A DNA stretch of 63,973 nucleotides, filler included, from Reclinomonas americana ATCC 50394 (taxonomy: Eukaryota), in NCBI GenBank assembly GCA_048213135.1. It is 7 parts of 3 records of this genome, joined end to end, with 100 filler letters (N's around TTAATTAATTAA, not from the genome) between each part and the next. Parts side by side here need not be neighbours in the genome. Positions count along the whole stretch, not along the records: positions 1 to 27,337 come from PS015111.1; positions 27,438 to 32,473 come from PS015111.1; positions 32,574 to 48,653 come from PS015111.1; positions 48,754 to 55,602 come from PS015112.1; positions 55,703 to 60,517 come from PS015112.1; positions 60,618 to 62,389 come from PS015112.1; positions 62,490 to 63,973 come from PS015122.1. The stretch is one strand, 5' to 3'. This document shows, in pieces, positions 1-63,973 of the stretch. The first letter of the stretch is position 1. Each line of letters starts with the position of its first letter. The notes beneath the pieces are model-generated. The model made no database searches, was not told the DNA's origin, and saw only the letters and a list, made by a program, of their open reading frames with translations. A program made the position numbers and the translations under genes.

Positions 1-42
1 GTTGATATTCTCCCAAGTGAGAACTGGACTGTCTTCGGCTGA

Positions 43-91
43 TTTAGCAGACTACTTCTGACAGTTGAAGAAGGAGCCATCTGTCCTCTCC
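43..91. repeat. Probable internal complementary region (ICR), or diverged right inverted repeat, of the DIRS element
   Basis: Its reverse complement shares blocks GGAGAGGACAGATGGCTCCT (20 nt), TCAACTGTC and AGTCTGCTAAA with 8147-8192. Confidence 0.75.
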
Positions 92-289
92 TCCCTGTCG
101 CTGTCCAATCCACTCCTTGCAGGAGTCGCCAAGAGTCCAACTACCCTGAAGTCGACAACAGTGCCACAACCAACACTGCAGCATTCCCAACTCCACCGAA
201 GTCCCTCTTCAAAACACGACAACAGACATCCCGCCAAAAAGCTCCATCAATCCCATTATCACAATGCCAACTCGACCGCTCCGGTCGGT

Positions 290-3200
290 CTAGAGTCCCA
301 TAGACACGGTCAAGTTGTTCGAACGGCCCGACGTCCTGTCAAACTCCCTTGCTTGCCGCACCAACTTCTCAACCGCCCCACTGCCACTGTCCTCCACTAA
401 CGCTTCGTCGGCCACCATCTCCCTCTCCCAGTCGTGCTCCAGCTCGCTGACTCTGGCGTACCTCACGACCACTGCAGACTTCGCCGCGAAGCCTGCCATC
501 GCAGTCGCCATGTCTCGCGACACGCCGGCAGCGACCATCAACGTCACACCAGTAACGCGAAGTGTGTGGCTGGCCACGCGATCCACCGGCATTCCAACTA
601 CCTTCGCTGCCTCCTTGACCACCTCGGTGAACCGCAATAAAGCACGTACTCTCGGTTTCGAATACGACGGTGCCGACAAGAAGAGAGTCTTGCTCTCAGC
701 AGCGTACTTGGGATTCAACTGGCCCTCAATGCTCGGTCTCCACATGTTGATATATCTCGACATTAGAGTCACCGGACACGTCCACTCACAAGAACCTCTT
801 CCCACCACATAAGCGTCACTCCTACTCCCAGACTGCTTGTTCTTCCGCCACCGCATCCACACCGTCATCGTGTCATTGCCGAAGTCAATGTCGTCCGTAG
901 TGAGTCTCATCAAATCCGACTCCCGAAGACACAGACGAACACCCAGCATGATGATCGACAAGTTGCGCCCGATCATGTACCACCGAGCCTTCCCCTTAGC
1001 TCCCTTCGCCTCGGCCGCACTGAGTTCGGCAGCCCATCTCAACGCTACCTTCCTCAGCGTAGATATGCTGAACGGTACATGCAGCAACTTCTGTGTCTCC
1101 ACATTCGACGCCTCCGAGCTCTTGATTCGTTTCATCCCAAGTAGAACACTAGCGTTAAAGGCATTCCATGGGCTGGCAAGTCCGTTAAGAAGGTGTATCG
1201 CCTTGGCCGCACCGATCACGCCACACACCGCAGAAAGACTCACCCGCTCGGCACACAGTTCCACCATCATGAGCCTCATCGCGTCGGCGCTACCATGAAG
1301 CACCTCCAGTCCCTTCCGCTGACAATACGATGTGTACAACCCCCACGACCTCTCCCTCTGCTTACGAGTTGACTCCGCGAGACTGGCGGCGGCCAGTCTC
1401 TCCAACAACTCACTAACTGCTTCCTCGCCGGCAGCCACTGCCGCCGCCAAGGTGTTCCTCAAGTAGTCCCGTCTACCAGATACATGCTGACTGACCATCC
1501 CCCTGTCGCCCAGTCGCGACATGGTTCCAACACCGAGTAATCGGGAGCTGGAGCGAAGTGCACCCACGGTGTTCTGTCCATCTTCAGCTTGCTCCCTTGC
1601 TTCATGCTCTTGAGCAGCGACCAAAAGTCCATCGCCTTCCACTTGGGTACCAAGCATACTGCTCGTGCCCGTGAATCCTTGATTACCCGCAGAATGCGTG
1701 TCAGCAGAGAGAACGGTGCCACGACCAAGTTCAGTGGCTCCTCCGCCCAGTTCGTAGCTGCCAACGCGTCCCTGCCCCGCACCTCCAAAGTGTTGTACCG
1801 CTCGCAGCGCTTGTTCGCGCTGTTGGCGAACCTGTCGCACGTAAACACTCCAAACCTGTTCACTATGCGCTTCCATGCGACGTCCGTCAGCGTCCACTCT
1901 CCCATCCGCATGGAGCGAGAGAGCTGATCCGCCAGTCCATTCGCTTCTGAGACCAGCCAACGAGGACGCAACATCGTGATGTTGTTCTGATGCGCCAGTA
2001 GCCAAATATCTCTCGCCACTTGTTCCATCCCCACATTCGCGCTCCTGCCGTTGCGGAGACAGGCTGCGGCGTTGGAAGAGTCCGTAACTACTCTTATCAC
2101 CGTGTTCGCCAGGTAACCCTTCCAGTACTGCAGCGCCAGTAGCACCGTGTACAACTCCAATAGGGCGATGTGCTCCGATCGACCGTCCACGCCACCAAAC
2201 CGGTCCGGGATCACCGTTGACTCCCACGAACCCTGAATCCACATGCTCGCCAAGTGTGCTCCCCATCCCGACAGAGAGGCGTCCGTTGTCAATTCCACGA
2301 ACAAGGGACCGCTCAACGAACCCAACAGAGGAGAGTGCCGAATCGTCCTCTTGTTGCTCCCTGTCAAGTGTCGCGCTCCAAACGCCAATGTGTCCGCCTC
2401 TGCGTCTCCCAAGCGCGCTAGCCTCCGACCCCTCGGGTCTCCAAGTCGATCCCACACGCCATCCAGCCACCGTAGCAGCTGAATGGTCACTAACTTCGCC
2501 ACCCGACACCCTCGGTCCGCCCATGAAAGTTTCCCAGTCAGAGACGCAACTGTTGAGATCTCCACTTCCTGTCCACATCGCTGACTCTGTAACAAGTCCC
2601 TGCATTGCTGCTGCATCGCCGCCAGCTTGGGTGGAGGCACCCTCACCCACCATTTCGACGAAGCTGTGTGGTACTGAAACCCCAAAAACTGAAACTTCAT
2701 GCTCGGCTCCAGCACTGACTTCTCCTCCGCCACTTGTATGGCGAGGAGGCGTAACAACTGAAGCGTAACGCGCAGGTCGTTCTTCAATGTCTCTGCGTCC
2801 CGTGCCAGCAAAATGAGGTCGTCGAGGTATGCTATGACCGTGATTGAGCGGCGGCGCAGGTATCCCACCACTAGGCGCACCATCATTGTAAAGCACAGAG
2901 GGGCGAGGCAATGACCAAACACCAGCACCTGCTGCGTGTACACTTGGCCCTCCAGCTCGAAAGCCATCAAATTGGCCAACTCCTCCGACAGCATCGCGCC
3001 GTGATACCCACTGCGGAAGTCCAGTGTCACCGCCACGTTGTTCCGCTCTATCAACAGCTCCAACACCGACAAGTCCTCCATCCGCATCGTCCGACGAGAC
3101 GACTTGCGTGCTCCCGTCGACCGGTAGTACTCGTTGAGTGCTCGCAGATCGTGAATCGGTCGCCTCTTGCCGTTCGACTTGGGTACCGTAAACATTGGAG

Positions 3201-6200
3201 ACAACCACACCGTGCTCGACTCCGGCAACACGGCGCGTCTCGCCACTCCCGTACGGAGCCAGTCTGGCAACTCGTGCTGAAAAAACGCTCTGTCCAGTTC
3301 CGACGGTGAATGCCGAGCCAGCGACTGCACCGGTTGTCGCTGCGGCAAATCCCGCACCGGCCGTAGATGGATGCCAAACCGTGTCCACGCCGCCGGGCGC
3401 GCAAACGAACTCTGAACCACTCGCGATCCCAACACCGTGCTGAACGATTCCTCCGCCATATCGTCGCACTGAGGTCCCGACAGCACCCAGGCGAGAGTCT
3501 GCCATGCCAGCGTTCCGCGTGAAAAGGAACCCGCTGTTGCCGTGCGGTCTGGGAAGCGACTCAACAGTTCCGGTGGTCCCTCCCACAGACGAATCACGGC
3601 GGGCGTTCCGAAAAAACTGACTCACGTCCGCGCCATACACAGCCGCCGAATCCCATCCTGTCGGCACCGCCGACAACGGCCACCGGGCCAGCTCCTCAGT
3701 ACTAACTGCCGTAGCCACCGCTGGCGTGAATGGCATGAGCCTCGGTGAGTAGCCCGCACGAGAGTCACTTCCACCGTTGGTGGTAGCCTCCGGGTTGAAT
3801 TGCGTGTCGTCGTCGGCAAAGAGTGCCGACGGCGCAAAAGGGGTGAGCTCCGCGCTGACTCTCTCCATCCACTCCGTGGTAGGATTCCCGGCCTCCTCCA
3901 ACGACACGCAATTGTACGTTCCTTCCACCTCCGTGGTTCTCCTCTCATCCTCCTCCATCGCGCTAACATAACTACTACTCCAACTTCCCTCTGCTACCTT
4001 TCTCCTTTGCAGTCCGCCGCTGCCCACTATGCTACTCTCTCTCTTCTCACCACCATCCCAATCTTGTGACCTCCACGGCCATGTTCTCTCCTCTGCACTC
4101 CCTGTGCCTCTCTCCCTTCCAGCAAGAAACGAGTACTGCGGTCCAGCATTCATTTGAGACGCACTCATTCCCACTGATCCCGCGGCACCGCCGCCTCTTC
4201 CACCACGGAAGCCCTGACCACGGCCCCGTGCCATGTGGCTGTCGCCGCGGAGAAAATTCCCCGACGGCGCGTGGCCGCGGCCTCCGCGTCCACCGCGGAA
4301 GTTCGACTGTGTCAGCTGCTGCCCCATGCCATACGCCGCGGCCTGTCGCTGTTGCTGCTGACGCCACTCCTGCACCATCTGTGGCGCGTGGCCCACCCCG
4401 TGCGCGACCCGCTTCTTGAGTGGTGGCCCGTCTCCCTCGTCGCCACCACCGCCGCCAACAGCAGCGCCAGCACTCCTGCTCATGTCTTTCGACAGGCGCT
4501 TCAGGCGAATCGCCTGTGCCTCCTCGAACGCCTTCGTCACGCACTCTCTGGCCTTGTCAAACAGCTTCGTCTGGAACTTGAGGACACACTCCAACCACTG
4601 CATTCCATCCGTCACATTCGACAGTTCCACCTGGAACGCCGGCCACTCAGCAATCATGAAGTGATTCATCCACAACGACTCGGCACCACTAGCCCAACCG
4701 CCGCCCGCGACACGCTGGAAGAGCGGGCGCGGCACATCGGCTGGCGCCGTGTCCGTCGCCGCCCCACTGAGCTGAGTAATCATGGTCGCTCGAGAACGAA
4801 AGTAGACCTCCGCAGCCTTCTCCAAGTCACCCAGCGTCTGCGCCCGGCGCATGTGAGGGCGATCAAGGCTGGCGTCGCTCTCGTCACCAGCAAGTAGGTC
4901 TATGCGTCCAGAGGCACCACACGCGCTGGCCGTCATTCGCCACTCCTCTGGCGTCACCATGAATAACCATGGTGCCACCTTATTGCGAAAGGTGTCACCC
5001 TCCAGTACCATCTCCTTCGAGATGCCGAGCTGCTCGGGCGTCAGTCTACTGTAGTTCAGTTTGGTCTCCCACGTCGGCACACACCCATGCGCCTGCACGT
5101 ACGACTGCCGTACCACGCTTCCCGCCCCCGTCTTGAAGTCCTTCAAGGTCAACAATCGAGCACCAGGCGCGACGCCAGCCGACATCGTCGACGACGCCGC
5201 CGCAGCGGCGATTCCAGCGGCCAGCGCCGACCCTTGAACTTGCGCGTGTGCCAACGGCACCGTCAGTGGAGCAGAGGCCAGAGCCTCAGAGGTGGACACC
5301 GGCACGACACTCGGAGCCGCTAGAGGTGGTGGTGGTGGCGGTGGAGGTGGCGGTGGAACTGCGACCGACGCAGGTTGCGCTCGGGGTGCCATGTCCACGG
5401 CGAACTGAGCCAAACGCTCGTCAATGCGGCGTACCAACGCCTCTTGCCCGCCTTGGACGCGAACAATCATCGACTCCAGCTCATGGAACCCTTGCTGGAC
5501 GGCGACATCCGTCTGCCACACCGCACGCGAGAGGTACCGCACTTGGTCCGCCATCGCGGTAAACGACACCTCCTCCTCCTCCTCCTCCTCCTCCCCCGCA
5601 GGGTTAGCGGGGCGAGCAGGCGCGCTAACGGCAGGCGCCGCTGCCGTCGCGTGATCCGCCGGCGACTGCGGCCCCGCCATGGCCGCCGCGACAGTGCGCT
5701 CGTGAAGCATGCGACGAGCCTCACCATCCCCCACAGCAGACGCCGCCGACGTGGCACCCGAGGCTGCTGCCGCCGCAGCCGCCTCTGCTGAGCCGCCACC
5801 GGCCGCCACGCCGTCCCCACGAGCAGCCGCCGGCAGCAGGAAGCCCGTCGGTGCCACACCATCGCTCGTCGACGAAGAGCCGATTCCTCCTGTGAGATGT
5901 AGCAAAGGGAGAAGAGAGGAAATCAGTGAGTTCTATGAGGGATGCACCATCATTCCGTGAGTGCACGGCGCACTACGCCATCCCTCTCCCACCCTCCTTC
6001 TCCCCCTCCCCTCAACTCCAGAGCAGAATGAAATACTGAGTGCATGTCGCTCGCCAGAGAACCGTGCGCGAAGGGAAGAGAAACATATACAGCATGACAA
6101 CGCATGCGTGCCCGGGTTACATTCGGGTCACAGCGCACATAGGGAGATAGCAAACGTCGGGGGAGGCATGGTGGGCCACACACGGCTCACACACGACACG

Positions 6201-6478
6201 AGTTTGAGGAGTGATTCGTGAGGAGAGCAACCGAAATAAAGGAGAGCATTTCGGAGCACAGAGATGATGAGGAACGAGGAAACGCTAAAAGACGCCCTCT
6301 TGTGGTCGCAAACGTGCGGACAGACTGCGTACGAGGTAAAGCCCCGCAAAGTGGCGCGCCAAAAGACACCCACCCACGCACCCGCCGTAAATTCGCGTGA
6401 CACTGCCGATCCACCCCCAACGCCCCCTCCACCCCCCTCCGACGCCAAGTTCGACGAACTAGATCCCCCAGCACTCAT
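290..6478 (-). CDS. Gag-like/tyrosine recombinase fusion frame (predicted exons 6478-6382 and 5889-290)
   Basis: Stop-free 1871-codon frame. The N-terminal part is Pro/Ala/RGG-rich and Gag-like. The C-terminus carries YR catalytic motifs LRESDL (R), WRKNK (K), SHTLR (HxxR) and RYAR (Y). The upstream ATG exon joins in frame through a GT-AG intron at 6381-5890. Confidence 0.85.
1459..3621 (-). CDS. Reverse transcriptase-RNase H-methyltransferase-like (Pol), nested in the +1 frame of the Gag-YR ORF
   Basis: RT motifs SPMFTVPK, RPIHDLRALN, LDFRSGY, LVFG, YLDD, FLG. RNase H motifs TTDASLSGWG, HIALLEL, TDSS, NGLADQLSR. MT-like motifs DRFA...N...DA...W...PF...P.W. The frame opens after the TGA at 3624-3622. 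Confidence 0.93.
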   Translation of the reverse strand, partial: VSFFGTPAVIRLWEGPPELLSRFPDRTATAGSFSRGTLAWQTLAWVLSGPQCDDMAEESFSTVLGSRVVQSSFARPAAWTRFGIHLRPVRDLPQRQPVQSLARHSPSELDRAFFQHELPDWLRTGVARRAVLPESSTVWLSPMFTVPKSNGKRRPIHDLRALNEYYRSTGARKSSRRTMRMEDLSVLELLIERNNVAVTLDFRSGYHGAMLSEELANLMAFELEGQVYTQQVLVFGHCLAPLCFTMMVRLVVGYLRRRSITVIAYLDDLILLARDAETLKNDLRVTLQLLRLLAIQVAEEKSVLEPSMKFQFLGFQYHTASSKWWVRVPPPKLAAMQQQCRDLLQSQRCGQEVEISTVASLTGKLSWADRGCRVAKLVTIQLLRWLDGVWDRLGDPRGRRLARLGDAEADTLAFGARHLTGSNKRTIRHSPLLGSLSGPLFVELTTDASLSGWGAHLASMWIQGSWESTVIPDRFGGVDGRSEHIALLELYTVLLALQYWKGYLANTVIRVVTDSSNAAACLRNGRSANVGMEQVARDIWLLAHQNNITMLRPRWLVSEANGLADQLSRSMRMGEWTLTDVAWKRIVNRFGVFTCDRFANSANKRCERYNTLEVRGRDALAATNWAEEPLNLVVAPFSLLTRILRVIKDSRARAVCLVPKWKAMDFWSLLKSMKQGSKLKMDRTPWVHFAPAPDYSVLEPCRDWATGGWSVSMYLVDGTT

Positions 6479-7518
6479 TGCAACAGCAGGCGAGGAACGA
6501 CAAAAAACACGCAGACAAGGTTGCACCCCCAAGAAATCGAAAGTCACGCGGAAAAACGAAATTGAACAAGGTCAAGTTGTGGTGGTGTGGTCCTCGCGCA
6601 GCGAGATGAGAGCAAACAAATATGCAGTTAGACAGACGCGGAGTACACCGGAGTCCAACAGTCAAACGACCTGTTTGGGCCAACCCGGAGTAATCCCCTT
6701 TGCGCGACACAAGTTCTCGCAGTTCCTAATTAGGCGCGTCTCCTCTTTCTACCACTTGTCTCTCGGCACCTGAAACCCCACTCTCTATTGGAGCTGTGTC
6801 TCTGCACAAGACTCCCCTGGTGCCAACCCTGACACACAACCACACGTGCGCAGAGCGTTATGAGAGAAACCCTCTGCACACAAAGACGGAAAAGCACAAC
6901 TCACGCGGTGGGCCCTCAGGCTCCAATTAAATAGTCAAAACACAGCTCCGAGGCGACGGTGCCTCAGCACTCACACGCACTCGCACGCAAAGGAATAAAG
7001 GGGAGCTAGTGATGACGCGGGAACAAGAAAACACAGGCCGCGAGAAAAAGAAGCCAGTGAGTCTCGCGAGTGGAGATGTGCCGCAACCTGCGTCGGCATG
7101 CGAACGACCAATGCCAACCGGCTTGTGGAGAGAAAGGCGACAAAGGGTGCCCCCAGCTTCTTGTGGCCAGTCACCGACCTCCCCACCGCATGCGAGTGGC
7201 GGGAGGTAGTGCTGAGACACCGCTCGGCGACCCCCCTCTCCCCCCTTCTAACCCGGCACAAACTCCCTCAAGAGTGAATAGCGACTTGCCCGCAAGCAAA
7301 GACAGGCAACCACACAATAGCCCCTTGTGTGAGAAAAGGATGCCATAACATAAAGCCGCGCTTTGTAACCATCATCTTTCTTGATGAGACCAGAAGGGGT
7401 GCACCACAGCGGGGATAAAAGAAAAAGAACACAGGGGAAGCGGGCATCCACCCACAGGCTACGTGCAATCCTAGTCAGCATCCCCCTCTGCCAACCCACT
7501 CGCCTCGCCACACCCCAC

Positions 7519-7553
7519 ATACACACACACACACACATCCACCATGACCACTC

Positions 7554-7584
<31 letters not shown>

Positions 7585-7634
7585 ACACACACACACACAC
7601 ACATACACACACACACATACACACACACACACAC
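7519..7634. repeat. Imperfect (CA)n microsatellite within the element's 5' leader
   Basis: Directly visible in the sequence. Confidence 0.9.
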
Positions 7635-8146
7635 CCAACAGCTCCTGTGCGAATCCGCGCAACTCGAGATGTACCACCGCCATGTCCATCACACACACCT
7701 CCACTCAAACACAACACTCCCCAACAAATAACAGTACGAACACCGGCGAGCGAGTGGGGGGCGGCTGCTCACCAGAGCAACCTGGATGGTTTCACTCACG
7801 ACACTCGAAAAGGGTGTGTGAGAGTGACTAACGTGAAAACCTCTGAGTGGACTTCTGCTCTTCAAGCCCGCGACCCTCCCCGCCCCCAACTCCTCCCCTC
7901 CCTCCCCCCTCCCCCGTGCATAGCACGAGGAAAGGAAGAAACCCACACGCTCCTTTCAGGTTTCTCAGTTCCTTCACTGGAATCCACCCAGCACAAACAC
8001 ACAAGGCAGTGTCCTTGACACATCAAGGGCATAACTGTCTGCCTAGCCGCCCCTCCCACACCGAATATCGGTATCGGAAAAGCAACTAGGTGGTCTCCTC
8101 TCACAGAGTAAGGGAGACCACAGAAACAAGCAGTCTTTTGCAGTAC

Positions 8147-8192
8147 GGAGAGGACAGATGGCTCCTGTCAACTGTCCTCGAAGTCTGCTAAA
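8147..8192 (-). repeat. 5' terminus (outer end of left ITR) of the DIRS element
   Basis: Complementarity to 43-91 stops exactly at AAA (TTT on the element strand), the type of trinucleotide usual at DIRS ends. Confidence 0.75.
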
Positions 8193-8282
8193 GCTGCGAC
8201 AGTTGATAAATGTGCTGTTGCGTGTTCGTCAAAAAAGGACTTTTGCATTTTTCGTATTTGTTTAAATTTGCGCCACGAAATC

Positions 8283-8328
8283 CTTTTGAGGCCAACACGC
8301 GTTTGATTGGCTTTGCCTCCTGAAAGGG
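8283..8328. promoter_or_regulatory. 46-bp dispersed element, copy 1 (contains CCAAT box and ACGCGT)
   Basis: Exact reverse complement of 44081-44126. Lies about 250 bp upstream of the ATG at 8581. The regulatory role is inferred. Confidence 0.5.
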
Positions 8329-8580
8329 AAGATGACTGTTGTACACTCACCTGCTTCTTCAGCAGGCAGATGCAAATGCTCTTCCGAATGTGCGACGTTG
8401 CAGTCGACGTCGTTTGACTCCAACGAGCGCATGCGCACTGTGTACACACTGCGCAGCACAACACGTAACACCTCCACTCAAGTGCACAAAACGCACGACG
8501 AAAGAATCCACATGTTTGCCGGAGAATCCCTCGGAGAACGTCGCCGACTTGTCCACACTCACTCATTCTCATTTGTTGCA

Positions 8581-11500
8581 ATGAGCGACTCATGGTGGTA
8601 CTCTCGCACCGCTCTTCCCGCGCAAGCACTCACCCATGCGCTCACACTGGCCACGAATGACACACTCGCGATCATAAGAGTAAGTGAGAGAGGGAGAGAC
8701 ACAGAGAAGAGAGAGAGTGTGTGTGAAAGAGTGTGAAAGAGTGAGTAGTCAAGGCGACGACTTAGGTGACGACTTAGGCGTGAGTGTGAGAGAAGAGAGA
8801 GAGAAATGTGAGAGAGGAGAAAGACTGCTCTGTCTTANNNNNNNNNNNNNNNNNNNNNNNNNNNNNNNNNNNNNNNNNNNNNNNNNNNNNNNNNNNNNNN
8901 NNNNNNNNNNNNNNNNNNNNNNNNNNNNNNNNNNNNNNNNNNNNNNNNNNNNNNNNNNNNNNNNNNNNNNNNNNNNNNNNNNNNNNNNNNNNNNNNNNNN
9001 NNNNNNNNAGTGGAGGGGAGGGTAGAGGGAGAGGGAGAGGTAAAGGGGGGAGAATAGGAACAATCTTCAGGTTGATTGACGTTGTCTCTCCTTCTGTTTT
9101 GTCTGCCTGCTCTTCTTCTTCTTCCTCTCCTCTTGCTCTTCTTGGTTACGTGTTGGCGTGTTAGTCGCTGTCTTGTTCTCGTTCCTCCTCATCTTCTTCT
9201 ACTCTTCTCCTGCCTCTTCTTCCTATACCAGCGCTTCTTCTTCCTCCATTCTTCTTCTTCCTCCATTCTTCTTCTTCCTCCATTCTTCTTCTTCCTCCAT
9301 TCTTCTTCTTCCTCCATTCTTCTTCTTCCTCCATTCTTCTTCTTCCTCCATTCTTCTTCTCCGTAGACTTGTCCGTGTAGCTTTCATCTTGATCTTGATG
9401 TTGTCTCTCCTTCTGTTTTGTCTGCCTTCTCTTCTTCTTCTTCTTCCTCTCCTTCTCCTTCTCGTGCCTCCTCATCTTGCTGCTGTCTCTTCCTCTCCTG
9501 CCTCGTATTGCTCTTCTACGCCTTTCCTGCCTTCTCCAGTCTTCTCCTTCTTCGTCCTCGTTATTTACTTGTCCTTGTAGCTTTTCATCTTGATCTTGAT
9601 GCTGTATCTCCCTCTTCCACTCTTCTATTTCCTGCTCTCCTCCATGGACAAGAAAAGATGGAGGACGAGGTTAAAGAATAGAGAGGGGCAGAAGAGCAAG
9701 AAGAAGAGCGAGACGAAGACTGCCTTTGCGTGCCTGTCAAACTCTGGCGGAAGTATGGCACCGGTGCTCACTTTCTTGACGATTTTAATCACTGCCTGTT
9801 TCTCTTGCCCGGCACCTGTGCATTCTTCCTCCACCCTCCCTCACCCTTCTCCCCTTCCCCCTTTTCCCCCTTCCTCCCTTCCTTTTTACAGTTGCTGGCC
9901 CTCACCTCCGACTCCGGTCGCCTCACCCTCCTCGACCTCTCGCCCACCCGCTCCGCCGACGGCGCCGACGACTCGCTGGGCGCGCCCTCCGCACCACGGG
10001 TCGCCCAGCACATTGCTGTCGGGCCCGCCGGCACTCACCTCCGCGTGCCCAACCGGCTGTGCAGACCACACGAGTCGTTGCGTGTCTGATTGAAAGAGAA
10101 GGAATCGGAGACGACAGTACGCAGCGAGCAGAGTGGCAGGCAGTGTGATGGACGATGATGATAGGTGGTGACTGTGAGAGATTGGAGGGTCGAACGATCG
10201 AGCGAGCAGAGTGATAGTGATCTAAGAGAAAAGAGAAGGAATCGGAGACAGCAGTACGCAGTGAGCAGTGTGAGAGAGAGTGAGTGAGAGAGAGAGAGAG
10301 ATTGTAACGCTTATTTCCCTCACACACCCTCCTTTATCTGCACAGTGGCCGCGTGGTGGCGCTGGCAGCGGCGGAAGAAATGATTTCGCTGCACTTTTTC
10401 GAAGCCGCTTCTCGCAAGTTCTCAGAGGAGGTGCGGGTGTCGAATGAGACAGTGCTTCTGCACAGCTTCTGCGCCTCATTCTTTGTTGCAGGCCTATACA
10501 CTGACGGTGTCGGGTGTTCTCCTCGATTTGTGTTGGCTTCCACGCGCTGCCGATTCCTCTGTGTTGTCGCTGGCTGCCCTCTCTGTGAGGTGCGTTGTCT
10601 ATGTTTTCGTACCTCTCTCCCGTGTCTCATCCCTTTTCGCACAGAACGGGCCACGAAACCTACGACATCCAGGTGTGGGATGTGTTTCTCGAGGACCAGA
10701 GCGGCAAGCTGCGGCGACGTATGCGCTTCGGTCCGGAGGCTCCGCGCACCGCAGTGTTGCGTTAGATTCTGCCAATTGACGTCTTTCACGGACAATATTT
10801 CCTCCTGTGCCTTCTCCTCCCTTTCTCCGTTGTCCTCATTGCCTTCACGCCATCTCTGCCTTTCCTCTCATTCTGCGCCTTCTCCTTTTCCTGATTCACT
10901 GCGTTCTCCTCGCTGTCATTCATCCTCTCTGCCTTTCCTTTCATTCTGCGCCATCTCCTCCTTCACTTCTCCCTCTTCACTGCCTTCTCATCCTCTCTGC
11001 CTTTTCTCTCCTTCTGCTCTTCATCGCCTTCTACAGCTTCACTGCGGTCTCCTCTCTTTTTTCATCCAGTATCTGTCTCTCCTCCTGTGTGCTCTCCTCC
11101 TTCGCTACGGTGTCTGGTCTGCCTTCACGTCATCTCTACTTTTCTCTTCTTGCCGCATTCTCCTTTTATCGCCTTCTCCTCCTCCTGTGCCTTCTTCTCG
11201 CTGTTTTTCATCCTCGCTGAATATCATCGTCTCTGCCTTTTCTCTCCTCCTTTGCCTTCTCCCTCTTCGCTGCCATCTCATCCTCTCTGCTTTCCTCCCC
11301 TTCTCCTCTTGATCTCCTTTCCCTGATTCACTGCGTTCTCCTCGCTGTTTTTCATCCAATCTCTGCCCCTCTCCTCCTGCGCGCTCTCCTCCTTCACTTC
11401 TTTCTCTTCACTGCCCTCTTATTCTCTCTGCCTTTCTCTCCTTCTCCTCTTCGTTGCCTTCTCCTGCTTCAGTGTGTACTCCTGGTTGTTTTTGCACCCT

Positions 11501-14500
11501 CTCTGCCTGTCCTCTCCTTCTCCTCTTCGTTGCCTTCTCCTTTTTCACTGCTTCCTCCTCGCTGCTCTCTCCCGTCTCACTTCATTCTCCCCCTTCTCCT
11601 CCGTCTCCTTCTCCTCCTTCTCCTTCTCCTCCTCCTCCTTCCACACAGGGTGCCATCGGTCAACTTCTTCACTCCCATCGCACTGGCTCTCCGTCGATTC
11701 GCCACTCAGGCGCGCCCCAGCGGCATCGAGTACAACGCTGGCTGCGATGAGCTCTTTCGCAATTTCTCAATGAGCCGACCCGGCGTCGATGGCGACGACG
11801 AGGACGAGAACGGCGCAGATGGAAGCAGTGCAGGTTGCGAGGAGGTGGTGGCCTCTACCACCGTGCCGTCCTTCAATCGCCCCGACGACGTGGTGATGGA
11901 CGACGCCGATGCTGCCGACCGCCGTCGTGCACCCAAGCGCATTCCCGCCCTGCTGTCTCTCGAGCCGATTCCGTGGGAACCCGAGTTGCTGGGCGTGTGG
12001 ATGGAGGGCTCATTCAACCTCATTCATCTCGGTCGCATGGTGCACCTCAGCTCCTCGTACCTGCCGCCGCCCTCGGTCGATGTGGAGACGAAGACAAAGT
12101 CGTCGGGTAAGGCGATGAAGAATTGTGTGTATGTGGATCTCCTCGCTGACTTGACCTCCTCCAGGTGTTTTGCGCGCGTGTTCATGCCCGCTGGCGTCGC
12201 AGTCGGCATTCCTCGTCAACACCGAATTCGGCGACACCTACGTGATGAGACTGGTGGAGGGGTTGGTCGGCGAGCCGGCACATGTCGGTCTGTTCGCGAT
12301 GACATCATGCCACTCGATGCTTGTGCGCCTGAAGTGCTCTCCTTTGGCGCAGAATTCGACTTTGTCGCGCGATACGCACCAGGCCTCGCGCTGCTGCCTG
12401 TCGGCCCGCAAGAAGCATCGTTCTTCTTCCTGGGTTCGGTGTGCGATCAGTCGACGATTATCCAAGTTGAGTGTTGGCGGGAGGGGGAGAGAGGGAGGAA
12501 GAGAAGGGAGGTAGGAAGAGAACAAGAGTTACAGAAAGGGAGAGAGTCAGATAGAAGTGGGGAAGCAGATGGCAAGACTCATGGAAATGCCCGAGAGCAG
12601 GAGAGAGTGATAAAATGTTGACGAAGTTTGTGTGATTGAGTGAGAGAGACGAGACAGTGTTAGTGAGGAAGTGTTATCTAAGTTTGTCGCCCTTTCGTGG
12701 CGTACATTGTATGCGACTGCGAGAGGAATGGAGTGTGTGTTATTGCTCACTACATTCGTTCATTGTGGTGTTTGTTGTATGCACTTGTGTGTGAAAGAGG
12801 GAAGAGAGAAAGAGACTGTGTGTGAGAGGGAGGGAGAGAGAATGCATGCTGCCACTGCACACATACATCGTGGCGCTTGTGTGCGACTGTTTGTGCGTCT
12901 GTGTGTGAGACTGAGAGCCTTATGGCTGTGGTTCTTTTGTGTGAAAGTGTCGATGTGAGAATTGCTCCTTCTGCTGACTCGCTTTTCAGATTGCCTTCGA
13001 CGAGGAAGGTCGGGCCTGCGACTCAACTGTCGTGCATCGCTTCAGCGAGGTGTTGCCGTGTGTGGACTTCGACGTGGCCGATATCAACGGCGAGGTGAGA
13101 GAGAATGCAGTTCTTCTTCCCTTCTCCACTTCCTTAATGCTCTCCTTTTCTACTCTCCAGGGCCAGAGCCAGGTCATGTGCGTCTCAGGTCGCGACTCGG
13201 GCGGTCAACTCAGTGTCATTCGCAACGGACTGGGAGTTACTCGGCTCGACCGCACGCCGCCGACTTATGAAGGGTTCTCTTTGTTGCCTCTTTTCCCTTC
13301 CCTCTTTGTGATCTCATTCTGTCACGCGCTGCAGTTTGAACGGCATGTGGACCACCAGCTCGAATGGCGCCGACTGCTTTGACGAATTCCTCGCCATGAG
13401 TTTCACGGGAGGTACCCGCGTGCTGGCACTGGAGCGTGATTCAGCAGACGTCAGGTTCGACTTGCGGTGATGGTCTTCTTGCCTCTTCATCTCTTTCGTA
13501 ATTTCGCTGCTGCCGCAGTGACGACCTCGGTCTCGCCACCGAGTCGTCCAGCGTTCTCGTACACCAGTTCATGCGCTGCAGAATGCTTGCGCAAGTCACC
13601 AGCGACATGGCGCTCCTGGTCGATCCGCGAACCCCGGCTGCACATCGTTCTGTGTGCCACGGTCGATTGTTTATTAGTACCCCCATATCTGACGCGTCGA
13701 TTGTGTCGCAGGCTGCACGTGGCAACCACCTCCGGGCAGCCGTATCGCCGTCGCCGCGGCGGGCGAATGGCTCTCCGACGCACTCGCCGAGTGTATTGTG
13801 CTCAGCGTCGCGGAAAGTGGCGAGTCGTCGCGCATCATCGTACTGCGCGTGGATCCAGCGTCGCGCACACTTGAGCAGTTGCGTGTGCGCGCCTTGGGTG
13901 TTTCCTGCATGGGCGGTGTGTCTAATCTCGCGCTCGCAGATTCGGTGGTGAGACGGTTGTTGACGAGGACATTAGTTGCATGTGGATCCCACCTCGCTCG
14001 GAGGCGCTAGATGCGTGGTGAGTGTGCGCGTCCACTAATCGTGCATGGAAGAGGAGAGAGGGGGCGGGGAAGAGAATTAGGAGGAAGAAAAGAGAATCGG
14101 AGAGGAGCTGGCGAGTTTTTTTGCTTGTATATCACTTCGTGAGAGAGTGAAGGAGAGAATGCGAACCGCTCGAGAGATCGAGCAGTGTGATGTAAGCTAG
14201 GAGAGTTCAGAGAGTTTGACCCGGCTTGAAGAGCACTAGGAAGATGGCAATGCAAGCAGATTGGAATTGCAAGCAGAAGAAGTGTTGAAGGCAGAGGAGC
14301 AGACGCATATTGTCGCTTAAAGTCACTTTATGAAAGAGCTTAAACTTCTTTCATGCTGTGCAACGAAAATGAGTTGTTAGAGTCATGGTTGAAGAGCTCG
14401 TCCCCATTTGCTGACTTTCTGCGCCCCACCAGGCCCGCACTCCAGAACACAGTTCTCGTCGGCACGCATGCATGCCACGTGCACGTGCTACGCTTCTCGG

Positions 14501-17500
14501 GCACGCAGTCGGAGCCACTGCAGCGAGCGCTCACCATTGGCACCAGTTTCGTCTCGCCCTCTCACTCGCCATGCTGTTATTGCTTCTCACCTCATGCGCT
14601 CTGGCAGCCTCGTCGGCCAAGAGCAGCGCCGAGGGCGCCCTGGGCGTGCCACAGTCAGTGCACCTCTCGTTCGAGCCGTACGAGACCGACAGTGGTGCAT
14701 TCCGACTGGTACCGCGACTCTTCTTTGGTCTGCGCGACGGCACGCTGGCCTGGTGTGACATTCTGCGCACGGACGACAGTCACTTGCACGACGTTGCAGT
14801 GTCGCCGTTGAATGCGAAGCGTGTGGGCCAGTTGCGCGCATTTACACGCCCTGATATCGCTTTCGTCTGTGCCACCCACCATTGCGATGAATCGTCAGAA
14901 AACCGGTGGCACTCTTTCCACTCAAGTCTGCCAATGCCTCGGAGCGCCCGCTCAGCCGTCTCTTTGTAATGTCAGACACGGCCTGGTTGACGCTTCTCGG
15001 GCAACCTCATTCGCCAGCAGAGTCACGCTCCGACATTGAATTGGTGTCGGTGTGCGTCTCCAATGTTGCGGTGGCAGGAGTGGGTAAAGTAGTTTACAAT
15101 TGCCGATACTGACGTCTCATTGCAGGCGGCATTCGGTGCTTCTTTGCACACACCGGCGTGCGCGGGTGGTGTGATTCTGTGGATTGACAATGCGTTGCAT
15201 GTGTGCACACTGAGTGACAATGTGCGGACGAATGTGCAGTCATTGGCAATTGGCAAGGTTTGGAACGGGAAGAGGGAAGAGGAAAGGGTCGTGAGAAGGA
15301 AAGATTATGGCATGTTCTGACCACCTGTAATCCTCGTCGTTCCTTTGGCATTGTGCTCCCTTTCTGGTCTTGGATGCCCACGTCCTCCGCTGCATGACAA
15401 CCTTCAATTCTCTTTCCATGTCTTGTCGTCGCCATGTATTCTCGTCCGACGTTGCCTCTTTATTGTCCATGTCTTTGTGTATTCTGGGCTTGGTTGGACC
15501 TGTTGTGCTCTTTTCCCCCTTCTTTCTCTTCGGTCGGTTTGTCGTCTAACATTGCTTCTTGATGGTGTGTGCCTGCGGTGGGCAGTGCACCTTGTCGCTC
15601 GCTGCCCTCATCCCCTTACCCTCTCTCTGCTCTCTCCTTTCCCCCTCCACTCACCGTGCACGGACGACAGACCCCACGACGCATTCTATACCTTCGCGGT
15701 TTTACCGACGTCGCCGGCGTCGACGCAGCCTCCAATGTCAAGGGTCTGGTGGCTGTGGCATCCACCGGCTATGTGGTACGCGCGGGTGAGGCGGTGGTGC
15801 GCTCTGAATTGCGCTTCGCCGATGCTCGCACGATGGAGTGGGTGACGCCGCCCGTTGCCATGCGCTCGGGATATCAAATTTACTCGCTGGCAGGTGTGTT
15901 GTGTGTCGTTGGCATCTCTCTGTGCACGAGTCATTAGCTTCGCTTTCACCTTCTGGGCGTTGTTCTGCACGCATTCTGCTGTGTGGAAGTTTCCTCCATC
16001 TTCTTGTTTGCAAGTCTGCACAACTGCAATTTTGCAGCGAGTGGAGTGTATTATTTCTCATATCTCCTTGCATCCTCTTCATATTGCCTCTCCTCCCTTG
16101 CCTCTCTACTCTCCTCTCCTCTCCTCTCCTCTCCTCTCCTCTTCTATCCTCTCCTCTCCTCTTCTCTCTTCTCCTATCCTCTCCTCCCCTTCGCCCCTCC
16201 TCTCCTCTCCTCTCCTCTCCTCTTGCCTTTCCTCTCCTCTCCTCTCTTCTCCTATCCTCTCCTCCCCTTCTCCCCTCCTCTTGCCTCTCCTGTCCTCTCC
16301 TCTTGCCTCTCCTCTCCTCTCCTCTCTTTTTCCCATCCTTCTCCCTTTCGCTGCCCTTTCTCCTTTCCCTCACTCTCCCTCCCCCCTCCCCTTTCCCCCT
16401 TCTCCCTTCCCACCTTCCCCTTTCCCTCCAGAATGGTGCTGGACCAGCGACAGCGGACGACACCATCTCCTCTGCGTGGGCATGGGCGCGGGCTCCGGCC
16501 GATCACAGTCCGGTCGCCTCCTGCTCTTCTCCATGCGCCGCGATCCAGAGGCCGGAGCGCAGGAAGCGGTTTGTCTTCCAATCCCTTTCAGTGATTCGCA
16601 TCTCTCCATTCTCACTTTGCCCTCAATGCCAACAGCACGTGCAACTCCTACGCGTCGGCAAGATCCACCTCGGTGGCGTGTGCTATTGCATCCTGCCGCA
16701 CTCGCCCGAGATGCTGATCATTTCCTCGGGACCCGACATTTTCGTGCTCCGACGTGCAGCATCGTCGCCAGGCGCCCCTTCCCCAGACCCCGCAAACGCC
16801 AGCGGCGCGTGGCCTCTGCAGCGCTTCAATGCCGCCGCCGAAGTGTCCGTCATTGTGCACCGGCAACACGTGTTTGCCGCCACCTCCCGCACACCAATGT
16901 TTGGTCTGTTGCTGTCCGGCATCACACGCACCAGCCAGTTTGTCATGTCGCTGTCGTCCGTCGGCGGCACGCGAGTGGTGGCCACGGATCGGTGTGATGG
17001 AACACTGCTGTACGTGCTACTGCCGACGGGCGAGCTGAAGTATGCGTTGGGGTGCGTGTGTCTGATTTCGGAAAATGGATGAGTTGTGTTGAAAGGTAGA
17101 GACCGATACCCGTCTGTGGTTCTGCGCAGAGAGCAAGCACGTCGACTGATGAGCACGGTGACGGCGGTGAACGACACGGACTTTTGGGGTGTTGACAAGT
17201 TCGGAGGCGTGTATCTCGATGTGAAGCGTGAAGGTGAGTGTCAACCATTCTCTGCTTTGCCTTTCTCTCTCCAGTCTCTTCATCAGTAGATAGCGTACTC
17301 TCCCTGTCTTCTCTTTTCCCTGCTTTTTTCTTCCTCTCGCGACCTCCTATCCGTTCTCCTTTTTCTTCCCTTCTCCCCCTTCTCTTCTCCTCTCCCCCTT
17401 TTCTTCCCCTCTACCCCGTCTCTTCTCCTCTCCCCCTTCTTCCGCTCCTCCTCCTTTTCCGCGCTTCTCACCCCCCTTGCCCTCTTTAGAGCTCGTGCAA

Positions 17501-18660
17501 AAGCAGCAAAATCTGCAACTCATGTGCTTTGGCACGCTGCCTGGCGTGGGCATCCGCATCCGACCGGGAACTCTCATCCGTCGCTACGTCCGCTCCGATG
17601 CCGCCAGCGGCGGTTTCGACGACCCCATGTCGTCACAGCGAAGCGGTGGTGCTGCTGCTGCTGCGTCGGCCGCGGTCGCCTCGCAGGATATGCTGGGTGG
17701 TTTGTGATCGATGACTCTCTCCCTCTCTTTTTTCCATCTCTCGCGCTCAGTAGTGCTTGTGGTGTTGCAGATCGCCAGCGATTGCTGGTGTTGACATACT
17801 CTGGAGCCGTGTTCGTCCTCTGCAGTTTGACCAAGGACGAGTCGGCACTCCTCACGGACATTGAGCAGGCCATGTGCGTAGTCGATCGTCATCTCTCTGT
17901 CTGCTGTGATCTTTGTCAGCGAAAGCCTGCTCTCCTTTCCGTCTCTGCCCCTTCTCGACTTCCTCTCCCGTCTCCAACTCTCACCTCCTCCACATGTTAT
18001 TTTCCTCTCAGCTCTCCATTTTGTTCCCTGTTCCTCTTCTCCCTTTCTCTTCCTTCCCCTGCTCCCCTTTTTTTCTCTTTCCGCCTCCTTTTCCCTGTCT
18101 CCCTATCTTACCTGTTTCCCTTCTCCCTTTCTCCTTCGCTCTTCTCGCCTACACCGTCTCCTTTCTTCTTTCTTCTCCCCTGTCTCCCATTCTCCCTTTC
18201 TCCCTTTCTCCCTTTCTCCCTTCCCCCTTCTCCTCTTCTCCCCTTCCCCCTTCTCCCCTGTCTCCCTTTTTTCCCTGCTTCCCTTCCCCCTTCACCCTCG
18301 TTCCCGTTCTCCCTTCTCATTCCGGTTGCACAGGATGGAAGCCGAAGCCTGCCCATCCCTCCTCGGCCACGATCCCCGCTGGTCACACAGCAAATGCGGC
18401 GTCAGCCGGTGCGTGTCCTATCACTTGCCTTCCCCCTGTCTCTCCCGCCTCCTCCTCATTCCCTTCCCAGACACCTGGTCCACGGCGACTACCTCGACAA
18501 ATTTGTTAACGAAATGGCGGAACCTCAACAGCGTGCGCTGCTTGAGCGAGTGGCCGGCAAACGACGACTCTCCGCCGGCTCACTATCGTCGGGCGACGCC
18601 GTCGCTGCGCTCTACGAAGAAGTCCGCTCGCTCATTACCACCCTCCACGACGCCGTGTAA
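8581..18660 (+). CDS. DDB1/SF3B3/CPSF160-superfamily beta-propeller protein (Mms1/RSE1-like), multi-exon, with a gap near the 5' end
   Basis: Spliced segments read MSDSWWYSRTALP, LLALTSDSGRLTLL, GRVVALAAAEE, PCVDFDVADINGEGQSQVMCVSGRDSGGQLSVIRNGLGV, YEGLNGMWT, EDISCMWI, VGMGAG...SGRLLLF, TYSGAV and HLVHGDYLDKF, all typical of this family. Exact orthology is uncertain. Confidence 0.8.
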
Positions 18661-18707
18661 ACAAGAAAACTATTATCATCATTCACTCCATGTTTTTTTC
18701 TCGCTTC

Positions 18708-21700
18708 TCACTTGACGCCGCTGCCGGGTGAATCGCCTGACGGTGCTGTCGACTTGGTCGCTGAGGTACTGGTGGTGGTGGTGGTGGTGGTTGACGAGGA
18801 CGACGACACAATGGTGGCCGAGAGATTCGACGAGGCGTACGCAGCGAAGCGATTGGGTGGCGCCTGCTTCGGCGTCGTCACCGGCGTGCGATTCGGCGGC
18901 GTGCCGGTGATGGTGCCGGGTGTGCGACCGCCGGTCAGCGTCGTGCCGAGAATCGAGGTGGCCGGACTCCGATACGAGTTGGAGATCATGGCCGCGACAT
19001 GCGCGCGCAACGGCGCGTCGTCATCGTCGTCGTCGCCGCCGGCCGTGGGTGAGCCCGCCGGACTAAAGTTCGGCGTGGCACTTCTCNNNNNNNNNNNNNN
19101 NNNNNNTTTTTTCGCATGGCAGTGTCGACGGTCAAGGAGGCCACCGATGAACGTGAGCGGTTGCAGGAGTTGGTGAATGCTTTGAAGGCGGCCTACATGA
19201 ATCAAGGCCAGACACTGCGGTCGCAGAAGCGAACGCTGGTCGATGTTGCGTCTCCTCCACCATCTCTTTGAGTGCGTGTGTTTCTCACTTGCTCTGTGGC
19301 GCATCAGTCGCTGCACAAGAAGGAGCGACAAGTGAACCTGGCGACGGCCGAGTCACCCACGCTGCGCACGAACGAACGATCGTCGCAAAAGCCGGCGGGT
19401 GACACGAGTAGCAATACGTCGCCAGTTTCCTCGCAGAGCTCCACGCGCGGCCGCTCACCGACCGCCATGTTGGAGATGATGGGCAGCGGTGGCAGCAGTG
19501 CTCACCGGCCCGTCTCACGTTCCTCATCGAATCCGGCACGCGCGGCGCCACCCGCAGTGAACCGGTCNNNNNNNNNNNNNNNNNNNNGAGTCAGCGTGAA
19601 GCACATCGCACAGATCAAAGCATTCGCACGCAACAGTGCTTTTCGTATTTCTCCGTGACCAATCGCAACTCCTCGCGCACCATGTCGAGGCGGTTCTCGT
19701 AGTGCTACAACCATCGAGAAACGAAGTGAGTTCCTTCTCTCCACACCGATAGCATTCTCTCGAGCGCCACCAAACGCAACCGACGAATCCTGCTTGTAGG
19801 CCGCCAATCGCACACTCAGCTCGCCCTTCTCCTCCACCAAATCCTTTATCCTGTTCTCCAGCTCAGCATTCATGTCCTCCAGTGTGCGGATGCGCTCCTG
19901 CAGCAGGCTCGTCGTGTTGACAAACTTGTCGTTGGCGTCATGGAGGGCAGAGGCGGCCTGCGCGCAAAAAAAGAAGAGTTGAGGAAGGGTGGGTGAGGAG
20001 AGGCATCATCTCTCCACGTCGGACATCTAAAACTACGACCCGCTCGACATCTCTTTCCCCACATCCTTCTCAGCTTGTTCTCCATCTCAGCTCTTTGTCA
20101 ACGTAGTGCATTTTTCCTCACTCTCTTCTCCTTTTGTTCTTGCCTCTATCTCATCTCTGCTCTCCTTCTTCACTTCGATTCTCCAGTCTGCCATCTCCTT
20201 CACCTCTCCTCCCATTCTCTCTCTTCTTCCTCTCCCCTGCTGTTCTTTACATTGCTCTCGGCTCTCAAATCTCACCGTTCCAATTTCGTTTCTCCATTCT
20301 CCTCTCTTTCTTCTCTCTCTCTCCCTCCCCTATCTTCTCCGTCCAGAGCTAACCTCTTCTCTTGCCTCCTAATTGCTGTCGGATCTCTCTGTTCCTCTCT
20401 TCTCTGATCCTCTCCTAATCCTGTCCTACCCCTTAACATTGTAAGTCTCTTCTCTTCTCACACTCACCGCCTCTCCATTCTCTTTCAGTTACTCTTACCT
20501 CACCGTTTCTCCATTCTTCTCTCCCCTCCTATCCTTAGCCCCCACCCCTTCTCCTTTTCTTCCTCTCTTTCACTCTCCTCCCCCTCATATCCTCAGCCCC
20601 CACCCCTTCCCCTTTTCCTCCCTTTCCCTCTATTCCCCTTTATCCTTCCCCATCCGCACCTCCCTCAGCTTCTCCTGATCCTCCGCATTGCTCTCCCGCA
20701 ACAACTCCAGCTCATCCTGCAACTCCTTGATACTCTTGCGCAAATCCGCCACCACCGCCGACAGCCCAGTGACCTCGTCGGACAGCATGCGATTCTCCTC
20801 GCGGAGAACATTGTTGGCATCCTCCTTGTTCTGCATGTCGGTCGTCAAGCGCGCCTTGTCGGCCTCGAGACGTGCATTGGCCTGCGCTGGCGACATGAGA
20901 CGAAGACTGCTCCCCTTCATCAACCATTCTCTCCTTTGCCCACGCACCTTTTCCATTTGTCGCACAGTCTCCAGATGCTCGGCCAAGCGATCCTTGAGGA
21001 CCTCCAGCTCACCAACACGTCTGAGGGCGTCGGCCAGTCGCTTGTTCAGCATGCTGTTGTCTCCCGTCAGCGTCTCATTGGCCACCATGGCCGCATTCGA
21101 CGACTCCTGCAGCTGGGCGTTGCGCGTCTCGAGATCGGCCACCTTGTCCGACAGTGCAACCAGCTGCACCGACAAAGGGGGAACAAACGAAAGTGTCGGT
21201 CGCATACCAGCTTTGCCAGAAAGGAAAACGCACACACAACCGCACCGTCATCTTCTCCTTTGCTCGTTCCTGGATGAGAGCCTCCTTGCCGCGAGTGAGT
21301 CGTTCCACAGCATCGCACAGCTCCACGCGCTCCTCCGACAAGGTCTTGGTGCGCTCCGCCTGCTCCGCTGCCGTCGCCTCCAGTTTTCGACACAGCGCCT
21401 CCACCTCCTCGATGCGCTTCTGGCGTGCCGACGCCCATGCCTCCGATTTGGTCTGTCGTTCCCGCGTTTCGGCATGTCGAGTGCGCTCGTTCTCCAGCTG
21501 GGATTCCAACTGTAGGCGCAGGAAATTGGTGAGTGGCAGGATTCATCCCAGAGAAACCAACACACATTACCTCGGCGACTCTCCGATTGGCCGTCAACAG
21601 ATCACGCTCGGCGATCTGCTGCCCATCGCGCGATTGCGACAGCTCCTGTTGAACGCGCCCGACCGCCTCCTCCGCCGCCAAAGCCTACAGTGAGACGAGT

Positions 21701-24700
21701 GAGACTCAGGAATCGCTGACCACTACAATTCTCCACTCCCATGCATCTCATCACCTTGGCGCTGGCGCGATCACGCTCCCTGGTCCGATCGGAAACTTGC
21801 GCCTCGAGCGCACGAACCATTGATTCGAGTCGCGACTGCATCTCGTTGTAATCGCTCTCGGTGCGCGTCTTCTCCGACGACTGCTGCGACAACTGCTTTT
21901 GCAGCTGCTGCGACAGAGCACCGAGACGCGCCGTCTCGCGATTCGCCTCCTCCAGCCGCACAGTCTTAACACGAATGGTCTCCGCGTGCTCCGAAATCGT
22001 CGTCGTGTGAGTGCGCACGGTTTCGCGCAGGGTGGTGATCTGCGTCAGGTGCTTGTCAGATTCCGGGCAGTGATGAGGAGGGACCAAGGTCGAATCGCAA
22101 ACCTCCAGCTCGAGTTTCTGACTCTGTTCGTGCACCTCCGCCAGCTGCTTCCGCAGCGCCCCACTCTCGGTTCTGAGCATCTCCAACTGTGCCACGGCAA
22201 TGAGGGAGAGGTGAAACATACACAACACAGAGATCATGCCAATACCTCTCGCTGCCGTCGCTCCGCATCACTGGCCGCCGTGCGCAGTTGCGACTCAAAC
22301 TTGATATTGGCATCGCGCACCTCGCGCAGCTGCTTCTGCTGATTCTCCAACTCGGCCTTCAGTGCGTCAATGTGCTCGTTGGCGCTGCGTGCCTCGCGCA
22401 CTCGAGCCGCTCGCTCCGTCTCCAAGTCGCCCACGACACGACCTGGAAATGAGAGCGAAGGGTGAGGTCAACAAAAATGGAATGCTCTCTTCTGCAACAC
22501 GAAACGTCTCTCCGACTTGGCCTCCGACGCCTCCTTCTCCGCCGCCTGCTGTCTCTGATGCGCCGCCTCGCACTCTGCCTCGGCCTTGCTGGCACGCTGT
22601 CGCTCCTCCACCAACAGGCGCTCCAGCTCGCCGCGAGTCGACTGGTACGACTCGGAGGTTCGCGTCTTATCCGTCTTCAACACATTCAGCTGACCCTCCA
22701 GCGACTGCACCAGCGTCTCGAGACGCGACACTTCGTGCCGCAACGCATCGGCCGTCACCACACGCTGCCGCGACTCGGCCTCGGAGACCGCCAGACGCTC
22801 ACGTGCGTCGGCCAAGTCGGCGCGCAGCGACTCGATTGTGGTGGCGTGCGTGGTCGAAGAGGTGCTGAACTTGCGCACATCTAACTCCAGGCGCGACACG
22901 CGGTTGCGATGCTCCTCGACCTCCTTCACCAGTGCCTCGCGTTCACTCGACAGGTTGCGGATGCGAGCCTTGCGGACGGGAGGAGAGGCAAATGCGCGTG
23001 AGTTTGGGGGAAGCAAGCAACAACAACAAAGTGATCCTCCTCACCTCAGCCGCCTCCTTCTCCGCCTCCCGCGCACTCTTCTCCGCAATCAAGTCTCGCT
23101 CCAACTGCGTCACCGACTGCTTGACGCGTGACCGCAGATCGAAAGCCTCCTTCTTGTGCGAGTCGCGCTCGCTGGCGACCACCTTGACGCGCTCGAGTAC
23201 ATCCTGCACCTCTGTCTGCCGGCCTTGTCGCTCGCCCTCCAATTCGGCGGTGGTGCGCTCGAGGTCAGCGGTCATCTGTGGGGGGTGGAGAAGGGGAAGG
23301 GTGGGTGAAGGGGGAGAAGGGGGGAGAAGTGAAAAGAGAAGGGGACGGAAGAAGGAAAGGNNNNNNNNNNNNNNNNNNNNNNNNNNNNNNNNNNNNNNNN
23401 NNNNNNNNNNNNNNNNNNNNNNNNNNNNNNNNNNNNNNNNNNNNNNNNNNNNNNNNNNNNNNNNNNNNNNNNNNNNNNNNNNNNNNNNNNNNNNNNNNNN
23501 NNNNNNNNNNNNNNNNNNNNNNNNNNNNNNNNNNNNNNNNNNNNNNNNNNNNNNNNNNNNNNNNNNNNNNNNNNNNNNNNNNNNNNNNNNNNNNNNNNNN
23601 NNNNNNNNNNNNNNNNNNNNNNNNNNNNNNNNNNNNNNNNNNNNNNNNNNNNNNNNNNNNNNNNNNNNNNNNNNNNNNNNNNNNNNNNNNNNNNNNNNNN
23701 NNNNNNNNNNNNNNNNNNNNNNNNNNNNNNNNNNNNNNNNNNNNNNNNNNNNNNNNNNNNNNNNNNNNNNNNNNNNNNNNNNNNNNNNNNNNNNNNNNNN
23801 NNNNNNNNNNNNNNNNNNNNNNNNNNNNNNNNNNNNNNNNNNNNNNNNNNNNNNNNNNNNNNNNNNNNNNNNNNNNNNNNNNNNNNNNNNNNNNNNNNNN
23901 NNNNNNNNNNNNNNNNNNNNNNNNNNNNNNNNNNNNNNNNNNNNNNNNNNNNNNNNNNNNNNNNNNNNNNNNNNNNNNNNNNNNNNNNNNNNNNNNNNNN
24001 NNNNNNNNNNNNNNNNNNNNNNNNNNNNNNNNNNNNNNNNNNNNNNNNNNNNNNNNNNNNNNNNNNNNNNNNNNNNNNNNNNNNNNNNNNNNNNNNNNNN
24101 NNNNNNNNNNNNNNNNNNNNNNNNNNNNNNNNNNNNNNNNNNNNNNNNNNNNNNNNNNNNNNNNNNNNNNNNNNNNNNNNNNNNNNNNNNNNNNNNNNNN
24201 NNNNNNNNNNNNNNNNNNNNNNNNNNNNNNNNNNNNNNNNNNNNNNNNNNNNNNNNNNNNNNNNNNNNNNNNNNNNNNNNNNNNNNNNNTGGGATAGAAT
24301 ATGTTGGACGAAGAATAAGAGTTGAATAGCGAGAAAGGCAGGAGAAAGAAGAGAAGACGATCAAGAATTAGTTACAAAAAGGGCGAAGAAGACGATGAAG
24401 AGGAAAGAAGGAGAAGGACCAAGGAAAGAAGACAAAAGCGAAGAAGAAGAAGGACGAGAAGAAGAAGTACAAGAAAAAATACAAGAAGAAGTGCAAGAAG
24501 AAGAAGAAGAAGAAAGGAGAAGAATAGCGAGAACAACACGAATTGAAGAGGAAGAGCAAGCGTGAAGGGATCAGGAATTGAAGATGTCCAAAGAACAAGA
24601 ATGAACAGGGCTACCAGGAAGTCAGCCTGATGTCGAGGGGAAGAACTGTGAAAGCGATAGAATAATGAGGTCGATGGAGAAGCTGATGGTGGTGATGATC

Positions 24701-24929
24701 ATTCTGGTTTTCTGGAAGAAGTATTGTGTCTGCCAGTTCCCTTCGCTCGCTTACGGATCTGTCTCTCGTGCTCAGTAACGGCGGTCTTCTCTCCATTTGT
24801 CGATCTCTCATTTCTTTTCTCTCTCTCCCTCTCGCCGTCCTTCTCTTCTTCCATATTCCTGCCCTGCTTCGTGTCTCTTTTTCTCTCACCTCTCTCTCTC
24901 TCTCTTTCTTTGTCTGTCTGTCTGTCTGC

Positions 24930-24960
<31 letters not shown>

Positions 24961-24971
24961 ATGTCTGTCTT

Positions 24972-25010
<39 letters not shown>

Positions 25011-26724
25011 NNNNNNNNNNNNNNNNNNNNCTCACACCTCCCGCGCAGACCCTTCGCCTCCGCCTCAAACTTGACAACCTGCGCACGCAGCGTCTGCGTC
25101 TCGGCACGCACCGCCGCCTCCAACGCCGTCTTCTCCTCGAGTAGCGCACGCAAGCTGGACATTTCCTCGGACAGGGTGCGATTCTTGCCTTCGCCCTCGC
25201 GCTCCACCGACTGCCGCGCCTGCCGCTCCGACATGAGCGACGCCTCCATGCGCCGCACATTGCTCGAGTACTCCTCGATGGTCTGCTGCAGCGCCTGCAC
25301 ATCGGCACGCAGAGCATCGCGCTCCGCGGTGACGCTGCGAATGCGCGCCTCCAGATCCGCCGCCTCCGATGTGCGGGCGTCACGCTGGCCGGCCAGATCC
25401 GCCTCGAGCTCTTCAATCGAGCGTGCAAAGTCTTCGGCGGCCTTGCGCCACTCGGCCAGATCGCTCGTCAGCTGCTTCATCTCCTCGGCGGCCTCCACAT
25501 GCTGACGACGCTCCTCCTCGAGTTCGCGCTGCACGCTGTCGACAGTCGAGTCGAGCGACGAGCGTTGCACGCGCAGCTCCTCTGACAGCCGTGTCACCTG
25601 CTGCTCCAGCAGCGTCACGCAACGCCGTGCCTCCTGCAAATCGTCGTGCAGATTCGCGTTCTCCGATTCCAGGGTCGCGCACTGCGAACGAGCCTCAATG
25701 ATTTGCGACTCGAGCGGCGCGATGCGCTCACGCGTCTGCCACAACGACGCAGAGAGTGAGCCCAATAGGGGGAAGGTGGATGCAAGGCTGGCGGGTTGCA
25801 CTCACGTTTGCGTGTTCGGACTCGGCCGATCGCTTGGCCTCGGAGAGCCACACCGTCTGCTGTTCGAGCTCGGCAATGCGCGTGCGTGCACGCTGCAGGT
25901 CATTGTCGAAAATGTTCTTCAAGCCGTCCAGCTCGCGGTTCTTGGCCTCCAGTCGCTGCGCGGTCGCCTCCGCCACCGCCTGTCGTTCCTTGGCCTGTGC
26001 GCAGTCGGCCTCGAGACGTCGCCGCTCGTCACTGACGCCCGAGTGCTGGCCCTCCAGTGCCACCTGTGAAGGTGGCAAGAGGGTGAAAAGAGGGTGACGG
26101 CGAAAGAGAAGAGGCAAAGATGGAGAGAGGGGGAAAAGGGGGAGGGCAAGGAAAGGGGAGTGAGAGGGAGAAGGGGAGAGGGAGCGCGTTTGTAAGAAAG
26201 AGAGGGTGTGAATTGAATAGGTGAGTGAGGGAAAGAACACAGGGGAGAGGGAAGAGAGAACAAAGAGCAAGGGGACAAGGAGAGAAGCACACACAGCAGA
26301 GACTGGGATATTAAGGACTGAAAGGGCGAGAGAGAGTGGTCCACTCTCTACCTTCCACTACTTTGTCTCGCGATTCCCCTTGTACTCACCAGTCGCGCGC
26401 GCAGCTCCTCCACCTCGCGTTCGGCATCCTGCCGCACCTTGTCGGCCTCCGCAACCCTCGCCTCAGTGTGCGTCAACTTGGTCTCCAACACCGCCACTCG
26501 CTCGCGCGACGACACCACATCCAAGTCCAGACGACGACGAGCAGTGCTGATGGCTGACAGGTCGGCCTCCAGGTTGCCAATGCGCTCACGGCACTGAATC
26601 AAGTCCGCTTCCAGAGCCGATTTCTCGGCCTCCAGCTCCGACGAGCGAAGGCGAGCGGCGTTTACTTGCGACTCGCTCAGGGCGACACGCTCGCGGGCGC
26701 TGACCAGCTCCAAGTCCAGTCGGC
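18708..26724 (-). CDS. Long coiled-coil protein (rootletin/myosin-tail-like composition), 5' incomplete, multi-exon, gapped
   Basis: Successive minus-strand exons rich in E/L/R/A heptads, separated by GT-AG introns. Ser/Thr/Pro-rich C-terminus ends at the TGA at 18710-18708. Confidence 0.75.
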
Positions 26725-27297
26725 CTGTGAGTGAGTGAGAAGGGCAGAGACGGTGAGATTGAGAGAGGGAGACGGAGACGGAGAGGGACAGAACGCAGAG
26801 AGAGAGAGGGAGACACTGGGTTGCTTTCTCAACTTCACTCTCTCTCGTTTGCATTCTCGTTTTCCCTCAGCATTCTCTCTCTTCTTCGCCATTCGTTTTC
26901 CTTTCAGCTTCTTTCTCTTTTCTATGCTGCTCTCTCCTATTGCTCATTCTCTTTCTCTCTAAATATCTCTTTCTCTCCTGTCTTTTCTCCGCTCCTTCTC
27001 AGCGACCGCAAGAGAGCGATCGAAAATGACAGACGGACTGACAACGACGAGAAAATCGAGAAAGAGGAAAGATGGAGACAGTACGATTGACACGGAGACA
27101 GACAGAGAGCGGAGAAGACAAACACGCACAGGACATAGAGCATGGACGATTAATATCCCCGTCAGTCTCTCTACCTCCTTGTATCCTTCCCCTCTGTTCT
27201 CCGTCGTCATTCTCCCTCTTCCTCTCTCTTCCTTCCCTTTCCCTCAACCTCACCCTCTCCCTCTCCTTCTCCCTCTCCCTCTTCCTCCCCCTCTTCC

Positions 27298-27336
<39 letters not shown>

Positions 27337-28187
27337 CNNNNNNNNNNNNNNNNNNNNNNNNNNNNNNNNNNNNNNNNNNNNTTAATTAATTAANNNNNNN
27401 NNNNNNNNNNNNNNNNNNNNNNNNNNNNNNNNNNNNNGAGAGAGAGAGAGAGAGTTCGGAAGAAGTAAGGATGAGGATGCAGAGAGAAAGAGTGGACGGT
27501 GAGCGAAGGAGGATAACGGGAGAACAAGCTTGAGTTTATGCGTGTTGTAAGGCAGAGACAAGAGGAAGAGAGAGAGAGAGAAAGAGAAGTAATGAGCGAA
27601 GAAGGGCGGAAGAGCGCAGGTTGACGGGAAAGAAAGAGTGTATGTATGTGAAGCAGAGAGAGTGTAAGATGAACAATAAGGCGCGTCTGAGGTCGCCTAA
27701 GACAGCGCCTACACAGAGTCTCGTGTTGTGTGTGAGAGGAAGAGAAAGAGAGAGAGTATGTGCAGTCTGACAAGTCAATCTCGCACATATTTCTTCCTCA
27801 ATCTTGCGTAAAGATGTGCGCACAAGGGAGAGTGAGAGTGAGAGTGTGTGAGAGAGAGAGCGAGAGTGTGTGCGTGAGAGAGCGAGAGAGGAGAAAGAAT
27901 GTGTAAATGAGAGAGACAACAATTGCAATGTGTAAATGCATCTCAACAGAGTGTGTGAGCATGAGAGTGCAAGTGTGTGCGAGAGAGAGTGTGTGAGTAA
28001 GAGAGAGTGCGCGTGTGAGAGAAAGTGTAAATGCATCTCTCACACACAGAGAATGCGCGTGTCACAATGAGCGAGCGCGTGTGTGTGTGCGTGTCAATGA
28101 CCAACGCGCGCACACACACACACGCGTGAGTGAGAGAGAGAGAAAGAGAGTGACAAGACAACCTCATTTCTCTTCTCTCATTCTTAC

Positions 28188-28406
28188 CTTTTGACTCCTC
28201 ATACGTGTTCTCCAGCGGCAACTCATCCTCCGACATCTCGCTCGACTCATCATTCGAGTACTCAAACTCGTACTATAAACAAGAGAGAGAGAGACACACA
28301 CAAACACACAAAAGTGAGAAAGAGGCTTTTTATAATCACACACGCGCTCGCACGCGAGAAGTTGTGCTGTTACCTCCTCGTCATCGTCCATTTCGTAGTC
28401 ACTCAT
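28188..28406 (-). CDS. First two exons (28406-28374, 28272-28188) of a COP9 signalosome subunit 2-like gene; remainder lost in a gap
   Basis: Translates MSDYEMDDDEE|YEFEYSNDESSEMSEDELPLENTYEESK, resembling the CSN2 N-terminus (acidic, Y.xEYS...LENxY..SK). Only about 39 aa are visible. Confidence 0.55.
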
Positions 28407-28540
28407 GGTGGCCTTCTTCTCACGCACTGCGCAATCACACACACTCTTGTCGACGGGACAACAGCAGACTTCGAGTAAGGGTTCTTTTCTTGCTTTGTCT
28501 GTGCCGTTCAGGTGCAGGACAGGTTGTGCGGCAAGGCTCA

Positions 28541-29030
28541 CTCGTTATGCTGCCTGGTGTTGCACAAAGGGCTGGAGCTTGCACTTTTCGAATTTGAATT
28601 CGACTTTGCGAAGGCCGGTTTTTCCTTGTGTTGTCTGCGCCTTTTGGGTGCGAGACTGATGATGCATACGGGAGCAGCATGCTGCAAGTCCACTCGTCGA
28701 GCTGTCTGGTGCTGTACAAGGGGCTGGAGCTTGCAATTCACGAATTCGAATTCGATGGCGAAGACAAGTCTTTCCTCGTGTTGTCTGTGCCTTATTTGGT
28801 GCAGGGCTCGAAGTACATACAGAAGCGGCTTGCTGCAAGGTCCACTCATCAAGCTGTCTGGTGCTGCACAAGGGGCTGGAGCTTGCACTTTTCGAATTCG
28901 ATCGCGCGCGCATTTATTCGATCGCGAAGGCCGGGTTTTCCTTGTGTTGTCTGCGCCTTTGGGGTGAGAGACTGAAGGTGCATACGGGAGCTGCATGCTG
29001 CAAGCCCACTCGTTATGCTGCCTGGTGTTA
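28541..29030. repeat. Degenerate tandem repeat, unit about 152 bp, just over 3 copies, in a divergent intergenic region
   Basis: Units start at 28541, 28693, 28845 and 29009 and share GCTG(C/T)CTGGTG..GGGCTGGAGCTTGCA..CGAATT..GTGTTGTCTG..TGCTGCAAG. Confidence 0.85.
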
Positions 29031-29164
29031 CATGAGGGTACAACACAGGAATCGCGCCGGCACTGTACGCTGCGTGTCCTGGCCCACGTCACACACACTC
29101 TCATCCTTTTTCAGCGCGCTCACCACTCCGCAGCGCTGTGCATTCTTCCTTCCGTCTGCACTCC

Positions 29165-30238
29165 ATGTCCACCTCCCCTCGTTCCCTGCATTGCAAATGC
29201 CTGCGTGGATACGACTTGCCCTCGTGGTCTCTTGCACTGACCCCTGATGGTCAACACATCGTGAGTTGGCACACAGATGAGACAATACGCATGTATTCGC
29301 TGGCGAGTGGAGACGAAGTGCGACGAGTGGGTGGACACACGTGGCGTGCGCGTTCCATCGCCGTCACTCCCAACGGACAGCACTTTGTCATTGGGAGCGT
29401 CGATGGAGTGATACGAGTGTTGTCGGCGACAAGTGGTGAGGAGGTGCGACGGTTGGAGGGTCACACTGGAATGGTGTATTCAATCGCTGTGACTCCCGAT
29501 GGTGAGCGCGTTGTGAGTGTGGGCATTGGCAGGTCAATGCGAGTGTGGTCCCTGGCGAGCGGCGAAGAGCTGCGACAGGTGGAACACACGAGTGGGATAA
29601 TATGTGTTGTTGTCACTCCCGATAATCTGCACGCGGTGAGCGGCTGCTGGGACAAGATGGTGCGAATGTGGTCACTGGCAAGCGGAACAGAAGTGCGACG
29701 GTTGAAGGGACACACTGGCGAGGTGTTGTCTGTTGTCGCCACTCCCGATGGCCAGCAGATCGTGAGCGGGAGTAGGGACCACACCGTGCGTGTGTGGTCC
29801 CTGGCGACTGGCGAGGTAGTGCGCCGATTCAAAGGGCACACGGACGAGGTCATGGCAGTTGCTGTCACCCCCGACGGGCGACACGTTGTAAGTGGCGGCT
29901 ACGACAACACAGTGCGAGTGTGGTCGTTGAAGAGTGGAGAGGAGGTGCGACGACTGGAGGGGCACGCTGGTGCGGTGTATTCAGTTGCGGTAACTGTGGA
30001 TTGTCAGCACATTGTGAGCGGCAGCCATGACGGGACTGTACGAGTGTGGTCCACGCCGTGTGGTCTCTCTCGGCAGGAGTTGCAGAGCGCGCGCTTGGCT
30101 ATGCATGCTGTGCAGGAGTTGGTGCACCAAGAGGAGGATGAAGAGGATCCACGCTGCTTGGTGGAGATTGTGTTGCGCTGCTTCCTGGTCGAGGACGCGG
30201 AGGTCGTCGCTCAACGATGTTTTGCCGATCAGCTGTGA
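29165..30238 (+). CDS. Intronless WD40-repeat protein, paralog 1 (about 7 repeats plus conserved C-terminal tail)
   Basis: Repeated LEGH...V..VAVTPDG..VVSGS.D.TVRVWSL units in an uninterrupted ORF from ATG 29165. Confidence 0.93.
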   Translation: MSTSPRSLHCKCLRGYDLPSWSLALTPDGQHIVSWHTDETIRMYSLASGDEVRRVGGHTWRARSIAVTPNGQHFVIGSVDGVIRVLSATSGEEVRRLEGHTGMVYSIAVTPDGERVVSVGIGRSMRVWSLASGEELRQVEHTSGIICVVVTPDNLHAVSGCWDKMVRMWSLASGTEVRRLKGHTGEVLSVVATPDGQQIVSGSRDHTVRVWSLATGEVVRRFKGHTDEVMAVAVTPDGRHVVSGGYDNTVRVWSLKSGEEVRRLEGHAGAVYSVAVTVDCQHIVSGSHDGTVRVWSTPCGLSRQELQSARLAMHAVQELVHQEEDEEDPRCLVEIVLRCFLVEDAEVVAQRCFADQL

Positions 30239-30276
30239 GGGAGAGGAGAGGAGGAGTGCATCACCGACGTTATGAC

Positions 30277-30320
<44 letters not shown>

Positions 30321-30489
30321 GAGAGAAGGCCTGCCGCTTCCTTCAAGCCTGGCGGTGTTTTAATCTGTCACCACTACAGCTGGTGAATGCAACTCCTGCA
30401 GATGACTGGCGACATGTTCACACACGGCGGTGGCCCATACACGCCCCTGTTCATCACGCACAACCGTTCATTTCGTATTCTCCGCGTCG

Positions 30490-30887
30490 TCACTTGAGGA
30501 GTACGTGCAGCGGCAAATCGCCATACAGCCTCCACCCGCCCCACACCGCAAAGACGGTACTGGCGCCAAGCAACAACCAGAAGTACAACATGCCTGCTGT
30601 CTCCATGCGCCCATGCACCAGCACTGCCGTGGCAAAGAGCACGCAGCTGAGCACCAAGGGCTCGTTAACAATGCCCAGTGAGCCAAGCAAGAGACTTGTC
30701 CACGCGCCAGCAACGCCACACGCCGACAACACCAGCCAGTCGAGGAGTCGCGAAATCCACAGCGGAGACTTGTAGTCCAAGTACGCGCGACTTTCAGCGG
30801 GACGCATGCTCTCCAAGTTCTCCCAGCGGCGTATGGTGGCATCGATGATGTTGAAGGGGACGTACCCGACGACCAAGAGAGGGAGAC
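30490..30887 (-). CDS. Possible terminal exon of a small membrane protein
   Basis: Open frame following a GCAG acceptor, with three hydrophobic stretches. No family recognised and upstream exon unresolved. Confidence 0.3.
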
Positions 30888-31275
30888 TGCGCGCGGGGGT
30901 GCAGTGTGTTCGAAATCAATCAATGAACATACAGTGCAGGTGGGTGGCGTGTGTTTTCTCGTGTGGCAGCCTGCGTGCGTGAGTGCATACCCTGTGCACT
31001 ACGTGCATCATCTGTGGGCGACAGCAAGTGATCACATCGAATCGAACCTGATGCGTGCGATAGTTCCGGACGACACGCCCAGCAGCATGGCTGTCAGGGT
31101 GCATACGAAGCTACCGGGGATGCAAGCTGACAAATAGCAAAGCGGCACCGTAGCTGGCGAGTATTGACTGCATTCCACACGAATTATATGAAGTGTTGTC
31201 CTGGCGTCACGCACTCTTGGGCCGGCTCTTCACGTCTTTCTCCGCCCACTCACCACTCCGCTGTGTCTACCTTCC

Positions 31276-32352
31276 ATGTCCACATCACCTCCTTCCCTCC
31301 ACTGCAAATGCCTGCGTGGACACGACTTGCCCTCGTGGTCTCTTGCACTGACCCCTGATGGTCAACACGTCGTTAGCGTGTACGAAGATGAGACCATTCG
31401 CATGTATTCGCTGGCGAGTGGAGACGAAGTGCGACGAGTGGATGGACACACGCCACGTGCGCGTTCCATCGCCATCACTCCCAACGGACAGCACTTTGTC
31501 ATCGGCAGCGGCGATGGAGTTGTGCGAGTGTTATCTGTGGCAAGTGGTGAGGAGGTGCGACGGTTGGAGGGCCACACTCAATCTGTGGATTCAGTCGCTG
31601 TGACTCCCGATGGTGAGCGCGTTGTGAGTGTGGGCATTGGCAGGTCAATGCGAGTGTGGTCCCTGGCGAGCGGCGAAGAGCTGCGACAGCTGGAAGGACA
31701 CACAAGTGCGATATCATGTGTCGCCGTCACCCCCGATAATCTGCACGCGGTGAGCGGTAGCTGGGACTGGATGGCGCGAGTATGGTCACTGGAGAGTGGT
31801 GAGGTGGTGCATCGATTGGTGGGCCACACCGGTGTGGTGTGGTCTGTCGCCGCCACTCCCGACGGTCAGCAGATCGTGAGCGGGAGCGGTGACCACACCG
31901 TGCGTGTGTGGTCGTTTGCGACTGGCGAGGAGTTGCGCCGATTCAGCGGGCACACACACAGGGTCTTGGCAGTTGCTGTCACCCCCGACGGGCGACACGT
32001 TGTGAGTGGCGGCTACGACAAGACGGTGCGCGTGTGGTCATTGGAGAGTGGAGATGAGGTGCGACAACTGGAGGGGCATCTTGATCATGTGTATTCAGTT
32101 GCTGTGACTGTGGATGGTCAGCGCATTGTGAGCGGCAGCCAAGACGGAGCTGTACGAGTGTGGTCCACGCCATGTGGTCTCTCTCGACAGGAGTTGTGCA
32201 GCGCGCGCTTGGCTATGCATGCTGTGCAGGAGTTGGTGCACCGAGAGGAGGATGAAGAGGATCCACGCTGCTTGGTGGAGATTGTGTTGCGCTGCTTCCT
32301 GGTGGAGGACGCGGAAGTCGTCGCTCATCGATGTTTTGCCGATCGGCTTTGA
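31276..32352 (+). CDS. Intronless WD40-repeat protein, paralog 2 (tandem duplicate of 29165-30238)
   Basis: Same architecture, with long stretches of identical nucleotide sequence. Confidence 0.93.
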   Translation: MSTSPPSLHCKCLRGHDLPSWSLALTPDGQHVVSVYEDETIRMYSLASGDEVRRVDGHTPRARSIAITPNGQHFVIGSGDGVVRVLSVASGEEVRRLEGHTQSVDSVAVTPDGERVVSVGIGRSMRVWSLASGEELRQLEGHTSAISCVAVTPDNLHAVSGSWDWMARVWSLESGEVVHRLVGHTGVVWSVAATPDGQQIVSGSGDHTVRVWSFATGEELRRFSGHTHRVLAVAVTPDGRHVVSGGYDKTVRVWSLESGDEVRQLEGHLDHVYSVAVTVDGQRIVSGSQDGAVRVWSTPCGLSRQELCSARLAMHAVQELVHREEDEEDPRCLVEIVLRCFLVEDAEVVAHRCFADRL

Positions 32353-32424
32353 GGGGGAGGGGGTAGTATATCACCGATGTGGTGAAGGCTTCTTTAAGTA
32401 ATGTGTAGATGCTACGCGGTCCAC

Positions 32425-32467
<43 letters not shown>

Positions 32468-32657
32468 GCTCGTNNNNNNNNNNNNNNNNNNNNNNNNNNN
32501 NNNNNNNNNNNNNNNNNTTAATTAATTAANNNNNNNNNNNNNNNNNNNNNNNNNNNNNNNNNNNNNNNNNNNNGAGAGAGAGAGAGAGAACGAAGAAGAA
32601 GAAGAAGAGATGTGAGGAAGAATGCATGCACCTCTCACACATGCATGCACAGCCGGA

Positions 32658-32709
<52 letters not shown>

Positions 32710-32759
32710 TAATCACACACACACTTTCGCACTCCTCCTCCTTTCCTCCTCACACTCAC

Positions 32760-32953
32760 CACTGCATCAGTGCACCAGCGGCCTCGGGCGCTTTCTCCGT
32801 GTTCTTCTTCTTGTGGCGCAAGTGATGCACTGCTTTGCGGAAGCGCTCCCACAGTTGCGGGGCAGTGTGTGCCAGGTGCTGCTCGGCGAGAGCGAGAAGG
32901 TGCGTGAAGGAGGCGTCGGGGTGGTCGCGGAAGGCGGGGGCGTCGAGGGAGCT
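32760..32953 (-). CDS. Isolated exon of an unidentified gene, truncated by the gap at about 32474-32573
   Basis: GC-rich open segment (SSLDAPAFRDHPDASFTHLL...) bounded by a pyrimidine tract plus CAG and a GTGAGT donor. Confidence 0.4.
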
Positions 32954-33929
32954 CTGCAGTGACATGTGGAGAAAACGAGGAAAGGAGAAAAGAGAGAGAG
33001 AGGACAGATGGATTGGTCCAGCAAGGACAACAACGACGCTGACGGTGCGTGGAGTGAGCACAACAACACCTATGCATTCACCAACAAATAAGCGAAAGCT
33101 GTCTTGGGGAGACGTCGACGTCACAGCTGCAGATAAAGTTCGATCGCGAATTGCAATTGAAAACTGGGCGCTTGTGCAAGAGCAATCACGGATCGTCCTG
33201 CTGCAGCATGCGCAGCGACCCTGGTGCTCGGCTGCAAGTGCAACCTTCTGCATACACTAACCAGCTTGAGGCGCAGCAGCGGCTTCATTGCAGCTTTGTG
33301 TTCGAATTTGAAACTTGCAAGTCGACGATTGCGATCTGGGCCGTATATCTGGCGTGCACGGCTTGAAAGCTTGCCTAGCGAGAGCTCCTAGAGGCTATCC
33401 AATGGAGGTGAGGCGCAAATGCGAATGAAAAATCGGAAAATCCATTGAACGCTGATTGAAATCGCTCTCTTGTTCGCGTTTGCAAGGTCAAGAATGACTG
33501 TCGTCACCTGTGCCTCCGGCACGAGACGTCTTCATCCCAGTTCGCTGTCCGTCAACAGCCGTTCTGTCTTCCGCAACTTCAAAGCGGTTCCTGCGAGTCA
33601 AACCTCATCAGGGCTCTTCGTCTCTGCTCGAATTTGCGGTCCTGGAGAAGTCCGATGTGTTCGTACGGGGGATACACAAATCGCCAATTAGAAGCCTTGC
33701 AAACAGGCCAGCAAAGTCCGCGAACAAAAATGCGTCAATGCAATATCGGAAATACAACAGCAAATCCACATCGCGCAACGCATGCACACCTACGGCCACC
33801 ACAGTCTCACTCTCCTCCGCGATCACCGCGCACCCATGATCACGAGACAGACAAAACACCAGAAACCAATTTCCATTCACCCACCCGATCAACCAATCTC
33901 ACGCACACGCTCACTCACACAATCAACAA

Positions 33930-38301
<4,372 letters not shown>

Positions 38302-38533
38302 GTGAGTGGATTCTGCACATTGTCGTCTCTCGTTACTTCTCCGCCATGTTCTATGTCGCATGATTGCAACTTCTATATTGTGATCGTTTTCTCCAGAGAC
38401 TGAGAGAGACAGAGAGACAGAAGCAGACTGAGAAAAAGAGTGAGAGAGACTGGGAGAGAGTGAGGAGAGACAACATTCAATTCTCCCACTCACCGTAGTC
38501 ACCCTTTCTTCAATTCTCTCATCCTCGTGCACC

Positions 38534-38691
38534 CTGTTGCACTCCGTTCCACTCTTGTTGCACTCCGTTCCACTCTTGTTGCACTCCGTTCCACTCTTGT
38601 TGCACTCCGTTCCACTCTTGTTGCACTCCGTTCCACTCTTGTTGCACTCCGTTCCACTCTTGTTGCACTCCGTTCCACTCTTGTTGCACTC
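38534..38691. repeat. 21-bp minisatellite (TGTTGCACTCCGTTCCACTCT)n, about 7.5 copies running into a gap, intronic
   Basis: Directly visible perfect tandem repeat. Confidence 0.95.
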
Positions 38692-39498
38692 NNNNNNNNN
38701 NNNNNNNNNNNNNNNNNNNNNNNNNNNNNNNNNNNNNNNNNNNNNNNNNNNNNNNNNNNNNNNNNNNNNNNNNNNNNNNNNNNNNNNNNNNNNNNNNNNN
38801 NNNNNNNNNNNNNNNNNNNNNNNNNNNNNNNNNNNNNNNNNNNNNNNNNNNNNNNNNNNNNNNNNNNNNNNNNNNNNNNNNNNNNNNNNNNNNNNNNNNN
38901 NNNNNNNNNNNNNNNNNNNNNNNNNNNNNNNNNNNNNNNNNNNNNNNNNNNNNNNNNNNNNNNNNNNNNNNNNNNNNNNNNNNNNNNNNNNNNNNNNNNN
39001 NNNNNNNNNNNNNNNNNNNNNNNNNNNNNNNNNNNNNNNNNNNNNNNNNNNNNNNNNNNNNNNNNNNNNNNNNNNNNNNNNNNNNNNNNNNNNNNNNNNN
39101 NNNNNNNNNNNNNNNNNNNNNNNNNNNNNNNNNNNNNNNNNNNNNNNNNNNNNNNNNNNNNNNNNNNNNNNNNNNNNNNNNNNNNNNNNNNNNNNNNNNN
39201 NNNNNNNNNNNNNNNNNNNNNNNNNNNNNNNNNNNNNNNNNNNNNNNNNNNNNNNNNNNNNNNNNNNNNNNNNNNNNNNNNNNNNNNNNNNNNNNNNNNN
39301 NNNNNNNNNNNNNNNNNNNNNNNNNNNNNNNNNNNNNNNNNNNNNNNNNNNNNNNNNNNNNNNNNNNNNNNNNNNNNNNNNNNNNNNNNNNNNNNNNNNN
39401 NNNNNNNNNNNNNNNNNNNNNNNNNNNNNNNNNNNNNNNNNNNNNNNNNNNNNNNNNNNNNNNACCCCCATTTCTCACCACGTGCATTGGGATGACAG

Positions 39499-39822
39499 GA
39501 AAAGGCACAGCAGCTGGCCGAGCAGGAGGCCGCCAAGCAACAGGCCGCCAAGCAAGCCGCCGCTGCAGCGGAGGCCGCCAGAAAGGCCGCGGCTGCCGTT
39601 CCCCCGCCAGCACAACCGCCAACACCGACACCGGCAGCACCAGCAGCAGCCGCTCCTGCTGCCGAGCATCCGTTCTTGAAGAAACCGGCGTCGTCGTCGT
39701 CTGCGGCACCGCCTGCAGAAGACGAGGTGGTGGAGAGCAAGACCAAGGACAACGTCACCGTGGTCAAGACGAAATCCGAGCGCAAGTGGAGCTTCTCCGA
39801 GGTCCTCCGCCGCAACTTGTGA
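39499..39822 (+). CDS. Probable C-terminal exon of FtsZ (Ala/Pro/Gln linker, ending WSFSEVLRRNL), on a contig that appears inverted
   Basis: CAG acceptor followed by a 107-codon low-complexity frame. Flipping contig 39464-40247 places it downstream of and co-oriented with ftsZ. Confidence 0.55.
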   Translation, partial: EKAQQLAEQEAAKQQAAKQAAAAAEAARKAAAAVPPPAQPPTPTPAAPAAAAPAAEHPFLKKPASSSSAAPPAEDEVVESKTKDNVTVVKTKSERKWSFSEVLRRNL

Positions 39823-40029
39823 GACGTGTGTGGAGAAGAAATGTACAGCACGCGCGATTTTTAGAACCCTCCACCGAATACACACACTCTGCTCAACGTT
39901 CTTCACTGGCGTGAATTTGCGCGCGACACAAAGTGCACATAAAACGAGAAACAAAATAAACCCCCACAGGCAGGGCTCGCGACAGGGAAAGAAGAGGTAA
40001 AACAGTGTGGTGCAAAAAAAGGAGACCGA

Positions 40030-40153
40030 TTATGGCTTGCTCGATGACGCTGACGCTCCGGCAGGCGCAGGTGCGCGGCGCTCGTAGAACTTGGCCTTCG
40101 TTCGCTCCGGAATACGGGTGAGCATCTCCTTCGGGAAGATGCGCAGGAGTTCC
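40030..40153 (-). CDS. VMA2: Last exon of V-ATPase subunit B, in opposite orientation on a gap-flanked contig
   Basis: TG at 38300-38301 plus G at 40153 completes Trp, followed by ELLRIFPKEMLTRIP..TKAKFYER, the conserved subunit B C-terminus. Confidence 0.92.
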
Positions 40154-40582
40154 CTGCATGGTGGGGAAGGTGAGGAGGGAAAGAGGGAAGGCAAGGGGGA
40201 AGAGTGGGGGAAGGGAAGGGAAAGGGAGAAGGGAAGGGGGAGAAGGGNNNNNNNNNNNNNNNNNNNNNNNNNNNNNNNNNNNNNNNNNNNNNNNNNNNNN
40301 NNNNNNNNNNNNNNNNNNNNNNNNNNNNNNNNNNNNNNNNNNNNNNNNNNNNNNNNNNNNNNNNNNNNNNNNNNNNNNNNNNNNNNNNNNNNNNNNNNNN
40401 NNNNNNNNNNNNNNNNNNNNNNNNNNNNNNNNNNNNNNNNNNNNNNNNNNNNNNNNNNNNNNNNNNNNNNNNNNNNNNNNNNNNNNNNNNNNNNNNNNNN
40501 NNNNNNNNNNNNNNNNNNNNNNNNNNNNNNNNNNNNNNNNNNNNNNNNAAAGAGTGAGCAGCTACTATTGTTTTTCACCAAC

Positions 40583-42387
40583 CTGCTCCAGCTCCTGACA
40601 ACCAAACTCTGCCATGCGATACCGATAGCGACCCTCAAAATTGAACGGCTTGGTGACCACACCCACGGTGAGGATGCCGAGTTCGCGAGCGGCCTCGGCG
40701 ATCACCGGGGCGGCGCCGGTGCCAGTGCCGCCGCCCATACCTGAGAGGGGGGAAGGGGAAGGGGTAAGAGGGGGAAGGGGGGAAGGGGGGGAAGGGGGTA
40801 AGAGGGGGAAGGGCGGAAGGGGAGAGAAGGAAAGAGGGGGAAAGAGGGGGAAAGAGGAGGAAAGAGGAGGAAAGAGGGGGAAAGAGGGAAGCGACACGGT
40901 AAGGAGAAGGGAAAGGAACAGAAACAGGTAGGGAAAAGAAGAGAGGTGGAATACAAAAAGGAGGGAAAAGAGAGTGAGGGGAAGGAAGTGAGAAAGAGAA
41001 ACGAGGAGGGAGAGAAGGGATGAGAAAGGGGGAATTTTAAAAGAGGAAGGGGAGCAAAGGAGGGCAAGGGGGGAGAGAGGGCTTCGAAAGCTGTGATGGA
41101 CACAAAAACCAACAGGACTCACCAGCCGTGATAAACACCATGTGAGCTCCCTCCAAACGCTGCTTGATTTCGTCGATTACCTCCAGTGCCGCCTCACGAC
41201 CTGTGCGAGGAGTGAGTGAGTGCGAGGCACTCGCCAAGTTGGAGTGCGCACAATCACCGCGCACCTCGATCGTTCGACGAGCCCGCTCCCAGACCGGCAC
41301 AGCACACGGGACCGAGCTGCACGCGGCCCTCCACCGGTACCTCCGAGTGCGCCAGTGCCTGCGCGTCGGTGTTCATCGCCAGAAATTCGACACCTGGGTA
41401 AAGGGAAAGGGAAGGGAAAGAGCGAGGTGTTACTCAATCTGCAGTGCATCAACAACGGCTGTTGTGTGTCTTGAATCGGCGTGGCATGCCTCGAATGACC
41501 AGCTACAGCTTCACATGACTCTCAACGTCTGTCGAACTCGACTGTCGCATCACTGGCGTCATGATGTGCCTCTAACCCGCACCACGACGCGAATAACACA
41601 GAGGGACGGGTAACACTCGCTGTGTCTCTGTTCCTTTCTCACTCAACACGCAGCGGGAGTTGCACGACATCGTGCATCACACTCTCCCTCTAACTCACAC
41701 CATCACTCCCTTCCTCACTCGGCACGCCGAGGCACTTGCACATCATCAAGCATCACTTTGCACCCCATTGCTCTCTCCTTCTTTCTCATTCTCCTCTGAC
41801 AAAAAGTGGCAGATACCGGTGCCTCAAACTCGCCGACACACAGAGACAGTTGCACGTCACGTGCTGTGTATCTCTCCCCCATTCTCACTCAGCACAAGCG
41901 GTGGCAATAGCGAGCCTCTGTTCGTCACTCTGTGTCTCAAACTCGCACTTCCACTCAGCAGATAACGGCACAAGCATGCCACCGCTCGTCTCCAAGTGAA
42001 CTCAACACACCGCAGAAGCATCATTCACCTCTCCGCGCTGAATCACCAGCAAGCAAAGCTGCACATCTCTCTTCTCTTCCGACATCTCTCCTTCTCCCTC
42101 CCTTTCTCCCTCTCTCTCTCTCTCCCCTTCCCCTCCTGTAGCCTCACCTGTCAACTTGCTCTGAATCATATTGTTGATGGCATTCCCGCCAGCACCTCCC
42201 ACTCCCACCACGCGAATGATCGGTCGCCCCGCCTGCTGCTGCTGCTGCTGTTCCTGTTGCTTCGCCTCCGCAGCCGCTTGCGCCTGCTGCTGCTGCTGTT
42301 GTTGCTGTTGCGACGGTCTCTGATACTGCCCAAAAGCACTCGGCGGCACTGGAGATCCACTGGTGGACGATCGACGCGGAAACCACA
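40583..42387 (-). CDS. ftsZ: FtsZ GTPase, alphaproteobacterial/mitochondrial type, partial (four exons visible)
   Basis: [62 protein letters not shown] and [16 protein letters not shown], interrupted by spliceosomal introns. Confidence 0.95.
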
Positions 42388-42579
42388 CTGCAACTCAAGT
42401 GAAATGAGAACACACTCAGTGCAAGGTGCTGCATTTTACTCTTACAATCAGTGATGCTGAGTCGCTTGATCGACGCCTTTCTCTCTGTCTCTCTCTGTCA
42501 ATGCAGTGGTGTTCTCATTGTGTCGTCGCCCGCAGTGCTTCAGGTGACGATTAAGCGACGCCAAACTCTCAGCTGCACT

Positions 42580-42625
<46 letters not shown>

Positions 42626-43515
42626 TACAACTCATGCCTGCAGTGTGGAGGTGCTCAATCGTCGAGTTGAGTGCGTAAGCTGCCATCTAGTAAGACGCGT
42701 CACTCTCTGTCCCTCAGCAGTTGGCTGCTCTCATCGTGAGGTGCTCGTCGACACCTAGATCGTTTCAGGTGACGCTTACTCGACGCTTNNNNNNNNNNNN
42801 NNNNNNNNNNNNNNNNNNNNNNNNNNNNNNNNNNNNNNNNNNNNNNNNNNNNNNNNNNNNNNNNNNNNNNNNNNNNNNNNNNNNNNNNNNNNNNNNNNNN
42901 NNNNNNNNNNNNNNNNNNNNNNNNNNNNNNNNNNNNNNNNNNNNNNNNNNNNNNNNNNNNNNNNNNNNNNNNNNNNNNNNNNNNNNNNNNNNNNNNNNNN
43001 NNNNNNNNNNNNNNNNNNNNNNNNNNNNNNNNNNNNNNNNNNNNNNNNNNNNNNNNNNNNNNNNNNNNNNNNNNNNNNNNNNNNNNNNNNNNNNNNNNNN
43101 NNNNNNNNNNNNNNNNNNNNNNNNNNNNNNNNNNNNNNNNNNNNNNNNNNNNNNNNNNNNNNNNNNNNNNNNNNNNNNNNNNNNNNNNNNNNNNNNNNNN
43201 NNNNNNNNNNNNNNNNNNNNNNNNNNNNNNNNNNNNNNNNNNNNNNNNNNNNNNNNNNNNNNNNNNNNNNNNNNNNNNNNNNNNNNNNNNNNNNNNNNNN
43301 NNNNNNNNNNNNNNNNNNNNNNNNNNNNNNNNNNNNNNNNNNNNNNNNNNNNNNNNNNNNNNNNNNNNNNNNNNNNNNNNNNNNNNNNNNNNNNNNNNNN
43401 NNNNNNNNNNNNNNNNNNNNNNNNNNNNNNNNNNNNNNNNNNNNNNNNNNNNNNNNNNNNNNNGCTTCAGGTAACGCTTACTCGACGCCTAACTCACTCA
43501 CAGACTGCACACTAT

Positions 43516-43559
<44 letters not shown>

Positions 43560-44080
43560 CCTCAACTCACTCAATCACTGCATACTCCCTCACACTGCTC
43601 TCTCGTTTCTCTCCCTCCCTCCCTCCCTCCCTCCCTCCCTCTCTCCCTCCCTCTCTCGCTTCCCCTATCACCCTATCACCCTTTCCCTTGCATCTCACTC
43701 TCACCAGCTCCAGCTGCACGGATGCGAATCCGCTGCACCACCTGCGACAACATCTGCAAAACACACAGTCACACACACACACAACCAACAAACTGCAAAA
43801 TCCTCATCACACAAACCTTCCACAAAGAGAGAAGCTTCCGCGTTTCCCCCTTCACAAAACAAACAAACAAGGCCAAACAAAAAAAAACAACTCTTCGCGA
43901 CGTCGGACAAATTCAATGTCGCACTTGTGCTGTCTGTCTGGCACAAAACACTTCATTCACCACATTCCAATAATGCGATAAATGCCCACAAATCCCTTGC
44001 CGACAATGACCATTGGCACACCAACAATATGCAAAACACATAATTAGTTCTCCAACAGTCGTCGACGTCATCTTCACGGG

Positions 44081-44126
44081 CCCTTTCAGGAGGCAAAGCC
44101 AATCAAACGCGTGTTGGCCTCAAAAG
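44081..44126. promoter_or_regulatory. 46-bp dispersed element, copy 2
   Basis: Exact reverse complement of 8283-8328. Lies between the divergent ftsZ and CLC genes. Confidence 0.5.
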
Positions 44127-44685
44127 TATGTATACTTTAGCACTGATCTGCAGTATGGTCTTGCTCGTTGTTACTTTTTTGCACGCGCGCACGTGCAATG
44201 TGAGCTCCGACGTTCAACAATTCGCGCAGGACACGACACTTGCACACCTGCAATTGCGCTTTCTGCATCGTGCGCGCTGCAGCTCGCGCACGTGCTCCTA
44301 CGCGCACACGTTCTCCACCCGCTCGCATAGCGCTTTTCCACGTGGCTGAAGTGGACAGTCCCGCCGCGCTCGCGCAAATATCTGTCACACAACTCACACA
44401 GAAAGTAAGCGCGACGCAAAGGTGAGCCGCACGCACACGCACATACGAAACAGAAAGGCACATGTCTGTCTCTCAGTCGCACGACACGTGTTCCATTGTG
44501 CAAGATCCCGCGACATGTCTCACTGATCGACCACACCCACTCTCTTTCTCTTGCGCACCTGTGTATGTGTCTCTCACACGCGCACACACACGACGTGCAT
44601 TCCATTCATCGCGAGCACGACACACACTCACATGTTGAATTTGCCACTTTTTTTTTGCACAGATTGCAACGGTCGCATTACAAGA

Positions 44686-47031
44686 ATGAGCAACCGTCGC
44701 GCCGCCGACAGCGAAGCCCGACGCCCCCTGCTCGATGACGTCAGCGACGGAGGAGGCGGTAGTGGAGGGCTTCTTGTGCCGCCCGCCTCACCCGCTGTTC
44801 CATTGCCGCCTCATTCGCCGACGGATGAATTTGCGTCGACCGAGAGCGCACTTTCGTTGCCGTCGTCGGCGTCGCGACGTTCGCGGCGAAGTGGCTCGTT
44901 GCGCGGTCCTGTGCTGGCGAGCAGCGCTGAGGCGTTGGGAGCGGCGTTTCGTGGGACAGGCAAGGATTCGTCGATTGGTGGTGGAGATGGGAGCGGAAGT
45001 GGGGGTGATTCGCATCATTATGATCATCATGCGACGAGGAGAGGGAGTGCGGGGAGTGCGAGCAGTGGGAAGAGTCCACCGAGGAGGAATACGAGGGGAT
45101 ACTCGACTGTGGGTGAGTTGCGGGGGAAGGGTGAAGGGAGAAAGGGAAGGGGAAAGGGTACACGCAGAAGAGAGAAGCTCGCCCTTGCAGTTCGTGCGAT
45201 ATCTTGTCCTCCTTTCATTGCCATTGTAGTTTGTGCAGCTCAAAACCTATCCTGTGTATCCTTTTGTACACTCTCGCACACACTCCCTCTCCCTCTCTCA
45301 CACACTCAGATAGAGAAGCTTGCCCTTGCAGATCGTGTCACCTTGTCCTCCTTTCATTGCCATTGCAGTTTGTACAGCTGAGAACTTATCCTCAGAATCC
45401 TGTTTGCATACACACTCTCTCACACACTCTTACTCACTCCCTCTCTCTCACACTCAGATAGAGAAGCTTGCCCTTGCATATCGTATCGGTCTCACGTTGG
45501 CAGAGAAACGATCTCTGCATTCCTGTTTTTCTTAGCTGACTGTCATTGCGATGTTTGATCGTGCAGCCGAGCAAAACGGAATTTGTATCTTTTGCACTGC
45601 TTGTTCGTCAGTCGTCGTGTGCTGCTGAGAACTCGCATCTTTCTCTGGCCACCCACTCTGCTCATTTCTCTGGTTTTCGTTCCATGTGGCTCTTGATTGT
45701 AGAGTCTGTGTGTAAGTGTTGGACAACGTTGATCTGGATTCTCTCTCGTCTCCTTCTGGGGCCGTTCATTGCGATGTTTGATCGTGCGGCTGAGAAACGG
45801 AATGTCTATCGTTTGCATTGCTTGTTCCACACGATTCCCATTGTCGTTTAGTCACTGTGCAGCCGTGAGCACTCGTCCTTTCCCTTACAGCTCTTTTGTC
45901 TGCAGTTCTTTCGCACTCTTCTTGGTTCCTTCTGTCGTGTAGTCTGTGCGTGCCGAACAGGAGAACGTCTGCTGCTTGGAACGCGTTCGTCTAGAATCAT
46001 TGCCTCTATGGCTCGTGCTTGCTGCCTTCCGTTGCTCCGTTCGTGCAGCTGAAATGCAGAATCTCTGTAGTCCCCACTGTGCTCGTTTCTTGAGAATCCT
46101 TGTTTTGTGTCTCGTGCTGTCAATGTTTGTCGCTTCGTGCGCGCAGCTGCGAGTGCTTGCTTCTTGTGCTGTTCTTTGTCCCTCTTCACTGTGCCCCTCA
46201 CTTCTCGTTTTTCTCATCCTCTCGCCTGTTGTACTCGTGCTGTCGATCTTCTTTCATCGACATGTGCTACTGTGGAGACCTGCTCCTCCAGTTCCCACGC
46301 TATACTTCTGCAACGCGTGCGTCTCGTGAAGTCGTTCCTCGGCAACTCTTTTACTATTTGTCGTTCTGTTGCTCAATCCACGACTTGTCGCATGTGGCGC
46401 TTTCCCGAATCTCTCTGATCTCCTCTGTTGCCTTCTCCCTCCCTCCTCCTCCCCCCTGTCCACATGAGTGTCCTCGATTCTTCATGCGTGCCGATATCGT
46501 CTTGATGTAGAGATTCTCTTGACGCGTGCGTCATTAACCGAGAATACTGAGCACGTTGGTTTTCATTGTTTTAACAGAAATGCGCGACGATTACCCAAAG
46601 GGCAAGGACGACGGAGTTTCGTGGCAGCCTCTCTGCCTTCTCCATATAATTGCATCCACCGCTCACAATTTTGCGCAGTCATGTTGGAGACGACAATGGT
46701 GGTTGTCGTTGCAGGGCTGGATTGTGGCCACGCTGGCCGGCGTGGTACTGGGCATTCTGGCTGGTATTGTGGGACTGGGTGTCGAATGGGCCGAGGCGAT
46801 CCGCGGCGGCGTGTGCACCAAGTGGTGGTACCTGCCGCACTATCTGTGCTGCTTAGAATATGGTGCGTGGTGTCGCCTCTGCTGATAGTTTGTCGACATT
46901 ATCATCGCTGACTTGTTTCGTGCTCTCTCTCTCTCTCTCTCCTCTTGTTTGTCTGCTTGCCTGTCATTCTCTGTCTGTCTGTCTTTCGTCTGCCTGCCAT
47001 TCTCGTCTTGGTCTCTCTCTCTCTCTCTCGC

Positions 47032-47095
<64 letters not shown>

Positions 47096-47131
47096 NNNNN
47101 NNNNNNNNNNNNNNNCCCGTACCGTACCTCC

Positions 47132-47173
<42 letters not shown>

Positions 47174-48573
47174 GCTGTCTCTCTCTATACTTCTCCTTTT
47201 TCTCCTTCTCTCCTCCCGTTCCCTATTCCTTCTCCTCTCTCTCTTTCCCTTCTCCTCTCTCTCTTTCCCTTCTCCTCTCTCTCTTTCCCTTCTCCTCTAT
47301 CTCTTTCCCTTCTCCTCCTTCTCTCCTCTCTTTCCCTTTCCCTATCTCCTCATCTTCCCCTCGTGCCACAGCCGAGAAGCGCGACATGATCGCCACCATG
47401 TCCGGCGCCGGCCTGGCTGTCGCCTTCGGAGCCCCCGTCGGTGGCGTACTGTACACGATTGAGGAGGCCGCATACTTTTTCTCGCACAAAGTCCTGTGGC
47501 GCTCCTTCTTCGCCTCGGTGGTGTCGGTGATCACGCTGCAGCTGATCCACCCGAGCCTCTCTGGCAAGCTGGTGCTCTTCGAGGTCCGCTACCGCCACCA
47601 GTGGCATTGGTTCGAGATCTGGGTGTTTGTGTTGCTCGGCATGATTGGAGGTGCGTGTGAAACAGAGAAGGGGGTTTGTTGGATGCGATTCTCACCGCGC
47701 TTGTGGCGCAGGCGTTCTCGGCGGTCTCTTTTGCCGTCTCAGCACGGCGTGGTGCCGACTGCGAAAGAGGACATCGTGGTGGGCATCGTCGCCAATCATC
47801 GAGGTGCTCATTATTACGCTGATCACGGCCTCGATCAATTACTTGAATCCGTTCACCAAGTTGCGTCGTCGCGCACCTTGAGGATTGAGAGATGCAGTCA
47901 CTCATTTTGTGATCCGTGCAGGGGAAGCGCGCTGAAGCTCATGTCGGCGCTGTTCGACGAGTGTGACGATCCGCATCAAGTGCTGAAGAACCATTTGTGT
48001 CTGTTGCGTGTGCGGATGGGGAAAGAAGAGGAGGGGGGATGGAGGGAAAAGAGGAGGAGAAATGGGTAAGAGAGAAGCTGACTGCCTCTCACTTGTACTC
48101 TCTGCGCTTTCTCTGCTGCCCCCTCGCCTTTCTCCTTCTCTCATTTCTTTCTTTTCTGCACTCGCCTCCCCTTTTTCCTTTTACTTACACTCAATTTCCT
48201 ACTCGCCTCTTCTCTTCCCTTGTCCTATCCTCTCTCACGACCGACTCCATGAGGCTCGCCCGCTTCGCCCTCTCCCTCTCTTTTTCTCACCCCTTTGCTC
48301 TTCTGACACAGATACACGGACACAACATGGCTCATCTGGACATTGGTATTAGCCGGCCTCTCCAAGTACATTCTCGCAATCCTTACTTTTGGCGTCAAGG
48401 TACGGGTATCCGCACCACGTATAGCGTGGTCTCCGTGTGCTCAATTGTCAACCCACAGGTTCCCGCTGGTGTCTTCATCCCTGGACTGGCTATTGGCGCC
48501 ACGTTTGGGCGTGTGGCTGGTCTGCTCATGCGTGAGCTTGTAGAGTTGCGTGCAGACAAGATTAATTCATTCA

Positions 48574-48653
<80 letters not shown>

Positions 48654-48803
48654 NNNNNNNNNNNNNNNNNNNNNNNNNNNNNNNNNNNNNNNNNNNNTTA
48701 ATTAATTAANNNNNNNNNNNNNNNNNNNNNNNNNNNNNNNNNNNNNNNNNNNNTGTGCATGTGTGTGTTTGTGCCCGTCATTCACGCTGTCTCTCTCACT
48801 CTT

Positions 48804-48853
<50 letters not shown>

Positions 48854-50940
48854 ATGAGTGAGTGAGCGTATGCTGCTTGCATCTGCCAGTGTGCGCCCTT
48901 CACCACCACCAGAGTGCCATACTCACCCCCTCTCCCTCTCCCCCTCACACAGATCTCATCGCGGCTCACCCATTTTCAACGAGTGCGCCGGCAGTGTGGC
49001 CTGCGTCATCCCCGGCATCTATGCGCTCGTCGGTGCCGCAGCGACGCTGGCCGGAATCACCCGCATCACGAGTTGCGTACTCGCCCGCAAGCATGTTAGC
49101 TGCGCACATTGTGCTCACGTTACATTGCGTGCACAGTCGCCCTCACGGTGGTCATGTTTGAGTTGACGGGCGGTCTCGAGTACATTGTCCCCTGCATGGT
49201 CGGCATTCTCGTCAGTCGTCTGGTCGCCGATCTCATTGCACCGAAATCCATGTTGCGTCATCCATGTCACGTCAGCGCCCGATCATTCACCCCTCGCTCA
49301 CACCCACGCACAGCTACGAGTCCATGATCGACATTTACAGCATGCCCTACATTGGTCCGCAGGCCTCCACAGAGACGGTGCAGACCACTGCAGGTGCGGT
49401 GGTCGAAGATCAAGTGCTCGAGGTGCTCAGTTCGTCGGGCATGACGGTCGAAGACATTGGTTCGTGATGGTGACGAGTTTGATGGAAGGAGGCCGTTGGG
49501 TGGTATCATTATCTCACTTCCTTTATTTGTTTCGCAGAACGCCTGTTATCGCGGGGCCGCCATTTCCGTGGCTGGCCTGCCGTCGACTTCCAGAACAGCC
49601 CCATCGGCTACGTCACGCGGGAGCGACTGGAGGAGGTGTTTAGAGAACAATGCACTGGCGCCAAGGCGGATGCAGTGGTGTATTTTGCGGACGCGCCGGC
49701 CAATCTGGACGGCACGTACGACCTGTCGGAGTCTGTCGACGCGGCGGTCATGCAAATTGGAGCAGCGGCGTCGCTGCGTGAAGTGCATCGTTGCGTGGGG
49801 GGAGAAGGGAAAGGGAGGGGCGAAGGGAGAGAGAGAGAGAAGGAGAGGGAGAGAGAGATTCCGTATTCCTCGCTTGATGCGACTTGATGTGCAAGAGAGT
49901 GGGTACCTGTGGATAGTTGACGAGTGATGTGCATGTGTGTTTATGGATGTAGTGTGCATTCTGGTTGTCAACCTCGCTGCCCCTTCCCTCTATAATAGTA
50001 TCTGGCGTGTTCTTTGCAGTGCTGTGTGGGTCTGTTCTCAGTTCATCTTCTCTCCCTGTCTCTCACTCTCTCCTCTCCATAAAATATCTGTGTCTGTTCT
50101 TGCAGTGCTCACCTTTTCTTGCGCTCTGCCTCTCATTCGCACCTCTGGGTCTGTTCTAAGTTCATCGTCTCTCTCTCTCTCTCTCTCTCTCATTCCCTTT
50201 CTTCGTGTATTTGCCCTCGCTTGTCCTTTCCAACAACTTGCGACGTTCCTGTCCTCTCTCAGTGTGCCCCCACTTCTCCCTCTCTGCGTGCGTGCAGTCT
50301 CTCTCTCTCTCTCTCTCTCTCTGGCCAGCGTCGGCTCACTATTCATTTTCTTCAACTGTAGATATCTGCGTATCCGTTTCCATTTCTTGTCGTTCTTCAC
50401 CTGTAACGCCATGCATCAGTCTCACTCTCCCTGACGTATTCTGTGTCCCTTTTCCTCTATTCCAACTCTTTCTGTTTTGCAGTTCATATCGTGCGTGCTG
50501 CACGTCACTTACTCTGTCTTCCTTTTTTTCAACCTGTTGCTTGCTATCATGGTCCCTTCCCCCGCCTCCCTTTCACACGAATGAGCTCTGTGCCCTTTCT
50601 CCTTCATCCCCTTATTCATTCTGCCATCACTTCCCCCCCTTTCCCCCTTTCCCCCTTTCCCCCTTGCCCCCTTTCCCCCCCTCTCCCCCTTCTCCCCCCT
50701 TCCTCACCCTCCCCTCCCACAGGCATCTTCACCCGCCTCGGCGTACGGCACGCCATTGTGGTCGACCGGGGCAGTGCCATTGGCATCATCACCCGCAAGG
50801 ATCTATGGCGCCTCCTGCAAGACATTGAGCACGGCCTCTACCACATGCGCCCGGCGACGTCGGTCGGCGGCACCTCCATCGCACTAGACGACGAAACGAC
50901 GAATGAGTCCTCCGATCAGCGCAATCGCCGACGACCGTGA
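44686..50940 (+). CDS. CLC chloride channel/H+ antiporter (ClC-3/4/5/Gef1-like) with CBS domains; some exons missing in gaps
   Basis: AGLAVAFGAPVGGVLYTIEE, LWRSFF, GKLVLFEV, TFGVKVPAGVFIP, PGIYALVGAAA, VVMFELTGGLEYIVP, IYE and the CBS motif FTRLGVRH...GIITRKD. Confidence 0.95.
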
Positions 50941-51630
50941 GAGAACAAGAATGGCAGATGGAGTTGTTAGCTGAGAGGTGTATGTCACAGAAAAAGGAAG
51001 AGAGAGAGAAGGAATTGTGGAAACTGTTGGGATGGGTAAAGCGCATGTGTATTGCNNNNNNNNNNNNNNNNNNNNNNNNNNNNNNNNNNNNNNNNNNNNN
51101 NNNNNNNNNNNNNNNNNNNNNNNNNNNNNNNNNNNNNNNNNNNNNNNNNNNNNNNNNNNNNNNNNNNNNNNNNNNNNNNNNNNNNNNNNNNNNNNNNNNN
51201 NNNNNNNNNNNNNNNNNNNNNNNNNNNNNNNNNNNNNNNNNNNNNNNNNNNNNNNNNNNNNNNNNNNNNNNNNNNNNNNNNNNNNNNNNNNNNNNNNNNN
51301 NNNNNNNNNNNNNNNNNNNNNNNNNNNNNNNNNNNNNNNNNNNNNNNNNNNNNNNNNNNNNNNNNNNNNNNNNNNNNNNNNNNNNNNNNNNNNNNNNNNN
51401 NNNNNNNNNNNNNNNAAAGAGAGGATGAGGAGGAGGAGGGGAAAGGAGATTAATTGTTGGAGGCTACTGTTGCACTGGTGACTGGACGATCTCGAGCACG
51501 ACGCGCTGATTTGACTCGGAAAACACAATGTTCACGATGACAAGGCAGGGATCACTGAAGGACAATAATCGATCGCCGAGGCACTGCGATGTCACTTCCA
51601 TAAAGTTTCTCTTTCATTGTCTGCACTGCT

Positions 51631-54600
51631 CTAGAAACGAAAGACCAGGTCGAACAGTGAACGCAAATCGTTGATGTTGGTGTTGCTGCCGCTGTTGCTG
51701 CTGCTGTTCTGTTGCAGCACACCGTCAATCCGGCGACTGAACTGATCACTGCCTACCTTCCGACACAGATGTTCCGCCGACACGTAACCAGTCGCCGGCC
51801 TGCGGCTCGCGATCGCATGAGCAAGAGCAGTCACGTCGTCCTTGACTTGCGCTCTCTCCTTGTCACCGACGGCATCCATCAGGACACCTGATAGGGTCAC
51901 CGCAAGGTCAACGTTGCCTGGATGCAAAGCGTTCAGCAGTACTTGACCTGTCGCAACGAGCCACACACTTCGGTAAGCAGACTCCCAACGTGGCACTTAC
52001 CTCTTTTATCACCACCGGGTTCGACAAGCGAATCATACCACATGCATAGAAGGATGCGCATCGTCCAAGTACACACACAAAAACAAAAGAACAGCAAACA
52101 AACATATATACACACACTCTCTCACTCACACAGAGGGAGAGAGTGAGAGGACTGCTGCAACATGACGAAGCGCCACTATTGGCTGCTGTGTTCTGCACCT
52201 TCTCTTTCTCTCTCTCTGTCTCTCAGCATCTCACAAAAGAGCACTCTTTCCCCCTACACCACTCTCAGTCGAAGCGACCGACTCCTTTGCTCTTGCTATC
52301 TCGACTTCAAAGGTCTTCATCTTTCCACTCCAACTTGAGCACGCAACTCGTCCGCAGAGGCATGTCACAGAACGTCGGTCCGTAGTACACCGACGCCACA
52401 GTCTTGTCGATGACGATGAAACGACGAAGCTCTTCGTCGGTAGGGCGTATGCCCTCGCTCACATGCTGCCAGGTATCCACACCTACGTCGGGAATGGCAT
52501 GCGGCGACGACAGCACGGCAAGCCACGACGCCGATGAGTTGTTCTCAATGTAGCGTCCAATCTGCTCATCACCACCATGTCTCAGCACGACATGCACACT
52601 TGCATAGCTGCACCCAGTTGATAAGCCACTCACCTCACACGTACGCTGCATCGCGCGCTCAACAGCTCCGGCATCAGCAAAGAGCAACTTGCACTGCTCG
52701 AGAATCACAACCTGTTTCTTGCCATCCGTCTCCACCACCGTCATGATGTCGCATCCATAGGCACCGTCGCTAGTCATCCGCACGACCGGAAGCATCTCGT
52801 TCGGCTGACGGACTTCCACTGGTACAGTCGCTTTCGTCTGTTGTTTCGACATGTCAGTCAATGTGCATGCAGCAGGTGCGGACTGCGCGAAGAAAAATCA
52901 CCTTGCTGGCAGCCTCCTCCTTCGTCAACCAAGAGGGTGACCAGCGCGGGCTGACCATGCTCACAGTCCCTCCGCAAAGCAATTCGGAGTTCCACAACAG
53001 GTGGCGACCCGAAGGACCTGAATAAAGCAGACCGCCGATAGGCACACAGGTTACGGAGCGCACATGAATCTGTCAGACACATCATACCTATTTTCGCACA
53101 CTCCAAACGAAAGACAGTAGCCAGCCGGGGCGCACGTATCGCGCCGGCCAAGTGTCGCTCAAGTTGCAAGGCAACATACGCGGTGCGCCATTCTCCAAAC
53201 GCCTCAAACGCCTTCAAATCGCTGCCTTCCACTCCGAGGCTCAAGCTGGCAACACACGCGGCCAGCTGACCAATACTGCCCGCTGCCTCCATGATGAACG
53301 CCGGTGGCACGAACACTCGGGACTTTATGTCACTCGAGCGATTAGCGGCATAAACACACACTCGCACATACATACACACGCGGTGCTGCGATCGAGAGAG
53401 ACACACCTCACGGAGAATCGCATATCCATGTGACTCGGCCTCCTCAATGAATGCGGGCTCAACGACCTTGGCGTCAATCGCAGCCAACAGAATCTTTTCC
53501 GACACTGGCGGAGGCTTGTCAGAGCTGAATAAACTGTCGGCATCAACGTGAAGTTTCACGTCATCGACTGTCAGCAACACGTCCTCTGCGTCTCCAGCGC
53601 AGATAAGCAATTCTGTGCACACAATACAGCGGATCGACGAACAATGCACACGCAACGAGGGTTTCCGGCAGCAGTCTCCACCCTCAAGCACTCTGCAGCG
53701 GATTCAGGACAGGAGCTACAAAGAAAACACAGTACGAGAGTCGACGCAACCAACGGCAGCTGTGACCACCTCGATCTGAGATCGCGTCAAACAAGAACGA
53801 CTGTCGAGCAGAGTCCGCAGCGCTCGACTCGTTCGCCAGGCCACGCGAATCGATGCCGGGAGGCCGGCTGCAGTCGCGCCCGTACCTGCGTACTTCGTGG
53901 TTGGCATGCGTGCGCAAAGACACACACTTCGGTTCTGACCACTTGGCGAGCTGCCTCACTTTCAATAACTATTCTCTCAATCCGATACTCCAGCGCGCGC
54001 GACAATTCTTTGCTCACAGCGTCCTCTCACTGCTTGTGCCCAACGCTCTACTCTTCTTTCTTGGCGCTTTTAGTCACACGTGCAATTGCACAGAAAAGTG
54101 GCTACACGCACTCTTGTACGCAACTCGGCACAATCGTCTCGAATAATTGACGCATGAGCTCGTCTGTTTCCAGTGGAAGCAGTGGGATGCCGGGGACACG
54201 GTGGACCTTGACGCCGGAAAGTTCCGACAAAAGTTGTGCATCCACGGTAATGACGCCGGCAAGCATCGGCACCACAAGGGTCGGAGGTTTGCATACGTCG
54301 ATGAGGGCGTGCAACGCAAACTTGAGGCGCTGCCGACGGAAGCTCTGCGCATGGGAACCAGAGTAATGTTACCAGTGAGTTTGTCGTGGATAAGAGCGAA
54401 AGTTCACGTCGGTTGCAAATCAAGAGAACCTCTCTCGCTGAAGCACTGATTCTTAACGTATCCACTTCCCAGCTGTTGCACACAATCCGCTGCACGTCAT
54501 CCAGCAAGCAGACAACAGCCAATCTGCGAATGCAAGGTGATCAGGGACATCAAAGCTCATGGTTGCACTCGATAATACAAACTTGGCATCTGGCTTCAGC

Positions 54601-55314
54601 TTCTTGGCCTCAATGAGATCCAGACGGATGCACTGCATAGCAACCTCTGTTGAGAGCTTCCGCCACTCGGGATACGCATCGCAGATCTTGTTGAGGATGA
54701 GGTAGTCGGCCGTGTTCCGCTTGCAGAAATGCGACAGCAGCAACCGCCACGCGGTGGCCGATAGAATACTGTCCTTGGAGGGCGGCGTCTGCATGCCATC
54801 GTGCGCCGTGGAGTCCTCGCAGAAAGCGACTCCGCCGAGGTCATGTGCGTTGCCGTACGCCAAGCCCAGTCGGTGCACGAGATATCCCGCTGCATCGCAC
54901 ACAGATAAGTTGACAAGTGAACAACACCTCTTCCACTCCACATTACAGGCAAACTATCCTCTCACACCGTTATCTTTCGATCGCTGTGTGCATGCGTGTG
55001 CAAGTGCAGGAGAGCCACTCACCACTCTGCAGCTCCTTCTCAAACTCAGTCGCCGCCAACGTCATCTGCAGTGTCTTCCCAACACCCGCCGTGCCCATAA
55101 ACGCGGGCACTGGACAGCGGCACCAATTCGTCGACCCAGACAACCAGCGCTTCATGAGGCGACGCACAAAGCTCGTGGGCTCATCCTTGGGCAACACCGG
55201 AATGTGCAGCCTCATCTCGCCCGTATTCACGTCGACTGCAACACCGTGATTGCGAAACACGCTCTGCAACTCCTGCGGGAGAAAGCTGCTGATCGCCAGA
55301 GGAAAGTGATCGAT
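51631..55314 (-). CDS. Crinkler/RHS-type effector-like protein: P-loop NTPase + PD-(D/E)xK restriction-endonuclease fold + HhH-like tail; 5' incomplete, possibly degenerate
   Basis: Walker A GTAGVGKT, Walker B VCLLDDVQ, GAYGCDI...ILEQCK, YYGPTF, then after an intron LLNA...GV...AIASRRP..GY.S.EHL. One internal junction near 53070-53140 could not be phased. Confidence 0.65.
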
Positions 55315-55434
55315 CTGTAACAATCCATGAGTGAGAGAATGTGTCGGGGAAAGAACACGTTGAGAACACATACTCTTTCTGTCTCTCACACACGCACATA
55401 CATAAATACAGCCTTTTCTCACCCTCTCCCATCC

Positions 55435-55469
<35 letters not shown>

Positions 55470-55702
55470 CTCTCTTCCCCCCTCCCTCCCACCTCTGTGC
55501 ACGTCCCCAGTCATTCTCTCACACATATCCTTCACTCGTCCATCATCTTCGTTTCTGCCTCTGCCTCTGCGTCCTCATTCATCTCTCTCTCTCTCTCTCT
55601 CTNNNNNNNNNNNNNNNNNNNNNNNNNNNNNNNNNNNNNNNNNNNNTTAATTAATTAANNNNNNNNNNNNNNNNNNNNNNNNNNNNNNNNNNNNNNNNNN
55701 NN

Positions 55703-58421
55703 CGTCGCCACTTCAGCAGCACTGCCACTGCCTTCCCGCAACTACTCGCCACGTCACTGCTGGACAATGGCCGCCAAGTGCAGGCCACCATTCAACCTGC
55801 GCATGCCTCCAATTCAACTCACACTTTCCACGCGTGTTGGTTGCGCGACAATGCGCCCTCGCATCGCCAGCCCGGCACAGGACAACGCACAGTCTTTCCC
55901 TCCACCGATCTGCTGCAACGTCGCGTGATCAGCGCGCATCAGAGCAACCCCGCCACTGATGCAATGCATGTGGTGTTCGACGATGGGCATTGCTGCGATT
56001 TCCCGCTCTCGTGGCTCCTGCAGCACAGCTACAGTTGTAGCAGCAGTCACCATCGTGCAGCTTTACATAAGTCGCAGCTGGAGGTTCCGCGACTGTCGTT
56101 TGCACATGTGACGGGCAGTGATGCGGGGCGACTGGATTGGCACGAGGCTGTGGCGCGACACGGACTGTGCGTGGTGGAGCAGGTGCCGCGGGAGAGCGGG
56201 CAAGTGGTGGCGCTCGCGCGTCGGTTGATGGGCGCCGAGGTCATGTCGCAGTTGTATGGGCCGATGTTTGATGTGGAGGCGGTGAAGGACCCGATCAACA
56301 TTGCGTATACGGCGGAGGAGCTGGATCTGCACATGGATCTGGCGTATTATGAGTCGCCGCCGGGTATTCAGGTGGGTGGGGTGAGAAGGGGAAGGGGCGA
56401 GAAGGGGAAGGGGGAGGGAAGAAGGAGGAGGAGGAGGGGGGAGATTGAAGACGACCTCATCCCTGTTGGTTGAGGCTGCACCAGAGTGAGAGACGGGATT
56501 CGCCTTATTTGCCGTGCTTGTTCCCTGGGAGATGTTCTGAGTTGTATTTCGTGGAAGCCATTTCTGTGAATGGCTCTGCATTGCGCCGAGTGAGATCTTG
56601 ACGTCTGTTGGTTTGAGGCAGCACCAGAGGTGGGGAGGGATATGTCGTGCGTGTGTGTGTCAGTTCGCGTTGAGTGTGCAGAGTGAGATGTTCTCATCTC
56701 CTGTTGGTTGAGGTAGCAGCAGACGAGAGAAGGGATCGCCGTGTGTGCTGTTTGTTCTCAGGGAGTCGCGTTGCTTTCAATCTTGCCTATGTGAGTGTGT
56801 TGTGTGGAATTGGGATGGTTCAGCTGCGGATAAGTGTGAACACCTCTTCTCTGGTGAATCTGGCGGTGGGGAGGTGTTCTGCTCCTTGTTCTCGGATTCA
56901 CGTGCTGGTTTTGGAAAAGAGTGGCAGACGTTTTCTTGCGTGTGAGAGAGATCTATTCCTACAACAGAGTGGAGCTGGGATTGTCGCGTGTACTCTTCTT
57001 GTTCTCTGGTGCTGCTTACTTCCTGTGCATGTGCTGTTTGGGACTGAGATGATTCGCCTGTGTGGAGAGTAAGAACTCTTCATCTCCTGGTGATGCAGGC
57101 AGCGGCGACGTGAGAGAGTCTTCTGCCGCGTGTGTCTTGCTAGTAAGCAGGAACATGTGCTGCCCTCACGCGTTCCATGTTGTATTGCACTTTCAGTCTA
57201 CAACACAGTGTGAGAGAGATCTAATCTCCAGTTCCCTGAAGCAGCAACAGAGTGGAAAAGGGAATGCCGCGTATTCTCTTCTTGTTGGTGCTGCTTTCTG
57301 TGTTTAGCTGAGTGGGACTGTGATGGTACTCTTCATCTCCTGGAGATTCAGGAAGCGGCGAGGTGTTCTGCTATGCTGTCCTTGCTCTCTTGAACACATG
57401 CTGCCCTCACGCATTCCCCTGCCAACGAGTGAGAGAGACTGGAAGAGAGTGGGGGAAGCGTGTGAGATTCAGGTCTTCCTCTCCCCAACTCCAGAATCTT
57501 GTTGCAGATGAGAAGCAATCCTCCGCCCTTCCGTCTCTGTAACAACGTGTTGGGACTGCCCCTGCAGATCTAGGAGAGATTTCTCCCGCTCTTTGTTCGT
57601 CGATATCATTCTATTTCACCACTTCACATTTTCAATGTTCACCCTCCCTTTTCTTTGCTTCGTCCCCTTTCGCCTATTCTTTCTCTCTTATCTCCCTCTT
57701 CCTCCTTCCCTTTCTTTCCCTCTTCGCCATCAACCCCTTTCCCTCACATCCCCCTTTTCCCCTCTCCCTCGTGCAGTTCCTCCACTGCCTGCACTTTGAC
57801 GAATCAATCAAGGGCGGCGACAGCACCTTTGCAGACGCCTTTGCTGCGGCCGAGATGCTTCGCGAGCGCGATCCGCAGAGTTTTGAGACGCTGACGCGCG
57901 TGCCAGCCACCTTCCAAAAGGACCACATGCGCCGTGCAAATCCCGCACAAATGTACTACCAGCGCCCGCACATATCGGTCGACGCGAACGGGCAGGTTTG
58001 TCGCCCCTCCCCGCCACGCCACTCCCCCCTCTCTCCTCATTTTCCCTCCTCACACGCCTTGCAGATTCTGGGTGTGTTCTGGAGCCCGCCGTTCGAGGGC
58101 CCACTGAAAGTGGCGCCCGAGCAAGTGGTGCCCTACTATCGCGCCTATGTGGCCTTCCGCGACCTGCTTTCCCACCCCGACCACTTTGTCCGCTTCCGTC
58201 TGCGTCCGGGCGATGCTGTGTGTTTCAATCAGCGACGCATGCTGCACGGGCGGACGGGATTCGCCGGCCAGGAAGGTCTTCGGCACCTGCAGGGCACCTA
58301 CATGATGATTGACGAGTTCGTCAATCGATTGCGTGTGCTTCGTGTGCTGAGCGGTCGTGAGTGGGAGGGCCTCGGCAACGATGGTCTCTCCCGCATCGGC
58401 AACTCGTCGTGGACTCCGTGA
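55703..58421 (+). CDS. Gamma-butyrobetaine dioxygenase-like Fe(II)/2-oxoglutarate dioxygenase (TauD family), 5' incomplete; exons <55703-56371, 57777-57995, 58065-58421
   Basis: WLRDN...TGQR N-domain, IAYT..L.LHMDLAYYESPPGIQFLHC (HxD), GGDSTFAD, FNQRRMLHGRTGF and RHLQGTY. Confidence 0.92.
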
Positions 58422-58835
58422 GCGCGTACGTAGAGGAGACGGGAAATGAAGCATTAGATTTATCTGAGGAAGGCAGAAGGCAGGAGTCAGCGGTTTCTTG
58501 CATGTGCAGTGTATTTAGGCTCAAGCAGGCGACAACAGCGTTCGACTTGATGTGAGTAATCGTCCCGTGAGTGGAGGACATCCCATTTGATCGTCCCGTG
58601 TACACCCATGTCCTCGCCTCCTCCCTCTCTCCCCTGCAGAATCTTGTGTGGCCACAGTGCATGCNNNNNNNNNNNNNNNNNNNNNNNNNNNNNNNNNNNN
58701 NNNNNNNNNNNNNNNNNNNNNNNNNNNNNNNNNNNNNNNNNNNNNNNNNNNNNNNNNNNNNNNNNNNNNNNNNNNNNNNNNNNNNNNNNNNNNNNNNNNN
58801 NNNNNNNNNNNNNNNNNNNNNNNNNNNNNNNNNNN

Positions 58836-59103
58836 GGGCGCCGGTCCCGGCATGTGGTTCAGCACGGTGGCAGCCAGCTTGGGCGTCGATGCGGTGCGCA
58901 CCGTTGGGTCGCTGCTGCCTGTACACCTCGTGGCTGATGCGCACGGGGCTCTCCAGAGCGCTGTCGTAGCGGTAATAGGCGCCGATCTCGGTCTTCCACA
59001 CGCGCGGGAAGTCGCCTTGCTGCGCGCGCACGTAGGCGGCTGGCTTGTGTTCGTGGCCCTCCTTGAGCTGAGCGGCGGTGAAGTGCTTGACCGGGGAGGA
59101 CAT
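58836..59103 (-). CDS. Small hypothetical protein, 3' end in a gap
   Basis: ATG-initiated GC-rich frame MSSPVKHFTAAQLKEGHEHKPAAY...; no family recognised. Confidence 0.4.
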
Positions 59104-59500
59104 GTTGGTGGAGGTGGAGGCGAAGGGTCAGTGGTCTGTGCGCTGCGGTGTGTGATGGATTTCGAGTGGTTGTCCTTCATGACCGCGGGAGGGAGGGACC
59201 GACGTCGCCTGTCGTTGGCTTCCCCAACCGCTGTGCACGGGGGAAGGCGACATCGGATCTCTGTCACAAAGAAGCAACTGAGCAGGGTTTTGCAGAAAGG
59301 ACGGAAGGAGAAAAGGACAGCTTCCCCGGTGTCGTCTCGCTGCACTCTTTTTACCAATACAGTCGCCGGCACAGTGCCGATGAACAAATACCTCTGCATT
59401 CTCGACTGGAAACTGCGCAGCACGGAAGAAGGCACTACGAAGACTCTCCTCAGCCTCACATTGATACACCAGCACAAGGGGGAGACACCGTTCATGGCCA

Positions 59501-60517
59501 TCAAAATCCCTTTCCGAAGCATCGGAAACCCAGCACCTCCGCATCCTCCACCAAGAAACAACGCAGCACGATCTCCACCAGGCAGCGAGGATCCTCTTCG
59601 CCCTCTTCTTCCGCCATCTCCTGCACAGCATGCATCGCCGAACGAGCGAAGTCGAGCTCCTGTCGAGCCAGACCACACGGTGTAGACCACACTCGCACTG
59701 TTCTGTCATGACTGCCACTCACGATGTGCTGCCCATCGCGAGCGACGGCGACGAACGTCACACCCGCAGTGTGGCCTTCCAACCGTCGCACTTCTTCTCC
59801 GCTCGTAAGCGACCACACACGCACGGTCTTGTCAGCACCGCCACTCACCACATGCCGACCATCGGGGGTAACGGCGACTGACAACACCACCCTACTGTGT
59901 CCCTCTATCCGCCGCATCTCCACGCCACTCGCCATTGACAACACTCGAACTGCCATATCCTTCCAACTTGTCACAATGTGGTGACCATCGGGAGTGACGG
60001 CAACTGATATCACCATCTCAGTGTCTGCCTCCAAGTAACGCAACTCCTTTCCACTCGCCAGTGACCACACTCGGATTGTCTTGTCATCGCTGCAGCTGAC
60101 CACTTGCTGACCATCGGGAGTGACGGCCACAGACCACACCGCTCCAGTGTGTCCTTCAAACAGTCGCACCTCGACGCCACTCGCCACAGACCACACTCGC
60201 ACTGTCCCGTCATCGCTCCCGCTGATAATGTGCTGCGAATCGGGAGTGATGACGACTGTGCCCACCTCCCCCACGTGCCCTTCCAGCTGTCGCACCAAAT
60301 GTCCACTCGCAGCAGACCACATGCACACAGTAGTATCATAATTACCGCTCACAATGTACTCGCCATCAGGAGTGACAGTGACAGAGCACGCCATCGAGGC
60401 ATGCCCCTCCAACCGTCGCACTTCTTCACCACTCGCCAGTGACCACACTCGCACTGTCTTGTCGGCACTAGCGCTGACGATGAATTCGCTGTTGGGAGTG
60501 ATGGCGACAGATGACAC
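59501..60517 (-). CDS. Intronless WD40-repeat protein, paralog 3, 5' truncated by a gap
   Basis: Same repeat consensus and the same tail WSTPCGL.RQEL...EEDPRCLVEIVLRCFLVEDAEV. Confidence 0.92.
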   Translation of the reverse strand: MSSVAITPNSEFIVSASADKTVRVWSLASGEEVRRLEGHASMACSVTVTPDGEYIVSGNYDTTVCMWSAASGHLVRQLEGHVGEVGTVVITPDSQHIISGSDDGTVRVWSVASGVEVRLFEGHTGAVWSVAVTPDGQQVVSCSDDKTIRVWSLASGKELRYLEADTEMVISVAVTPDGHHIVTSWKDMAVRVLSMASGVEMRRIEGHSRVVLSVAVTPDGRHVVSGGADKTVRVWSLTSGEEVRRLEGHTAGVTFVAVARDGQHIVSGSHDRTVRVWSTPCGLARQELDFARSAMHAVQEMAEEEGEEDPRCLVEIVLRCFLVEDAEVLGFRCFGKGF

Positions 60518-61101
60518 NNNNNNNNNNNNNNNNNNNNNNNNNNNNNNNNNNNNNNNNNNNNTTAATTAATTAANNNNNNNNNNNNNNNNNNNNNNNNNNN
60601 NNNNNNNNNNNNNNNNNCAGCAGTCTTCATCTCTCACCTTCTATCTCTGATCACTGCAAGTACATCTCAGATCTTCCACAGCTTGTTCCCTCTCGAGCTT
60701 TCTTTCTCTCTCTCCCCCTTGCTCTCGTCGCCCAACATCGCCCTCCCCCCGTTCCCTCCCGCGCCGCGTGCGTGTGACCTGGAGATGGAGAGAGGTCGAA
60801 AAACGGAGAAAACGGCCTTGCCTGCGAGCAAGTATTCTGTTTCGGGCTCACTTGTGTGCATGAGAGAAGAACGGTTAGAGAGAGGCATGGCAAGTGCTGC
60901 TCATGCAAAGCAGTCTTCGTCTCTCGCACTCTATCTCCGATCACGGTCTTCAGATATTCCACAGCTTGTTCCTCTCGAGCTTCCTTTCTCTCTCTCTTCA
61001 TCTTTCTCTCCCCATCCCCTCGCTCCCTCCCGCGCTGCATTGTGTGTGTGTTTTTCTCTCTCTTTTGCTCTCTTCGCCCATCCTCTATCCCCCTCTCCCC
61101 T

Positions 61102-61362
61102 CTACTCACCATGCCCGCCAATCGACCCCGGCGCTCTCCTCGCCCAACTGGCGCCACCTCGCTGTCCACCACCACGCGCCTCCTTCAGCATGTTGACAAT
61201 ACCATACAGCAGCGGCCTGATACACGCGATGTGAGACTGGGAAGCTCGCCAACTTAAACACACCAGAGTGGGTACGCAACACAGAGCCCGATCGCTGCGT
61301 CTCCGACACATGCAGCTGCTGTGTGACGAATCGACGATCCAGTGACTCGGGCTGACCGCTCT
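61102..61362 (-). CDS. FOPNL: FOPNL/FOR20/CEP20 (LisH centrosomal protein), 3' exons 61362-61281 and 61216-~61102
   Basis: ESGQPESLDRRFV..QL.V...VPLLYGIV matches the C-terminal half of the family. Confidence 0.8.
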   Translation of the reverse strand, partial: RAVSPSHWIVDSSHSSCMCRRRSDRALCCVPTLVCLSWRASQSHIACIRPLLYGIVNMLKEARGGGQRGGASWARRAPGSIGGHGE

Positions 61363-62269
61363 CTACAAACAAAGTGAGCAATCGACGGGCGTAGTGAAGG
61401 CTCAACATCGATTGCGTGNNNNNNNNNNNNNNNNNNNNNNNNNNNNNNNNNNNNNNNNNNNNNNNNNNNNNNNNNNNNNNNNNNNNNNNNNNNNNNNNNN
61501 NNNNNNNNNNNNNNNNNNNNNNNNNNNNNNNNNNNNNNNNNNNNNNNNNNNNNNNNNNNNNNNNNNNNNNNNNNNNNNNNNNNNNNNNNNNNNNNNNNNN
61601 NNNNNNNNNNNNNNNNNNNNNNNNNNNNNNNNNNNNNNNNNNNNNNNNNNNNNNNNNNNNNNNNNNNNNNNNNNNNNNNNNNNNNNNNNNNNNNNNNNNN
61701 NNNNNNNNNNNNNNNNNNNNNNNNNNNNNNNNNNNNNNNNNNNNNNNNNNNNNNNNNNNNNNNNNNNNNNNNNNNNNNNNNNNNNNNNNNNNNNNNNNNN
61801 NNNNNNNNNNNNNNNNNNNNNNNNNNNNNNNNNNNNNNNNNNNNNNNNNNNNNNNNNNNNNNNNNNNNNNNNNNNNNNNNNNNNNNNNNNNNNNNNNNNN
61901 NNNNNNNNNNNNNNNNNNNNNNNNNNNNNNNNNNNNNNNNNNNNNNNNNNNNNNNNNNNNNNNNNNNNNNNNNNNNNNNNNNNNNNNNNNNNNNNNNNNN
62001 NNNNNNNNNNNNNNNNNNNNNNNNNNNNNNNNNNNNNNNNNNNNNNNNNNNNNNNNNNNNNNNNNNNNNNNNNNNNNNNNNNNNNNNNNNNNNNNNNNNN
62101 NNNNNNNNNNNNNNNNNNNNNNNNNNNNNNNNNNNNNNNNNNNNNNNNNNNNNNNNNNNNNNNNNNNNNNNNNNNNNGAGAGAGAGAGAGAGAGAGCTGA
62201 CAGTGACGTAGAGGCGTACTAACACGCACGTACTGCAATCCCACTCTCTTCTCATCCTTCACTGTGCAG

Positions 62270-62384
62270 GAGGACTCTGGCCTGCCACCTCCACTCTCCG
62301 AAGAGAACCTCCTCATCAACGAGCTCATCCGTGAGTACCTCGAGTACAACAAGTATCGACACACAATGTCGGTGTTCCTGCCTG
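62270..62384 (+). CDS. FOPNL: FOPNL/CEP20 LisH exon, in opposite orientation on a small gap-flanked contig
   Basis: PPPLSEENLLINELIREYLEYNKYRHTMSVFLP. Its terminal G plus AG at 61362-61361 forms the Glu of ESGQP. Confidence 0.85.
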
Positions 62385-62585
62385 GTGTGNNNNNNNNNNN
62401 NNNNNNNNNNNNNNNNNNNNNNNNNNNNNNNNNTTAATTAATTAANNNNNNNNNNNNNNNNNNNNNNNNNNNNNNNNNNNNNNNNNNNNCTCTCCTCCTC
62501 CTCCTCTTCTCTTCTCTCTCTCTCTCTCTCTCTCTCTCCTCCTCTCTCTCTCTCTCTCTCTCTCTTCCCCTCAACCACCGCGCAG

Positions 62586-63946
62586 CTGGCACGTTCCGCC
62601 GCGGTGCACCGGGAACCTCGGAGACCTGCATGGTGTGCTTTGAGGAGCTGCCGGGTCCGGAGCTGGCGTCGCTGTCGTGCGGACACATGTTTTGTGAGAC
62701 GTGCTGGCAGGGCTTCTTGGCGGCGTCTGTGGACGAAGGTGCGTGTGTGTGTGTGTGTGCCCTGCGGAACGAGTGCGGATGTGCTTCTCACTCGCAAATT
62801 CGGCACAGGTTTCGGCTGCATCCACAAGACGTGCATGCATCCCGACTGCGACGTGATTGTCGACAGCCAGGCGTGGGAGGAGCTCGGCGACGAGGCGACC
62901 GTCGAAAAGTACAAGATGTTCCTGGCTCGCTCGTTTGTGCAGGATGTTGCGTGCCCGTGGCGTCTGTTGATTGCACCATCCCAATTGTTGTTTTCTAACG
63001 TGGAGACACAGAACCCCAAACTGCGATGGTGCCCGGCGCCTGGCTGTGGCAAGGCCATTTTCGTCAGCACCACCACTCGTCTCACCGTGCGCTGCCAGTG
63101 TGGTCTCGATTTCTGGTACGCAATTCAATCTCTCGTGCCTTTAGCGATGCCGCCGCCAACTCTTCCCCCTGTCGCGCACAGTTTCCAATGCAACGATGAG
63201 GCACACGGGCCGGCTACGTGCGAGGAAGTGAAGAGGTGGGTGAAGCGCGAGACCGACGACGGCGCAACAGCCGACTGGATGTCGGCCAACAATGTCAAGA
63301 ACTGCCCGTTCTGCACGGTCAAAGTGTTCAAGGTGCGCCGTTTTGTGTTTTCTCGCGTCATTCGGTCGCCGGTTACTTACTTATCACAATGCTCGTCACG
63401 TCAACAGCAAGACGGCTGCATGAGTATGACGTGTTCGCAGTGTCGGGTGCGTTTCTCCCCTTTGTTGCTTCATGCTTCTTGTGTAGCGACTGACTGACTG
63501 ACTCTTGCGTGTGCAGAAAGTTGAGCGTTTCACCTGCTTTGCGTTCGGTGGTGGTGTAGAACACTCACTTTGTCGGTCTGTCTCTGACAGGAATTCTGCT
63601 GGGTGTGCCTCGGAGGTTGCGTGTGTGCCGTTGTTGTCGTCACACTGTGTGAGAGATGTGTTTGTCACACGCGTTTGTTCTCTGTCACAGCTGCACACGG
63701 TCACTTCTTCGAGGAGTCAGGGTGCGCATCATCGCCCTCGTTTCCCAACTCTCTCTCTTTCGGGTTGCTGATTGCATCATAACACGCACAGTTGCAACCG
63801 TTACAAGCCCAACAAGGATCCGAGGCTGAAGGAGACCAAGGAATCGCTCGAGCGCTTCACGGTACGCGTTGTCGTCGTCATCCATTCGCTCTCTTCTCGC
63901 TCACGACTGCTCTTGCCTGCCAACCATCACGCAGCATTACTACGAG
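62586..63946 (+). CDS. Ariadne-family RBR E3 ubiquitin ligase, partial at both ends
   Basis: RING1 CMVCFE..LSCGHMFCETCW..CMHPDC, IBR WCPAPGC..VRCQCG..FCFQC..EAHGPATC, RING2 KNCPFC..GCMSMTC..C..EFCWVC..H..CNRY, and SLERFTHYYE. Confidence 0.93.
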
Positions 63947-63973
63947 GTGAGTGGCTTTCATGTTTTTCGCGAC

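What the first reader, a model, noticed from the sequence alone, without database searches (positions are those of the whole stretch)
10756..63622. Abundant class of +1-shifted 5' splice sites (invariant GTTGCGT), suggesting a variant donor-recognition system
Seen: introns placed by reading-frame continuity start with the heptamer GTTGCGT at + strand 10756, 13878, 35749, 35911, 47860, 48003, 48545, 49072, 49252, 49790, 62946 and 63616, and at - strand 19780 (phase unverified), 52347 and 61280. Related variants are GTTGAGT (12466), GTTGAGC (63520) and GTTTCGT (14546, and 22505 minus). Several are fixed by conserved peptides: PHND|IAAQ and AAMG|VNME in V-ATPase B, KSI|YE in CLC, VQD|NPK in Ariadne. 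Other introns use ordinary GTGCG, GTGAG, GTACG or GTTTG donors with G at +5. The unusual class has C or A at +5 and G at +6 (usually GT at +6/+7), which is the ordinary donor with one extra U. Established: shifted or bulged U1 pairing registers (GUUAAGU type) exist in mammals but only as rare exceptions, and +5G is normally read by U1 and the U6 ACAGAGA box. Inference: here roughly a fifth of introns (rough hand estimate; 6 of about 11 visible in CLC) use this register. That implies a relaxed or modified U1/U6 interaction, a variant snRNA, or a mass intron-gain family.
Basis: partly seen in the sequence, partly recalled or inferred. Interest (0 to 1): 0.85.

Follow-up and report, generated by a model that had tools for sequence, protein, structure and literature searches.

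The report
Second fixed splice donor in jakobid
In this piece of a jakobid-like protist genome about one intron in five begins with the fixed word GUUGCGU instead of the usual donor signal, which suggests that one cell recognises intron starts in two different ways.

Summary
GTTGCGT occurs 26 times against 8.5 expected. Protein homology, scored with no splice-site rule, places 23 junctions in V-ATPase B, a CLC channel and an RBR/Ariadne ligase; 9 of the 23 start with GTTGCGT. Sorted by the last exon base alone they split cleanly. All 14 junctions with G at -1 are ordinary G|GTNNG donors. All 9 without it carry the identical heptamer (Fisher P=1.2e-6). Both classes share CAG acceptors and a CTCAC-like branch box, and the intron bodies are unrelated, so this is not an introner family or a U12-type class. 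About 15 of roughly 75 introns in the window belong to the class. As a word, GTTGCGT is the ordinary G·GTGCGT read one base later. A textbook U1 5' end is predicted to bind these sites no better than random GT sites. No RNA-seq or snRNA genes were available. V-ATPase B places the organism with the jakobid Seculamonas. No description of this donor was found in print.

The parts
35749..35820 (+). GTTGCGT-class intron, V-ATPase B (PHND|IAAQ), 72 nt, phase 0
   Evidence: Homology-only junction scoring fixes the length at 72 nt; only one GT-AG pair has that length. The GC-AG alternative scores 10.8 lower.
35911..35978 (+). GTTGCGT-class intron, V-ATPase B (AAMG|VNME), 68 nt, phase 0
   Evidence: best unconstrained length is 68 nt, with a unique GT-AG pair.
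47860..47921 (+). GTTGCGT-class intron, CLC, 62 nt, phase 2
   Evidence: 67.2 against 63.3 for the GC-AG alternative; the region is weakly conserved.
48003..48311 (+). GTTGCGT-class intron, CLC, 309 nt, phase 2
   Evidence: Homology here is weak; the downstream exon joins LSKYILAILTFGVK-VPAGVFIPG, which matches the homologues.
48545..48952 (+). GTTGCGT-class intron, CLC, phase 2. It spans an artificial N/TTAATTAATTAA linker, so its length is not real.
   Evidence: 158.7 against 155.3 for the GC-AG alternative; linker seen.
49072..49136 (+). GTTGCGT-class intron, CLC (GITRIT-I-ALTVV), 65 nt, phase 1
   Evidence: 199.3; the next GY-AG option scores 184.8.
49252..49313 (+). GTTGCGT-class intron, CLC (APKS-I-YESM), 62 nt, phase 2
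   Evidence: the best unconstrained pair is itself the GT-AG pair (116.8).
49790..50722 (+). GTTGCGT-class intron, CLC, 933 nt, phase 1
   Evidence: 66.0 against 56.0 for the GC-AG alternative.
62946..63011 (+). GTTGCGT-class intron, RBR/Ariadne (VQD|NPK), 66 nt, phase 0
   Evidence: the best unconstrained pair is the GT-AG pair (151; one homologue only, P0213).
63616..63622 (+). Probable GTTGCGT donor after a 25-nt exon (EFCWVCLG); -1 is G; the acceptor was not found inside the window
   Evidence: the spliced model aligns with P0213 up to this exon.
19245..19307 (+).
   Evidence: Coding continuity score 47.3, with CTCAC and CAG; also chosen by the donor-blind gene models.
51888..52347 (-). 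Probable GTTGCGT-class intron, gene of unknown function
   Evidence: Upstream open frame of 183 codons; read-through potential 0.3.
53505..53750 (-).
61217..61280 (-). Probable GTTGCGT-class intron, 64 nt, upstream of the WD40 gene
   Evidence: CTCAC and CAG, coding continuity score 25.6.
19705..19780 (-). Probable GTTGCGT-class intron, 76 nt, coiled-coil gene (-1 G; TAG acceptor)
   Evidence: upstream open frame of 75 codons (score 30.2). The informed model preferred a 42-nt alternative.
22443..22505 (-). Variant of the class: GTTTCGT donor with C at -1, 63 nt
   Evidence: score 70.6.
10756..10762 (+). GTTGCGT copy, possible donor, unresolved
   Evidence: weak upstream coding score.
13878..13884 (+). 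GTTGCGT copy, possible donor; it competes with 13916 and 14546 for acceptor 14607
34352..35262 (+). Ordinary intron (AAG|GTGAGC), V-ATPase B; comparator
35534..35608 (+). Ordinary intron (AGG|GTGGGT), V-ATPase B; comparator
36201..37121 (+). Ordinary intron (GAG|GTGTGT), V-ATPase B; comparator
37294..37378 (+). Ordinary intron (CCG|GTGAGT), V-ATPase B; comparator
37546..38061 (+). Ordinary intron (TTG|GTGAGA), V-ATPase B; comparator
38192..38255 (+). Ordinary intron (AAG|GTTTGT), V-ATPase B; comparator
38302..38309 (+). Ordinary donor (GTG|GTGAGT), V-ATPase B; the acceptor lies beyond a gap
46863..47371 (+). Ordinary intron (ATG|GTGCGT), CLC; comparator
47651..47711 (+). Ordinary intron (GAG|GTGCGT), CLC; comparator
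48400..48458 (+). Ordinary intron (AAG|GTACGG), CLC; comparator
   Evidence: read from the tblastn alignment and frames.
49460..49537 (+). Ordinary intron (TTG|GTTCGT), CLC; comparator
63116..63181 (+). Ordinary intron (CTG|GTACGC), Ariadne; comparator
63333..63407 (+). Ordinary intron (AAG|GTGCGC), Ariadne; comparator
63447..63590 (+). Ordinary intron (CGG|GTGCGT), Ariadne.
25617..25623 (-). GTTGCGT copy inside a coding exon (not a donor)
   Evidence: Read-through coding potential 26.7.
60038..60044 (-). GTTGCGT copy inside the WD40 coding exon (not a donor)
   Evidence: Read-through coding potential 31.1; Pfam WD40 ORF 59504-60517.

Best explanation
These are genuine GT-AG spliceosomal introns of a jakobid-like protist, and they come in two donor classes. 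Ordinary introns read G|GUNNGU: exon G at -1, G at +5, the rest variable. About one intron in five instead starts with the invariant word GUUGCGU and needs no G at -1. As seven-letter words the two are the same signal one base apart: G.GUGCGU and GUUGCGU differ only at the second letter. In the second class the intron's own G+1 stands where the exon's G-1 normally stands, and G+6 U+7 stand where +5G +6U normally stand.

The most likely mechanism has three steps. (1) A U1-type snRNA 5' end pairs with these sites in a register shifted by one nucleotide. (2) Cleavage still goes to the only available GU. (3) U6 has to take up one extra nucleotide between +2 and its pairing with G+6 U+7.

A textbook U1 5' end would bind these sites no better than random GT sites. 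The RNA that reads them therefore probably carries G and C opposite +5 and +4. Either this organism's U1 differs from the textbook at positions 5-6, or a second U1 variant complementary to GUUGCGU exists.

Shown: the introns, the two classes, the -1 rule, the invariance, the shared 3' signals and the unrelated intron bodies.
For: Reality of the introns:
- 23 junctions were placed by homology alone in three genes; 9 begin with GTTGCGT. The alternative of leaving GTT in the exon with a GC-AG intron always scores lower (by 3 to 13 for the nine class junctions).

Two classes:
- Sorted by the -1 base only, 14 of 14 -1G donors have +5G and 13 different heptamers. 9 of 9 non-G donors are GTTGCGT and 0 of 9 have +5G. 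Fisher P=1.2e-6 for -1G and P=3.4e-4 for the GCGT core (3 of 14 against 9 of 9).
- Motif-blind scan of 5,679 GT sites: GTnnGT passes 20% with -1G against 4-7% otherwise. GTTnnGT passes 18-29% with non-G at -1 and 10% with G. All other GT sites pass 6-7%.

Same spliceosome:
- CAG acceptor in 13 of 13 ordinary and 9 of 9 class introns.
- Branch-like box in 9 of 13 and 9 of 9.
- Similar length ranges.

Strand:
- Of the 23 copies that lie in a donor-blind gene call, 22 are on the gene's sense strand; 3 further copies lie in no gene call.

Energetics, median kcal/mol:
- Canonical U1 oligo: ordinary -7.9, all anchored in the standard register at C9/C8/A7; class -1.8 with no consistent register; random GT sites -2.1.
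- Test word with G,C at positions 5-6: -8.6 and -7.5, with 8 of 9 class donors in the +1 register.
- Full complement of GUUGCGU: -11.6 for the class, -5.5 for ordinary donors.

Precedents:
- Shifted register in human (PMC4856993, passages read).
- A second U1 gene with a different 5' end in a diplonemid, also Discoba (PMC12621601, passages read).
Against: - There is no RNA evidence for any junction, and no U1 or U6 sequence from this organism.
- The sample is one 64-kb window, and the 23 homology-placed junctions come from three genes, one of which (CLC) supplies 6 of the 9.
- The U1 5' end is, to my knowledge (recalled), almost invariant across eukaryotes, so a deviant or second U1 has a low prior.
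- In the wider predicted set of 50 ordinary donors, +4 is A 17, T 15, C 14, G 4. Ordinary donors therefore show no preference for C at +4, which a sole U1 with G at position 5 would predict.
- Three probable class donors do have G at -1 (19780-, 53750-, 63616), so the rule is 'no need for G', not 'G excluded'.
- The energies use unmodified-RNA parameters, a human oligonucleotide and no proteins.
Confidence: 0.45

Rival explanations
1. Only a textbook U1 exists. It binds GUUGCGU weakly in a non-canonical register (shifted by one, or with U+3 bulged). Recognition is completed by proteins of the U1 snRNP or by the later U6/U5 check. The heptamer is invariant because the site sits at the threshold of recognition and tolerates no further mismatch.
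For: - Shifted and bulged registers are proven for human sites (PMC4856993, passages read).
- Ordinary donors here fit a canonical U1 well (median -7.9 kcal/mol).
- The word looks like the ordinary donor plus one U.
- With -1G the model sequence adopts the +3 bulge register.
Against: - Predicted duplexes with the canonical 5' end are at background level: median -1.8 against -2.1 kcal/mol, with no consistent register in 9 of 9.
- A canonical U1 should prefer A, not C, at the position facing its nucleotide 5. Yet C is 9 of 9 in the class, and GTTGAGT (8 copies) is not enriched among donor-like sites (1 of 8 pass, and that one lies inside an intron).
- A bulge register would profit from -1G, which is 0 of 9.
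Confidence: 0.3
2. A sequence-specific RNA-binding protein reads GUUGCGU and recruits the spliceosome, largely independently of U1 base pairing.
For: - Seven invariant positions (9 of 9).
- No stable pairing with a canonical U1.
Against: - No candidate protein was found, and no precedent known to me (recalled) of a protein reading exactly +1 to +7 of a large intron class.
- Such a protein would occupy the nucleotides that U6 must later pair with.
- The word is a one-letter variant of the ordinary U1 target shifted by one base. That is expected for an RNA reader and would be a coincidence for a protein.
Confidence: 0.1
3. The heptamer is inherited. These introns are decayed copies of one intron-gain (introner-like) family, and the shared 5' end is what remains.
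For: - Identical 7-nt starts.
- Uneven spread over genes: 6 of about 12 CLC introns against 2 of 10 in V-ATPase B.
Against: - The bodies of the 9 class introns are no more alike than those of ordinary introns (best hit between different introns E=0.003, 19 nt, low complexity).
- No terminal repeats or target duplications were seen in the flanks printed.
- Without selection on the exact word it would have drifted along with the bodies, so a reader for the word is still needed.
- The position-age test was inconclusive.
Confidence: 0.07
4. There is no real donor class: misplaced junctions, GC-AG introns with GTT in the exon, or a chance excess of a GC-rich word.
For: - No RNA data.
- 4 of the 26 copies are plain coding sequence, and several others are unresolved.
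Against: - 26 copies against 8.5 expected.
- Intron lengths are fixed by gap-free alignment to homologues, with a single GT-AG solution each.
- The GC-AG alternative always scores lower.
- Motif-blind enrichment P=3.6e-8.
- 22 of 23 copies in a donor-blind gene call lie on the sense strand.
Confidence: 0.03

Closest known systems
Shifted-register 5' splice sites (Roca and Krainer 2009, as described in PMC4856993; the 2009 paper itself is not held)
   Same: All 5'ss/U1 base pairs are displaced by one position, intron G+1 sits where exon G-1 normally sits, and cleavage still occurs at the GU. That is the geometry implied by G.GUGCGU against GUUGCGU and by the loss of the -1G requirement.
   Different: - In human these are rare exceptions. 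All validated non-canonical registers together make up 1.5% of 201,541 sites (PMC4856993).
- The human sites rely on a long AAGUAU-type match to the canonical U1.
- Here the class is about a fifth of introns, has an invariant GCGU core, and is predicted not to bind a canonical U1.
Bulge +2/+3 register 5' splice sites (Roca et al. 2012, numbers taken from PMC4856993 Table 3; the 2012 paper is not held)
   Same: The site reads as an ordinary donor with one extra U after GU.
   Different: - Only 54-68 human sites are predicted for this register.
- A bulge register keeps the -1G:C9 pair, whereas -1G is 0 of 9 here.
U12-type (minor) introns
   Same: An information-rich, nearly invariant 5' word in a minority of introns, beside a degenerate majority class. 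In the U12 system a separate snRNA reads it (established knowledge, recalled).
   Different: - The word is different.
- The branch box and CAG acceptor are the same as in ordinary introns of this window.
- No separate snRNAs are known here.
Alternative U1 snRNA of the diplonemid S. specki (PMC12621601, passages read)
   Same: A member of Discoba with two U1 genes that differ in the 5' end that pairs with the donor.
   Different: - There the variant carries a stretch of C.
- It shows comparable complementarity to the same donor logo.
- No separate donor class was tied to it.
Introner / introner-like elements
   Same: Many introns in one genome share sequence.
   Different: Here only seven bases are shared; the bodies are unrelated.

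Membership tests
U2-type GT-AG spliceosomal introns | GT...AG termini whose removal restores the reading frame and the conserved protein | tested here: met
   9 of 9 class junctions and 14 of 14 ordinary junctions (13 with a known acceptor).
U2-type GT-AG spliceosomal introns | Branch-site-like box and pyrimidine-rich 3' end before the acceptor | tested here: met
   CTCAC/CTCAT/CTAAC-like box in 9 of 9 class introns; CAG acceptor in 9 of 9.
U2-type GT-AG spliceosomal introns | Junctions seen in RNA | not testable with these tools
   No RNA run was listed.
Shifted-register 5' splice sites | The site matches the U1 target when slid by one base, with intron G+1 in the place of exon G-1 | tested here: met
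   GTTGCGT against G.GTGCGT differs at one letter. -1G is 0 of 9 against 14 of 14. With a test word carrying G,C at positions 5-6, 8 of 9 pair in the +1 register.
Shifted-register 5' splice sites | The shifted duplex with the organism's own U1 is more stable than the canonical one | tested here: inconclusive
   With the human-type U1 oligo, no register is stable (median -1.8 kcal/mol). The organism's own U1 is unknown.
Shifted-register 5' splice sites | Rescue by suppressor U1 in the shifted but not the canonical register | not testable with these tools
   This is an experiment.
Bulge +2/+3 register 5' splice sites | All canonical pairs, including -1G:C9, are kept, with one intron U looped out | tested here: not met
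   -1G is 0 of 9 among homology-placed donors and 3 of the 6 further probable GTTGCGT donors. The model adopts the bulge register only when -1 is G.
U12-type introns | RTATCCTT-type 5' word and TCCTTAAC-type branch site (motifs recalled) | tested here: not met
   The 5' word is GTTGCGT, and the branch box is the same CTCAC type as in ordinary introns.
Introner-like intron families | Sequence similarity along the intron body, or terminal repeats | tested here: not met
   All-against-all blastn-short of 18 intron bodies found only short low-complexity matches (best E=0.003).
GC-AG introns | Intron starts at GC (here GCGT, with GTT left in the exon) | tested here: not met
   It adds a residue that the homologues lack. 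It scores lower at every class junction tested (by about 3 to 13).

The most novel reading that the evidence does not exclude
The major spliceosome of this jakobid lineage has two parallel donor-recognition RNAs: the ordinary U1, and a second U1-like snRNA whose 5' end is complementary to GUUGCGU. Each serves its own intron class while sharing U2, the branch site and the acceptor. That would be a split of 5' splice-site recognition inside the major spliceosome, distinct from the U11/U12 system.
Probability: 0.25. Interest if true: 0.9.

Novelty: new variant of a known kind. Interest (0 to 1): 0.7.

Why it matters
- Pairing of the U1 5' end with G|GURAGU is one of the most conserved rules of eukaryotic gene expression, and non-canonical registers are known only as rare exceptions in mammals.
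- A lineage in which a fifth of introns drop both -1G and +5G and use one fixed, displaced word would show that donor recognition can split into two stable modes in one cell.
- It would also give a natural system for asking what sets the cleavage site when U1 and U6 registers disagree.
- Jakobids matter for reconstructing early eukaryotes, and their nuclear introns are barely described.
- In practice, gene prediction in such genomes needs a two-class donor model. A single weight matrix would miss or misplace about 20% of introns.

Tried and rejected
- **Whole genome:** not held, so U1/U6 genes could not be sought. There is no Rfam hit in the window.
- **Earlier notes of the scan:** nothing.
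- **Literature:** whole-word searches for GTTGCGT/GUUGCGU/GTTGCG/GUUGCG found no splicing paper (17 papers matched, 16 listed, all unrelated). Searches on jakobid introns and on shifted/bulge registers in protists found no description. I read passages from the Andalucia genome paper and from two older papers that mention jakobid introns; none gives a donor consensus. Roca and Krainer 2009 and Roca et al. 2012 are not held. Subscription papers such as Archibald et al. 2002 on jakobid chaperonin genes are not searchable here, and supplements were not seen.
- **Cross-species check:** the metagenome scan with a CLC exon gave 27 loci at 54% identity or less and no close relative.
- **Age test:** intron positions in those loci do not coincide exactly with any window intron of either class. 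The nearest are 10 nt from 49072 and 1-2 nt from 47651. The result is inconclusive.
- **Plain codon-usage gene finder:** too noisy on its own (60 introns, many false).
- **GTTGTGT at 34377:** only a shadow of the true AAG|GTGAGC donor at 34352.
- **PDB search with frame 63502-63768:** nothing found.
- **Ariadne junction near 62739:** could not be fixed with the one homologue available and was left out of the 23-junction table.
- **Rows dropped from the informed gene model:** 12 of 77 predicted introns (7 in the retroelement, 5 in an antisense model) were dropped before counting.

Full report
**What the window is.** It is a draft eukaryotic scaffold with GC about 0.53, many N gaps and six artificial TTAATTAATTAA linkers. 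Pfam on the long open frames finds these genes:
- a DIRS-like retroelement (293-5932, minus)
- three WD40 genes
- V-ATPase subunit B (34.3-38.3 kb, plus)
- an FtsZ gene (about 40.6-41.2 kb, minus; confirmed against solved FtsZ structures)
- a CLC channel (46.7-50.9 kb, plus)
- a TauD/gamma-butyrobetaine-hydroxylase-like gene (55.7-58.4 kb, plus)
- an RBR/Ariadne ligase (62.5 kb to the end, plus)

The spliced V-ATPase B is 89.6% identical over 403 residues to that of the jakobid Seculamonas ecuadoriensis. The next named hit is Andalucia at 83%. In a tree it is sister to Seculamonas (94/91) inside a starred clade with Andalucia (96/94). The organism is therefore a jakobid or a close relative. 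It is intron-dense, unlike Andalucia (134 introns in 864 genes; PMC7050145, passages read).

**The observation.** GTTGCGT occurs 26 times against 8.46 +/- 3.0 expected, and 0 of 100 shuffles reach 26.

To test their use as donors without assuming any splice signal, I scored every donor/acceptor pair within about 24-45 nt of each junction by alignment of the resulting peptide to homologues fetched. At the conserved junctions homology fixes the intron length, and exactly one GT-AG pair has that length.
- This places 9 GTTGCGT donors: 35749, 35911, 47860, 48003, 48545, 49072, 49252, 49790, 62946.
- It also places 14 ordinary donors (table).
- Leaving GTT in the exon and starting a GC-AG intron at GCGT adds a residue that the homologues lack and always scores lower.
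- One junction (Ariadne, near 62739) could not be fixed and is left out.

**Independent, motif-blind support.** For all 5,679 GT dinucleotides on both strands that could be scored, I computed upstream coding potential, read-through potential, and the best downstream acceptor with its coding potential.
- GTTGCGT is the top donor-like heptamer at three thresholds: 12, 10 and 9 of 26 pass, against background rates of 6.8%, 3.3% and 1.9% (P from 3.6e-8 to 7.6e-10).
- A Viterbi gene finder that knows only 'GT' as donor makes GTTGCGT its commonest donor: 6 of 60, 8 of 71 and 7 of 72 in three versions.
- Of the 23 copies that lie in a donor-blind gene call, 22 are on the gene's strand; the remaining 3 lie in no gene call.
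- Four copies are plain coding sequence (1972-, 2550-, 25623-, 60044-).
- Beyond the homology set, coding continuity supports 19245+, 52347-, 53750-, 61280-, 19780- and the variant GTTTCGT at 22505-.
- 63616 is probable, after a 25-nt exon that matches the RBR homologue.
- 10756, 13878, 12466 and 14546 stay open.
- GTTGAGC at 63520 lies inside an intron.

**How abundant.**
- Homology-placed junctions: 9 of 23. The three genes were chosen because they have homologues, and CLC alone gives 6.
- A model told about both classes predicts 77 introns in genes scoring at least 40. After dropping 12 (7 in the retroelement, 5 in an antisense model), 65 remain, of which 11 are GTTGCGT.
- Adding junctions that model missed or did not list (48400 and 48545, six in Ariadne, 61280-, 38302) gives about 15 of about 75.

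**The new point: two clean classes.** Sort the 23 junctions by the last exon base only.
- The 14 with G at -1 have G at +5 (14 of 14) and 13 different heptamers.
- The 9 without G at -1 all carry GTTGCGT and never have G at +5.
- Fisher P is 1.2e-6 for the -1 base. The GCGT core is 3 of 14 against 9 of 9, P=3.4e-4.
- Independent positional frequencies predict 0.35 GTTGCGT donors among 23; 9 are seen (P=3e-11).
- The motif-blind scan shows the same split. GTnnGT is donor-like only with -1G (20% against 4-7%). GTTnnGT is donor-like mainly without it (18-29% against 10%). Other GT sites pass 6-7% whatever the -1 base.
- Both classes end in CAG (22 of 22) and share a CTCAC-type box, and their lengths overlap, so they use the same 3' machinery. 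This is not the U12 system.
- Intron bodies are unrelated, so it is not an introner family.

**Mechanism.** Written as seven letters, G.GTGCGT (ordinary, -1 to +6) and GTTGCGT (+1 to +7) differ only at the second letter. That is the geometry of the shifted register described for rare human sites, in which every 5'ss/U1 pair moves by one position (PMC4856993). A bulged-U register would keep the -1G pair and is disfavoured by 0 of 9.

A textbook U1 does not suffice, however. The table gives median predicted duplex energies in kcal/mol.

| snRNA 5' end | Ordinary donors | GTTGCGT donors | 400 random GT sites |
|---|---|---|---|
| Canonical oligo from PMC4856993 | -7.9, all anchored in the standard register at C9/C8/A7 | -1.8, no consistent register | -2.1 |
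| Test word with G,C at positions 5-6 | -8.6 | -7.5 (8 of 9 in the +1 register) | -5.1 |
| Full complement of GUUGCGU | -5.5 | -11.6 | -4.3 |

- The invariance of C at +5 also argues against a canonical reader. A there would pair better, yet GTTGAGT is not enriched.
- Against a sole deviant U1: the 50 predicted ordinary donors show no preference for C at +4 (A 17, T 15, C 14, G 4).
- I therefore favour an RNA reader with GC at its centre, acting in the +1 register. I leave open whether it is the only U1 or a second one.
- A second U1 with a different 5' end exists in a diplonemid, also Discoba (PMC12621601).
- In every version U6 must accept one extra nucleotide. This follows from the established role of U6 in reading +5G/+6U and is inference.

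**Limits.**
- There are no RNA reads and no snRNA genes, and the data are one window.
- The age test came out empty for both classes.
- The energies ignore pseudouridines and proteins.
- The CLC intron at 48545 spans an artificial linker, so its length is not real.

**Novelty.** I found no description of this donor word or of a large shifted-register class in any organism in the searches. Papers outside the open library and all supplements were not seen. It is best filed as a new, abundant and invariant variant of the known non-canonical-register donors. There is a real chance (about one in four) that it reflects a second dedicated U1-like RNA.

Noticed in passing
window 293-5932 (-): One open frame of 1,880 codons with reverse transcriptase, an RNase H-like domain and a tyrosine recombinase (Phage_integrase) domain. 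This is a DIRS-like retroelement, apparently intact over this stretch.
   Followed up: no
window 40075-40152 (-), between gaps 38692-39463 and 40248-40548: The C-terminal 26 residues of V-ATPase B are encoded on the opposite strand from the rest of the gene. The contig 39464-40247 is probably misoriented in the scaffold.
   Followed up: partly
window 27338-27437, 32474-32573, 48654-48753, 55603-55702, 60518-60617, 62390-62489: Six 100-nt spacers, each made of 44 N, TTAATTAATTAA and 44 N. These are artificial joins of contigs; one lies inside a CLC intron whose flanking exons still fit together.
   Followed up: partly
window about 40.6-43.7 kb (-): An intron-containing FtsZ gene (best solved-structure matches E=1e-18), presumably for an organelle. 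This fits a jakobid.
   Followed up: partly
3' ends of the 22 homology-placed introns with a known acceptor, e.g. 35790-35820, 49105-49136: The branch-like box is CTCAC (C rather than a purine before the A) 10-30 nt upstream. The acceptor is CAG in 22 of 22.
   Followed up: partly
window 29036-30235 (+), 31192-32349 (+), 59504-60517 (-): Three long single-exon WD40-repeat open frames in one 64-kb window, possibly a paralogue family.
   Followed up: no
window 46616 (+) and 22505 (-): Two predicted GTTTCGT donors with A and C at -1. They mirror the ordinary G|GTTCGT donor (49460) in the same way that GTTGCGT mirrors G|GTGCGT.
   Followed up: partly
window 48560-48650 and 48800-48860, 50160-50340: Long (CT)n and (GT)n microsatellites inside introns and after the CLC gene. 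The sense strand of genes is T- and C-rich.
   Followed up: no
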